Shown: positions 1 to 64,000 of the stretch, in pieces
How positions within the stretch are numbered: position 1 is the stretch's first letter
Layout: the number at the start of each line of letters is the position of its first letter
Assembly: GCF_004010195.1 (NCBI RefSeq)
Contig: NC_057749.1
Coordinates: 14,357,142 to 14,421,141 of the forward strand
Direction: 5' to 3'
Origin: Chiloscyllium plagiosum
Lineage: Eukaryota
Length of the DNA stretch: 64,000 nt
Notes under the pieces: model-generated
The model's database searches: none
Told to the model about the DNA's origin: nothing
What the model saw: only the letters and a program-made list of their open reading frames with translations
Made by a program: the position numbers and the translations under genes

Positions 1-1848
1 ATTCCTGCCTTTATTAAACAGGAAGATTATGATTATTTTCTTCACTCTGCCATAGGATGTGAACATCACGAGCAAAGCCAGCACCTGTTATCTGTCCATA
101 ATTTCTCTTAAAATGGCTGTCTCGGTCACTTCATAGAGCAGTTGCCAATCAACCATATTACTGTCCATCTGGAGTCACACGTAGGCCAGACTAGGTAAGA
201 ACATTGGACTTCACAGAATTAAACAGACTTTCACAAGAACTGATGAAAGCTTCACAGTCACCATGAACCTGGCTGTTGCAGGTTCCAGGATTTAGATGTT
301 TCAGTAAGAACAGAGAAGATGGCAAAAGAGAGGACGTGTGGCACTGTTAGTCAAGGACAATATTACTGTGGTAGAAAGGATGTTTGAGGACTCATTTACT
401 GAGGTAATATGGGTTCAGGTTAGAAACAGGAAAGGAGGTCAATCTGTTGGGAGTTTTCTATAGGTCTCCAAATTGTTCCAGAGATGTAGAGGAGAGGATA
501 ACAAACATAATTCTGGATAGGAGTGAGAGTAATAGGGTTGCTGTTATGGGGGACTTTAACTTCCCAAATATTCACTGGAAATACTATAGTTTGAGTACTT
601 TAGATGGGTCAGTTTTTGTCCAATGTGTGCAGGATGGTTTCCTGACAGTATGTAGACAAGCCAACAAGGGGCAAGGCCACCCTGGATTTGGAACTGGGTA
701 ATGAACCTGGTCAGGTGTTAGATTTGGAGGTAGGTGAGCGCTGTGGTGATAGTGACCACAATTCAGTTATGTTTACTTTAGCAATGGCAAGGGACAGGTA
801 TATAATGCTGAGCAAGAGTTATTGCTGGGGGAAAGGCAATTATGATTCGATTAGGCAAGATTTAGGATGCATACGATGGGGAAGGAAACTGCAGGGAATG
901 GGCACAATTGAAATATGGAGCTTATCCTTGACAAGTATGTACCTGACAGGCAGGGGGGAAGTGGTCGAGCGAGGGAGCAGTGGTTTACTCAAGAAGTTGA
1001 ATCTCTTGTCAAGATGAAGAAGAAGGCTTATGTGAGGATGAGATATGAAGAATCAGTTAGGGTGCTTGAGAGTTACAGGTTAGCCAGGAAAAGACCTAAA
1101 GAGAGAGCTAAGAAGAGCCACAAGGGGACATGAGAAGTCATTGGCAGATAGGATCAAGGAAAATCCTAAAGCTTTCTCGAGGAATATCAGGAATAAAAGA
1201 ATGAATAGAGAAAGATTAGGGCCAATCAAGGATAGTAGTGAGAAGGTGTTTGGAGTCAGAGGAGATAGGGGAAGCACTAAATGAATATTTTCCATCGTAT
1301 TCGCACTAGAAAACAACAATATTGTTGAGGAGAATACGGAGATACAGGCTACTAGACTAGATGGGATTGAGGAGGTGGTGTTAGCAATTCTGGAACGTGT
1401 GAAAATAGTTAAGTCCCTGGGATGGATGGGATTTATCCTAGGATTCTCTGGGAAGCCAGGGAGGAGATTGCAGAGCCTTTGGCTTTGATCTTTATGTCAT
1501 CATTGTCTACAGGAATAGTGCCAGAAGACTGGAGGATAGCAAATGCTGTCCCCTTGTTCAAGAAGGGGAGTAAGGACAACCCGAGTAATTCTAGACCAGT
1601 GAGCCTTACTTGGGTTGTGGGTAAAGTGTTGGAAAGGTTAAGAGATAGGATTTATAATCATCTAGAGAGGAATAAGTTGATTAGGGATAGTCAAGTTTTG
1701 TGAAGGGTAGGTCATGTCTCACAAACCTTGAGTTCTTTGAGATAGTGACCAAACAGGTGGATGAGGGTAAAGCGGTTGATATGGTGTATATGGACTTCAG
1801 TAAGCTGTTTCATAAGGTTCCCCACGGTAGGCTATTGCTCATACAGAG

Positions 1849-2037
1849 CAGCAGGTCAGGCAGCATCCAAGGAACAGGAGAATCGACGTTTCGGGCATAA
1901 GCCCTTCCTGAAGAAGGGCTTATGCCCAAAATGTCGATTCTCCTGTTCCTTGGATGCTGCCTGACCTGTTGTGCTTTTCCAGCAACACATTTTCAGCTCT
2001 GATCTCCAGCATCTGCAGACCTCACTTTCTCCTCAAA
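1849..2037. mobile_element. Palindromic hammerhead mini-element (family A) inserted in CR1
   Basis: Inverted arms meet at ~1905-1912. Core ctgaaga-agggc-ttat-gccc-aaaatgtc at 1908 has GAAAC decayed. atacagag is repeated at 1841-1848 and 2038-2045. Confidence 0.8.
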
Positions 2038-3001
2038 ATACAGAGGCATGGGATTGAGAGTGATTTAGTGGTTTGGATCAGAAGTTGATTAGCTGAAAAA
2101 AGACAGAGGGTGGTGGTTGGTTGGAAATGTTCATCCTGGAGTTCAGTTACCAGTGGTGTACTGCAAGGATCTGTTTTGGGGCCACTGCTGTTTGTCATTT
2201 TTATAAATGACCTGGATGAGGGCATAGAAGGATGGGTTAGTAAATTTGCAGATGAGACTAAGGTCGGTGGAGTTGTGGATAGTGTTAAAGGATGTTGCAG
2301 GTTACAGAGGGACATAGATAAGTTGCAGAGCTGGGCTGAGAGGTGGCAAATGGAGTTTAATGTGGAAAAGTGCAAGGTGATTCACTTTGGAGGGAGCAAC
2401 AGGAATAGAGAGTACTGGGCTAATGGTAAGATTCTTGGTAGTGGAGATGAGCAGAGAGATCTCGGTGTCCAGGTACATAGATCCCTGAAAGCTGCCACGC
2501 AGGTTAATAGGGTTGTTAAGAAGGCATATGGTGTGTTAGCTTTTATTGGTAGAGGGAATGAGTTTCAGAGCCAAAAGGTCATACTCCATCTGTACAAAAC
2601 TCTGGTGCAGCTATACTTGGAGTATTGCGTACAGTTCTGGTCACTGCATTATAGGAAGGATGTGGAAACTTTGCAAAGGGTTCAGAGGAGATTTACTAGG
2701 ATGTTGACTGGTATGGTGGGAAGGTCTTATGAGGAAAGGCTGAGGGAATTGAGGCTGTTTTCGTTAGAGAAAGGAAGGTTGAGAGGTGACTTAATTGAGA
2801 CATAAGATAAACAGAGGGTTAGATAGGGTGGACAGTAAGAGCCTTTTTCCCTCGGATAATGATGGCTAGCATGAGGAGACATAGCTTTAAATTGAGGAGT
2901 GATAGATATAGGACAGATGTCAGAGGTACTTTCTTTATTCAGAGAGTAGTAGGAGCGTGGAACGCACTGCCTGCAATAGTAGTAGACTCACCAACGTTAA
3001 G

Positions 3002-3137
3002 ATCAACTAGGAGAAAGTGAGGACTGCAGATGCAAGGAGGAGAGCTTCCTGAAGAAGGGCTTATGCCCGAAACATCGATTCTCCTACTCCTCGGATGCTG
3101 CCTGGCCTGCTGCGCTTTTCCAGCACCACACTTTTCA
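3002..3137 (+). mobile_element. Hammerhead mini-element (family A) with short inverted 5' piece, inserted in CR1 3' region
   Basis: 16-bp TSD actcaccaacgttaag at 2986-3001 and 3138-3153. ctgaaga-agggcttatgccc-gaaacatc-gattc starts at 3049. Confidence 0.85.
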
Positions 3138-4939
3138 ACTCACCAACGTTAAGGGCATTTAATTGGTCTTGGATAAACATATGGATGAAAATGGAATAGT
3201 GTACGATAGATGGGCTTCAGATTGGTTCCACAGGTCAGCGCAACATCAAAGACTGAAGGGCCTGTATTGTGCTGTCATCTTCTATGTTCTATGATGGAGG
3301 CTGGCTTTGAATTTCAGTTCCCACCCCTCCCACAAAAAAGCTAACCGAATTCAAATTCCATAGCTGCTGTGATGTGCCCTCTGGACTACTGAACTGATGA
3401 CATCAACACAATATTCCCCAAATATCCCAAGGCCTAACAATTTGCTTAGCCAGTTATCAATCTGTATAATCACAACATTTGTACTGTTCAGGAATTCAGT
3501 TACTCAGAATGCAAAATGCAGCTCAAAATGGTAGCATTCAATGGACAGAGAAATGAAGTATGAAATGAGTACAGTTGTTACAAAACAATTCACCATGGCA
3601 ACAATATCCTTTCAGAGAACATTAGATTGGTTTTTCAATGATTTCACAAAATTCTGTCTGTTTTCTTGCATTTATAAACTCATCCATGGTTACTAAATCC
3701 AAATGCACAATTTCCAAGCACTATAGAATATCTTAACTTACAGCTAAATAGATATGTTTGTATAATTTGTTTTGCAGACAGCATAATGAAAATGTGTTTT
3801 ATATCAAGTGCAGCAAGCATACTGCAATGTCAATAGCTCAACAGAAAACAAAGATATTTTGTAACGTATTAAAGCCAACAATTTTTACACAATGAAAAAG
3901 CTCATCATGTTCAACAATCATTGAAATTACCTACCACTAAAATCCCTCCAAGATGTGTAAGCAGAAATTGTTATCCAGATTGTTTACCCTTAGAAGCCTT
4001 TAATAAAAAGGGACTTATCCTTACAATAAATCCTGAATTAAATTTGGGTTTTTGAATAGACTCTGATAATAAGTCACATTGATCACTTCTGTTATTCCAC
4101 AGAATATGTATTAAAGGAAGAATGGTGAACTTTCAATTTGGTGTAACTGCTAGATTTTTACATCATTTTCAGCTATTTCAACAGCCTTCACATCATAGGC
4201 TGGTCACTTTCTATATAGCCAGTCATTTTAACGACACATATGAAATTTTTGAAAAACTGGCTCTCAATTTATTATAATCTGCAAATTCGATCGACTTGCA
4301 TTGAATCTCTTCCTTCAAATCACTGCTTAACATATTACAAAGGACTCAATTCTGCTCCTTTCGACATTACAAACAACTTCTCTCCAGGTACCAAGATCCA
4401 CTGGGAATCCAATCCAGTTAAGAGTTCCAGATAGAAGTCTAATTGCTGAGCTTGGTGAAAGGTTTCTTTAAAATCTAGGCACACTGTCATCAGGCTTTCT
4501 AAGCTTCACCCAGGTTAAAAACAAAGGAGACTGTTCATGCAGGATCCTTCCTTTTTCAGTCCATGTTAGCTACTATTTGCAAGGTACCAGATTATCAACT
4601 GCATTTACATGCTAATCTATTAGTAGTTTCTTAGTATTCTATTCTTAATCACTGGCAGTGCCCCACATTTATCCACTTCTCTCTTTATATTTCATGATAT
4701 TGTTATGAAGGTGTAGGTGTGTACTGTACCTTTAAGAGATAGTGAAAGCTGGGAAGGACTGACTGAAAGCACAGAGTGAGCTGAACAATTTAAAAATGGT
4801 TGTGAAACAAATAGCTGGAGATGAGTTGCCATGGTACACAACAAAATCGAATCCAGCCAATCAATTTAAATTATGCCTCAAGATAGCAAAATCCAATCGA
4901 ATTTGAATTTTAATGTTTTGAATGACATCAAACCAATGA

Positions 4940-5144
4940 TTTGGAGATGCCGGTGTTGGACTGGGGTGTACAAAGTTAAAAATCACATAACACCAGGTTA
5001 TAGTCCAACAGGTTTAATTGGAAGCACACTAGCTTTCGGAGCATCGCTCCTTCATTACCAACTGATGAAGGACCGCGCTCTGAAAGCTAGTGTGCTTCCA
5101 ATTAAACCTATTGGACTATAACCTGGTGTTGTGTGATTTTTAAT
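4940..5144. mobile_element. Palindromic hammerhead mini-element (family B, GAAAGCUA type) inserted in the solo LTR
   Basis: 14-bp TSD catcaaaccaatga at 4926-4939 and 5145-5158. Inverted arms ~4977-5055 and ~5064-5143. ctgatga-aggac..ctct-gaaagcta-gtg at 5062. Confidence 0.85.
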
Positions 5145-5350
5145 CATCAAACCAATGAGACAGTCTGACGTTTTGGGGTATATAAAATCAGATATTTTGA
5201 GCAGCAAAGAGCACCAAAAAAATACCAATTAAACCTATTGGACTATAACCTGGTGTTGTGTGATTTTTAACATCAAACCAATGAGACAGTCTGACGTTTT
5301 GGGGTATATAAAATCAGATATTTTGAGCAGCAAAGAGCACCAAAAAAATA
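5098..5350 (+). repeat. Near-perfect tandem duplication, ~127 bp x2
   Basis: 5098-5224 is repeated at 5225-5350 with about one indel, spanning the mini-element/LTR junction. Confidence 0.9.
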
Positions 5351-5849
5351 CGGCCTGCATAGCCTCTCTCTGAAAGGTACCTTTTCATATGAAAGTTATG
5401 AAGCTGAAGACCGGAAAAGAGACCCAGGAAAGTACAAACGAAGATACCTGGGAAAAGCGACAACTGGCTGGTTTTGAAATCTGAACTTTTTTGTTAAACG
5501 TAACCGAGGGTTTTATTGGATCAGTATGTTGTTGTACAGTGGAAGGTATATAAATTAATCAGACAAAGGAGGATTACGATGTGGATAGTTGTTGATTAAT
5601 GTTTTTGTGTTTCTTGGAGTTAAAGAATAAATTGTTAATTTCTTTTTCTTTAAATAGTGGGAATTTGGTAGTTCTTTGTCATTCATACTTAAACAGATTA
5701 TGAGACGACGTGAGCTTTTCTGTGGCTCTGGTTCAAATTAGCATAAGGGTTTACCCTGTCTCGTAACAGTATGTATCATGTAGCATCGGGAATTTGAGGC
5801 TGAGCCACAGTCTTCTGTTCCTGCTGTGCACTCCAAATCCGTCAACGCT

Positions 5850-6190
5850 CTAATAACTCCAAGACTAAACAATACATTTCCCAACCCTTGTGCCAAATTT
5901 GACCATGATAAGAGCAATTCTGCATCTCCTCCTGCCCTCCAAGATATTTGCACTGTTTCAATTCGGACATCATAAGGGTCTGTATTTTTAAAAGCAATCC
6001 ATCATTAGGTGGTCAGGCCTTCAGATGCCAAGACTCCAAGGCCTGTAATTCCTTTCCTAAATCTCTCCACTTTTCGTCTTTCTTTTAAGATGTTTCACAA
6101 AACTTATTTCCCTAACTAAACCTTTGATCATTTTCCCGAGTACTGTTTGTGTGCGTTCGCGTTAATTTTGTTGTTTCTTAAAACACTACC
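5850..6190 (+). mobile_element. Old L2-like LINE 3' fragment
   Basis: ggtggtcaggccttcagatgccaagactccaaggcctgtaattcctttcct resembles the L2 ORF2 end (GGRAFS..P.LWNSLP). Similar sequence at ~59640 and ~63250. Confidence 0.5.
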
Positions 6191-6991
6191 TGCTGCCACA
6201 GCACCAGAATAGGAACTTTGCAGTGCTAACAACATTGTTGTTGCCTCCAGTTTACCACCTGTCTCACTGCCCTGCTCATCACCCAGTTCCTGGCTTTGCT
6301 CAAGCAGGGATGCAGGTGAGGCAGCAAAAGTCAAGGTTTGGAAACAGGGCAGTGAGAAAGTTGACAGAAGGAGGGAGGAGGAGGTGAATAGGGTGGGAGT
6401 GAAACTACAGTGAGGCAGCAAAGGGTTTGGAGTGGGACAGTGATAGTTAGACATCTGAACCATTATTCTTTGATGCAGTGATGTCACAAGCACTGAAATT
6501 CCATGTGTATGAAGTGAAATTGCACTGGCAGCAACACAGCCTTTTAAATTGCTCTTGTGAAACACCTTGAAATGTTTTATCACATTAAAGATACCATAAG
6601 TAGAAATTATTCTCCTGACTTTCATCTTGCTTATATCAATAGCTTCAAGTCAATAGTGTGTTAGCTAATGGCTTTCCTATGTTTGACTGTCATTTACAGT
6701 TTCTGCTTTTGAACTCTTCTTTCATCTGACCAATCTCCTACTGATTTTATTTATATCCTAGTCAATGCTTTTTGCCACTTTTCTCTGTTTCAAAGGTAGT
6801 TACGAGAAAAGTGTTTGAAATAATAATATTCATCTCAGAGAACTAACTTACCTTTCACCCTGCAGGACTTCATTTTCCTCCTTATTTTGCTTATAATTAA
6901 TTTTAACTATTTTGGCACAAATTTAAATCTACATTTAATGGTCATGCTTGCTATACATTACTTTAAACAACCCTACAAAGTTATATTCGAA

Positions 6992-7672
6992 GGATATTGG
7001 GTGTATGGCTGAACAAAGAGACCTTTGACTGCAGGTTCAAAGTTTCTTGAAAGTGGAACTGCAGGTAGACAGGATAGTGAAGGTGGTGTATGCTTGCCTT
7101 TATTGGTCAGTACATTGAGTAAAGGAGTTGGAAAGTCATGTTGCGGCTAAGACATTGGTTAGGCCATTTTTGGAATACTGCATACAATTCTGGTCTCCTG
7201 CTATAGGAATTATGTTGTGAAACCTGAAAGGGTTCAGGAAAGATTTACAAGGATGTTGCCAAGGTTGGAGGGTTTGAACTATAGGGAGATGCTGAATAGG
7301 CTGGGGCTATTTTTCCTTGAGTGTCAGAAGTGGAGGGATGACCCTATAGCAGTTTATAAAATCATGAGGGGCATGGATAGGGTGAGGGCATGAGTTTAAT
7401 GTGAGAGGAGAAAGATTTAAAAAGGGTACCAAGGGGCAACCTTTTCACGCAGAGGGTGGTACATGCATGAAATGAGCTGTCAGAGGAAGTGGTGGAGCTG
7501 GTACAATTAGAACATTTAAAAGGCATCTGGATGGGTGTATGACTACTAAGGGTTCAGAGGGAAATGGGCCAAATGCTAGCAAATGGGACTAGATTAATTT
7601 AGGATATCTGATCAGCATGGAGAAGTTCAACCAAAGGTTCTGTTTCCATGCTGTACAGCTTGAGACATCTGT
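6992..7672 (+). mobile_element. CR1 LINE 3' fragment
   Basis: Close match to the 3' parts of the CR1 copies at 14640-15312 and 30300-30985. Confidence 0.9.
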
Positions 7673-7904
7673 AAATGCTTGCCTATACTCGTCACTCATG
7701 CTTCTGAAGTTACCCCTCATTTTTTCTGACGTTCAAAATTATTTAAGCTGGCTTCTATTCCTTAACATTTCTGGATATCAAATCAAATTTTACCATTGTG
7801 GTTTCCGTTCCTACAAGCATTATGACCTCCCTGTATTACAATGTCAGTATCTGCACTCAGGTAGCTTTGTTGATGCTTAATTTGAGAATGGCAGCAGCAA
7901 ATAG

Positions 7905-8056
7905 AATCAGAGAATCCCTAAAGTGCAGAAAAAGGCCAATTGGCCGATTGGGTCTATACTGAACATTGAAAGAGCATCCCACCCAGACATACCCTTCTCC
8001 CCGCATGGGGTTTATACCATGGTTAAGCCACCAAACCATATCCCCGAAAACTACAG
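7905..8056 (-). mobile_element. Decayed V-SINE 3' fragment
   Basis: agaatccctaaagtgcagaaaaaggcc.. resembles the reverse-complement tail of the HE1-like SINEs elsewhere in the window. Confidence 0.5.
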
Positions 8057-9347
8057 GGCAAAGCAGCGTTTCAAGATCCTTGAATTTCACAGGACTTAGA
8101 AAAATGGCCAAGTGTATAAGATTCCACACATTTTGAAACTAATGGATCATGATAAAGGTTGCTGTTGCAGCATCAGGGAAAACATGAAAGTGGTCATCTG
8201 GACTCACGTTCACATAGGCATTACTATAGTGCAGTCAAATAAAGTTTGAGTATCACTTTATTGCTTTCCAAATGATTTGGAATAATGAATTGAGAATACA
8301 ATGTTGTGTTTTCTCCAAAGAGAAAAGAAAATTAAGAAAATGAAAAATTCAAAATGCCTCAAATTACACAAGAGACCAGGTAAAACAAAATCATTAAACA
8401 TTGCATATCCAAGCTCAGGAGCCTCTAAGCTGCTTAGATCAAAACTCAGATTGGCAACAATCGGTTATTACATTCTATTTTTAGTAAACTTAATATACTT
8501 ACTCTAAATTTTCTTACAGGAAAGTAGTTTCTTGTGGAGATCTTAAGTAATAAATCTATGGAGTGAAAATAGAGTTTTTAGTAAATACATTAAATTACAC
8601 AGTCACTAAAATTATTGAAATGATAGTGAACTCATTACATATTGTTAAAGGGAATTGTATGTATATTTGAGAGAAAAAGGATTGTTGGACTACAGGGAAA
8701 GTGCGTACGATTGGATTTGGATAGTCTTTCAGAAAGCTAGAGGCGTAATGGACACAATGGCCTCCTCCTTTATTATAACACTGTGCAATTCAATCTTATA
8801 ACACATTTCACCCAGATTCAATAAAGCCATTGTTCTACAATTCTTCCATCTCACCCATCTCTAGTGAATGTTTTGGTTACAGCGAGGCTTTAGCTTTACC
8901 AGTGTCAGTTATTATCCGATACTGTTCCTTTGGGAAGAGCTTTTTTTAAATGAATTTGTTCTTTGGTTTGGGTGATAGTATGGCTACATTTATTGCCAGT
9001 AATTGATAACACTTGTCTGCAAAACTGGTGGTCTGCCATCTTTTTGAATAATAAACGTGGCATTAACAGTAAAATTAATGTGGAGCTGGTCACATGTGGA
9101 CTCAACTAACTATCTCCTTCACTGAAGAACATTAATGATCCAGTTATATTTTGACAATAATTTGGCAATGTTTCTGCTCACCTTTTCTACTGCCAACCCA
9201 GAACCCTATCTAACTTATCAAATTCAGTTTTACAATGTTGTAATTTGGGTTCTAAATCTCTGCACATTGTGCTCATATAACACCATAAGTTCAAAAGGAG
9301 TCCAACCCTGCCCTGACTCAATGTCTATGAGTACATAGCCAATTACA

Positions 9348-9911
9348 GTCATGGAGTCATAGAGATGTACAACATGGAAACAGACCTTTCAGTCCAACCC
9401 GTCCATGCCCAACCCAATCTAGTCCCACCTGCCAGCGCCCAGCCCATATCCCTCCAAACCCTTCCTATTCATATACCCATCCAGATGCCTTTTAAATGTT
9501 GCAATTGTACCAGCCTTCACCACTTCCTCTGGCAGCTCATTCCATGCATGTACCACCCTCTGCATGAAAAAGTTGCCCCTTAGGTCTCTTTTATATCTTT
9601 CCCCTCTCACCCTAAACCTATGCCTTCTAGTTCTGGACTCCCGACCCCAGGGAAAAGACTTTGCCTATTTACCCTATCCATACCCCTCATAATTTTGTAA
9701 ACCTCTACAAGGTCACCCCTCAGCCTCAGACGCTCCAGGGAAAACAGTCCCAGCCTGTTTAGCCCCTCCCTATAGCTCAAATCCTCCCACCCTGGCAACA
9801 TCCTTGTAAATCTTTTCTGAACCCTTTCAAGTTTCACAACATCTTTCCGATAGGAAGGAGACCAGAATTGCATGCAATATTCCAACAGTGGCCTAACCAA
9901 TATCCTGTACA
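9348..9911 (-). mobile_element. CR1 LINE 3' fragment
   Basis: Minus-strand ORFs YRILVRPLLEYCMQFWSP..LERVQKRFTRM and GNFFMQRVVHAWNELP. Confidence 0.95.
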
Positions 9912-10124
9912 TACTGAAGGAATAATCTATCTAGTCCCCTTCTCGGCAGAATCAGAGCCATCAGTATCACCACAATCCCAGTTGAGATCAATTCATTTCA
10001 CACAGGTCTGAAATAAATTGAGGAAACCTGGTTTCCCAGTTCTCCACTTAATAAAACTGAATAATAACTAGGGAACCAGGAAATGTAGCTCTGGTTAGGA
10101 AAGTAATATGGATGAGAGTCTGAC

Positions 10125-10312
10125 AGCACCCGTGCAGGGAGAAACAGATTTAATGTTGAGTCCAGTGACCCTTCTTCACCATCGAGTCACTGGACTCAAG
10201 ACATTAACTCCATTTCTCTCTCCAGATATGTTGCCAAACCGCCTGAGTTTCTTCAGCAATTTCTATTTTTGTACGTTTTCGATCTCCATCATCTACAGTT
10301 GTGTGTTTATTT
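10125..10312. mobile_element. Decayed palindromic hammerhead-type mini-element (family D, gtcactggac stem)
   Basis: Inverted repeat ttaatgttgagtccagtgac..gtcactggactcaagacattaa. Related to 19110-19205; catalytic core degraded. Confidence 0.55.
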
Positions 10313-11636
10313 CATAACATTGATGTGAATTTGTTCACTGGGGTGGCAATTTCAAATTTTGATTAGCAAGTTCCATTGATGCAGGAAAAAGTATATGTAT
10401 TGTATATGTTCTGATTAGCCAGTTTCAAATATCTTCACTTTGTTCCTTATCATACAAAAATGGTTTCAGTAATGTATTTACCACCACTATGGCACAACAG
10501 AAAAACAAAAAAAAGGCATTGTATGTTTGACACTCGTGATAACATAGGTATTGCTACACAATGTCACCCACGTTCCACTGGGAAGAGTGATCATCTACCA
10601 AGCATTCGGTTACTTTTTCCTGACAAGAAACCACTATATTAATCCAGTGAAAAACCTATGAAAACTAGCTAACGTAACATTACACAATGAAAGAAGTCGA
10701 CTCACAGATGTTGGTGTTCTGGTACGCAAATGCAAGATGTCTACTTGGGTCAACTACTGAAGTATACTACCAGATCAGGCACAAGAAATAGTGAGTGCTG
10801 CAGAGCATTCAACACCAGTCTCTGTGGCAAATGTATAATAATTGATTATAAAGGTAGTCACTCAGTTTATCTTAATTTTCATAGATTCTCTATCCAAATG
10901 GTTTCCATGAGTAAAAGTCCAGAATTAGGACATTCCATAAATTGACTCATGCCAAGTAACTTTGCGCCTGATGGTGAACCAAGGAAAAAGTCTTTTGTCT
11001 TTTGATTTCCCCTCCTCTAGGTGGGAAGATTCCTGGTTTCCATCCAGTGGCCTAGCTGAGAACAGGAACCCAATGTCGGGAAATCATAGAAATGAGTCTA
11101 CTTCCTACCACTCCAGTTTTAGCTACTGAAACTAGACTAATTCAAATGGCAGCTGTACAGCAAAAGATAGAATTGGCCCATAAACATTTCAAGAATAAAA
11201 ATTCGATCTCCAACTTGCACTGAACTAATTAATCCCAGCAGGGCAATGGTAGGAACGTCCAAATGAGCCTCAGCACTCCTGGACAGAGAGGGGTGATGTT
11301 TGTTTTCAAACACTGCACTTCTAAAAGGCAACCCTTATATGTACGTATATACACACACACACTATGATAAAGATGTAGATATCAATTTTCACATTATTTG
11401 CAACTAATGTTCTCAAATAAATAACACTCAAGTGATAAGAAAAAAAAATCAGGCGTGCCTTAAGGGACCAACCAGAACGATGATAATATTAAATATTAAT
11501 GAAGCTTCAAGCCAGAGTGCTTTAAAGCCGACCTGTCTGTATGATAAATCTTCTAATATTAAGCGGGTGAGAAGATTCCCTTCTTTCAAAATGATTCCGT
11601 TGGAATTTTAAAACTAAAATGTCGCAAATATAGTAG

Positions 11637-11674
11637 GATTCCTGATGAAGGGCTTTTGCCCGAAACGTCGAATC
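11637..11674 (+). ncRNA. Minimal type I hammerhead ribozyme motif, best-preserved copy
   Basis: GAUUC-CUGAUGA-A-GGGC-UUUU-GCCC-GAAA-CG-UC-GAAUC. Stem I gattc/gaatc, intact core, 4-bp stem II, loopless palindromic stem III (ACGU). Predicted cleavage after C11669. Confidence 0.8.
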
Positions 11675-11767
11675 TCCTGCTCCTCAGATGCTGCCTGACC
11701 CCGCTGTGCTTTTCCAGCACCACACTCTCAACTCTGATCTCCAGCAATTGCAGTCCTCACTTTCGTC
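11637..11767 (+). mobile_element. Single-arm hammerhead mini-element (family A)
   Basis: Hammerhead followed by the ~95-nt tail (gatgctgcctgacc..gcttttccagcaccacac..ctctgatctccagc..tgcagtcctcactttc) shared with the copies at 1849, 3002, 28157, 36224 and 51213. Confidence 0.85.
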
Positions 11768-14273
11768 TTGTATTGTCATCTGATGTTGGACTTTTGTTTA
11801 AAAACCATACTCACGTTTCTGATACTGATACTCATCGATTTGTATTTACATGTTAAATTCTATGAATAATTAAACATAACAATTCCAGATCTAAAAATAA
11901 ACTTGTATGAAAAGTTACTTTTAAACGCTAATTACAAGTACTAAAAGTCTGGATAAATTACCATATGATCAGAATCGGTGTCACAATTCACAGCTTTATG
12001 GCATTGAAAGTGACTGATTTAAAATACCAATTATAATCAGATGACTGAATCAACAATGATAGGCTAATCCGCTGGATTTCCTGAGCAAAAGGGACTGTAA
12101 CACACAGAAAAAGGAAATGTAAAGCAGCTGGTGCCAGGCAGCCTTATGTTCATGAATCATGACTCTGTTGTTTAAAAAGTTCAATCCATGATGTTACATG
12201 CTTTTGTACGTAAATCCAACTATATCAATCAATGCTGTGAACTTAAGGTTACAGGAAACAAATTTATTTCTCAGAACAATAGATGCAATAGAGGCTTGAC
12301 TGTACATTTAACTACAACGCCTACAGAAACTAGGAATCATCAAGAATCATCAGTTTATCAGCAAAATGGAGCACATTCATAGAAACTACAAGTAAATTAG
12401 ATGGACACATTTTGTAATGAATGAGAAGCAATATAAACAAAATGGCATAATATTAAAAGAAATACAGGAACAGAGACTTGGACTCACATACAAAGTCACT
12501 TAAAGTGCAGAACTTGGATATTGCTGAAAAAGAAAGGCATGCCATTGTTTCCACCTAGCACTCATCATGACAAACAAGAAAGCCAAATTTTAAAGGGAGC
12601 AACAATTTATACTACATGAGAAAAGGGCACTAATTGGTTGACAAGTCAACTCTGATTCATTGAAGTGCTGCAACTAACAACTATTTTCCCTCTTGTTCTT
12701 GCTCAAAATCTTTCAAAGTGGGAAGTTGTTAAAAAGAAGAGATGGAATCCTAACCCTTCCGTTCTACAGAGATCGGAGCACAAAAGGAAGAAACCAATAT
12801 TAAACATTTAGAAATCACTGGTTAGGCTTCAGGCATAGTGTGTCCAATTCAAGGCATCACATTTTAGGAAGGATATGGGTGCAAACTTTTATGCAGTTGA
12901 TAATCAAGCTCACTCATCCCTAATGTGTTTAAAGATAAGTAGACAAGCAAGAGGATGGAAGAACACAACAAGCCAGGCAACATCAGGAATCAACATTTCA
13001 GGTGTAACCCTTCTTCCGGTGGATGTAAGGGGAGCTGCAGATAAAGGGTGTGGTGGGGGCAGGGTGGGAAGGTGGGGATAAGTGAACACAGGTAGAAGGT
13101 ACGACCTGCTCAGTGGATGGGAGGAATGAATCCAGTTGGTGGCTAGAAGGAAGGGCCGAAGAGAAGAATGGAAGGGAAGGAGGAGGAGCTGAAGAGGGGC
13201 TGTTCTACATAGCTAACAAAGAGGCAGATGTAACTGGGGCCCATCGAAGTGCCCATGGCCACTCTCTGGATTTGGAGGAAATGGGAGGAGTTAAAGGAAA
13301 AGTTATTAAGGGTGAGGACTACGGGATGGCCATGGATGGGGCCCAGCTACACCTGTCTCTTTGTCGGCTACTTTGAACAGTCCCTCTTTAGTACCTACAC
13401 AGACACTGTGCCCCAGCTCTTTTGCCGTTACGTCAATGACTGCATCTATGCAGCATCCTGCACCCAGGCTGAACTGGAGCAGTTCATCAACTTTGCCCAC
13501 AACTTCCACCCTGCCCTCAAATTCACTTGGTCCATCTTGTACACCTCCCTCCCCTTTCTCAACCTCTCCATTTCCATCTCCGGTGACTGTCTCCAGATGG
13601 ACATTTATCATAAACCCACAGACTCTCTCAACTATCTGGACTACACCTCCTCGCACCCAGGATCATGCAAGAAATCCATTCCATTCTCCCAATTCCTTTG
13701 CCTCCCCCACATCTGCTCAGACAAGGGGATATTCCACTTCCAAGCATCCCAGTTGTCCACCTATTTTGAACAACATGCTTTCTCCCTTCTCATCTAGACA
13801 ACCCATCACCGCACTGCCTCCATTCCACATTCCATTGCTCTAACTCCCCTTCCCCAAATGCGATAAAGACGGGGTTGCCCTTGTCTTCACCTACCACCCC
13901 ACCAACACATCCAACACATCATCCTTAAACACTTTCTCCAACTAGACCTCACCACCAAGAACATTTTCCCATTCGCACCCCTCTCCACCTTCCGCAAGGA
14001 CTGTTCCCTTTGCCAATCCTTGGTTTGCCAACTCTCCCCACCAACCCTCTCCCCTACCCGAAAACTCCCAGGTATTTTTCCCTGAACAGGAAAGATGAAA
14101 AACCTGCCTCTCCTCCAACCTAATGTACTGCATCAGGTGCTCCCACTGTGGTCTTCTCTACATCAAGGATTCCAAACGTAAACGAGGGAATGTTTTGCTC
14201 AGCATCTCAGCCAGGCCCGCAGGGGCCGACCTGACCTCCCAGTTACCCCCAATTTTAATCCCCTTCCCACTCC

Positions 14274-14634
14274 CTTTCTGACATCATCATCCTTGGCCTC
14301 CTCCTTTGCGACAACAAATCAAACCGCACATTTAAGGAACAACACCTCATCTTCTGCCTGAGCAGACTCTAACTGCCCAAAGGACTCCATTTTGGGAAAG
14401 CAAATCTTAACAGGACTTTATAACTTGATAGTAAGGTCCTGGGAGTATTACTTTTAGTAATACTCCCAGGACCTTACTATCAAGTTATAAAGTCCTGTTA
14501 AGATTTGCTTTCCCAAAATGGAGTCCTTTGGGCAGTTAGAGTCTGCTCAGGCAGAAGATGAGGTGTTGTTCCTTAAATGTGCGGTTTGATTTGTTGTCGC
14601 AAAGGAGAAGGCCAAGGATGATGATGTCAGAAAG
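14274..14634. repeat. Near-perfect inverted duplication (179-bp arms, 3-nt spacer)
   Basis: 14274-14452 is the reverse complement of 14456-14634; one mismatch noticed by eye. Confidence 0.95.
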
Positions 14635-15312
14635 TAATACTCCTTGAAAGTAGAGTCGCAGGTAGATAGGATAGTGAAGAAGGTATTTGGTATAATTTCT
14701 TTTATTGGCCAGGGTACTGAGTACAGGAGTTGGAAAGTCATATTGCAGCTGTACAGGACAGTGGTTAGGCCACTTTTGGAATATCGCTTGCAGTTCTGGT
14801 CTCCTTCATATTGGAAGGATATTCTGAAACTTGAAAGGGTTTAGAAAGATTTACAAGGATGTTGCCAGGGTTGGAGGATTTGAGCTATGGGGAGTGGTTG
14901 AACAGGATGGGGCTGCTTTCCCTCAGAGACTGAGGGGTGACCTTACAGAGGTTTATAGAATTATGAGGGGCATATTTGGATAAGTAGACAAGGTCTTTTC
15001 CCTGGGGTGGGGGAGTCCAAAACCAGAGGGCATAGGTTTAGGGAGAGAGGGGAAAGATATAAAAGAGACCCAATGAGCAACTTTTTCCACAAAGAGGGTG
15101 GCGTGTGTGGGGAATGGGCTGACAGAGGAAGTGGTGGAGGCTAGTACAACTGCAACATTTAAAAGTCATATGGATGGGTATATGAATAGGAAAGGTTTGG
15201 AGGGATATGGACCAGATGCTGGCAGGTGGGTCTAGGTTGGGTTGGGATATCTGGTCGGCATGGACGAGTTGGACCAAAGGGTCTGTTTCCATGCTGTACA
15301 TCTCTATGACTC
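14389..15312 (+). mobile_element. CR1 LINE 3' fragment nested in the PLE
   Basis: cattttgggaaagcaaatc start; ORF VESQVDRIVKKVFG..VRPLLEYRLQFWSP; tail atgctgtacatctctatgactc. Confidence 0.9.
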
Positions 15313-15659
15313 AAAACTCAGTTCTTCAATTTCAAATAACCTCCCTTCCCATCACCCAACTCCCTTCCCAGCACTTACCCCCTTCCCTTCCATTCCTCTC
15401 ATTGACCCTTCCTTCTAGCCACCAACCGAATTCACTCATCCCATCGACTGACCAGGTCGTACCCTCTACCTGTATTCACCATCCCCACCCTGCCACACCA
15501 CCCCCTTTATCTCCAGTTCCCCTTACACACACCTCCAGTCCTGAAGGGTTACACCCAAAACTTTGACTTCTCTGATGTTGCCTGGCTTGCTGTGTTCTTC
15601 CAGCTTCCTACTTCTCTACCTTGGATTTCAACATTTGCAGTTTTATTTGTCTCTAACCA

Positions 15660-16062
15660 AGTGTTTAGAGATTAGAGCAGTTAGAATTTCTCTCTTTAGA
15701 GGAAAGGAGATTAATGGCAATATTTAGAAGATGTGATCAAAAGAAGAATTTTGGTAACAGTAGAGAGGGAGAAAATGTTTCCATTGGCAGGGGACACACA
15801 TTTAAGATATTTGGCAAAAGAACCAGAGGAGAGATGAATAGATTCATTTTAAATGTAAAGTGTTTGAGCAATTTGGATGCACTGCTGAAATGATGGTGAA
15901 AGCAGATGCTGCAGTCTCTTTCAAAGGGGACTGTAGACACATGTAATTGTAAATGGAGAAAGGTGATTAGGGAAAAAAGACCTGAGAGCTTGACGAACTG
16001 AATAGCACTCACAAAGAGTTTGAACAGGTACAATAGGAATTCTCCTGTATTGTATGATTTTA
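15660..16062 (+). mobile_element. Old CR1-like 3' fragment (probably continues from ~12815-12880)
   Basis: Decayed LELFSLE.RRL.G.L..V motif and a ctcctgtattgtatgatttt tail. Confidence 0.55.
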
Positions 16063-16657
16063 CAATACAAATATTTATAATAATTGGAAAGGGATCTCAG
16101 TTCCATTAATTATAATATAAAGCACCACTATAATGTTAGAAGAATTCAGATGTTGAGCAGATTGCATTGCACAAATTGTAGTAAAAATCCACAATAGTAT
16201 TAGTACCATGGTATGATGAATGACAGGTCATCATTTGGTCTATCATGCCTGTGTCAGTTCTTTTGTAGAATTTTCTAATCAGTCCCACCTCTCTGCTCTT
16301 TCTTCAAAGTTCTTTCTTTTCTTTAATCTTCTTATAATTTCTCTATAAATGTTTTTAAAAATCAATCTGCTCTACCAGTCTTTCAGACAGTACTTGCAGA
16401 ACACAACAGCTCACTTTTATCCCCCTGCTGGTTCTTTTACCAATTGACCTTTGGTTATCAACCTGTCAGGCTCTGTTCTAATTCTAAAAGCATGTATTTT
16501 CTAACCTGATAATTTCAATGTACATAATGGAAGAACTCCAATCGATGCTTTCACTAAAAGGTACAGAGCAAGTGACAATCATTTCTTAAATGCAAACCAA
16601 ATTACTGCTGTTGTAATTCTCTCTTCTGACGTTACTTATAATCTCTCAACCCTCTGT

Positions 16658-16970
16658 GGGCAGCATGGTGGCTCAGTGGTTAGCAATGCTTCCTCATAGC
16701 GCCAGGGATCTGGGTTAAATTCCACCTTTAGGCGACTGATTTGTGTGGAGTTTGCACAATGCCTTTGTGGGTTTCCTCCAGTTGCTCCAGTTTCCTTCCA
16801 CAGTCCAAATATGTGCAAGCTAGGTGGATTGGCCATGCTAAAATTGCCCACACTGGCCAGGAATATGCAGGGTTATGGGGTTAAGGAGGTCTAAATGGGA
16901 TGCTCAGAGGGTCAGTGTGGATTTGATAGGCTGAATGGCCTGTTTTCACATTGTTGGCATTTTATGATTC
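16658..16970 (+). mobile_element. HE1-like V-SINE (tRNA-derived)
   Basis: A-box gtggctcagtggttagc, B-box ggttaaattcc, V-domain gtgtggagtttgcac..ggtttcctcc..ttggccatgctaaattgccc. Confidence 0.9.
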
Positions 16971-18129
16971 TTCTCCCTCTTCCACAAAATGCAGCCATTT
17001 ATCATATGAATTATGATTCCACAGATGGCAGTAAACCTTCCATCCACGACCCAGGTGTCTTCCGAACAGTCTTATCTTTTTTGTACACTCACTCGTGCAT
17101 TTAAAATAGTCTTCAAGAACAAGGTTTGTGACTGATTGTATCCCTCTCTCCATCCCTAATCCAGGAAAATGGAGATCAAAGCAGAGTTTCCTTATCATCC
17201 AATTTATCACTACTCAGCAATTTGAAATGGAATTTTGCTGATCTATATGGCTAAGCATCACACCATGATATCATTGAGGTAAGCATACAAAGCAAACCAG
17301 GTGTTCCAACAGGTCATTTTTCTTAGGCAACAGACTGCTTTGTAAGAATTGTTCAACAGCTTGTATATCAGTCACATGCAAAACTTAGGAAATGTTGTAG
17401 CCTAAGTTTATTTTTGCATTAATGATGTCACAAATTTTAAAACAGAACCATTTTATTGACAATTATCCCTTCCAGTTGATAGAACGTTAATTTCTCAACT
17501 CTTTGTTAATGTGTTAAAATTATGTAACATTTTGCCAACTGATCTTGGAAAAGAGGGTTGCCAGCCTATGCCACAAACAAGCTGTGAATAAACCACAGGA
17601 CTTTGTATAAAAATGTTTAATATTCAAGTTTTTGTAAAGAACAATGATCAAATGGATTGCGGACTTAATACATTCCAGCTAGTTCTTTAAATACAAATTG
17701 TGCAAGTTCACAGAATGCGACATGATCCATGCAATAATGTTTAAGGAAGAACCCCAGGTTTATAAGGAGTTAATTGCAATAGATGTCCTGGTTAAAGCTG
17801 CAATTAAATATTCTACTTAATGCAAGTACAATGCATTTTCAAAAAGCCCTGACACTAATATTTATGGTTATTGCTATAAGAAAACTTTGCTAAAAGTTTT
17901 GAGCATACCTTGTACTCATATTTCACATAAATCTACAACAGGAAGTGAATTATTAGTGACAATATAATGGAGAACATTTAATCAGACACTATACCTAACT
18001 GGAGTCACAATAGCTTCTTCACGCTCAATTCTTTATGAACAACATAAAAAGCAGGTAAATTTTCTATTACTTCTAGGATATATTTTAATCATCAAAAGAA
18101 CAGGTTCCCAACTAATCCACAAAATTCTT

Positions 18130-18575
18130 GAATCACAAGAGAATTAGAAGCAGTAGGTAGTTGATCCCCTTTTCACCATTCAGTAGCTGATCTGAAGGTG
18201 GTCTTAAATTCATTTTCATATCTGGACACCTAATCCCATAACTCTTCACTTTCTTATAGATCAAAAATCTGTCTAATTCATCCTTGGATATATTCAATTA
18301 GCCAGTTCTCTGATGTATAGAATTCCAAAGGTTAACAACTCAGAGGGAAATGTTTCTTTCTCTCTGCCTTAAATTGGCTTAGTCTTATTTTGAAATGATG
18401 TCCCCACTTCTAGATTCTGAGGGGAAACATCCTCTCATCATCTATTTTCAAGACCCCTGAGAATCCAATGTTCAATAAGATCACTTCTCCATTTGAATGA
18501 GTTAAGCCCCAACCTTTCCTTCAATTCATCCCAAGATCAGCCAATCGATCCTTCTCTGAACTGCCTCCAATGCAA
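18130..18575 (-). mobile_element. Old CR1-like 3' fragment
   Basis: Decayed reverse complement of a CR1 3' end (gaattccaaag..cagagggaaatgtttc..ggggaaacatcctctc..tctat). Confidence 0.5.
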
Positions 18576-19109
18576 TGAACTCTACTTCAAAATCTCTAAA
18601 TTATTTGGATTTCTCATAAATTTATTAACTACAATAAAAAAGTTATCCTGGAACCTCAGGAAAATAGACTATGCTGAAACTTTCATTTCCATACAAACTA
18701 ATAGTGTGCAGGAGTTGAAGATGCATGGTGAACAATGAAGATGCATATCTTTGTCACACAGTACTGGTGAATATAGGTAATATTTTGATTTTTTTTAATT
18801 TAGCCGTCAAAAGTTCACTATGTATTATTTTTGAAAATTGATAGAACTGTGACCTGTTCCAGCTTCAAAAAGACAATAACTCATTTTCATGGAGCTGTTG
18901 TCATTTAAAAATTGCAGGCACTAGCAATTTTCACAGTGCAGGTGGCAAGTCCCTTCTCTGCACTCCCAAACTGGTCACTCAATTTCAGAGATAGACATTT
19001 GAAATTTTCATGGAGTTGAGCCAGTATTTCAATGACACATGCTTCACAGCCTTTCAGCGGAGTGTGACCATAAAATGGATTGGGAAGCTAATCAAGGTCT
19101 TACCAATGA

Positions 19110-19205
19110 AACAAAAACATTGTTGGAAAAGCTCAGCATGTCTGGCAGTCTATGTGGAGAGAAATCAGAGTAAACATTTTAGATCCAGTGACCCTTCCTC
19201 AGGAC
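19110..19205 (-). mobile_element. Decayed hammerhead mini-element (family D)
   Basis: Minus strand reads cctgagga-agggtcactggatct-aaaatgtt-tactctg.. followed by a ctgagcttttcca tail. CUGAGGA is intact, GAAAC is decayed. Confidence 0.6.
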
Positions 19206-20739
19206 AATTAGCAACAAACTCTCCTTTTCCTCCATCATCCTTCCACGTCACTCATCCAGCATTGGCTATGTACAAAACCGATGGCCATATAATAACAAAG
19301 AGAACTGTTGAAAGCTGAAGAAGAAAATCAAAGGGCTGAAAGACATACATTGGTGGGGCCCTTTCTATCAAAGAGTTTGCCAGGCTGGGAAAATTCTTGA
19401 CTTGACCAGCCACCTCAGTAACAAAAACATAACCTTTTAAATTTTACATGTTCACAGGAATCCATTTATCTTAAAGGTTTTTTTTTTAACCCCTGTGGGC
19501 AATGACACATATAAAGAAAAGAAAACATTGTGCAGAAGTCACAAACGTTTATTTCCATTTAGTTAGTTTTTGGATTACTGCTCAGAAAGTTGTCACCTAA
19601 AAGCCTGCATTCACTTCCACAATTCCATTTGATGTTCAAATTGCAAAAGAAAACTGTACTGGTCTTTTCACTTATACAGCAGTGTCCGACTTCTATTTTC
19701 TTGTTAATAACCCAAAAGGAAAAGAAAGTGGTCCTTGCACCTTAAAAACTATTATGCCCCACAAATAACCCAAATCTAAAGGAAGGATTCACACAGCTGC
19801 TGGTGTGCCACCGCTTAATATAAGTAGGCTACATATTACAAGTTAATAATGCTCAGCTTACTGTCCTTCCCTTGTGGGCAACTGTGACTTGTGGGCAAAA
19901 GAATAATCATACATGCACAAGTTTCTGTCCTGTCATAGGTACTATGTGATATTCCCTCAATCTAAATCAGACCATTTTCTCACCACCTCAAGTTCTAGTA
20001 TATGCAATCTCAAAAACAATTCTGAAACTCAAATTCAATATTCATGGTAAATATCATTAAAATAATCATGTTGAAATTACAAAGCACCTGCCTAGCCAGG
20101 TATCGTATATATTAGCGAACTAAACAACTACTGTGCAATAACCCTGTAGTAATTTTGAGTGTGATTAATCTTCAAAATATATGCAACTGAAATTGCTTCA
20201 AATTCCTGGAATTTCAGTACAGGGTACTCTGTTCTTCGCATGTGCATTCAGAATTAACTGATTTTCAAGCTTCACAACCTGTTGATTTTCAGTAATTTAT
20301 TTATAAAGTACATATTGGTTTTTATTTGTTTGATCAGCATTATGATATTAGACAACTATCCATGGTCAATTCTAAAGATTAAATGAAAAGTAATCATTTT
20401 TCTTTCTGTAGGATGAATCCAAATTGAAAAACCCCAAACACAACAAAATTACTTTTTAGAGATGATTATCTTTGTAGCAGGTGATCTCAGAATAGTTAGT
20501 ATTCTAGACACCATCACGAGGTACATGGGTGTTGACTTGCTGACATTGACTTCTCAGATATTTCTGGAAGTTTATTGCCAAGTCCAGTCAGATGGTTAAG
20601 CATCAACAAGATGGCTGCCAAGTTTGTTGACTGATTGTCTAAATTTGTTTTTAAAATTTGGTTTGGGACAAGAAAGTATCTGTAATGAGTATGAATAGAT
20701 TTATCATATTTGATGATTTGGTCCAAATATAGATGATAT

Positions 20740-21052
20740 TCAAAGTTTGGGAGAAGATTTGTCGCTCGGGTGCTCGTTGTTGTGGTTCTGTTCACCGAGC
20801 TGGAAGTTTTTGTTGCAAACGTTTCGTCCCCTGTCTAGGTGCTTGGGAGCCTCCTGTGAAGCGCTTCTGTAGTGTTTCCTCCGGCATTTATGTTTATGCT
20901 GCTGTGAAGCGGCAGGGACAGGCCACTATAAATGCCGGAGGAAACACCACCGAAGCGCTTCACAGGAGGCTCCCAAGGACTGAGGATGTCACCTAGACAG
21001 GGGACGAAACGTTTGCAACAAAAATTTCCAGCTCGGCGAACAGAACCACAAC
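20740..21052. mobile_element. Palindromic hammerhead mini-element (family C)
   Basis: 11-bp TSD atagatgatat at 20729-20739 and 21053-21063. Inverted arms ~20778-20891 and ~20928-21053. Confidence 0.9.
20977..21016 (+). ncRNA. Minimal type I hammerhead motif
   Basis: gga-CUGAGGA-U-GUCACC-uagaca-GGGGAC-GAAA-CG-UU-ugc. Core is present with a palindromic ACGU stem III; stem I has one mismatch and GUU is a non-optimal cleavage triplet. Confidence 0.6.
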
Positions 21053-21480
21053 ATAGATGATATATTTAAGTGTGTAGATATCTTAAATTCTCTCTACCAC
21101 GTTTGATTTTATAAACCTAGTTTATTTAATGTGCAGTAATGCAGGGTTAAATGCTTAATTTATTATTCCATACACAAAACACAGCAAAAAGTAGAGATGA
21201 TTAATAGCTTTCAGATTTATAGAAGCAAAAGCACTAATCGAGTAGTGTTTACCTACTAGAAAGAGAACATTTCAGCACCTTCCTTCTCTAGAGTTTAACC
21301 AATGCAACTGTAATGAATCCATATAGGCTCACAGCATTTTCCAAATAAAAATGCAATCTTCATTATTTATGATTTTTTAAAAGGTTTTCTCCCCTCCTAT
21401 CCTTACCGGTTGTTGTAGTCCTTACAAATTCAGGCTCAGAAACAGAGGAAGTGGAGGAGATACACTCCATTGTTTAAAAA

Positions 21481-21698
21481 GGGGATCAGTTAGTTCAGTT
21501 AGCTGGATGGCCAGTTTGCAATGTGGAGTCATGCCAACAACAGAGGTTCAACTCCCACAATGGCTGAGGTTACCAAGAAGACTCTCCTCAACTTCTTCCC
21601 TCGCCTGAGGCATGGTGACTCTCAGGTTAAACAATCACCAGTCTCCTCTCTAATGAGAATGCAGACCTATAGTCCAGTATGACTTTGGCAACTTTACC
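21481..21698 (+). mobile_element. tRNA-derived SINE relic (distinct from the V-SINE)
   Basis: A-box-like tagttcagttagctgg and B-box-like ggttcaactccc followed by a ~150-nt body. Confidence 0.5.
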
Positions 21699-23844
21699 TA
21701 TCTTTAAAATAGTGGCTTCAGTATATTTCTCAGCTTGCCACCATCTTCTTCAACCTCACCCAGAAAGCTATTGTTCACACCAGAGCCTAAACAAGGAATA
21801 CCTATCCAAAGTAGAGGTCATTGGAAGAGAGTTTGCAACAGGAGTGTACGGACACTTGCCAACCATGGGTAAATTTGGGGTAATCAAAAACAAGATTGAT
21901 TTTCCCCTTTCTCAGTCCAAGTACACTGAAGACAAAAAAACACCAGAGTTTAGCTATATTAGGAACAGGAATCTTCTAATCTGGCTGACTAACACTAAAT
22001 TACCAACTGAGAAATTGGGGAAGGTACTTCAGATACAAGGTCAAGCTTTTTTCCCAGAATACTGTTAAAACAACATAAAGTAAATTAAACCGAAGACTAT
22101 GTCAAAAATAAAATCAAAGCAACATCATTAACATTTAAAGTGGCTAATACAATCACGAGGTGTAGTTGTTGTCCTTAAAATGATTATTGGAAATTCACTG
22201 TTTTGAGTGAAGTATCATCAAAAAGTATCACAGTAGCATTTAGTTCATTGCACTCAGAAGTTGCCATGGAAATACTGGTCAGATTGAAAACCTATAAGTT
22301 CAGTGTGGTATGGAATTGTGCAGTTCTAAATTATGGTATTAAGATTATACTCACTACCTGCCCTTTAAAGGATCATAGGCAAAACAAGGGAAAGCAAATT
22401 ATCTTCACATTGATTTTAAAAAGTTCTCTTGGATGAATTGCATTTCTCATTACAAATTAAATTAATTTTTATAATGACACTCAGTATCACTACATAAATT
22501 GTTTTAAAACTGTCCATAAATATTCAACATTCTGAAGATTATTTTATATCAGGTATCTGCCAGTTAGAGAAACTAAAACATCAGTAAAAGATTTAGACTG
22601 CATTTAAAGTTAATTGGTAACAGACAACATTAAAAGGCAGCAAGTACAATTGCTTTGGGACAGTGAGAAATCAAATTGCTCTACTATTTATGCTTGCATG
22701 ATTTATTTACAGCAATATCAAAAGCATCTCTAAATTTATATTTCCTCCTATTCCACAAAGCAGCTTTGAACTTTTTAATAAATTGAATTATAACAGATGA
22801 GAATTATGGAGAATAGCAAAATTAATTCAGTGAAAACCACAACATGCATCTATACACAATAAGTGGTTTCAGACAAACATGAGTTGCAATCCTGTAGATT
22901 TTCCCAAAACAAGTTTTTAAAACATGCAGTGCAGGTTTTAAAACATGCCGACAAAGGAAATTAACTGTTTGATGTTTGTATTGCTGCTCTGCAATACAGA
23001 AAATAAACAGTAAATTAACATTCTAGTCTTTTAAAAAATTAGTGCTCCGCTCTATTCTAAACTCAAGAAAAATAAGATACTTTCAATAAAAAACAAAGCT
23101 AGCTCAGTACATACACCTCACTGTATGCAAAAAACAAATGTAACATGCATGTACGGCATTAGCTTGAAAGCATAATTAAAACTTTTCATTCTATTACTAA
23201 TATTCAGTTTTGGATCAACACATTTTTAAATAAAAATTAGGATCACAGTAAATGATGAGATTAAATGAAAAGATCTTCTGAAAATCCATAATGGTGTAAT
23301 GAGCCATTAGACGTTGATCCCCAGAACCCAGCTTCGTCATGGACCTAGACTCTCAAAACGACCACATACAAGACAGCACTCTAGAACATATGAGCTGTCG
23401 CAGCTGCCAGGGTAGCGGATAGGGAAGTGATAACAGTGATCACAGATCCCCTGAATAATTACTGAATGGAACCTCTTCATGTTATGAATTCCACAGCATT
23501 GTGATACAACCCTCTCAGTGCCACATGTGTAGTGATGAAACTCCACACCCAGATGATCCAGCAACATTCCTGATCCAACAGCCTGGGCCACAGCACAAGG
23601 CTTATTATTGGGGAACAAAATGAATCTGTTTGACCTTGTACAGATGGCATCAGTCACTGTCCTGATGCATTTATATGTGCATGAGGGATCCCTGAAAAGG
23701 TCACCTATTGCTCCTTGGATGGAGCCTGTGGCAGAGAAGTTCAGCTTCTACGAGCTTCTATTCAGGTTCAAAAACCTTCGCTACCAGTGAGAGACAATGG
23801 CCTCTCACTCCTATACCCAGCATTGTTCCATCATGGAGTTGCAA

Positions 23845-24085
23845 TTAAAGGCCAAGGTGAGAAAGAATTTCTTCACTGAGGGTTGAGTGTCTTTGAAACT
23901 TTGTCACAGAGTCATGTAGGGGCTGGGTCCTTGTTTAGATTTAAGGCTCATTCACTTGGGGAATCAAGGTTTATGAGGCAACACAAAATAGATATGGGGA
24001 TTGCCATGTCAGCCATGCTCCTATTGAGTGGTGGAGCAGGGTTGAGGGGCCATTCAGCCTATAACCTGTTCCTATTTCTTTGGTC
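23845..24085 (+). mobile_element. Old CR1-like 3' end
   Basis: gagaaagaatttcttcactgagggttg..tcagccatg..tggtggagcagggttgaggggc..cctat..tgttcctatttc; similar to 61000-61260. Confidence 0.65.
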
Positions 24086-24809
24086 TTTATAATCATACAG
24101 TGAGATGTATTGCAGGTGGATAATAAGGGACATGTCTCCACAACATCCACAAGAAATGCCATACCATTTGTGAAAAGGCCTCACCAATGATTCCACCATA
24201 CACTTCATCATAGATCACTTTGTTTAGACCCTGAGAAGATTTCATCTGAATTTAATACCTCATCCAAACTTAGCATGTTAACAGCATTCATAATACTTTT
24301 GTAGTTGTAGTTTGGAGACACAGCAAAACCATCACTAAACCAGTTTCTCCATCCCCCATCCCATCCAGTCACACTAGCCTAAACCACTACAGCAATTAGA
24401 TGCTGAACATTGTTCACTGATGAAAGCCAGTGTTCTATATTGTACAGTTTGTTTAGAATAATGGTCCTTTCATCTGGATTGGGGGGGGTCTCTTCAGGCT
24501 CGTAAAAGATAAACCTTCAAAGATATTGGTCAACTGTTGACGGACAGAGAATTCTGCTCACTTCCCTATGTTTGGATGAGGGTCAGTTATCTGGCTTTTT
24601 TTAAAAAAATGCTGATTCACAATGCAACAACTAAGTTAGCTCCAAAGTTTTGGAAGAATTAATTCACATTTTATAGCAAGCTGAAGTCAGTTAGCCCAGC
24701 TGTGTCCACTATAATCAAACCAAATGACAACTGAGGAATAGATGGGTGAGACAGGCTGTTCAACAACATTTGGGGGGAGGCAAATCAACATTAATTAATT
24801 TCTAAAATT

Positions 24810-25850
24810 TATTCACGAGACTAAGATGACACTTATTACCTATCTCTAGGTGCCCTTGAAGTGGTGATGAGGAGTTTACTTCTTGAACCATTGCAGTACA
24901 TTAGAGAGAGAGTTCCAGGATTTTGACCCAGCAATACTGAAGGAACACTGAAATACATCCAAGTCGGGAAGGTAAGTGGTTTAGATGGGAACTTGCAATT
25001 CCCATGGTATTCCCATGTATTTGCTGCCCTTACCCTTCTCGAAGATACTGATCTCAAGTTTCAAAAGGTGTTGTCCAAGAAGCCTTAGTGAATTTCTGCA
25101 ATGCATTGTAGATAGTTAACATTGTTGCTACTGAGTGTCAGTGGTGAAGGGACTGAGTGTGTTTTGCGGATGTGTTACCGATCAAGTGGGCTGTGTGGTC
25201 CCAAATGGTGTCAAGCTTCTTGATAGAGTTGGAGTTGCATATGGCAGTGGGGGTATGGGCAGATTGATCTTGATCTAACACACTCCTGACTTGTGCCTTC
25301 TGGACACGCTGCGAGAAGTCAGGAGGTAGATTATTTACTGCAGAATTGATAACCTCCTGACCTGTCCTTGTAGCCAGAGCATTCATGAGGCTAGTCCAGC
25401 TTAGTTTCTGCACAATAATAATGGCCAGGATGTTGATAGTGGAGACTCAACTACGGCACACCACTGAAGTCAAAACACTCTCACTTGTGGGAGACGCTCA
25501 TTGCCTGGCACAGACATTTAACGTGACATTTGTCGGCCTAAACCTGTATATTGTCTAGGTCTTGCTGCATTTTTCACACTAACTGCTTCAGTTCCTGAGG
25601 AGTCATAAATGGTGCTGAACAGCAAACATCCTCACCTCTGACCTTATGATGGAGGGAAAGTCATTGACGAGGCAGCTGAAGATGGTTAGCCAAGACACTT
25701 CTCCAGGAACTCCTCCAAAGATGTTCTGGGACAGAGATGACTGTATTCCTACAGCGACAATCCTCCCCTTTTGTACCAGGTACAACTCCAACCAGCAAAG
25801 TCTCCCTAATTCCTATTGACTCTTGTTTTGCTATGGCTCCTTGATGCCAC
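24810..25850 (-). mobile_element. Non-LTR retrotransposon (CR1/L2 superclade) RT and 3' end, decayed
   Basis: Minus-strand ORF GGVPGEVSWLTIFSCLVNDFPSIIRSEVRMFA corresponds to RT motifs GVPQGS..PT.F..INDLP..FADD. Related pieces at ~50-260, 45545-46190 and 58845-59120. Confidence 0.75.
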
Positions 25851-26477
25851 TTACATGAAATATTGTGGCCAAAATTTAAACATTCAACAATATCCGGGCA
25901 ATTTCAAAGTGAATTAATTTAAAAAAAAACAGAATTGTTCCGACAAAGGAGGAGGTCGTTCAGCCCATTGTGTCTGGACCATCTCAGATTTCTGACTTAG
26001 TGCCATTCTCCTGCCTTTTTCAGTTACCATTCAATAATTGAAATTACAAATTGGAATTAACAGGCATCTATTGTTGTTCGTTATGGGTTTCTTTCAAATG
26101 ACAGCTCTTTATTCCAACAGTAACTCTACATTACATGGATAGCTTTGGGATTGATGAGCAGGGTCACTTTTTTTTATGTAAAGAAATCAAATTCCATAGC
26201 TATGAAATGGAAGCTAGGTTTATTTAAAACTGTTGTTTCAAAATGATCACATTCCATGATAAAGTTATTTATAACTTACCATTACCAAAAATGCTCAACT
26301 ATGTTAACTGTTGCCAAATGTCAATACTCTAGATTAGGCTACTCAGTTTTCTATTAAAGGAGGGTGACACTGACCACGTGAGCGTGTATGTTATTTAAAT
26401 TTAGCTTGTGAAATTTCATGGACAACCACAGACATCAAGCAGTTATTTCATTACCTGATGAGAGTGCTGAGTGTATC

Positions 26478-26654
26478 CAGAAGAACCTTGATTATCCGAA
26501 GGACATGGGCGGGGAGTATTTCACTCGCTTAATCGAATTCCAGATAATCAAATGCCGGATAACATAGTTTAACCAAGCATCGGGCTAATCTTGCGATCTT
26601 GCCAGATAATCCAATATTCGGATAATCTAATGCCGAATAATCGATGTTCCTCTG
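26478..26654. mobile_element. Tc1/mariner (pogo/Tigger-like) MITE
   Basis: Imperfect ~22-bp TIRs: cagaagaaccttgattatccga vs reverse complement cagaggaacatcgattattcgg. TA on the right flank; internal ggataatc repeats; non-coding. Confidence 0.7.
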
Positions 26655-26709
26655 TACATTGTCACAAATAGTTCCTCAATTTTAATAATTGAGGAGAACA
26701 ATTTAGCAT

Positions 26710-29700
26710 GTATCTCTAGACGGAGGGCGTCTAGGAAAACAAACAGCGAAACTCACAACTGATCTTGGAGGAACCTGTCTGAGAGAGCTCACTGCATAGG
26801 AACAGATAAGTGCTTCGTTTTTAACGTGTAACCTTGCTGTAAGACTACAGTAGTGAGTACACTGGGGTCTTTCTTGATTATATACTTTAGTGAAATCTGA
26901 CTCTTGATTAAATTTTAAAAATATAAACCATAAGTATGAAGTTAGCTTGAAGCACAGCTGCTCATAGAGCAAAATTACGGTGCTGTTTTCTGCGTCTGTA
27001 GATTGTGAAGGAACAAAGATGGCCTTCAGTAGAGCAATATACTCTTCTGGTCGATGTGGGAGTTCAGGGAGAGCTTATGTGTTGCTGAGGATTATATTTG
27101 CAGCTGGTGTGTATGGTTGCAAATCCTATCAGACCGAATGGATCAGTTAGAGCGACTATTAGAGGCAATGAGGAATTTACAAGAGCCTGGCTGTGATGGA
27201 TGGCAGTTATAGGAAGGGAGATAAGTCACAGATACAGGAAAGGAAGGAGAAGTGGGCAGGTAGCGCAGGGGTCTTCTGTGGCTATCCCCATTGAAACAAG
27301 TATGCTGTTTTGGAAAATGGAGGGGGTGATGGACTCTCAGGAGAATGTAGCACGAGCAGCCATGTTTCTGCTACCGAGAATGGCTCTAATGTAATGAGGG
27401 GTATGTCCGGTTCCGAGCAATCGATTGTGATAGAGGGCTCTACTCAGATGCACAAACAGACGTTTCTGCGGCCAGCAGGGAAATATCAGAATGGTGTGTT
27501 GTTTCCCTGGTGCCAGGATCAAGGATGTCTCAGAGAGGGTACAGAAGGTTCTCAAAGGGGAGAGCAACCAGCAGGAGGTAATTATATGCATTGGAACCAA
27601 TGATATTCGAAGGGAAAAGGATGAGATTCTGAAGGGAGAATATAGAGAGTTAGGCAGGAATTTAAAAAGGAGTTCCTCGAGGGTAGTAATATCTGGATTA
27701 CTCCCGGTGCTACAAGCTACTGAGGATAGGAACTGGAAGATAGAGCAGATGAATGCATGGCTTAGGAGCTGGTGCATGGGAGAAGGGTTCACATATTTGG
27801 ATCATTGGAATCTCCATTGGGGTGGAAGTGACCTGTACAAGAAGGATGGATTGCACCTGAATTGGAACGGGACTAATATACTGATTGGGAGATTTGCTAG
27901 AGTGGCTCGGGAGGATTTAAACTAATAAGGTTTTGGGGTGGGGATGGCACCCAGGCGATAGTGAGGAAAGAGATCAATCTGAGATTGGTACAGTTGGGAA
28001 AGGGTATGAGCCAAACAGTCAGGGCAGGCAGGGACAAAGCAGAGAACAAGGTAGGACCGATAAATTAAACTGCATTGACTTCAATGCAAGAGGCCTAACA
28101 GGGAAGGTAGATGAACTCAGGGCATGGTTAGGAACATGAGACTGGGATATCATAGCGTCGAGTGTGTGGTGCTGGAAAAGCACAGTAGGTCAGGCAGCAT
28201 CCGAGAAGCAGGACAGTCAACATTTCGGGCAAAAGCCCTTCATCAGGAATGCAGGATATCATAGCAATTACAGAAATGTGGCTCAGGGATGGACAGAACT
28301 GGCAGCTTAATGTTCCTGGATACAAATGCTTCAGGAAGGTAAGAAAGGGGGTCAAGAGAGGGGGTAGGAAATGGAATTTTTGATAAGGGATAGCATTACT
28401 GCTGTACTTAGAGAGGATATTCCTGGGAATACATGCAGAGAAGTTATTTGGGTGGAACTGAGAAATAAGAAAGGATGATCACCTTATTGGGATTGTATTA
28501 TAGACCTCCAAATAGTCAGCAGGAAATTGAGAAACAAATTTGTAAGGAGATTTCAGTTATCTGTAAGAATAATAGTGTGGTTACCTTTCTATACAAAGAC
28601 TGGGACTGCCGTAGTGTTAAGGGTTTAGATGGAGAAGAATTTGTTAAGTGTGTACAAGACAAATTTTCTGATTCAGTATGTGGACGTACCTACTAGAGAA
28701 GGTGCAAAACATGACCTATTCTTCGGAAATAAGACAGCGCAGGTGACTGAGGTGTCAGTGGGGGAGCACTTTGGGGCCAGTGGCCATAATTCTATTAGTT
28801 TTAAAATAGTGATGGAAAAAGATAGACTGGATCTAACAGTTCAAGTTCTAAATTCGAGGAAGGCTATTTTGACAATATTAGGCAATAACTTTCAAAAGCT
28901 GACTGGGGCAGATGTTCACAGGTAAAGGGATGGCTGGAAAATGGGAAGTCTCCAGAAATGAGATAATGAGAATCCAGAGAAAGTATATTCCTGTTAGGGT
29001 GAAAGGAAAGGCTGGTAGGTATAGGGAATGCTGGATGACTAAAGAAATTGAGGGTTTGGTTAAGAAAAAGAAGGAAGCATATGTCAAGTATAGACAGGAT
29101 AGATCAAGTGAATCCTTAGAAGAGTATAAATGCAGTAGGAGTGTACTTAAGAGGGAACTCAAGAGGGCAAAAAGGGGACATGAGGTAGATTTGGCAAATA
29201 AGGTTAAGGAGAATCCAAAGAGTTTTTATAAATATATTAAGGACAAAAGGGTAACTACGGAGAGAATAGGGCCCCCCAAAAGATCAGCAAGGCAGCCTAA
29301 TGTGTGGAGCTGTGTGAGATGAGGGAGATACTAATAGAGTATTTTGCATCAGTGTTTACTGTGGAGAAGGACATGGAAGATATAGAATGTGGGGAAATAG
29401 ATAGTGACACCTTGAAAAATGTCCATATTACAGAGGAGGAAGTGCTGGATGTCTTGAAACGCATAAAGGTGGATAAATCCCCAGGACCTCATCAGGTGTA
29501 CCCTAGAAATCTGTAGGAAGCTAGAGAAGTGATTGCTGGATCCCATGCTCAGATATTTGTATCATCGATAGTCACAGGTGAGGTGCCGGAAGACTGGAGG
29601 TTGGCTAACATGATGCCACTATTTACGAAAGGTGGTAAGGAAAACCAGGGAACTATAGATCGGTAAGCCTGACATCAGTGGTGGACAAGTTGTTGAAGGA

Positions 29701-30985
29701 CAGGATTTACACATATTTGGAAAGGCAAGGACTGATTAGGGATAGTCAGCATGGCTTTGTGCGTGGGAAATTATGTCTCACGAACTTGGTTGAGTTTTTT
29801 GTAGAAGTAACAAAGAGGATTGACGAGGGCTGAGCAGTGGACGTGATCTATATGGACTTCAGTAAGGCGTTCGACAAGGTTCCCCATGGGAGACTGGTTA
29901 GCAATGTTAGATTCCATGGAATACAGGGAGAACTAGCCATTTGGATATAGAACTGGCCCAAAGGTAGAAGACGGAGGCTGCTGGTGGAGGGTTGTTTTTC
30001 AGACTGGAGGCTTATAATCAGTGGAGTGCCACAAGGATTGGTGCTGGTCCACTACTTTTCATCATTTATGTAAATGATTTGGATGTGAGCATAAGAGGTA
30101 TAGTTAGTAAGTTTTCAGATGACACCAAAATTGGAGGTGTAGTGGACAGTGAAGAAGGTTACCTCAGATTACAATGAGATCTTGATCAGAGGGGCCAGTG
30201 GGCTGAGGAGTAGCAGATGAAGTTTAATTTAGATAAATGAGAGGTGCTGCATTTTGGAAAAGCAAATCAGAGCAGGACTTATACACTTAATGGTAAGGTC
30301 CTAGGGAGTGTTGCTGAACAAAGAGACCTTGGAGTTCCTTGAAAGTAGAGTCGCAGGTAGATAGGAAAGTGAAGAAGGTATTTGGTATGCTTTCTTTTAT
30401 TGGTCAGAGTATAGGAGTTGGGAGGTCATGTTGCAGCTGGTTAGACCATGTTTGAAATACTGCAGCAATTCTGGTCTCCTTCCTATCGGAAAGATGTTGT
30501 GAAACTTGAAAGGGTTCAGAAAAGAGTTAAGGATGTGGCCAGGGTTGGAGGATTTGAGCTATAGGGAGAGACTGAATAGGCTGGAGCTGTTTTCTCTGGA
30601 GCGTCGGAAGCTGAGGGATGACTTTGTAGTGGTTTATAAATGATGCGGGGCATGAATAGGATAAATAGTCAAAGTCTTTTCCCTGGAGTGGGGGAGTCCA
30701 GAACTAGAAGGCATAGGTTTAGGGTGATATAAAAAAGGACCATAAAGGGTACCTTTTTCATGCAGAGGCTAGTGTGTGTACAGAATGAGCTGCCAGAGAA
30801 AGTGATGAAAGCTGGTACAATTGCAGCATCCAAAAGGCACCTGGATGGGTTTATGAACTGAAAGGGTTTAGAGGAAAATGGGCCAAGTGCTGCAAGTGGG
30901 ACTAGATTAGGTTAGGCTATCTGGTTGGCATGGATGGGTTGGACTAAAGGGTCTGTTTCTGTGCTGTACATCTCTATAATTCTAA
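26710..30985 (+). mobile_element. Near full-length CR1 LINE, decayed: 5'UTR, ORF1 (SGNH esterase) and ORF2 (APE-RT)
   Basis: ORF1 CFPGARIKDV..CIGTND..ISGLLP..DGLHLN (27491-27925). ORF2 fragments LNCIDFNARGL, GLYYRPPNS, VDKSPGP, LFIIYVNDLD..KFSDDTK. Multiple stops and frameshifts; CR1 tail at ~30960. Confidence 0.95.
28157..28253 (-). mobile_element. Single-arm hammerhead mini-element (family A) inserted in CR1 ORF2
   Basis: 12-bp TSD ggatatcatagc at 28145-28156 and 28254-28265. Minus strand reads attc-CTGATGA-AGGGC-TTTT-GCCC-GAAATGTT-gac (28246-28219). Confidence 0.9.
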
Positions 30986-31426
30986 GTAATTTCACAATGC
31001 TGTGTTGTAAAGCACTTTAAAGTAACTGATGATTGCATGAGATTTCACATAGAAGAGAGACAAAATTAGGCACAGCTAAAAAGCTGGCTTTTGAGGAGGG
31101 CTATAAAGAGAAGTGAGATTTGACGTTGGGGAATGCATAATAACATTTTTGTTTCTCTCATATTTAGAATATACCTGCATATGAATATGAAATAGCACAT
31201 TCCTCAGGTACATGATTCAAATAAAATTATATCGTAAGAAAAGGCAGTTTTGTTTTTAAATGAGTATGCTAATATGAGATCTGAGAGACAAGCAGCAAAA
31301 CTTTTTTCAGCGCCAGGAGCAAATTCAGTTGTCGTAGTTTTTAAAATAATTGTTACACAAAATTCAACACAATGTTCAATATCATTTACATTTCTAATCC
31401 ACACGTCAACATTTCCCCTCAGTACG

Positions 31427-31748
31427 GGGCGGCATGGTGGCTCAGTGGTTAGCACTGCTGCCTCACAGCGCCAGAGACCCAGGTTCAATTCCCGTCTCGG
31501 GTAACTGTCTGTGTGGAGTTTGCACATTCTCCCTGTGTCTGCATGGGTTTCCTCCAGGTGCTCCGGTTTCCTCCCACAGTCCAAAGATGTGCAGGTTAGG
31601 TGAATTGGCCATGCTAAATTGCCCGTAGTGTTAGGTGAAGGGGTAAATGTAGGGGAATGGGTCTGGGTGGGTTGCTCTTCGGAGGGTCGGTGTGGACTTG
31701 TTGGGCCGAAGGGCCTGTTTCCACACTAAGTAATCTAATCTAATCTAA
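31427..31748 (+). mobile_element. HE1-like V-SINE, full length
   Basis: A/B boxes, V-domain, CR1-like 3' end gggcctgtttccacact and a (taatc)n tail. Confidence 0.95.
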
Positions 31749-31790
31749 TTTTGTGAAAAATACCAGGAATTGTAATGACAGTTATCTTCA

Positions 31791-32124
31791 TAGAATCACA
31801 GAATCCCTACAGTGTGAAAACACGCCATTTGGCCCTACAGGTCCACACCGACCTCCGAAGAGTAACTCACCTAGATCCATTCCCCTACCCTATTCCTCTA
31901 CATTTATCCCAGACTGATGCACCTAACTTACACATCCCTGAACACTAGCGCCAATTTAGCATGGCCAACTCATCTAACCTGCACATCTTTGGATTATGGG
32001 GGGTATCCCATGCAGACATGAGGAGACTGCAAACTCCACACAGACAGTTGCCAGAGGCTGGAATCGAACCCAGGTCCCTGGCGCCGTGATGCAGCGTGCT
32101 AACCACTAAACCACCGTGCCACCC
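31791..32124 (-). mobile_element. HE1-like V-SINE
   Basis: Reverse complement of the SINE consensus, tail-to-tail with 31427-31748. Confidence 0.9.
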
Positions 32125-34479
32125 ACTGTGTATAAAAAAAATTGTATAAAAAGTGTTCTGTAGAAAAGTAACAAACATTTAAACAATATGCACAAAAGTT
32201 AGAATCTGACAGTGCTCAAATAACATGCAGTACTCAAACTACATTACATACTATATAAGCAACATGGATGTCAAAAATAACCAAAGTATTGTCAACAGCA
32301 AACCTCCACTATTCTACAAAGACTGCACTCTTCATAATCTACAATATAGAACTGGATTCAAAATAGAAAATAAACATTAAAACTATTAGTACCAGCCATT
32401 TTTTGTAAATTATCTTCCAAAACTTTCATTGCACATTACAGTATGAAATGATGTAGGAGTTATTTCATGTCCAAACTACACAGCAGAATATTTTTCTCTG
32501 TTTCAATGTTATAATAGGCAAGTACTGAAAAAATACTCAATAAATGCACGTTCCCAGTCATAACAACATTCTCAGAAATTATTATATTCAGTAATGAATG
32601 TGGTACAAGAATACTATGCCTTTTCACACCAGTCTGTGCTCCCAATTGACCTTTGTTACTCTGAACAATTTTTTAATTTAAATGCTGTCAATTCTCCACT
32701 GGGGAAAAGAAAACAACCTGAACCAACTCATCCTCTAACCATCTTGATCATACTTGCTGAACACATCCAAATGCTGCAAACATCCTCACAACCTCAAAGC
32801 ACACACACTTCCTTTTAACATGCACTGCAGTTAACACTGATTTCAGGAATGAATACAGAATTTTCAGCTATCAGAATTTACCCCAATACTGCATGTTTCT
32901 GGTGAGTGCATATTAAAAATCAGCTGTTTCGAAAACATGAAGCAGTCAAAGATGTTGACAATGATTTGCTCTAAAATACAAGACATTGCCAATCTTTAAA
33001 GTGCGTAAAAATCCTCATTCAGCAAATTTATCTTAAAATTCATTTTTTTATTTGATACAAGCCTAATATTGAAAAGCTCACTAAAATCTGACCACCAACT
33101 ATTGATAATGTTCAATTTAACATTCAAGCAACTTTAAATGTAATTTAAACTGTAAATACCTATGTGGTAAGCTTTGTTCTGGAATTATTTGTATCAATCC
33201 TACTATAACCCCCTCAATCTACTGTGTGCAGTGCCCTACTTTTGCACAATGAGTTTAGTTTTCTGCATTGTTTTTATACATTTTTTATTTCCTTCTCCAA
33301 GAGCAGCACAGAACACCCAGAATAAGCTTCATCAAATGTTTCAAAGATGAATTTGAAAATATGTAACAAGAGATGAGTTGCACTGCAGGTCACATGCCTG
33401 TCTCACTTGAAAAGTCTTTTTTTAAAAATGACCTCAGTGATTTTTTTGCACGTCTCTTTTCATTCCCATTCTCCAAGCAACCAAATTAAATCTTATTTAC
33501 CATCATTTGTTTTCATGGATTCTCAATGTAACTTCTTCTCCTGCATGTATTTGCTTCTTCTCACATATTCAATTATTCAGCCTCTCTGGTTTCATGTCAA
33601 ACTTCCCCAGAGTTAATTTTCCCAGGCTACCTTCTCCCAACCCCCAACACTCTCTAATCTTCAGAAGAAACAACTTCAAACAGCATCAGTATACTCAGTA
33701 GAATTCACAGGAATCAGAGATTGGGGGGGTGGGGGGAACGAGAGACAGAGTGCACCAAGAGTCTTGCTTTAGAAACAAACCACAATGGTTCTGTTACCTA
33801 GATCTCAGAATAACCTTCAAATCATAATCCAAACAAAACAGCAAAAATAGCAAATTCTTATAGATGTTTCAGACTAATCTTTCTCAGCATACTGAAAGAC
33901 TTGTTTATAAATACCACAGTTAAATTTGAGAAATTTTGAGGTGAGCTGTTGCCTCAAATCTGCAGTATGAGTGCCATGACTATGTTCTAAACCATTGCTG
34001 AAGCTGTCCTAATAGTTCAGTGGTTAAAAATATACCACATGCCTGTAACATAGCCCAACAAAATAGAAAGGCCCTAGATCCAAATCTTGGTCTGCACTAA
34101 ATTAATGGGTTAGCAGTTCGTACATTGGGTTTGCTGGGTAGACAGAATACAAGTGAGAGAAAATACAAAACAGATTGGCCAGGTTCTTCACACCTGGCTG
34201 CCATTCAATAACCTTACAGGTACATTTGTGAACTTAATACAAGAGTAGGATCAGATTTACTCTAAACCCTTGATCAAACAGGTTGGCAGAATCGGGTTAT
34301 ACATTTCTCAGGATCTGCATCAGTTCCATGCAAATGATGTGTGAAATTATTGCATAAAATTATAACATCATAGAACGCTCACTGCTAAATTCCTTGACTT
34401 TGTAAAACAGGCAGAGCCGAGCACAGTGACATGAAAAGCTGAAAAAAAGAATAGCTTTCATTTATATAGCACCAACAGC

Positions 34480-35130
34480 AGGAAACTCTCAAAAAGAGAA
34501 TTGGCATTAAACAAGCAGTTAAGAAACAAAGTCCTTGGGGGTTGTAAAGGAAGAGAAGTTTAGAAGATTTGAGGTATGACGTACAACATAATGCAGTATT
34601 TCGAACATGAGGTTTAGAGGTTTTAAATTGAGATGTTGAGGTCAGAGTCAATTCAGATCAGCAACAGGCAATCAGTAAGCAGGACTGAATGCAGGTTAGG
34701 ATACTTAAAGATTAGGATACATGCACTTGAGCTTCATATAGGCTGAAGTTTACACCACAAGTGGAGCTTGGCCCGGGGACCACCGAAACAGTAGAGTCTG
34801 TCGATGATAAAGGCAAAGGAAACATTTTCAGCAGCAGATGGGATGAGACAGAGGGAGAGATGAACAAATGTTACAGAGTTTAAAGTTGATACCAACTTTG
34901 GACTGGAGGTAAGTTTGGGTGAGATGTTTAATTTCATATCTGACTCCCAAGTTAAAGTTTGGTTTAACACGAGAATAGCCTGGTACAGGGAGGGAATCAG
35001 TGACAAAAGCATGGATTCTGTGGTGGGCTCCAAAGATAATGGGTTTAGCTTTATCAATGCTCAACACCAAAAACTTATCAGAAAATGGAGCTGATACAGC
35101 AGTGGAAAAGATTTATGGAGAAGGAGAGGA
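34480..35130 (-). mobile_element. L2 LINE relic
   Basis: Minus-strand translation KAKPIIFG..FKLCNI../LSLCLIPSAAENVSFAFIIDRLYC resembles the L2 ORF2 C-terminus (HLRNIARLRP.LS..AAETL.HAF..SRLDY). Confidence 0.65.
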
Positions 35131-36223
35131 AAGAGCAGGCAAAGGATCATCCTTATTCTTCACGATGTACTCAGAAGGGAGTGATTTTAGCAGAGGACAG
35201 GGAGGCCTGATGGTATAGACCAGAAAAAATATCTACATAGTTAAATCAGTCACCAGAAATGCGCATGGATCTATGTAAACACACTTGCACATATTTTAGG
35301 CGTTTCAATTTTGAGTAGCAAATTAAGGTTTGCTTCATACACAAAAATGAAATTTTTCTGATTGCTCAAAGATCATGAAATTATTACCCCATATCATTTG
35401 TTAATTTAGTCATGGTAACATGCAAACCAAGGATACTTTTTTTGGAATCAAGATTCGTGAGATATCTCTCGAACCCTGGGAATCAAATTAAAATTCTGCA
35501 TTACTAGTTTCTAGTCACTAGAGGGAACTCAATAATTGAGAACTTTGAACTGTATATTCAGGCGTATAGGAAATGTGATTAGTCTAATTATCTATCTCCA
35601 GGACTCAGTAAATTAGTTTAAATATACATGATCTAGTTATGTTTGAAGGCCCAATAAACCAGCTGAAAGATTACTTTCTATTAGGTTCCAGTTATGACTG
35701 CAGCTGAAGGTGCTAAAAATTTTGAAACGCAAATTTTTACTGAATCTAAAGTTTACCTCATAAACTAGCCATTTGGAAAGTCAGTATGGGTGACTATATA
35801 TCTGGCTGTGCAGCTGCATCAAAATGTTCTGTTCCCATAGGAACTATTGTCTGGCTACCTTTACTCACACTGAACAATATCTTAGAAAAATGGAAAGTGT
35901 GTTACTGATAAGCAAACCTTAAGGGTTAAGTTGTGTACTCCAAGTATCTTAACAACCTTGGGATTTGCATATAACATTAAGGCAAGTATCTCCAAGTGGG
36001 GGCATTCAGGTTTAACAACGTGAAAAATTTAAGTTTCCAAGTTCAACAATATCCAAACTCACTTCAAATCACAATGGTCCCAAACTAAAATACTGCGAAA
36101 ACCAGCAAATGTAGTTACACACAAACTGCCTTTCCATATTTATTATGGATTTCTTAAAGGCTTGGTACCTAATAAATAACAAAACTGTAGATCTTAAACC
36201 AGTGGAGGGCTTCTTCTGATCAA

Positions 36224-36543
36224 AAAATGTGCTGCTGGAGAAGCGCAGCAGGTAAAAACAATGACTGCAGATGCTGAAAACCAGATTCTAGATTAGAGTG
36301 GTGCTGGAGAAGCACAGCAGGTCAGGCAGCATCCGAGGAACAGGAGAGTCAACCTGAATGCCCCCCACTCGAAGGTACGAGCCTTATTGTTATATGCAAA
36401 TGCCAAGGCTGTCAAGATATTTGAAGTACACAACTTAACCTTCTTAAGATTTGCTCCTCGGATGCTGCCTGACCTGCTGTGCTTTTCCAGCACCACACTT
36501 TTTGACTCTGATCTCCAGTACCTGCAGTCCTCACTTTCTTCCA
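36224..36543. mobile_element. Family A mini-element with inverted arms enclosing captured local DNA
   Basis: 15-bp TSD gcttcttctgatcaa at 36209-36223 and 36544-36558. The central 36351-36455 is an inverted, diverged copy of 35911-36012. Confidence 0.85.
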
Positions 36544-38340
36544 GCTTCTTCTGATCAATCTACAAGTATGGATAGAGATTAAGCCATGCAGCAGTATCTC
36601 TTGTTATCCAGTAAAGTCAGATTCCTAATCTAGGTTACCTTGCGATGGGTTAATGTTGAAGAATGGCCTTTCATTTCCTACAGTTCGGAGCAAATATTAA
36701 AGGAAGCATTAATTCAACTGACCAGAAATGTAGAGGGAGGAGAAATATTGGCTTTGTGGTGCTACTGTACATTTATCAAATTGGTATTGAATAAACTTGA
36801 GATTTTCACTTATTATGTGATTAAACATTCCAAAGACTTCTCAGAAATCTTAATTTTTGACAGAAGAGCCATTTATGTAAGCATGCCAGTCATTATTCTG
36901 AATGTTTTATGTTCCCTTATAAACAATGGGGCCTAGTGACGCAATAAACTTACTCTTCCGATTAACAGTTTCAGAATGATTTGAAAGGGGTGGGGGAGCA
37001 GAGTGAAGAAAATGTGGTGTGCAGAATAACTTACAATTTTTTTACCCTTGCAACAAAACACAAATGTTTATACTAACCTGACTGCAATGTCACAAATCCA
37101 ATGACACCTTCAAAATTCTGGCAGAGGCTTGTATGGAGCATAAACACTGTCACAGACCTGTACGACCAAATGGCCTACTTCCATGCTAGGTACTATGTAA
37201 TTCAAAGAAAGCGATATGGAAAAATTCAACTGTCAAAATTGATCAAATTTAAAATATAGCTAAAAATCACTATTATTGCTTTAATTTCCACACAGTTGTT
37301 AACAGATCTGAATTAAGCAACACTACGGGCATACGTAACTGACTGCCTCCAAGAGCATTTAGAAAAAGCAAGCCCAGTGCAGAAACGTATGTATGCGAGC
37401 ACAAGTGTGTGTGAGCAAGCGAGCAGGAAAGAGAGAGACAGGCACACTGTGTGTTTGGCAGGTTGTGGGGGGGGGGGGGGGGGCGGGTGGAAGAGATGTA
37501 TAAGAGCTCATCCCTCCTGAACAGTAGATCAAACTTCTCAACACTGACATTTTTGTTGCCACCAGAACTATGGAATCCACCTAAAATGAGGAATTCCACA
37601 GCACTAAAAATCCCAGCTTACATCTGACAAAAGATGCGCACACAAGTCTCTGCCTTTACTGCATTCAAGATTAGAAAACTATTTGGTCAAAATGCATTTT
37701 CATTGGTAACAGCCTTGAACGAAAGCTGTTGTTCTCCAGTCAGAATGTTGTTCTTTTACTATCATGGCTGTCCCTTCATTTGCAACAAAACTAGAACAGC
37801 AATTTTACAAACCATCCCATTGCACAACATTAAGTTTCAATAGCCAAAAGACTGCCATTATTTTGAAGTGGAAGTCATTACTTTTACAGGTTTATGCAGG
37901 TTGCAACTTTGCTCCGCAGGTCATAAATACCTAACATACTTTTGAAGGCCTCAGGAGATAAGAAAACTATTACACCATGCAAGCTGTCAAACTAATTTAC
38001 ATTTTACAAAATGACATATGCATAAAACTGAAGTAATACACTTCCTGCTAACTCTTCATACCTCCTTGTGTATGATACTTTTCAAGTCCACTTTTAACTG
38101 TAGAGCCTCTGTAATGCCAATTGCAGAAAAATGTGCATTAGATCCCACATTTATAGCTGAAATTTGCTTCCTTATCCCTTTAGTAGTGTCCTAGACCCAG
38201 ACTTCTGTCATTGCTTCCATCAATTACATGGTTTAGATTAGGAATTAAGATTGTCCTTAATTTTATTTTCTGGCATCAAACACTATCCAACCAACGTTCA
38301 CAGGCCCTTTGGGACTGATACATAAAACTTACCCAGCACT

Positions 38341-38951
38341 TATAGAGTCAGAGATGTACAGCACAGAAACAGATCCTTCGGTCCAGCTCGTCCATGCCGA
38401 CCAGATATTCCAACCCAATCTATTTCCACCTGCCAGCACCCGGCCCATATCCCTCCAAACCCTTCCTATTCATATACCAATTCAGATGCTTTTTAAATGT
38501 TGCAATTGTACCAGCCTTCACCACTTCTTCTGACAGCTCATTCCATGCATGTAGCACCCTCTGAGTGAAAATGTTGCCTCTTAGGTCTCTTTTATATCTT
38601 TCCCCTCTCACCCTAAACCTATGCTGTCTATTTCTGGACTCCCCCACCCCAGGGAAAAGACTTTGTCTATTTATCCTATCCATGCCCCTCATGATTTAAA
38701 AAAACCTCTATAAAGTCACCCCTCAGCCTCCAACGCTCCAGGGAAAACAGCCCTAGCCTATTCAACCTCTCCCTGTAGCTCAAATTCTTCAACCCTGGCA
38801 ATATCCTTGTAAATCTTTTCTTAAATCTTTTAAGTTTCACAACATCTTTCTGATAGGAAGGAGACCAGAATTGCACGCAATATTCCAACAGTGGCCTAAC
38901 CAAAGTCCTGTATAGCCGCAACATGACCTCCCAACTCCTGTACTCAATACA
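38341..38951 (-). mobile_element. CR1 LINE 3' fragment
   Basis: Minus-strand ORFs IEYRSWEVMLRLYRTLVRPLLEYCVQFWSP and GNIFTQRVLHAWNEL. Confidence 0.95.
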
Positions 38952-39250
38952 CATAACACACAGTGGGACAGATGTGATCACTTACCACATCTGTGTAAGT
39001 CAAAATACAAAAAAAACCACAAACATGAGGATCACAAGCTCTGAATAGCTAGCATTATGTGGAATCTGTTGTGGGCTTCTTCTGTTCTTCTGCATATTCC
39101 CAATGTCTTTTTTTTAAATTCCTTATTGTTGGAGGAAATCTTCAATAAGAGCTGTAAAACATTTGTTCAGAAAATATAATTATTGTGATAGAGAAGTGCG
39201 GCATAATAGACAGATTGCCCATGCTGATTGCTAAATAAAGGAGGAGAATT

Positions 39251-39417
39251 GGGAACATGCTCCCTAACATCGTTGTTAGTATAACTACACAAAATGGACT
39301 GCAGCGGTTCAAGAAGGCAGCTCACCTTCACAGGGGAAAGGGGAACTTGCTCCCTAACAGCACTGTAAATATAACTAAACAAAATGGACTCTAGCAGTTC
39401 AAGAGGCAGCTCACCTT
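39251..39417 (+). repeat. Diverged tandem duplication (~90-bp period) of a LINE 3'-end fragment
   Basis: gggaac.tgctccctaaca..aaaatggact..gttcaaga.ggcagctcacctt at 39251-39328 and 39341-39417. Confidence 0.7.
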
Positions 39418-39676
39418 TAATACGGAAAGTGAGAACTGGCAATAAATTCTGGATCAGCCAGCAAAGCCCAGAAAGAATAATCATAAATTACAACACAGGA
39501 ATGCCCCAGATTGTGCATAGCTTGGTGCAAGGATCAGCAGCCTAGTTGAATAAGCGACGGACACCACTGCAGTTGAACCTCTGAATACCAAGATAGAAAA
39601 TGATAATTTTGATGAGAGGCATCTTAACAGATTGAAGCTACAGGTGTTTGTTTTGCCATGTGAAGTTTTTTCTCTA

Positions 39677-41140
39677 CATGGAGTCAGAGATGTACAGCAT
39701 GGAAACAGACCCTCCTGTCCAACCCATCCATGCCAACCAGATATCCCAACTCAATCTAGTCCCACCTGCCAGCACCCGGCCCATATCCCTCCAAACCCTT
39801 CCTATTCATATACCCATCCAAATGCCTTTTAAATGTTGCAATTGTACCAGCCTCCACCACTTCCTCTGGCAGCCCATTCCACACACGCACTACACTCTGT
39901 GTGAAAATGTTGCCCTAAGGTCTCTGTTACATCTTTTCCCTCTCACCCGAAGCCTATGCCCTCCAGTTCTGGACTCCCCCACTGTAGGGAAAAGACCTTG
40001 ATTATTTACCCTATCCATGCCCCTCATGATTTTATGAACCCTCTAGGAGGTCCAATGCTCCAGGGAAAACAGCCCCAGCCTATTCTACCTCTCCATATAG
40101 GTCAAATCCTCCAACCCTGGCAACATTCTTGTAAATTTTTTCTAACCCTTTCAAGTTTCACAACATTCTTCCGATAGGAAGGAGACCACAACTGCATGCA
40201 ATATTCGAACGGCGGCCTAACCAATGCCCTGTACAGCCACAACATGACCTCCCAACTCCTGTACTCAATACTCTGACCAATAAAGGAAAGCATACCAAAC
40301 GCCTTCTTCACTGTCCTAGCTACCTGCAAATCTACTTTCAAGGAGCTATGAACCTGCACTCCAAGGTCTCTTTGTTCAGCAACACTCCCTAGGACCTTAC
40401 CATTAAACATACAAGTCTGCAAAGACATGCTTTCCCAAAATGCAGCACCTCGTATTGATCTAAATTAAGCTCCATCTGCCACTCCTCAGCCCCTCTGATC
40501 AAGATCCCGTTATAATCTGAAGTAACCTTCTTCACTGTCCACTACACCTCCAATTTTGGTGTCATCTGCAAACTTACTAACTATACCTCTTATGCTCACA
40601 TCCAAATCTTTTATATAAATGAAAAGTAGTGGACTCAGCACCGATCCTTGTGGCACTCCACTGGTCACAGGCCTCCAGTTCTGAAAAACAACCCTCTACT
40701 ACTCCCTGTCTTCTACCTTTGAGTCAGTTCTGTTTCCAAACGGCTTGTTCTCCCTGTATTCCATGTGATCTAACCTAGCTAACCAGTCTCCCATGGGGAA
40801 CCTTGTTGAATGTGTTACTGATGTCCATATAGATCACATCTACTGCACTGCCCTCATCAACCTTCTTTGTTACTTCTTCAAAAAACTCAATCAAGTTTGT
40901 GAGACATGATTTCCCATGCACAAAGCCATGTTGACTATCCCTAATCAGTCCTTGCCTTTCCAAATACATGCACATCCTGTTCATCTGGATTCCCACCACC
41001 AACATCAGGCTCACTGGTCTATAGTTCCCTGGCTTATCCTTACCACCTTTCTTAAATAGTGGCACCACATTAGCCAACGTCCAGTTTTCCAGCACCCGTG
41101 ACTATCGATGATACAAATATCTCAGCCAGAGGCCCCACAT
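39677..41140 (-). mobile_element. CR1 LINE, RT through 3' end
   Basis: Minus-strand ORFs WTLANVVPLFKKGGKDKPGNYRPVSL..SQHGFVHGKSCLTNL and ALVRPPFEYCMQLWSP. Confidence 0.95.
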
Positions 41141-41402
41141 CAGGTTTGTTACAATTTTCTCTCAAAATGTTTATGCTGGCTCCTCCCAACTAACCCACAT
41201 TTTTTCATGTGATTATTAATTCTATCCCAAATGTTGACTTCACCAATTTCCTTATCCCATCGCCTCTTCCCCCCAACCTTATCCTGGATCCAACCGTCCA
41301 ATTCAGCACTGCCCTTTCTGTCCATCTTGCTTTCCATCTATCCACTCCATCCTACCGTCTGACCTATCACCATCAGCCCCCACCTGCATCCACCTATCAC
41401 CT

Positions 41403-41502
41403 ACGGCTTCACTTGGAGGTCGCCACTGATGATGTTACCTAGCCAGGTAATGAAATGTCTGGATATCAAACCTACAGCTCAGCGAGCAAACCCACACCCT
41501 AT
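41403..41502 (+). mobile_element. Single-arm hammerhead mini-element (family C) nested in the PLE remnant
   Basis: 11-bp TSD acctatcacct at 41392-41402 and 41503-41513. Homologous to the PLE end at 56215-56310. Confidence 0.8.
41423..41462 (+). ncRNA. Minimal type I hammerhead motif
   Basis: CCA-CUGAUGA-U-GUUACC-uagcca-GGUAAU-GAAA-UG-UC-UGG. Stem I cca/tgg, 6-bp stem II, GUC triplet. Confidence 0.7.
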
Positions 41503-43471
41503 ACCTATCACCTTTCCAGCTACCTCACCCCCTACCTCCAGCCTCCTATTTATCTCTCAGCCCACTTCCCCCCCTCGCCCCCAAACATTCCTGATGAAGG
41601 GCTCATACCCGAAACAAAGATACTTCTCCATCATTGATTGTTGTAATTGCATAAATTGATTGTTGTAATTGCATTTTATTCAACCGCAATATTTCACATT
41701 TGATAACACAGCTAACATACTTGACTTCAGGTTGTAAACTGCAATGAAGTTTAGAAATATTACTGGTACTTATCATTGACATGGAAAGTTTATCTAATGA
41801 GCAGCTGACCCATTTCTATCCAGTGAAGTCCCAATATTCTATCTAAAGCAAGCATTATCAAGAAATGCTGTAATTGACATCAATTTCCTTTCATTAGAGA
41901 AGGAAAAGAAGCAACAGTATGCTGATACTTGGTTGAAAATTTTGCAAGTGCATAAATATAAACATTGAGTATGATCAGATTAACTTAGCAATCTGACAAT
42001 CAAATAATTTTTAAAAAAAAGGTTAGAGCCTTTACTGATTTTTCACTACTTCTAGATTTTATTCTTTCATCAATTTTGGTTTGGAGCAGTGAACTGGGAA
42101 CTGTGAGCTAAATATGACTTTTGAACTGTGGCTAATAGCTTGTGTTAAAAGGGGGAAAAAAAACAAACAAGGTTTTGCTTATTTGACAGACTAAGTCTGG
42201 AAGTTAATTGCAGGTTGGTTTGTGAATCAAAATGCTCTGTAGATGCTTCATCTCCAGGGAACAGCATTATGCTTGAACAGAGAACAGCGGATGGCTATTA
42301 ACAGAACTGATTCCAGTAAGTCTAAAAAAGACGGTTTTCTCAAGAAGGCAGCAGATTTTGAATAGTAAGTGAGAGCTCATGGAAGAGACAGTTAGCCTGT
42401 CAGAGAGGAGCCAGAGTTGGAACTGGTTTTGAAAACGTTTTTTTGTGAAAAAAATACATCTGGCTGTTGGTGCATGAAGATTAGAAAGCTTCTGCCTAAC
42501 CTCCCTTGAGCAATTCTTAGTATTCTATTCTCTAAACTTCCAAGTTTAAGTATTACTATGCTTCTCGGAGTAAATTAAAAAGGTGAGCCAGATCAACATC
42601 TTCAGAAAATCAACCAAAAAACCCCATCGGTGTCTGTGGAACACACATCATGGCAACTACTTAAGTAGTCTGGCCAGTTTTGTTGGTTTTTGTTTTATCC
42701 CTTAACTGTGATTACTTGTCTGTCTGTCCATTCTGTGACCAGAGCGGAAAGATTTTGGGTTTATAGCATAGATCAATTAGGTTGCTTTGTTGTTTCATTT
42801 TTGCTCTGCTAAAGATACTATATCATTAATAAATTGCAAAGTGCTTTGTTTAAGGTACAAGCCAATGTACGGTATTGATTATTCAAAGAGTCTAGATTCG
42901 GCTATTGCAAAGTTTTGTTAGGAACCACTGGGGTCAGTTTTGAGGGCCTTTGAAAGTTTAGTTTTAGCATTTTGTGAATACATAGGTTGAAAGGCTGATT
43001 TGGTTCAGCTGTCTATCTCTATGTCATAACTGACTCATTTCGGTTAAGTACAAGAGAGCACCCAGATTCACAACAAACAAAAAGTCACAGGGAGAGAACA
43101 TTTATTTTAGAAGGGAAGTAATAAAGTCAAATATTTATTGATTTAAATTTTACATGTTCGAAGTCCAAAACTCACTCTCAAAAAAAAATCAGATATTTTG
43201 TGCAACAATTCAAATTGATCTCCAGTTAAATAAAATTCAGATTTGCCCAAATTTCAATACAATTCAGTTAGTCACTAGTTCTTCATGTTCATCGAGCTGA
43301 GTTACTGCCCTCAGTCAATCTGAATGATGCATGGCCCACCCAATCTGTCAAGCAACTTAGTGCTTTTAGTGCATCTGTATTATTTCCATGTCTTATGTCA
43401 TTACAATCATGTCAGGAAGGCCAACTGACAACTTCATGGGCAACAGTGTGAAAAGGATGCATATGATGTTG

Positions 43472-43780
43472 TTTAGATTAGATTAGATTCCCTAAATGTG
43501 GAAACAGGCCCTTCAAGCCCAACAAGTTCACACAGACCCTCCGAAGAGTAACCAACCCAGACCCATTCCGCTACTCCCTACTAATGCACCTATCACTGTG
43601 GACAATTTAGCATGGCCAATTCACCTGATATGCACATTTTTGAATTGTGGGAGGAAACCGGAGTACCCGGAGGAAACCCATGCAGACACGTGGAGAATGT
43701 GCAAACTCCACACAGACAGTCACCCGGGTCCCTGGCGCTGTGAGGCAGCAGTTCTAACTTCTGAGCCACTGTGCCACCCC
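43472..43780 (-). mobile_element. HE1-like V-SINE
   Basis: (ttaga)n tail, V-domain and A-box on the minus strand. Confidence 0.9.
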
Positions 43781-44534
43781 TACTTGTTTGTAGACAAGAC
43801 TGTGGAATTACCACAGAAATTAGATAGAGGCTGGTGCAAAAGCTAGGGTCACCTACTTGGTTTAATTGTCCAATATATGGAAAAGTCAGAAATACGGGAA
43901 AGGTGCTGGATTTTAGATATTCAGCCCACGTTATCCTCCATTTTACAAACAAAGGCAACACACAACGCAAACATAAAGGAAAGATTACAGGCCCTTATTT
44001 TAGTGCATAGGTGGATAATTAACAAAATATAAAGAAAGTACTGAAAATTCATTAAATGTTTAGAATTAAAAATTGAATTTTACATAGTGAAAATTATGCA
44101 TTTTTTTTAAATGCATCTTTCCAGTGAGTTTACATTCTGCAGAATTCCCAATGACAAAAATAATCATAGCCAATTAGTATTTCCTCTCAATTCCAAAAAG
44201 GTCACGGCCAAAAGGATGTTAATTCATCATCACTACACTGGCAGGAAAGAAAGAAAGCATCAAAGTAGAGTCTTATAACTGAATGCAATAGATGTAGAAA
44301 GGGTGTGGTCAAGAAGTAAGCCCTGTGAATACACCTTCATTGTCATCTTTAAACACTGAATGCAATTAAAATTTTAATAATATTCACAATACAATACATT
44401 GATGCTTTCACATTTCATTTTTTTAAAATCAGCAAAAGTTGAAGATTAAAGTTTCCATTGGCTCGTGTAGAATAAAACCCAATGAAGCAGTACCTCTCCA
44501 TTCAATTCATCATTCAGTTCAGCTTTGTCAAGGG

Positions 44535-44652
44535 GATGTAATGCCTGTCAAATCTGTTAGAATTTCTTTGGAGGTGGTTACAAACAAGTTAGCCAAAAGA
44601 GAGCCAGTGGACGTGATCAATTTGACTTTCCAGAGGCTTTTGACAAGATGTT
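44535..44652 (+). mobile_element. Short CR1 RT fragment
   Basis: ..EVVTNKLAKREPVDVINLTFQRLLT resembles FFE.VT...D.G.PVDV.YLDFQKAFD. Confidence 0.6.
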
Positions 44653-45544
44653 GCTGGAGCAATACTGAAAAATACATGTGTCTGGATTTCAAATGAGAGT
44701 ACAATCGAGAATAATTGTGATCGCTGAAGGATGAACAGTTTGCAACATTAATCATCCAGGTTGAAGCATGACAAGTAGTCACCTAAGAAATACACCAATC
44801 AACTGGTATAAATGGAGCAATCGTAAAATTCAGAACTCCATGTGAATAAATTGTGCACACGAGATACATAAGTTGAAAAACCAAGTTAAAGTTGAGGGTA
44901 GAGAATAACGATTACATAATCCTGCAAGAATCAACATTTTCAGAAATGAGGGGAAAAAACTGGGAAACTGAAAATTTCATGACTCTAGACAAAGTAGTAG
45001 GCAATTCCAAGATGATGACACAAAGGTATATGAATGAAAAAAATAAACAGCAGATAATTGCTTTTCTGTCTTACCCCATGAATGCTTTATCATTGCCAAA
45101 ATCCTACACACCTGCAGCTTTAACATCTTCTGCTGTTTTGACACATCACACTTTTCACAAACCCAACATTACCTTTTGCTTCGTTGGGATAATCAGTCTA
45201 CATGAATTCAAATCAAAATTTCTGCAGTGATATTTATCCAATAACATCTTCCAGAAACTGCATATGACCATACACCAAACTCAAAGGTTAAGACTCCAGC
45301 GCACGGCTCAACATGGAAAACAAGCTTGCTCATAAATGAGCAGTTACTTCAAAGTGCCAGAAGATGGTCAGTGCTAAAGGCTCCATAGTATGGCAAAGTC
45401 TTTGGTTTTTAGGGCCTAGAATTTGAAATCACGAACGTAAGTTTTACATTCTTCAGAAGTTTAGTAGCTACAGTTCTCATGGGATAAAATGATAATGCTA
45501 GATACATCTTTAGAAATGAAAAACAATTAAAATTTGTTCAGTAT

Positions 45545-46190
45545 GTTGGCATACTGACTCGGCAAGTGCTTATTGCCCATCCCTAATTGCCCTTGAAAAG
45601 GTGGCAGTGAAATTCCTTCTTGAACTGCTGCAGTCTATGCAGTGTAAGTCAAGTTAGGAGGGAGTTCCAGGACTATGACCCAATTATAAGTTATGTGCAC
45701 AGTTCCAAGACAGAACAGTTTGCAGTGTCCCCTTCTTTTTAGATCCTGATGGACCTTGGTTTGGAAAGTGCTGAAAGACTAGTGAGCTGCTGCAATGTAT
45801 CTTGTAAATGGTACACTCTTGTAAAACCACTGTGCATTGCTGGTGGAAGCAGTGAATGTTTACCGTGGCAGATGTGATACCAGTTGTGCTCATTGCTTTG
45901 TCTTGGATGGTATCAAGCATCTTGAATGTTGTTGGAGCTGCACTCCAGACTTGTACCTTATGGATTTTGGTGCACAGGCTTCGGGGAGTCAGGAGTCAAT
46001 TTACCATGGCAAAATTCCTAATGTTTGACCTACTTTTGTAACCATAATATTTGTATAACTGGTTCAGTTCAATTTCTGATCATTCCTCCACCATCAACAT
46101 CCTGGGAGTGGTCAATCAGTGGTGGCACCATTACTGAACGTCAAGAGGAGAAGGTTTGATTCTCTATTATTGAAGATGATAGCATAACTC
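45545..46190 (-). mobile_element. Non-LTR retrotransposon 3' part (same family as 24810-25850)
   Basis: ttattgcccatccctaattgcccttg..ttgaactgctgcagt..gggagttccagga shared with the 24830-25100 copy. Confidence 0.7.
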
Positions 46191-49100
46191 GTAACAGACA
46201 GCTGTTTAGCATTTCCACAGTTTAGTTTTTTAAAAATATCCTTCACTTCCATTCTATACTCTTAAAAAAAATCATTCTCTTTGCAGAGAAAAATCAAGTT
46301 TTTCAGGATTTCTCACCAAATTCATTTAAGGTAGACGGGCATATAAATAAACAAAACAGTCCAACAGTGTTTCGGAATTGTAGTTCATTGTAGCAACACT
46401 TTGTTAATCTTATAAGTATAACTGTGATTCAGTTGTTACGTTCAATGTTTAAAAACAAAACAATTCAAAACTGTTGAATATTTTCCTCAGAATGTAAAAG
46501 ATGTACAAATCAACCGAAAACTGCTTTTCCCATTGTCCTAGAAAGTGTTTCAGTTTATAAACATTTGGAAAAAATAACTCAAACTGTATTTAAAAGTTCC
46601 CATCATGTATTGTAACTAATGAAACATTCACTGTAATAAGAAAATGTATCCAATGCATTTCAGATGCAGTACAGAAAACAAATACTGAATTTCAAATTGT
46701 GGATTTAAAATTATAATAATTGCTCTGTTGGCAAACACTGTGCATAATTGCATAATGGTGAACAAAAGATCACAGGTTTAATTCTTGGTTTGTGCCAAAC
46801 TAAGGTCACAGTTCACGAAGGATAATGCACTATATATCAAGCCCCACTATTCCTGGGGTAGTCACCAATGTGAAAACGATTCATGAAACTTTCAATGTGC
46901 TCAATTTACCCAACTGACAAGCTCAGATTAAAAGAAAGTGCTCACTAGGTTTCAGTATTTTATATTAAAAAAATCCTCATTTCAAACAGCTTGGTTTTAA
47001 ACCAATGACAGGAAAGAAATAGGAATTGCCAACTTATAATTCCCTATAACTTAAACTCTCCTGCTTTAAAATCCCCCATTCAAACAGACAAACAAGGCAT
47101 GGATACTGAGGGTGGAAAACAATTTACAAAATCATGGAGAAACAACACAAATTTGGGTCACAGGATTTGAGAAGTTGTTTCATTTTGTTCTTTTTCAATT
47201 CTTTGATGTTGACACAATATTGAACTTCAGCATGCAAAAACAATATTTTATTCATTTGGTAAGAATTTTTCCTTTCAATGTTTCTGAAGGAGTTTTATTC
47301 CTCTTTCAATGGGCTATTTGAAGAGAAAGGTGAGTGAAAGCCAAATGGCTGTTACTGAAAACTTCATGGTATTTCCATATAGCGGGGGAGGGGAAGAGAC
47401 AGAGAGAGAGATTTTATACCTTTTCTTGCAGGCTAAATATTTCTCCTACACTGACCCCACACAACCCATGGTCACCTAATCAGGAACCAATGAAAATCTT
47501 GTTGTCAAGCAACTGTCCCCAAGTTCAAAACCCATCAGTCCCATTCTGTCTGCTGTCCCAGGAAAATGCAACAAATTCTCAACATATTCCAGTAGATATA
47601 ATTTTTAAAGCTGTGCAAAGAGATGGTTGCTGTTTCTCTGGTTTAAAGCAGTTTCATCCTTTTTTTAAAGTCCAGAGTCCAAAAGTTAAGGAAATGCAAA
47701 GATGCGATCTTACACTAACCACAGAGGATGAGTGTTGCAAGGAACTCAGGATAATTTTCTTTGGGGTGGAGAGCAGAGAGGAAAGAATCAGCCACTGCTT
47801 TTACTCATAATTGTTGAAAACTGCCTGGCAATGGACATTGATTGGGGACAGAATTAGACTTGATAGTGAATAATTCCTTTTTCCCTCTCCCCTCACTGCA
47901 AAAGACTGTAATGACAATCACAAACGAAGCACCAATCAATGAGAACTAAATCAGTGGGAAATAAAATCATAAAATTAGTCAAAATAATGGCAAATAACAA
48001 AATCACTGACTTCTGGGAAGAGAAATCAACAATTAAAAGTTTTTTTAAAACTTTCAGATTTACTGTGCCACTGTCAGCTTCACAAGAAAAAACGTATATG
48101 GTTGTTTAATTTCTCATTCAAATAGTGTTTAGCATGAGGTTCCTGCAGTTACAAGCACCCTGTCAACAAGGTTGTTTGTTGATTAAAGCCAGTTTCTCCA
48201 ACATTTAAATTAGCTGCAACAGCTAAGTATCATTCCTTCAGGTTTTAATTGTTAGAGATTTTATTTCATTACTTAACACTTTAATCCTTTTTATTTATTT
48301 CTGTATCTGAACTGACACCAAATTCACCATTTTAGTTTAAAATTCCTTATTCAAAGATCGATTACAGTACGTCAAGTCCATGCCAGCTTTCTGGAGAGCA
48401 ATCCAGTCAGTCCTATTCTCCCACTCTATTCCTTTGCAAGTTTGTTTCTCTAGAGTGCCTTAGTTTCCTTTAAAGGTATTGTTCATCCCTGCTTCCGCTA
48501 CCCACAAAGGCATCCACCTCTGTCTCAGATACCCTGGAAAGGTATTGCACATTTTCCATCTCAGTTCCAGAAAACTGAAGGACAAAATATCTTGGAGTCT
48601 GAATAGATTTGGACACGAATAGCTAATGGCAGGCACCATTCTTTACGAAGGTCAAATTACTTTGTAACAAGTTTAGTTACGTCTTTTATAAAGATCAGTT
48701 TTATCAAAACTTTGAATCCTAAGCACTGACTGAAAGTAAGATCTTGAAAAACATTGCAGTTGTTCTTAAAGAAGGAAGTCTTCAATGTTAGAAGACAGAG
48801 ATGGAGGTGTGTCAGTTCAGAGAGTGTTGCTTTTATGATATTTAATTGGAGTTGTTCATTAGCTCAAGCAAATCATTCCAGTTTCCTCTGACCATTCACT
48901 ACATTCCATTATCTATCATTTCTATCACACAGTAGATTGTGTTCCTTACATAACAGTTCAAGACAGCACGCAATAACTTCTTTTATCAGAACAGCATACT
49001 GTAAAAGGAAGTGTTCAAGGCCATTAACAAAGCATTTGAACATCCTGTTACAATGCAAAAATGTTGAAAATTTAAAAACCAATGAATCCAATCATCAGCA

Positions 49101-49269
49101 ATTTTCAGACTGGAAAGGAAAGCCAGAAATGTGAATATGGTACTCAATTAATTTGTTCAGACTTGGAAGTATTTTGAACCTTTCTTAAATACACTTCCAA
49201 AGAGAATTCCTTGCATATCGTAATAACTTAACTGAAAACCAGCATGAAAAATTCACTTGCCTTGAGCAG

Positions 49270-49620
49270 GTAATCCAGGCCAAATCTTCAGTGCAATATT
49301 AAGTGAGCACTGCACTGTCAGAGGTATTATCACACATAAATTGACTTTCAGAAGAATCAACAAAGCCTGCCTTTATCCTCTCTGGATGGGCATAAATTAT
49401 TCCATGGCTGTGCTCAGAAAAAAAAGCATGATAGTCCAGTTCCTGTACAAAAGAAAATCCTCAAACAACACCACTAAAACAAAATATCTGGTCAACATAT
49501 GTTGTTTGTAGAATCTCATTTACAAATTGCTTGCGACATTTTCTTCATTTCAAAACTAAGTTGTGCAGCACCTTGGGAGATCCCAAGGTCATTAAAACCT
49601 CATGAATGCAAATCCTTTCT
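49270..49620 (+). mobile_element. DeuSINE-like (SacSINE1/AmnSINE-type) relic
   Basis: tccaggc...cttcagtgcaatattaagtgagcactgcactgtcagaggt..ctctctggatgggcataaa..ccatggc..caacaccactaaaaca..tatctggtca resembles the Deu domain, with an L2-like tail. Confidence 0.6.
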
Positions 49621-50199
49621 GAAAAGAGAGATGGCAGGCAGATTGATATTTTGAGGAATTGTCTCTTTTTGAGGGCAAAGGGTAAGGTAAGAAACCTCCT
49701 GGTTTCATTTTCCATTTTACTTTCTCAATGAGCTGAACCCTGTCAGTGTTTTGAAGATTCAAAATTCAAACTCAAATTAAAATTAATCCCTCCACTAACA
49801 GCAGACTGTAAAAGCAAGAGGTCAAGGTCATTGTAAAACATTTGAACCTCCTCTTATAAATGTAAGAATGAAGAAAATTTAACTACCAACGAATCCAATC
49901 ATCAGCAATTTTCAGGTGAGAATGTAAGGTGAAATAATGTGGGTTGACTAAGTCGCACTCCACTAATTACAAATTACAGTCTTGAAAATGCCCCCTTAAT
50001 CCCAACTCTTCTTGTAAGGCAATCCTCTATCCATGCTAATATCCTATCTCCAACAGCATGGACTCTTATTTTGTTAAACAGCCTAATATGTGAAAACTGA
50101 ATCTTATGACCAGCACAAGAATGAAGTTACAACGTTGTCCTGGGTTACTTCTTCACCAGGAAGAAAAGAAGGTATCATAACGGACATACGTTTTTTTAC

Positions 50200-50779
50200 A
50201 TTAGATTCCCTAGTGTGGAAACAAGCCCTTCGGCCCAACTAGTCCACACCGACCCTCCGAAGAGTAATCTACCCAGACCCATTTCCGTCTGACTACTGCA
50301 CCTACCACTATGGACAATTTAGCATGGCCAATTCACCTGGCCTGCACATTTTTGGACTGTGGGAAGAAACCAGAAAACCCAGAGAAATCCCACGCAGACA
50401 CGGGTGAATGTGCAAATTCCACACAGACAGTCACTCAAGGTTGGAATCAAACCTGGGACTCTGGTGTGTGAGGCAGCAGTACTAACCACTGAGCCACCGT
50501 ACCACCCCAAGAGTAACTCGCCCAGACCCATTCCCCTCCCCTACATTTACCCCAGACCAATGCACCTAACCTACACATTCCTGAACACTATTGGCAATTT
50601 AGCATGACCAAGTCAATTAACCTGCACAACTTTGGACTGTGGGAGGAAACCAGAGTACCCAGAGAGGAAACCCACACAGACACATGGAGAATATCTGTGT
50701 GGAGTTTGCACAGTCGCCTGAGGCTGGAATTGAACCCAGGTCTCTGGTGCTGTTAGGCAGCAGTGCTAACCACTGAGCC
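50200..50779 (-). mobile_element. Two tandem HE1-like V-SINE copies (50200-50507 and 50508-50779)
   Basis: Two head-to-tail minus-strand copies, each ending in aaccactgagcc. The second has a short internal inversion (tctgtgtggagtttgca at ~50694-50710). Confidence 0.9.
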
Positions 50780-51212
50780 TTCTAGGTTTCATGGGAGTTA
50801 AATTTGCAGATAAATATTGGGAGCACCAAAAAAAAAGTTCCAAGAAAAAAAAATTACTTCCAAGCAGTATTCATAGCATATGGGATAATTGACATACCAG
50901 AAAATGAAGAACTTAATGTTAACAAATTGATGGGATTGTTTAAATACAGGTCATGAACAACAGGTACTAAAAGAGAACTGTAACAAATAGAAATAAGGGC
51001 CAAAATGCTGTTGGAAATTGTGAACAAAGAAAATGTGGGATTTGGAATAAGCAAATAAACCACAGAAAATGCTCCAGGTGTAATCATTGATGTTTCAGGT
51101 GTGATTCAAAATATCACTACACCATGAATTCTCTCAAACACTATAATAAGGCATTTGAAATCAAACATGAAAGAAGATTCAGAGCAAGATAGCAATACAG
51201 ATTAAAGAGAGT

Positions 51213-51416
51213 TGAAAATGTGTTGCTGGAAAAGCGCAGCAGGTCAGGCAGCATCCAAGGAGCAGGAGAATCGACGTTTCGGGCATGAGCCCTTCTTCAG
51301 GCTCATGCCCGAAACGTTGATTCTTCTGCTCCTTGGATGCTGCCTGACCTGCTGTGCTTTTCCAGCAACACATTTTCAGCTCTGATCTCCAACATCTGCA
51401 GTCCTCACTTTCTCCT
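51213..51416. mobile_element. Palindromic hammerhead mini-element (family A)
   Basis: 14-bp TSD agattaaagagagt at 51199-51212 and 51417-51430. Arms meet at ~51300. Minus strand has an intact CTGAAGA-AGGGC-TCAT-GCCC-GAAACGTC (51300-51273). Confidence 0.9.
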
Positions 51417-53256
51417 AGATTAAAGAGAGTGCATTGTAATGATCACAAGAAATTTCAGCCCAGTGATGAAAGTATTGATGGGCAGAGTCTTTCAGTTCTG
51501 CAGTATTACACATTAGACACATGTCTATTATGTATAGAAAAGGCCAATTAAAATGCTACCGAGACTAAGTAAAAAGGATCAAGATATAGTTAGGAAATCG
51601 ATATTCTACCAGCTTCAGATTTAGAGTTGATAAAATACTAAAATATTTGAAAAATAGTATTGTAAATTAACTGGATTTAATCATTTTATTAGCATGAATG
51701 TGGTGTCTCATGAATATCTCTGTTATTAAGTAGAAAGCAGTAATCAAACTCTTTATGGAAAATGGCAATGCTATTGTAGTTGAAAGATCAGTGAATGTGC
51801 AAATTAGAAAACTGGGATTCTATTCTTTTCCTTTAATGAAAAACAACCTCTCAATTAAAGCTATTGACATCAGTAGTAGAAATTTATTCGGTAAACCTCC
51901 ATTGTGTAAAAACTACAAAGGCAATTTGCTCATCTATCTTCTAAACATTTAAAATTTCAATAAAGAATGCACAAACAAGGGTTGAGGAGTACAATAAATC
52001 ACAGAAGTAACAGATGTTAGATCTGCAAGAAATACTGAAGGACACCACCAGTCGATAATAAATCTACACTTATCAAGAGATTTCAATGAGGTAGTGGCCT
52101 TAAAGGGGATTTAGAGTTTTAGGATAATCTAAGTATTCTAATTTTGCATTTTGTAGATTGACAAAATCTGGTTGTCAAATCAAGAAAATTGGGGATAAGG
52201 CAATAATAGAAGTGGAAAGGGTTTGGACTTGGATCACTGGCAAATTTTTCATCAATAATTTGAGGGGAGTTTGTTAGTAAGAATACGAACACAACAGTTA
52301 TAAATACAGAGGCAGAAAGCCCTTTTCAGCAATAGGGTACGTGAAAGCAACCAGGCCATAGTAGATGAAATTATTGACAACATTTTGGTACATCAGCCAA
52401 ACTGTAAGTTATCATCTGCATTAGTGTGAGCTGTACATGCTAAGAATTTGTTGAGGAAGATGGGATGACGCCCATATCAGTCATAAGTGACAGCCCCTAC
52501 TTCAGGAAGGGATAACAATTAGTTTTGCTTTTTTTTTTGGAGCATTTGAATGCATTGCATCCTGGCGGAACTTTCATTAAAGTTGAAATCTCAGGATTCA
52601 GTGAATCTAAGCTTTAAGATAAAACCATTGGAAACAGTTTCAATCTGGTTTATCATAGGAGAGAGAGGCTTAAAGAATACAATGTCCCAAGGAAGGTTAT
52701 GAGTAAAGATGAAAACAAATAATAGTCACAGCATTAGAATTACCCTATTCTGGTACACTCTTCCTTAATGCATATGGGTTACAAATTTGCAGATTCTGAA
52801 GAATTTGTTATTGAAAATAGTTGAGGAGCCAGATATTTCTCATAACCACATATTGGATAGCTACAAGGATTAAACTGTCACAATTGACAGCTTGTCTGAT
52901 GATGGACAACAGCGTTCTGATGGTCAATAGGAAGTTATTAGTGCCAAAGGATAACTGCCAAAAGTGTGTGAGAAGACGGAGTAGCTCAATTCTGGCACTC
53001 TCTGCAAGCTGCACTAAGTTGGCTGCCTTCATACTCCCATATGGTCTCAGTCACTTTAATAAGGATCCAGATTCTGCTAATTCTTCAATAAGCTGCTCAA
53101 ACACTAACTGTTGGAAAAACCCTTGCTTAAGGCTAACATTATAGAAATTAAAGTGTAGGCTTCAGTTGTGTGCAAAGTACAATCTCAATTAGGTTTGTAA
53201 AAATAAAAATTTCATCGTTCTTCACCAATGAATGTATGTACTCAGTCCTAAGTAAA

Positions 53257-53610
53257 GGGCAGCACAGTGGCTCAGTGGTTAGCACTGCTGTCTCACAGGA
53301 CCAGAGACCCAGGTTTGATTCCAGCCTCAGGCTGTATGGAGTTTGCACATTCTCCCCATGTCTGCAAGGGTTTCCTCCAAATGCTCCGGTTTCCTCCCAC
53401 AGTTCAAAGATGTGCAGGTTAGGTGAATTGGCCATGCTAAATTGCCCATAGTGTCCAGGGATGTGTAGGTTAGGTGCATTAGTCAGGGGTAAATATAGAG
53501 TAATAGGATAGGGGAATGGGTCTAGTGAGATACACAACAGGGGGTCAGTGTGGAATTGTTGGGCCAAATGGCCTGTTTCCAGAGTGTAGGGATTCTAGAA
53601 TGATTCTAAG
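53257..53610 (+). mobile_element. HE1-like V-SINE
   Basis: A/B boxes, V-domain and ggcctgtttcc..gtagggattct tail. Confidence 0.9.
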
Positions 53611-54300
53611 TTAAACGGAATTTGCTAGCTGAATTTATAAAGATCCCAACATTAACGGTCTATACTCGTTGCTGATGGAAAGAGACGTGCCTTGTGGACT
53701 ACAGATAATTACCATTTCATAGTAAAATACTTTTTGATCTTTTGATGCCGTTTAAATAGTGAACCAGCATTCCTATAATTCATGCTAATAAACAAGCTAG
53801 TATCCAGAACTATTAGCATTTCTCAAGTTTTAACCAGATGTGGACTTAAGTGTACAGAATTCCTCTAAATGCAAATGGCAATTTTTGAAGGCTAAAAATG
53901 CAGAAGTCTAAGGACATAACAGACTTGCATCTTTTTTTGCTCATAGCTTCAGAAATGAAATCCACTTTTGGTGTTCATCATGGGAATTAGAATTGAGGTT
54001 ATGACCTTCAGGCATATGGAACACAAAATTCAAACGACACTAACTTTTTAGATGGCTAGAATATTAAAGGTTTCTTCTGTTCAGCAAAGCTAACCAACTA
54101 CATTTTTAAAACTAGCTGTGCCAGAATAGCTTTTTTTTAGAAAAAGTTTAAATTTTGTAATTTTGTGCTTTTGCATTTAGAATTTTTCCAATCAGATTAT
54201 AATGAGATTCTCATTACTTGCAAAGGTCATATTCATTACTTAAACAAAATATTATCTACAACAAAATGGTATGGCAACACTACACAAAAATAGTTTCAAC

Positions 54301-54627
54301 TGGCACGGTGGCCCAGTGGTTAGCACTGCTGCCTCACAGCGCCTGTAGACCTGGGTTCAATTCCCGACTCAGGCGACTGACTGTGTGGAGTTTGCACATT
54401 CTCCCCGTGTCTGCGTGGGTTTCCTCCGGGTGCTCCGGTTTCCTCCCACAGTCCAAAGATGTGCGGGTCAGGTGAATTGGCCATGCTAAATTGCCCGTAG
54501 TGTTAGGTTAAAGGGGTGGATGTAGGGGTATGGGTGGGTTGCGCTTCGGCGGGTCGGTGTGGACTTGTTGGGCCGAAGGGCCTGTTTCCACACTGTAAGT
54601 AATCTAATCTAATCTAATCTAATCTAA
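54301..54627 (+). mobile_element. HE1-like V-SINE, young (CpG-rich)
   Basis: A/B boxes, V-domain, retained CpGs and an (aatct)n tail. Confidence 0.95.
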
Positions 54628-54949
54628 ACAAAATTTAATACTCAAATGAAACATAAATCTGTCCAGATGTATTTAAAACTTCACACAGTTAGTATTACAC
54701 TTCTTGAAACATCCATCTTGCATTAATTTTCAAGAGATTCGATAATGGAAGAAATAATAGCACTATAAACTGGTGAATAGGTGAACACAGACTATTTTTA
54801 TGTACAAAATTCACAAGTACAAAATGGATTTGTCATACCAAGAGGAAATATCATTAACATTTAAATTCATATTAATTAAGTACAGATTTAAAAGACTCAT
54901 TCAGTTTGACCTATTATTTCCATTATAGATATGAAATAATTATTTCCTA

Positions 54950-56348
54950 GATCTAAGTTTGCTTGCTGAGCTGGAAAGTTCAGTTTCAGATGTTTTGTCA
55001 TCATATTAGGTAACACATCAGTGAGCCTCCAGATGAAACATTGGTGGTATGGCCCGTGTTTAGGTTTCCTTGGGTTGGTGATGCCATTTCATGTTCTTTT
55101 TCTCAGGGGGTGCTAAACGGGATCCAAGTCAATGTGTTTGTTGATAGAATGCCATGCTTCTAGGAATTTTCATGCGTGTCTCTGTTTGGCTTGTCCTAGG
55201 ATGGATGTGTTGTCCCAGTCAAAGTGGTGTCCTCCCTCATCTGTAAGTAAAGATATTAGTAAGAGTGGATCATGTCTTTTTGTGGCTAGTTGATGTTCAT
55301 GTATCCTGGTGGCTAGTTTTCTGCCTGTTTGTCACCGTTCCTGCAAGGTATTCTGTAAATGACATTAGTTTTGCTTGTCTGTACAGGGTCCTTCAAGTTC
55401 ATTAGCTGCTGTTTTAGTGTGTTGATGGGTTTGTGGCCTACCATGATGCCAAGAGATCGGAGTCGTCTGGCAGTCATTTCTGAGATATCTTTGATGTAGA
55501 GGAGAGTGGCTAGGGTTTCTGGACGTGTTTTGTCTGCTGGTTTTGGTTTGTTGCTGAGAAATCAGCAGACTGTGTTCATTGGGTATCCATTCTTTTTGAA
55601 AACACTGTACAGGTGTATGCAAGAACGGGTATTCAATGAACACAGTCTGCCGATTTCTCAGCAACAAACCCAAACAAGCAGACAAAACACGTCCAGAAAC
55701 CCTAGTCACTCTCCCCTACATCAAAGACATCTTGGGAAATTCTGCCAGACTACTCAAATCTCTTGGCATCATGGCAGGCCACAAACCCATCAACACACTA
55801 AAGCCGCAGCTAATGAACATGAAGGACCCTATACAGACAACAAGGAAAACTAATGTCATTTCCAAAATACCTTGCAAGAATTGGAACAAACACTGCATTG
55901 GACAAACAGGCAGAAAACTAGCCACCAGGATACATGAACATCAAGTAGCCACAAAAAGACATTACCCACTCTCACTAGTATCTTTACATATAGATGAGGA
56001 AGGACACCACTTCGACTGGGACAACACATCCATCCGACGACAAGCCAAAACGGAGACACGCACAAGAATTCCTAGAAGCATGGCATTCCAACCTGAACTC
56101 TATCAACAAACACATTGACTCAGATCCCATTTACCACACCCTGAGAAAAAGAACAGGAAATGGCATCACCAACCCAAGGAAACCTACACACAAATAAAAA
56201 GTGGGTCATACCACCAGTGCTTCATCCAGAGGCTCACTGATGATGTCACCTGGTATGGTGACAAAACATCTGAAACCAAACCTTCCAGCTCAGCAAGCAA
56301 ACCTACTTCCAGAACCTCAACCTGAGCTACGAATCTTCTCAAAACTCG
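54950..56348. mobile_element. Penelope-like element 3' ends in inverted arrangement (GIY-YIG endonuclease + pLTR)
   Basis: ORF 55636-56118 TLPYIKD..NVISKIPCKNWNKHCIGQTGRKLATRIHEH..GHHFDWDNTSI is a decayed PLE GIY-YIG. ~54950-55590 is the reverse complement of ~55625-56325. Decayed hammerheads at 56234-56273 (+) and 54986-55024 (-). Confidence 0.92.
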
Positions 56349-56895
56349 ATAAATATTTCCATTAAACTAAAAGAAATTTCATATCACTGTTCCTGCTCTA
56401 AATTTAACAGAGGAAAGATAGCGGCAATCTTGTTAATCAGCAGGACAGTTGGTAACACTGATCATTTCCATGATATGAGACTAAGAAACCCGATGGGCAA
56501 AACTGTTGGCTGACAACTGGTCCTGGTTTACTTCAAACTAAACACTTACCATGTCAGCCGCCTCAACAACCAGCCACCCAACCCAAAAGGAAATATGCCT
56601 TTGCTTAAAGAACTACAAAAAATATTGATTAGAGGCTGCATAATTTTTTTAAAAAGTGTGGAAATGCTCATCCATTTTGATCAAGGAAATCAATCTCTCC
56701 CCCACACACATCCTCACCCCCCCCCCCCCTCCTCCAATGGACAAAACAGTTCAGCATTCATCCACTGGTGTTGCTTGAAATAATTTAAGAGCTGGAATAT
56801 TAGCAGGCTCTTTATCTGACGTCAATGTCCATGTATTTCCAACAGGAATCACTGGGTAGCAGTATGAACTGGGAACCTAGCTCAATTTATACTCA

Positions 56896-57116
56896 AGGTT
56901 TGTGTAAAGATTTTTAGCTCGGATGCCGGTTGCCGAGGTTGTGGGTATGTTTGCCAAGCTGGAAGTTGATTTGCAGACACTTCATCGCCATGTCTAGATG
57001 ACATCTTCAGTGCTTTGAAGCCTCCTGTGAAGCACTGCTGTACAGTGTCTTCTGGAATTTATCTCTGAAATAAATGCAAATCAACTTCCCAGCTCAACAA
57101 ACATACCCACAACCCC
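56896..57116 (-). mobile_element. Decayed hammerhead mini-element (family C) with a short inverted arm
   Basis: Homologous to 20740-21052. Minus strand reads gca-CTGAAGA-TGTCATC-tagaca-tggcgat-gaagtgtc-tgc. Confidence 0.7.
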
Positions 57117-59261
57117 ATCAATGTACAGTATTTTACATGGCAAAGCTAAGGCAAGCTATTAGTTCACTCACTGCTCCAAAAGTTGAGATTACAAAATTGC
57201 ATGAAACAGACCCTTCAAATTTAAATCAACAACCTATAAAGGATACACTTAGCATCATTATTTGAATCAATGTAACAACTGAAAAACCAGGAACTGGAAA
57301 TATTTAACTTTTATTTCAGTCAACTCATGGTTCTCCCAGGGCTCTGTTCCCTTTGCACATCAATAATGAAAAGAAAAAACACTTTTTTTTGGAGTGTGGA
57401 CTATAACTGAGAAAAGATACTGCCTTAAACCAAGGAGACTGTGTAAAGAAATGATTGCAATTTTAAAGAAACATTGAGAGCTGTATATACAATGTTACTA
57501 TTTCCTGGAGCAGCAAGGGGAAAGATAAGACCAAAAGGAATGTGTGGGTTTCTGAAAAATGGAACAATTGCCTGACAACAACATTCTGATAGGTTCCTGG
57601 GTGGGTGACTACAGCATGTCTGTGTGGGCAATGCAGAAAAAGGATCCAGTCTGCAAAGAAAAAACACCCAAAACTCCTACTCATCAGTGGATACATAATA
57701 GAAAATCTCAGATACCAGGAGATTTTTCTGGTAGCTGTTCTCATTTCCCTGTAAACTACAAATTCTTTTGAGTAAAAAAGGAGAAAATCACCATTGGAAA
57801 CATAGAAAGGGACATACTCTCAATGAGTGAATAAAAGGCAGTGTGTAAACAACCTTATCATATAAAACTGAAAATAATTTGAAGAAACTGAAAGAAATCA
57901 ACTCCAATCCAATGCCAGCTTACTGTGTTTCTTTTTTTCCCTTTTTACCACCCTTGATATCATATCTCATTTGTCTGTGCATCTGTATGAATGCATAAGG
58001 GAGAGTTTTTAAAGGGGTATATTTAAGTTTAATAAAGATATAAACCAATTCATGTTTCTTTTCCACCATTGCTCAAAAACTTGTTTGCATTAAATAGTTT
58101 TTCTTGCTAAGTAACAGAGGTACTTAGGTAAATTAAGGACTTTGGATAGTTTGAATAAAATTTTTAACTACTTGAGATTACCCTGAGAGACTTAATTTTC
58201 AGCTCTTGTGCTCATTTCAAATTGTAGGTGTCTAATGAGCAGGATCATAACTCATTAGAGTACAATGGTGGAATCACTATCCTGCTCTATCTTGTTCTCT
58301 GAACATTTCATGTAGATCATTTGAAGTCAATTTCTTTATGTAGCCCAGACACTACCATTAACCTCATATCACTACATCAGTACTGGTCTGCACATTTATA
58401 TAACTAACCACATAAATATTTCATGCTTCTAAAATAATTTGACCTTTAAAATAATCATCCAAGTTTAAAAGCACTCACATCCTGATTACATTTTCACTCT
58501 CAAAGCAGTCCTCAGCAAAATGGCTTAGGAGTCAATTTCAGTTTCACATTCCTTTACCTGTGGATTATTTTCTACTTAAGTTGCTTCGGAGTTCTCATTC
58601 ATTAACCTAACTGGGTGTAAAAATTCCCTCAGTCACCTGGTTGATCACACCATTGTCCTTGAACATCCCGCTACCCGAGCTGGATTGTACTCACCCACAT
58701 CTAATCTTATCTAATCATATGCAGAATCATCTGCAACCGCTTTCCTTGTTGCACCCATAACTTTACCTCTTAAGCACTCCCCAAACCCAAAGGGCCCATC
58801 CTTGACTCCACATCTAAGTACTGTCCCTTTTTTAAAAAAAAAATTCATTCACAGGATGAGGGCATCACTTGCTCGGCCACCATTTTTTGCCCAGAAGGCA
58901 GTGAAGAGTCAACCACACTCTTTTGGGAAAAGGGTCTAGAGTCACATGTCAGCCAGACCAAGTGAAAACATCAGTTTCCTTCCCTAAAGGACATTACAAT
59001 GGATTCAGGGTCATCAGTAGACTCAATTCTAGATTTTTATTGAATTCACATTCCACCATCTGCCACGGTGCATTTCAAACCCATGTCCCCCGAACATTAC
59101 TCCAGTCTCTGGATTAACAGTCCACCAACATAAAAAAAATCAATTCTCACATGCATACTGACAATACCAAGCTTTACTAGATTGTCATTTATCTGACTCT
59201 TTGCCAGGCATCCAGTGCTGGATGTACAGAAATATCCTCCAATTAATTATTAATAAGATTA

Positions 59262-59765
59262 AAATTATTGTCTTCAGTTCCGGTCACCAACTCCATTCCT
59301 CTCTCTCAACTGATGCTGAGCCAGACCATTTGAAACGTTCATGTATTTGACCCCTACATATCCACACCACCACTTAGATCACCTATTTTCACCTTTAACA
59401 TCTCCAAATCTGCCTCACTTCATCTGCTGCTGAAAGCTTCATCCATTTTAACACTCTTGTGGCTGACTCCTATGTTCTTTCTTGACATCATCCAAAAGTC
59501 TGTTTCACCCTTTGCTAACTGATCTCCATGAGCTCCCAATGCATCAAGTGTAAGTTCTTATCCTCTTCCCAGTCCCATAAACCTCTTTGCACTCCTATTC
59601 TGGCATCTTGACATCTCCAGATTTCACTAACCACTAAGAGTGCCAATGCCTTAATGTGCCTGGGCTCTAGATTCTGTGGTGTATTCCCTAAATCTCACCA
59701 TTCCTCTACCTTACTTTCTTCTACACAATACATTTTAAAATTTACCTCTGAACAAACATTTGTTG
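59262..59765 (+). mobile_element. L2 LINE relic
   Basis: attattgtcttcagt..tttgaccc..cacctattttcacctt..tctgctgctgaaagcttcatcca (SAAE.FIH) through to an L2-like end. Confidence 0.6.
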
Positions 59766-59859
59766 TGTACCATGTACACCTTTATATAACTTAGTCTATC
59801 AGCAACTGAGCTTAATGGGTCAACTATGTACTTTCACTACTTTGTCAATAAATAAGAAC

Positions 59860-61262
59860 GTGAAGAAAGAGAAACTCAGGAAAATTACAATCAAAGAAGT
59901 GGTATTGAGTTAACTGTTGGAACTGTGGGATGATGTTTACCTGGGGGCCCTGATGAACTTCATCCTAGGGTGTTAAAAGAAGTGGCTAGTGAGACAGTTA
60001 ATGCATTTGCTTCATTTTTCTAAAAGTCCCCAAATTCAGGAAAGATCCCATTAAGTTGGAAGATAACAAATATAACTCCCTTACTTAAAAAGGAAGACAG
60101 AAAGTAGGAAAGCATATCACAGGGAAAATAGATAGAAGCTATTACTAAACTCATAGCAGGAACTTGAATAAGTTCAAGGCAATCAGACAGACTGAACATG
60201 ATCCTGTGAAAGAGATATTCAACCAATCCATTAGAGTGCTTTGAGGAAGTAACCTTCTATGGACAATAGAAGATGTACTGTATTTGGATTGCCATATGAC
60301 ATTTGATAAGGTGTCACATCAAAGATTATTGCAGGAAATTAAATGCTCACAGTGAAGGGGGAGCCCACTGATATGAACGGAAGATTGGGTGGTTAACAGG
60401 AAACAGAAAAGGCTTAAATGGGTCTTTCTCAGTTGGCATGCATGGTTTGCTGCAGGAACCGGGACTAAGGTCTCAACTTTTTACAATTTATATAAAATGA
60501 CTAGGATGAAGGGACCTAAAGTATGGTCACTACATTTGCTGATGTCACAAAGATAAATAAGAAAGTAAGTTGTAAAGAGGACAAATTTCTAGATTTCCAA
60601 AAGGCATTTGACAAGATGCTGCACAAGAGGCTGTTGCATAAGATAAAAATGCGTGGCGTTACAGGCAATGTATTAGCATGGACAGAGGATTGGTTAACTA
60701 ACAGGAAGCAAAGAGTGAAGATAAATGAGCGCTTTTCTGGTTGACGATTAGAGATTAGCAGTGTGCCTCAGGGATCAGTGTTGGGACTGAATTATTCACA
60801 ATTTACATAGATGACCTGGAGTTGGGGATCACGTGTAGTGTGTCAAAGTTTGCAGGTGAGGCTAAGATGAGTGGTAGAGTGAAGTATGCAGAGGATTGTG
60901 AAACCTTGCAGAGGAACATTGATAGTTTTAGTGAGTGGGCAAAGGTACTTTATTTAAGGAAGGATATAAATGCATGGGAAGTAGCTGTTCCATAATAAAG
61001 CAGTCACACATTTAACATAGAGATGAGGCAATTTTGCTTCTGTCACACAGGCTCATAATACTTTGCAGCTCTCTTCCTAAAAAGGCAGTGGAAACTGAGT
61101 CCTTGAATATTTTGAGGCAGAGATGGTTAGATTCTTGGTAAGTAAGGGATGGAAGGTTATCAGGTCCGAGTGGGAATGTAAATTTGAGGGTACAAGTGAG
61201 TCAGCCATGATTCTCATCAACGGCAAAGGGGGGAGGGGTGCAAATGGCCTGTTTCTGCTGCA
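59860..61262 (+). mobile_element. Old CR1 LINE RT-3' region with a second CR1 RT fragment nested at ~60586-60945
   Basis: GPDELHPRVLKEVA..WKITNITPLLKK; FLDFQKAFDKMLHKRLLHKIK; gtgcctcagggatcagtgttggga. The RT segment occurs twice in diverged versions. Confidence 0.8.
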
Positions 61263-62077
61263 CATTTGAATTCTTACTCTTGGCTCCCGCAGAGGAAATG
61301 CATTTTTGTTCTATTCATCTTACAATTAAAATAACTTGGACGGGGGGAGAGGAAAAAAACTATAAATGTAAAAAGCAGATTTAACATTACAAAATACTTC
61401 AAGTTACTTCACACACAATGATCAGCATCACCAAACAACAGAAGCAGCACTGGGGAGAAATGGGACTTGGGTTAGAGAAGGTATGTAACTTCGAACATCC
61501 ACTTTTTCCAATTAATAGCAAAGTTGCAAATGAACTTTACTATGAAATTATAAACAAATGGATAAACAGTGAGCAATGGAAAATTCCCCATTTTTGAATC
61601 CACTATGGATTTCTGTTAGTGAGGTACAGCAGGCAGTTTTGCTGACTTCTCAAATATCAGTTCCGAATTGCAATTCAGTACTTAGCACAGGACCAAGAAA
61701 CCCATCTCTTTTTGCATTCTTTCAATGTCTGTAAGCTGCAGTCAACTGAAAAGAAATAGGAAACTAGTAGTGGAGGATTTTTAGTACACTCAAACAGAAT
61801 AACGTTCACAAACTTTCTTAATGGTGAACCATTTTGTTGGGGATGGATAATTTTCAGTTCTTAGCACAGACATGGTGGCATTTTAAAAATTAAGAGCCAA
61901 AAATTAAGCACAAAGGTCAAAACATGACCAATGTGGCTTGCTGCTACTGCCAGTGCATGGCAGTCACAATAGAAGGCAAGTAGAAACAGAAATAATCCAG
62001 TTTAAATTATAACACGAATTTCCCATTTCAGGCTGATTAGTGATATTCACACAATGGAGACTGAATGGCAGTAATAA

Positions 62078-62425
62078 ATAACTTCAATTTATGCAATGTT
62101 TTTCATGTCTGCAGCACTTGACAACCTTAATTACTTCTGAACAGCAGTTATTGTTGTTACAAGAGGACACAAAGCTGCCAATTTATGTACAGCAAGATCC
62201 AACAAAACTCAAATCAATTAATCTCTCGTCTGTACTTTTGGTTACAGGTTGACATCCCTAGCCTTCCTCAAATAACAGAGCACTTGACATTCACCTGAAC
62301 AAGCAGACTCTTTGTGTTATCATATCCAAAACACCCCTAACCAACTTGCAATTCCAGCAACACCCCCCAACTCCCAAGTACTCCACTGAAATGTCAGCCT
62401 AATTTAAGCACTTAAATCCTGTACG
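62078..62425 (-). mobile_element. DeuSINE-like relic
   Basis: Reverse complement resembles 49270-49620 (gtactccactgaaatgtcagcct; gctgccaatttatgtacagcaagatcc). Confidence 0.5.
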
Positions 62426-63737
62426 ATACTTTACAATATACACAAATACCTCTGAATTGATGCTAAACTGGTTTTTCACACACTTACATCATCCTGAAAG
62501 CACAACAATCCACCATGTACGTGGAAGATGAACCATTTATGTTGAGTACGAAAATCCAGACTGCAAGCATAATTTGATTACTCCACAAGGTAACTCTACC
62601 TTTTAACGTACTGTTAAAATCTTTCACTGAATGGAAAGTATGGGTCTGCCTTTAGGGTATGCTTGTGGTTAGCTGTACAGTTAAATTATCTGCGGCAACA
62701 TTTCAGCCAACCCAACAGTCAGAAGATATTGAAGTGAACTAAGCATAATTAACATTAGTTACAATGATGTCTCTGCCCTCAAATGTGCACTAATTTAATA
62801 GGAAATGCTATTGACTTAATCTGAAAGGAAGATTAATTGCTTCAGCAGTTAACAACATCTGAAACAGACATAGTCTGTTATCCTTAAAGCTACTTCTGTT
62901 GGTCATTGTCTCAAAAATAAGCACTTTTAGTCTATCCAGTATAAGGAAGTAAATCAAGGCATAAGGATTCAATATTAATTACTAAATTGCAGAAATAGAA
63001 TTATCAGCTGGCTGCACGTCTAATAAGTACGAAGCGCTCTTGCACTGTTCTGAAATGCAAATGCATCAAGTCCCATGCAACAGTATGCAACGGTTTGTAC
63101 ATATTAAATAGGCTGAATGAATTAAAGTAATTTATAGATAGTCTTATTAAAAAAAAACAAATTTTTGATTAATGGAATGAATTTCAGCACTTTAACATCC
63201 TACACCTACATTCCTCAACTTCAGCTCCTTATGCATCCCCACTTTCATTGGCAGATGGGTCTTAAGCCATCTCAGCCTTAAGGTCTGGAATTTCCTCCTC
63301 AAATGTTTTTGCTTTGCTACATCTCTCTTCTCTCAAGATGTTACATAAAAATTACTCCTTTTGGCAAGGATTGGGCATGTCCCATTGAGTGTCTGGCTGA
63401 TTGTCAACATTTACCTATCTATTCATGCTGAGAAAAGTCTTGGGAGATTTGTTAATTTAAAGCTCCATCAACATGGAAGTTGCTAGGGTGGCAGTCCAAT
63501 ATCATGGCAGACATGAATGAAATAAATATGCATTTATACTTCATCATTAGACCTACGGTAGTATTGTTTTTTGGGTTTGCTACATGTAATTTGTTTACTA
63601 ATGTCAACAGTGGTTTACAAAAACATTTGTGTATTAGCAGGGGCATCGTTAGGTCTTGAACATCCCTTTATGGGAAAATGCACAGCCTAGGGAAAAGCTA
63701 TCCAACAGGTTGGATTTGGATTTAAATGGCACGTTCC

Positions 63738-64000
63738 TTTAGAATCATAGCATGGAAATAGACCCTTCAGTCCAACTCATCCATGTCAACCAGCTATCCT
63801 AAATTAATCTAGTTCCATTTGCCAGCATTTGGCCTATATCCAACTAAACCCTTCCTATTCATATACTCATCCAGATGCCTTTCGAATGCTGTAATTGTAC
63901 CAGCCTCCACCACTTCCTCTGGCAGCTCATTCCATACACATACCATCCCTAGTCTAAGAAGGTTGCCGCTCAGGTCCCTTTTAAGTCTATCCTTTCTCAC
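63738..64000 (-). mobile_element. CR1 LINE 3' end (runs off the window)
   Basis: Minus-strand ORF ..VCVWNELPEEVVEAGTITAFERHLD; same family as 9348 and 38341. Confidence 0.95.

Follow-up and report, generated by a model that had tools for sequence, protein, structure and literature searches.

Short hammerhead-bearing insertions in the bamboo shark Chiloscyllium plagiosum as probable 3'-terminal modules of endonuclease-bearing Penelope-like elements

The small hammerhead (HHR) insertions dispersed through a 64,000-nucleotide stretch of the Chiloscyllium plagiosum genome (the window; NC_057749.1) are very probably ordinary products of endonuclease-bearing Penelope-like elements (PLEs) of at least four families, of which they constitute 3'-terminal modules and not a separate parasite. 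They belong to an already known kind of element. The module consists of a minimal hammerhead, followed by 60–95 nt and an optional tail of 30–38 nt.

Comparison of the window with longer genomic copies by BLAST, together with reading of the sequence, revealed that all 12 places listed in an earlier sequence-only reading are real repeats of four families: A (1849, 3002, 11637, 28157, 36224 and 51213, with a further core at 41591), B (4940), C (20740, 41403 and 56896) and D (10125 and 19110). Additional family B and C fragments were found at 5225-5271 and 56011-56303. The features are as follows (window coordinates, strand, description):

1849..2032, +: family A, two-armed (head-to-head), inside a CR1/L2-like LINE ORF; inverted arm 1849-1907, forward arm 1905-2032 with a 34-nt tail; core at 1908 decayed (GAAA>AAAA, CG>TG); exact 8-nt duplication, ATACAGAG, at 1841 and 2038
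3002..3137, +: family A, inverted tail copy (3010-3032) joined to a tailless forward arm (3046-3137); core at 3049 with a single change (16.2 G>A); 16-nt duplication at 2986 and 3138
4940..5144, +: family B, two-armed; inverted arm 4937-5055 with a tail of ~38 nt, forward arm 5059-5143 without tail; both cores decayed; 14-nt duplication at 4926 and 5145
5225..5271, +: family B 3' fragment, lying where the flank of insertion 4940..5144 is locally duplicated
10125..10275, +: family D, old two-armed copy; core decayed at both CpG sites; no duplication found
11638..11764, +: family A, simple short copy that starts 4 nt ahead of CUGA and extends through the whole tail; intact minimal hammerhead at 11642, one of two in the window; no duplication found
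19096..19215, -: family D, single arm, decayed; no duplication found
20740..21053, +: family C, two-armed; inverted arm 20740-20891 with a tail of ~30 nt, forward arm 20906-21053 without tail; arms joined 45-75 nt 5' of the core, which lies at 20980; 11-nt duplication at 20729 and 21053
28157..28253, -: family A, simple short copy beginning 5-7 nt before CUGA, tailless end; core at 28246 decayed; 12-nt duplication at 28145 and 28254
36224..36543, +: family A, two arms without hammerhead core (inverted 36263-36347, forward 36452-36539) spaced by an unrelated stretch of ~100 nt; 15-nt duplication at 36209 and 36544
41340..41616, +: family A long copy with C-rich PLE 3' UTR and core at 41591, lacking the part past GAAAC
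41403..41502, +: family C, 5'-truncated, ~100 nt, nested in 41340..41616; core at 41426 with stem II fully paired and compensated (GUUACC/GGUAAU); 11-nt duplication at 41392 and 41503
51213..51416, -: family A, two-armed; minus-strand arm 51208-51301 with intact hammerhead (51300), without tail; plus-strand arm 51300-51415 beginning inside stem II, with tail; arm junction consistent with priming by fold-back on 2 nt; 14-nt duplication at 51199 and 51417
56011-56303, +: family C fragments
56892..57116, -: family C-like, old decayed two-armed copy; no duplication found

Exact target duplications, claimed for most insertions, were present at eight of the 12 (8–16 nt); at 10125, 11637, 19110 and 56896 an exact flanking duplication was looked for and not found. 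The family-A 25-mer core matched the window seven times at up to 3 mismatches, against none in 100 shuffles, and a loose CUGANGA..GAAA pattern matched 16 times against 6.1 ± 2.4 expected. A strict minimal-hammerhead descriptor (CUGANGA; 0–1 bulge; stem II perfectly paired over 4 bp or more and closed by G-C; GAAA; complementarity between 15.2 and 16.2; U-H) recovered only two intact motifs (11642 on the plus and 51300 on the minus strand) and had no matches in 200 first-order Markov simulations. The remaining cores were decayed by at least one change, mostly at CpG. The claim of a hammerhead core or decayed form in nearly all insertions holds, the exception being 36224, which lacks any core. 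ARAGORN found no tRNA-like head, in agreement with the same reading, while the Rfam hammerhead models reported nothing on these motifs, either at the gathering score or at E≤10.

The four stem-II families proved real on a genome-wide scale, with exact-motif counts of 121,971 (A), 30,571 (B), 7,231 (C) and 5,385 (D), and 93,328 exact matches to the 25-nt core pattern of family A; the very high copy number that had been proposed is upheld, the module being present at least 100,000 times in the genome. A 104-aa endonuclease piece gave 112,475 first-look candidates, and all 150 of those scored had E≤3e-54.

In families A, B and C, which the open reading frame analysis covered, the hammerhead plus tail forms the 3' terminus of longer copies with PLE endonuclease coding sequence upstream. 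For family A, a GIY-YIG motif was read in the endonuclease frame upstream of the module: in one copy (L009; frame ..FTCTSTHIIYCIRCTRCGLLY / TGRLLAERFREHLWD..LGTLQPQGMNSDF) the core at 9781 lies ~170 nt past the stop of the frame and ~220 nt past the conserved endonuclease part, and a second copy (..IIYCIRCSRCSLLYIGETG..RFREHL) gave a weak Pfam GIY-YIG match. The closest named protein (87% identity) carries RVT_1 followed by GIY-YIG, both below the Pfam cut-offs; another named protein (63% identical) exceeds the GIY-YIG cut-off, and a Pfam search of four endonuclease fragments returned no match. In family C, where 12 of 18 sampled insertions were long, the reading frame (..AREFLEAWH..NSINKHIDLDPIY..) enters the hammerhead and has its stop in loop II. 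In family B, ~350 nt separate the end of the frame from the core downstream, and the frame resembles in sequence the part of the family-A frame just ahead of GIY-YIG. Several loci have N directly upstream of the module, and one copy examined was N at 2,504 of 4,201 bases; since no full-length PLE with a reverse transcriptase (RT) domain was readable in the genome, the RT link depends on the related named protein with its sub-threshold Pfam matches.

The architecture of 27 tail-anchored family-A insertions was next compared: 13 were two-armed, six short and simple, and eight long. A second, head-to-head inverted arm was present in about half of the family-A and B insertions sampled. The tail (34–38 nt, on one end only) occurred on exactly one arm in all 13 two-armed insertions; among the simple copies it was present in five and absent from seven, with two not placed. 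The first 100 family-B matches contained 14 -/+ pairs within 500 nt, no +/- pair and a single +/+ pair, and the family-A matches listed included five head-to-head pairs and one head-to-tail pair at 168 nt. A 35-mer across one head-to-head junction had exact matches at 737 sites. In a chimera, position -1 was joined to 145 nt of LINE-like RNA within one 14-nt duplication. By comparison with published PLE patterns (Craig 2021; Frangieh 2024), the 5' truncation, inverted arm, one-end tail and variable duplications are hallmarks of PLE insertion, and the proposed PLE-type mode of insertion is upheld.

The family-A 5' ends do not fit this picture as simply. In 17 of the 27 sampled insertions the longest arm ended at -8 to +9, within 9 nt of the hammerhead 5' edge, and genome-wide only 18,074 of 58,987 intact family-A cores (30.6%, a lower bound because an intact 8-mer was required) had the PLE 3'-UTR 8-mer upstream. 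This pile-up, which suggests a discrete RNA 5' end, differs from the prediction of plain random truncation and points against our preferred explanation. A smooth 5'-truncation series had been named as the outcome for simple truncated copies; the modules are indeed continuous with long PLE copies, but in family A the 5' ends cluster instead of forming such a series. No short class at the hammerhead edge was seen among the 18 sampled family-C insertions.

An alternative view is that the copies are SINE-like hammerhead elements, that is, self-transcribed units of ~100–260 bp with lineages of their own, mobilised in trans by PLE RT/endonuclease. The discrete 5' end in about two-thirds of family-A copies, the low frequency of upstream continuation and the very high copy number favour this view, as do the agreement of the unit with the minimal RNA needed in vitro by the anole PLE protein and, in the literature available to us, the existence of non-autonomous PLE derivatives in other systems. 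We nevertheless consider it unlikely. In a tree of 35 family-A arms the long, short and two-armed copies were intermingled (8 changes for the 12 long rows against a shuffled mean of 10.2, with equally low values in 47 of 500 shuffles), and the loop variants TTAT/TCAT/TAAT occurred at 68/21/11 in long copies vs 73/16/11 in all copies (first 100 listed each). Moreover, the same 5' boundary is found in at least two subfamilies, the unit would begin at its own start site with no upstream promoter or tRNA-like head, the short class is absent from the family-C sample, and RNA reads are about equal in both orientations. With the module of families A, B and C being the PLE 3' end, the separate non-autonomous system originally proposed is not supported.

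Non-LTR retrozymes, in which tandem hammerhead repeats are transcribed, self-cleaved twice, circularised and spread via circular RNA, are a far more doubtful source. In their favour, the insertions here are short non-coding hammerhead units in a vertebrate that also bears PLEs; a 2026 preprint (Li, Clavereau & Pollet), which includes one cartilaginous fish, ties the retrozymes of vertebrates to the terminal repeats of PLEs, and in axolotl as many as 120,000 hammerheads lie in repeats of this kind (Cervera & de la Pena 2020, PMC7229834). The copies here, however, are dispersed singles or head-to-head pairs and not head-to-tail arrays (the pair counts above for families A and B), their motifs are minimal, without helix III or loop-loop contacts, and family-A copies end at -4 and +90/+124 and not at the predicted cleavage site (+28/+29). 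Foldback DNA transposons or MITEs, suggested by the many inverted-repeat copies with flanking duplications and by the long hairpins of two-armed copies (miRNA-model scores below threshold), are highly improbable: the arms are unequal and differ in tail in 13 of 13, one-armed copies are as frequent, the duplications range in length from 8 to 16 nt, copies bearing PLE endonuclease coding sequence have this sequence at their 3' ends, and no fixed-length duplications, symmetrical termini or matching DNA transposase were seen among the copies.

Under the PLE explanation, the RT-endonuclease would nick the target and begin cDNA at either of two internal RNA sites, by analogy with the PLE biochemistry of Frangieh 2024 (PMC11167929); in family A these would lie at about +90 or +124 from CUGA, yielding copies without or with the tail. 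Synthesis would then proceed toward the RNA 5' end, and most family-A cDNAs would halt a few nucleotides from the hammerhead 5' edge at a discrete RNA 5' end, possibly reflecting transcription that starts at TCATTC, which is Inr-like, or RT initiation in a leader copy of the module in a tandem transcript. There the cDNA may be joined to the target (short simple copy), fold back on 2–3 nt of microhomology and copy itself (two-armed copy), or jump onto another RNA (chimera). The hammerhead, a predicted ribozyme, is on this model a passenger of the module. In polyA single-cell RNA the module was read about equally in both orientations, and reads neither began nor ended preferentially at -4 or at the predicted cleavage site, a pattern that looks like passive co-transcription.

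The predicted hammerheads are minimal type-I motifs of the PLE kind, as had been suggested, and all features described by Cervera & de la Pena 2014 (PMC4209133, as far as its accessible text extends) are present: the CUGANGA and GAAA boxes, the G10.1-C11.1 pair, the lack of helix III apart from a palindromic 15.2/16.2 pair (ACGU or AGCU), a short helix I (3–4 bp), and several families per genome in which stem II varies with pairing kept. In that text most motifs are single copies, attributed to probable truncated PLEs, and some are paired on opposite strands 100–700 bp apart; about 9,000 are reported for Xenopus and 4,000 for coelacanth, against 93,328 in family A alone here (25-nt core), and cartilaginous fish are not named among the hosts, whereas the host here is Chiloscyllium plagiosum. 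The EN+ PLEs (Craig 2021, PMC8557442; Frangieh 2024, PMC11167929) likewise show heavy 5' truncation, an inverted 5'-truncated copy adjoining the main copy and a 30–40 bp tail at a single end, which is attributed to RT starting at either of two internal sites; both strands of the DNA are cut and extended, and the minimal RNA template runs from the hammerhead to ~170 nt downstream. In the available parts of these two papers, neither a sharp 5'-end pile-up at the hammerhead edge nor a strict one-tail rule (13 of 13 here) was found described. In the anole element the ORF starts at stem II, whereas here the hammerhead lies 3' of the ORF (A, B) or over its stop codon (C). Animal non-LTR retrozymes, as portrayed in the portions available of PMC7229834 and the 2026 preprint, are also short hammerhead units that lack coding sequence and are related to the terminal repeats of PLEs, with 'monomer' (solo) copies dispersed through the genome as here, and are expressed as circular RNA; they are by definition head-to-tail tandem repeats with mostly canonical type-I hammerheads, whereas the copies in C. 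plagiosum are single or head-to-head and carry minimal ones.

The hammerhead-bearing insertions of the window belong to at least four families of Penelope-like elements (PLEs) and are ordinary products of them, PLE 3′ ends of a kind known since 2014 that occur at an unusually high copy number. All twelve places named in the sequence-only reading proved to be repeats, and no tRNA-like head was found in the insertions, in agreement with that reading. Its flanking duplications, said to be 11–16 bp at most places, were exact at eight of the twelve with lengths of 8–16 nt. The hammerhead core attributed to nearly all of them is intact under a strict minimal-hammerhead descriptor at two (11642, plus strand; 51300, minus strand; 0 motifs in 200 simulated sequences), while decay, mostly at CpG sites, has damaged the others, and at 36224 the core is missing. 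The family-A core 25-mer matched the window seven times at ≤3 mismatches versus none in 100 shuffles. Four families with different stem II sequences, paired in each, were read in copies of A, B, C and D as proposed, and the very high copy number was confirmed by exact-pattern counts over the 3.56-Gb assembly (5,385 to 121,971 per family), for which reversed-pattern controls were all 0.

Hammerhead motifs as read and genome-wide exact matches, by family
Family A: CUGA[A/U]GA-A-GGGC-NNNN-GCCC-GAA-ACGU-C; core pattern of 25 nt with 3 free positions, 93,328; tail-side 32-mer, 121,971
Family B: CUGAUGA-A-GGAGC-GUC-GCUCC-GAA-AGCU-A; 30-mer, 30,571
Family C: CUGA[U/G]GA-U-GUC.CC-loop-GG.GAC-GAA-ACGU-U; 34-mer, 7,231
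Family D: CUGA[A/G]GA-A-GGGUC-ACUG-GACUC-GAA-ACGU-U; 20-nt core, 5,385

With at least 120,000 exact-motif matches for one family, PLE 3′ ends can evidently proliferate far in a vertebrate. Family D is old, since both CpGs of ..GACUCGAAACGU are intact in only 31 of its cores genome-wide.

The CUGANGA and GAAA boxes stand in type-I order, fully intact in the two window copies, and the motifs have no helix III hairpin; positions 15.2/16.2 are palindromic in GAA-ACGU-C (family A), GAA-AGCU-A (family B) and GAA-ACGU-U (families C and D). Stem II varies in sequence among the four families with pairing retained in each, and two window copies of family C carry compensated variants (GUCACC/GGUGAC at 56237 and GUUACC/GGUAAU at 41426), the commonest family-C stem II having one G.G or A.G mismatch. 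In minimum free energy folds, families A and B formed stem II but no hammerhead fold, and two family-A segments were predicted to cofold at −24.1 versus 2 × −8.2 kcal/mol. The search with Rfam hammerhead models that had been proposed as a check gave no window match at the gathering score and none at E≤10; these models contain a helix III. The only Rfam matches at E≤10 were sub-threshold ones to miRNA models, on hairpin-like two-armed copies (head-to-head inverted pairs). The motifs of families A–D fit the published PLE minimal hammerhead, in which self-cleavage would fall after position 17.

The hammerhead adjoins endonuclease coding sequence in families A, B and C. Five of the 15 family-A copies first examined continue upstream into a conserved C-rich sequence, which at the sampled locus L009 lies downstream of a degraded frame. 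This frame encodes ..FTCTSTHIIYCIRCTRCGLLY and, past a frameshift, TGRLLAERFREHLWD...LGTLQPQGMNSDF; its stop lies ~170 nt, and the end of its conserved endonuclease part ~220 nt, 5′ of the hammerhead. A neighbouring family-A copy reads ..PGTFPCHRRNYKTC..IIYCIRCSRCSLLYIGETG..RFREHL, and two copies show the GIY..YIG motif. The family-B frame ends ~350 nt 5′ of the core and is similar to the part of the family-A frame that immediately precedes its GIY-YIG motif, and a family-C open reading frame (..AREFLEAWH..NSINKHIDLDPIY..) continues into the hammerhead, with its stop codon in loop II. When a 104-aa endonuclease piece was searched against the genome, there were 112,475 first-look candidates, and each of the 150 candidates scored reached E≤3e-54. 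Among named proteins, the one nearest to an element ORF (87% identical) comes from a bamboo shark; against the Pfam GIY-YIG cut-off of 22.6 bits it scored 21.7, with a weak RVT_1 match N-terminal to GIY-YIG, while a 63%-identical protein reached 23.4 bits, the neighbouring family-A copy gave a weak 19.5 bits, and four endonuclease fragments had no Pfam match. The link to an RT comes from the sub-threshold RVT_1 match of the related protein. A further RVT_1 match at L009:4803-5645 could not be linked to the PLE copy and may be a LINE, and the copy with the longest ‘open frame’ (987 aa) was rejected as a full-length PLE, since N fills 2,504 of the 4,201 bases of that copy and accounts for the lack of stops. 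Runs of N also begin shortly upstream of the module (hammerhead, a further 60–95 nt and an optional tail) at seven sampled loci (L001, L005, L033, L041, L063, L065 and L085).

Insertion architecture was determined on 27 independent family-A insertions, sampled through a tail-side anchor that is independent of the 5′ end, aligned to a long copy and read into their flanks; because the upstream sequence of subfamily A2 differs, some BLAST alignments stop there, and 5′ ends were therefore set by reading the flanks. Thirteen are two-armed, six are short and simple (one-armed), and eight are long, reaching from 25 to >770 nt upstream of the hammerhead. In family coordinates, counted from the C of CUGA, 3′ ends fall into two classes, +85 to +97 without and +120 to +124 with a 34-nt tail. 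Among simple copies the tail is present in five and absent in seven (two unplaced), and among two-armed insertions it is on exactly one arm in all 13, an outcome with a probability of ~1e-4 if each arm chose independently at 5/12. A one-sided tail was also found in families B and C (window 4940 and 20740, and sampled loci), and the first 100 family-B matches hold 14 minus/plus pairs within 500 nt, no plus/minus pair and one plus/plus pair.

The 5′ ends of family A are concentrated at the hammerhead, the longest arm ending between −8 and +9 in 17 of the 27 insertions (six simple and 11 two-armed, with four of the simple ones fixed at about −1 to −8 by the adjacent duplication), and those of the eight long copies are scattered over hundreds of nucleotides. 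Family A is continuous with long PLE copies, although its 5′ ends do not form the smooth truncation series that the sequence-only reading had named as evidence against its own proposal. The 37 arms that bear a hammerhead comprise 13 long ones, 16 from two-armed insertions and eight short ones, in agreement with the genome-wide figure, where an 8-mer of the PLE 3′ UTR precedes 18,074 of the 58,987 intact cores of CUGAAGA type (30.6%, a lower bound). Family B shows the edge in part (three of 19 start near −9; nine of 19 are two-armed), and family C has no 5′-edge class (0/18), its arms meeting 45–75 nt upstream of the core both in sampled loci and at window 20740. In two-armed copies of family A one arm typically runs to −2 to −5 and the other starts at +1, +5, +12, +24, +36 or +46, with 2–3 nt of microhomology at the head-to-head junction. 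The junction at 51213 (..TTCTTCAGG|CTCATGCCC) would be expected of a cDNA that ended at −2, folded back on GCCC and copied itself.

From this pile-up we infer that RNA templates of family A often carry a defined 5′ terminus immediately ahead of the hammerhead. At the edge stands TCATTCC, which we take to resemble an initiator element; tandem transcripts starting there would contain the RT-start module twice, and RT initiation in the leader copy would yield exactly the short unit. A structure- or protein-imposed stop is an alternative source of the edge. It is possible, though we hold it to be rather unlikely, that the hammerhead-to-tail module of family A, and partly of family B, is used as an independent template. 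On this view the 5′ end of the RNA would lie a few nucleotides ahead of the hammerhead, perhaps at the Inr-like TCATTC in the terminal repeat; two RT-binding and start modules would be present in each tandem PLE transcript, and RT starting from the leader copy would produce a complete ~95–130 nt ‘solo module’ as the commonest product of the element (about two-thirds of copies). If so, PLEs would make SINE-like progeny by design and without a separate parasite, and the one-tail rule together with the recurrent fold-back junctions would directly read out how a two-strand PLE integration intermediate is resolved. Re-copying of a two-armed master was also considered, as exact copies of one junction 35-mer stand at 737 sites; however, 10 of the 13 two-armed insertions have their outer ends at the two sites of RT initiation, a better fit to repeated de novo formation.

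Template-switch chimeras are known for other retroelements. A similar case at L003/L013 (G000:C1 ~29,000-29,400) fuses position −1 of a short family-A unit to 145 nt of sense-oriented LINE-like coding RNA; a single 14-nt duplication surrounds both pieces, and the join looks like a template jump at an RNA 5′ end. Two other short family-A copies (L028 and L035) have 8–11 nt direct duplications of hammerhead sequence just 5′ of the copy, which suggests extra template switches at the 5′ end.

The separate SINE-like mini-element system envisaged in the sequence-only reading was not upheld. When 35 family-A arms were placed on a tree over positions 0 to +88, with two unalignable arms left out, long, short and two-armed copies interleaved, the ‘long’ label requiring 8 changes for 12 rows (shuffled mean 10.2, with 47 of 500 shuffles as low), and the loop variants TTAT/TCAT/TAAT are common to both kinds of copy (68/21/11 among long copies versus 73/16/11 among all, counted over the first 100 rows for each). 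A SINE identity was rejected on this interleaving, the common loop variants and the lack of a tRNA-like head, and a non-LTR retrozyme on the single plus/plus pair among the first 100 family-B matches and the absence of arrays in the window. A tempting but wrong reading, that of a new ribozyme-SINE system, is thereby removed. A literature search that covered few subscription journals turned up no report of hammerheads in PLEs of sharks.

Reads of a polyA single-cell RNA run mapped on L009:9000-10000 reached a depth per 34-nt bin and direction of 170–490 over the hammerhead-to-tail module versus ~3–37 upstream. The two orientations were within ~2.5-fold of each other over the module, and strand bias was 3–9-fold over the endonuclease-coding part (L009 9204-9475). 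This pattern fits passive co-transcription of many copies with some strand-specific PLE transcription. Within the mapped interval there was no site where many molecules begin or end, and none at the predicted cleavage site, an observation that in a polyA library does not decide on cleavage or start sites.

The window holds further repeats. A CR1/L2-like LINE ORF lies at 1700-2900, and at 5145-5290 a tandem duplication takes in the right flank of a family-B insertion and the final ~47 nt of that element. A near-perfect hairpin (inverted repeat) of ~220 nt, which on either strand gives sub-threshold matches to miRNA-precursor models, is perhaps a foldback repeat or MITE that has nothing to do with the PLE copies, and a second long hairpin (~164 nt) also has a sub-threshold miRNA-model match. 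Two other repeats resemble parts of the sampled locus L077: one of ~450 bp, unrelated to the hammerhead module, with at least seven window copies 77–85% alike to a copy nested there, and one of ~320 bp with at least six window copies 80–95% alike to a stretch of it.

Hairpins and other repeats in the window
14344-14564: hairpin, ~220 nt
55526-55689: hairpin, ~164 nt
7384-7657, 9347-9798, 14862-15312, 30538-30977, 38344-38803, 39681-40123, 63749-64000: ~450-bp repeat
16658-16850, 31427-31749, 43473-43779, 50196-50507, 53256-53454, 54302-54627: ~320-bp repeat

How PLEs integrate is still little understood, and the strict one-tail rule, the family-A 5′ pile-up with its absence from family C and the identical head-to-head junction at 737 sites usefully constrain the possible mechanisms. 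Frangieh et al. 2024 (PMC11167929) show for an anole PLE that both strands are cleaved and extended by the protein, that reverse transcription begins at two internal sites whose interval forms the tail, that the required RNA runs from the hammerhead region to ~170 nt downstream, and that hammerhead cleavage is protein-assisted and dispensable for insertion in vitro. Cervera & de la Pena 2014 (PMC4209133) report roughly 9,000 minimal hammerheads in Xenopus, compared with the 120,000 or more exact-motif matches of one family here, and describe most PLE minimal hammerheads as single and ‘probably related to truncated PLEs’, with some opposite-strand pairs; the motifs described here share with them the boxes, the paired stem II, the palindromic 15.2/16.2 and the lack of helix III. 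Heavy 5′ truncation, an inverted 5′-truncated neighbouring copy and a 30–40 bp tail that is often one-ended are described for EN+ PLE insertions by Craig et al. 2021 (PMC8557442). In the shark, 5′ truncation, an adjacent inverted 5′-truncated copy, a one-ended tail and variable duplications are all present, an exact match to the architecture given there.

Follow-up and report, generated by a model that had tools for sequence, protein, structure and literature searches.

A minimal hammerhead motif without loop III in a short, likely inert Penelope-like fragment of the Chiloscyllium plagiosum genome

Minimal hammerhead ribozymes (min-HHRs) were defined by Cervera & de la Pena 2014 as type I hammerheads that have no helix III or loop 3 and that reside in the pseudo-LTRs (pLTRs) of Penelope-like elements (PLEs) (PMC4209133). 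According to the available text of that study, their traits are a G10.1-C11.1 pair, an unpaired nucleotide between A9 and G10.1, a palindromic 15.2-16.2 and a short helix I. Per genome they number in the thousands; the copies are heterogeneous, and most stand singly or in pairs on opposite strands, 100-700 bp apart. They are present in fishes, coelacanth, amphibians and reptiles (PMC4209133). The word "shark" has no occurrence in the available text, and the family and host lineage described below are unnamed in it. The host elements are defined by an ORF in which a reverse transcriptase (RT) is followed by a C-terminal GIY-YIG endonuclease (PMC4209133; PMC8557442; PMC11167929), and their insertions carry a tail of 30-40 bp at one end only (PMC8557442; PMC11167929). 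Frangieh et al. 2024 derived this tail from two adjacent internal reverse-transcription start sites beside an AC-rich stem-loop (PMC11167929).

We analysed a motif of this kind in a stretch of 64,000 nucleotides from Chiloscyllium plagiosum (the window). Our reading is that 11636-11675 is a loop-III-less type I min-HHR of a PLE, lying in a ~133-bp terminal fragment that was left by retrotransposition and is likely an inert relic; we put the probability of this reading at roughly 85%. The kind has already been described, and the motif is an ordinary min-HHR in a short dead PLE fragment. The original prediction, which presented the motif as an intact minimal hammerhead and the best candidate for an active ribozyme, missed that it belongs to a known, named class tied to Penelope-like elements.

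Direct reading of the forward strand at 11636-11675 gives GGATTC CTGATGA A GGGC TTTT GCCC GAAA CGTC GAATCT. The core box CUGAUGA (C3-A9, 11642-11648; also recovered by pattern search) is followed by an unpaired A at 11649, between A9 and G10.1, that is invariant in 10 of 10 aligned copies. Helix II (11650-11661) has 4 bp, with the strands GGGC and GCCC (G11650-C11653 and G11658-C11661), a UUUU loop (11654-11657) and G10.1-C11.1 as its closing pair, and it is paired in every predicted fold. The stretch 11662-11669, found by sequence and pattern search, holds the GAAA box (11662-11665, with G12-A14 at 11662-11664), the loop-less half-site of helix III and, in GUC (11667-11669), the nucleotide C17 at 11669, which places the predicted scissile bond between 11669 and 11670. 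The CUGANGA box, the GAAA box and the NUH triplet are thus present in the right order, together with the G10.1-C11.1 closure and a flanking helix I. The latter is formed by GGAUUC (11636-11641) and GAAUCU (11670-11675) with five Watson-Crick pairs (C11641-G11670, U11640-A11671, U11639-A11672, A11638-U11673 and G11637-C11674) and one possible wobble, G11636.U11675. All three CpGs of the motif (11661, 11666 and 11669) are retained, and the core is intact because the copy escaped CpG decay.

A15.1, C15.2, G16.2 and U16.1 (11665-11668) make up the palindrome ACGU, in which A15.1 C15.2 are followed directly by G16.2 U16.1. Helix III is therefore impossible within a single molecule and can form solely between two copies. 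The original prediction had already proposed a two-copy helix III through ACGU, rightly and in line with the published model of the class (PMC4209133, in its available text). Its anatomy (CUGAUGA, GAAA, GUC, the extra A and the UUUU-capped stem II) is correct in every element, its stem I of 5-6 bp corresponds to the five Watson-Crick pairs plus the wobble, and its cut after C11669 agrees with the C17 numbering.

Rfam is silent on the motif: a scan of the window at the gathering score gave no hammerhead match, and neither did a scan of 11400-11900 at E <= 10. The silence is explained by the lack of the helix III hairpin that the hammerhead models expect, and without an Rfam match the hammerhead call rests on motif anatomy and family context. 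Five weak Rfam matches (snoRNA, GadY, Ocean-VII) were also returned, at chance level. One could take the silence to mean that 11637-11674 is a chance look-alike unrelated to ribozymes, but the counts speak strongly against it. With up to 3 mismatches allowed, the window contains a single match to the exact 38-mer, where 100 shuffles predict 0.00, and CTGATGA-N6-30-GAAACGTC likewise occurs once against 0.00 in shuffles. Across the 3.56-Gb assembly, CTGATGAAGGGCTTNTGCCCGAAACGTCGANTC is found in at least 1,205 copies (614 + 591), as opposed to 0 for the reversed control, and GGATTC joined to the core occurs 834 times. Moreover, the window contains a second min-HHR family (20980, 41426 and 56237), which keeps the core and the unpaired base (U where 11649 is A) despite a different helix II of 6 bp, GUCACC/GGUGAC. 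The pair GGGC/GCCC and GUCACC/GGUGAC is the kind of between-family compensation described in PMC4209133. Given the shuffles, the genome counts and this second PLE family, we rejected a chance origin, whose likelihood is negligible.

The longer copies of the repeat link the motif to a PLE. A minority of copies, among them L016, L024, L009 and L017, extend 100-500 nt upstream (340+ nt in these four), and this upstream part is the end of an ORF. Database relatives of the ORF tail (P0001 and P0002; 58-69% identity, E about 1e-32) contain an RT fragment with a YIDD-type motif and a GIY-YIG motif. Under Pfam, GIY-YIG reaches 21.7 bits in these relatives (cut-off 22.6), and truncation of the protein keeps RVT_1 below threshold; the Atlas places both in clusters with RVT_1, HTH_animal and GIY-YIG. 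Pfam made no GIY-YIG call on the decayed ORF tails themselves. Since the RT part of L024 is masked (N), an ORF with RT and endonuclease joined to the hammerhead is not seen in one piece; by way of the longer copies and the two relatives, the motif occupies a pLTR/UTR position beside an RT + GIY-YIG ORF, with domain scores just under the Pfam cut-offs. Within the window, tblastn located PLE ORF remnants at 13200-14400 and, weakly, at 55837-56007, and the second-family unit at 56237 lies just 3' of a PLE-like ORF remnant.

The copy that carries the motif spans ~133 bp (11636-11768, forward strand), as delimited by blastn and alignment, and consists of the hammerhead, a stem-loop and the PLE "tail"; no ORF and no inverted arm were found in it. 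From query position 9-10 onward it shares 92-94% identity with genome copies, most of which align to it only from 11638-11639 onward, and its upstream flank is unrelated in alignment to that of the longer copies. Downstream of the hammerhead, on the same strand, the stem-loop GTGCT-TTTCC-AGCAC followed by CACAC (11706-11725) is paired in the MFE folds and is, by analogy with PAc, the Poseidon element studied by Frangieh et al. 2024 (PMC11167929), a candidate for the AC-rich hairpin beside the first reverse-transcription start site. In other copies, the outer ends of inverted arms cluster just 3' of a stem-loop of this type. The tail (11731-11768, forward strand) is a ~35-nt extension that direct arms carry and inverted arms lack, and the window copy accordingly counts as a direct unit. 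A search for target site duplications (TSDs) at this copy found none adjoining its ends, the one match being 10/11 at ~27 and 17 nt outside them.

A search of the window by loose core pattern and blastn brought up the related copies, of which only one has escaped damage to its core; the copy at 11642 is the best preserved. One head-to-head palindromic pair of the same repeat (51212-51417; 51208-51412 by core pattern and blastn) is bounded by a 12-bp TSD, GATTAAAGAGAG (51200-51211 and 51418-51429), and its minus-strand arm at 51300 has an intact core without stem I. Another head-to-head pair (1845-2033) is inserted in a LINE reverse-transcriptase ORF (RVT_1 in 2089-2805); its plus-strand arm at 1905 has AAAAUGUC, a core decayed by the change of G12 to A. 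A rearranged inverted pair around an unrelated insert (36224-36544; 36224-36547 by core pattern and blastn) has a 14-bp TSD, CTTCTTCTGATCAA (36210-36223 and 36545-36558), and its hammerhead core is gone. Among the other copies, that at 3007-3141 (forward strand) reads CUGAAGA ... GAAACAUC at 3049 and has lost the palindrome, and that at 28154-28250 (reverse strand) ends its core in GAAAUGUU at 28246, with C15.2 and C17 changed. The copy at 41228-41625 (forward strand; 41587-41615 by core pattern and blastn) is longer: an ORF tail and 3'UTR precede its decayed hammerhead (GAAACAAAG at 41591), and a hammerhead unit of the second family interrupts the copy. Within the window, therefore, the ranking of 11637-11674 as the best candidate holds, as the other copies have a damaged core or lack stem I.

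How such units are bounded was read from an unbiased sample of exact-core matches, the first by contig order (L031-L060; 29 distinct copies from one contig). Of the 29, 4 extend upstream within the element, 14 are immediately preceded by an inverted arm and 11 meet unrelated flank, i.e. are solo copies; together with the exact-core count given above, this describes a large and heterogeneous family. In 25 of the 29, the 5' end falls at the 5' edge of helix I, no more than a few nt from C3. TSDs flank the units in L031, L032, L038, L049, L057 and L022, as well as in two of the window pairs, and abut at -4..0 in the first five of these loci. Inverted arms have their outer ends at +86..+97 from C3 (~+90) and direct arms end at ~+124, which leaves the ~35-nt tail; L038 and L049 end at ~+88, beside their TSDs. 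In an unrestricted local sample, 23 of 37 inverted arms end at -6..+5 and 3 of 37 at the ribozyme cut site. The repeat thus bears the marks expected of PLE insertions: truncation at the 5' end, a neighbouring inverted copy that is itself 5'-truncated, and a tail of 30-40 bp confined to one end. The 5' ends of the copies are too sharp for simple random 5' truncation.

Two further readings of these boundaries were set aside. A retrozyme-like tandem organization was rejected, since TRF found no tandem array at or near the window copies and head-to-tail junctions of the short unit number just 6 in the 3.56-Gb assembly. Among 68 tails in the sampled loci, none continues into shared sequence or into a next unit, and no head-to-tail pLTR-ORF-pLTR copy was seen there. 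The other reading was that copies starting at G1.1 are genomic "fossils" of cleaved RNA. A pattern search for the inner ends of inverted arms, which could see solely ends between G1.1 and G12, placed by hand count ~40 of the 100 matches listed (out of 190) exactly 3' of the cleavage site. TC/TTC microhomology with the leader explains both peaks, and the fossil reading gains no support either way.

In the parent element, the hammerhead is placed shortly 3' of the RT + GIY-YIG ORF and ~125 nt ahead of the site at which insertions end. Published PLE biochemistry suggests the following course. The PLE enzyme would start reverse transcription inside its own RNA, at the tail, and the cDNA would be copied back through the hammerhead and stop at the 5' edge of helix I. 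The outcome would be either a short solo unit like 11636-11768 or a head-to-head inverted pair.

The same sharp ends admit another account, in which the ~130-nt unit would be a discrete cDNA of the 5' leader of a PLE transcript that starts at the helix I edge (the pseudo-LTR start), or equivalently a non-autonomous rider made of the recognition module, with the enzyme initiating at the first internal start site downstream. This account would accommodate the clustering of 25 of 29 ends near C3 with just four copies continuing upstream, the abutting TSDs and the inverted arms that end likewise near the same edge. The initiator consensus is YYANWYY; the A-type upstream sequence TCATTCC fits it, whereas the B-type upstream sequence CTGGATTC fits it poorly. 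Published work offers two parallels: Penelope of D. virilis has an internal TATA-less promoter whose transcription start falls within the pLTR, 46 nt (spliced) ahead of the hammerhead region (PMC2377424; PMC4209133), and the enzyme of PAc (Poseidon of Anolis carolinensis) needs only RNA from ~+20 to +172, around the hammerhead and ORF start, and initiates internally (PMC11167929). On the other hand, reads show no pile-up of ends, and RNA reads covering the motif extend beyond it, upstream, into the interior of the element. The same boundary would result from a strong reverse-transcriptase stop or from a snap-back of the cDNA at the hammerhead hairpin, and the sample comprises 29 copies from one contig. 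We therefore regard the leader-cDNA account as possible, though on balance doubtful.

A little more doubtful still is the specific proposal that the hammerhead marks the very 5' end of the template RNA of this PLE family, with transcripts starting at the initiator-like TCATTCC at the 5' edge of helix I. It builds on the finding that most insertions, be they solo units or either arm of a head-to-head pair, end no more than ~6 nt from C3. If this were true, a capped RNA would carry the ribozyme at nucleotides ~5-32 and would lose its capped leader on cleavage. Full-length cDNAs of this leader, made from the first internal reverse-transcription start site, would then be what the ~130-nt units are, and every such unit, including 11636-11768, might carry an internal promoter.

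In stem I, the family majority has GATTC, GACTC or GATTTT after GUC, which leaves a U.U mismatch at the third helix I pair; among the 100 core matches listed, nearly all have GATTC or GACTC. The A at 11672, in the 3' strand of helix I, is a minority state that closes this mismatch: ATTC-core-GTCGAA occurs in only 63 genome copies, and reads from other copies mostly have T at this position. On the 5' side, GGATTC is element-internal in some subfamilies (L073, L089) and lies partly inside the TSD in L083. Helix I is weaker family-wide than in the window copy, whose perfect stem I is owed by accident to a single minority base and is specific to this copy. The "complete stem I" of the original prediction is thus real here and is not a property of the family.

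Whether the motif can work as a ribozyme was approached through folding, with nearest-neighbour energies that ignore tertiary contacts. For the monomer, ViennaRNA favours an inactive GAUG/CGUC hairpin, in which G5-G8 pair with C15.2-C17, at -15.1 kcal/mol over the open hammerhead at -12.9 kcal/mol. For two copies, a nested, strand-swapped double hammerhead reaches -24.7 kcal/mol, as compared with -32.0 for an extended duplex and -30.2 for two monomers. A dimeric helix III as in PLE min-HHRs can thus be written for this sequence, though the double hammerhead is not the predicted optimum. These energies agree with the published min-HHR experiments, in which, according to the available text, a single min-HHR gave no detectable cleavage and dimers and trimers had low activity, mostly at non-physiological Mg2+ (PMC4209133). 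The hammerhead of PAc was cleaved only when the PLE protein was added and was dispensable for insertion in vitro; in vivo, the available text reports no read that terminates at the cut site (PMC11167929).

Four read runs were mapped to the region. Depth falls only on the repeat (11631-11777), and the unique flanks have zero depth in the RNA runs. All 129 reads of one run (X20) fit partly and therefore come from other copies; another run (X21) gave no aligned reads. Among the reads, which derive from other copies, there is no pile-up of ends at 11670. Family RNA is present on both strands in one RNA run, and for this reason a copy whose core is intact and whose stem I is perfect could in principle work in trans with the many transcripts of the family. 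By analogy with the class, a double hammerhead would arise when two copies join through ACGU and exchange helix I strands. Each core would then cut after C17 (here between 11669 and 11670), probably only if assisted by the element's protein.

It could accordingly be asked whether 11637-11674 is a working ribozyme at its locus, cut in trans by or with family RNAs and possibly serving the host. Its intact core with all CpGs kept, the best stem I of the family, the family RNA on both strands and the dimeric cleavage reported for the class (PMC4209133; Lunse et al. 2016 as cited in PMC6765202) would be in keeping with such a role. Against this stand an intermolecular helix III of only 4 bp, a double hammerhead (-24.7) that loses both to two monomers at -15.1 each and to the duplex, and the published record of min-HHRs inactive as monomers and weak as dimers and of a PAc hammerhead in need of protein. 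Besides, the copy belongs to a set of thousands of repeats in decay, and nothing around it is conserved. We consider a working ribozyme at this locus very improbable. The call of an active ribozyme in the original prediction is accordingly unsupported here: the copy is a ~133-bp dead terminal fragment, for which a core pattern search found no intact same-strand partner in the 64-kb window. That call is further disfavoured by the scarcity of head-to-tail junctions genome-wide, by folding energies that favour inactive forms and by the behaviour of the published relatives just described. Most likely, 11636-11768 is an inert relic without a partner in cis.

The main value of this result is correct annotation. 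Hammerhead-like matches of this shape in large vertebrate genomes are PLE debris and not host ribozyme genes, and Rfam will miss them. Beyond annotation, the abrupt 5' ends at the helix I edge, the two 3' ends ~35 nt apart and the head-to-head pairs joined at the hammerhead are a genomic record of where PLE reverse transcription starts and stops. With thousands of copies in one lineage, the family pattern could be used to test the in vitro model in which reverse transcription initiates internally (Frangieh et al. 2024, PMC11167929), and to probe what the hammerhead does.

Compared with known systems, the motif shares its catalytic core and its arrangement of helices I and II with Rfam Hammerhead_1 (type I), and differs in giving no match at E <= 10 to models that expect a helix III hairpin. 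The weak helix III in cis and the resulting double hammerhead recall newt satellite 2 and the avocado sunblotch viroid (Forster et al. 1988 as cited in PMC4209133 and PMC6765202). Those systems have a helix III of 1-3 bp closed by a small loop and are arranged in tandem arrays or as rolling-circle multimers (PMC4209133; PMC6765202), whereas the shark motif has no loop and almost no tandem units. Animal non-LTR retrozymes are similar in being short, non-coding hammerhead units related to PLE pLTRs, with solo copies common (PMC7229834; Li et al. 2026, 10.64898/2026.07.22.740005). They are, however, head-to-tail tandem repeats that yield circular RNAs (PMC7229834; 10.64898/2026.07.22.740005), in contrast to the six such junctions and the lack of an array here.

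The resemblance to PAc, in the available account of that element (PMC11167929), extends to the architecture of the insertion. There, too, the hammerhead lies ~90-120 nt upstream of the insertion end, and there are two alternative ends ~35 nt apart, the nearer one beside an AC-rich stem-loop; the ability of PAc to extend both DNA strands fits the inverted arms seen here. The systems differ in their reading frames, as the PAc ORF starts at stem II (PMC11167929), whereas in the window copy the frame from the AUG in CUGAUGA stops after 17 codons and the known ORF of the family lies upstream of the hammerhead. Protein-assisted cleavage, as in the PAc hammerhead (PMC11167929), would be a further point in common.

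Closest are the min-HHRs themselves. Helix II has 6-8 bp in many of their families (PMC4209133), as against 4 bp in the window motif and 6 bp in the window's second family, and the 5+1 bp helix I of the window copy is unusually complete. All of the listed sequence traits of min-HHRs are found in the window motif (PMC4209133; Lunse, Weinberg & Breaker 2016 as cited in PMC6765202), and, as in that class, the motif adjoins an RT + GIY-YIG ORF, and its copies are heterogeneous, run into the thousands and are for the most part solo or in opposite orientation (PMC4209133).

Copies of family 1, the Penelope-like element (PLE) repeat that carries the studied hammerhead, begin at the 5' edge of helix I, and these ends are far sharper than expected from random 5' truncation, both in the genome loci L031-L090 and in the two head-to-head pairs of the window (1845-2033 and 51212-51417). 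At the same loci, the 5' edge of helix I is also the join point of the head-to-head pairs. Microhomology of TC or TTC to the ATTC leader, part of the 5' strand of helix I just before the core box, is frequent at family-1 junctions. Around the terminal PLE fragment at 11636-11768, we detected a direct match of 10 out of 11 positions between GTTGGAATTTT (11599-11609) and GTTGGACTTTT (11785-11795), with one arm about 27 nt upstream of the fragment's 5' end and the other about 17 nt beyond its 3' end. This match could be a distant target-site duplication with additional junction sequence, or could have arisen by chance in AT-rich DNA.

A second family of minimal hammerheads is present on the forward strand (20980-21020, 41426-41465, and 56237-56275). 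The three copies share the layout CTGA(T/G)GA, an unpaired T, helix II (6 bp, GTCACC/GGTGAC, capped by a 6-nt loop) and then a GAAACGTC-like stretch. All three are decayed: the first to GUU, the second to AUGU, and the third by a G12 to A change plus ACAU. Just upstream of the third lies the remnant of a PLE-like ORF, which spans 55837-56007 and continues beyond. The second belongs to a family-2 unit of about 105 nt (41395-41505, forward strand), flanked on both sides by the 10-bp direct repeat ACCTATCACC. Its host is a longer family-1 PLE fragment (41228-41625, forward strand), whose 3'UTR the unit interrupts, so that two decayed minimal hammerheads lie 165 nt apart on the same strand.

The palindromic insertion of PLE tails at 1845-2033 interrupts a LINE-type reverse-transcriptase ORF (1780-2805, forward strand; RVT_1 in 2089-2805, E 7e-11). 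A 163-aa open frame (27434-27925, forward strand) encodes a domain resembling GDSL lipases/esterases (Lipase_GDSL_2, E 4e-13; OSK, 1e-6), a type found in some LINE ORF1 proteins. Close to this frame is a decayed PLE tail (28154-28250). The window also contains a tandem duplication of a 126-bp unit (5098-5351; two units, 99% identity, TRF score 501). A PLE ORF remnant at 13200-14400 (forward strand) covers the C-terminal part of the reverse transcriptase and the GIY-YIG region, with a short inverted piece (13322-13200) at its 5' end. On its 3' side is a near-perfect palindrome of about 240 bp (14340-14580, centred near 14455), in which the last 100 nt or so of the ORF recur in reverse. The remnant shares about 48% identity with P0001, a database relative of the family-1 ORF tail.
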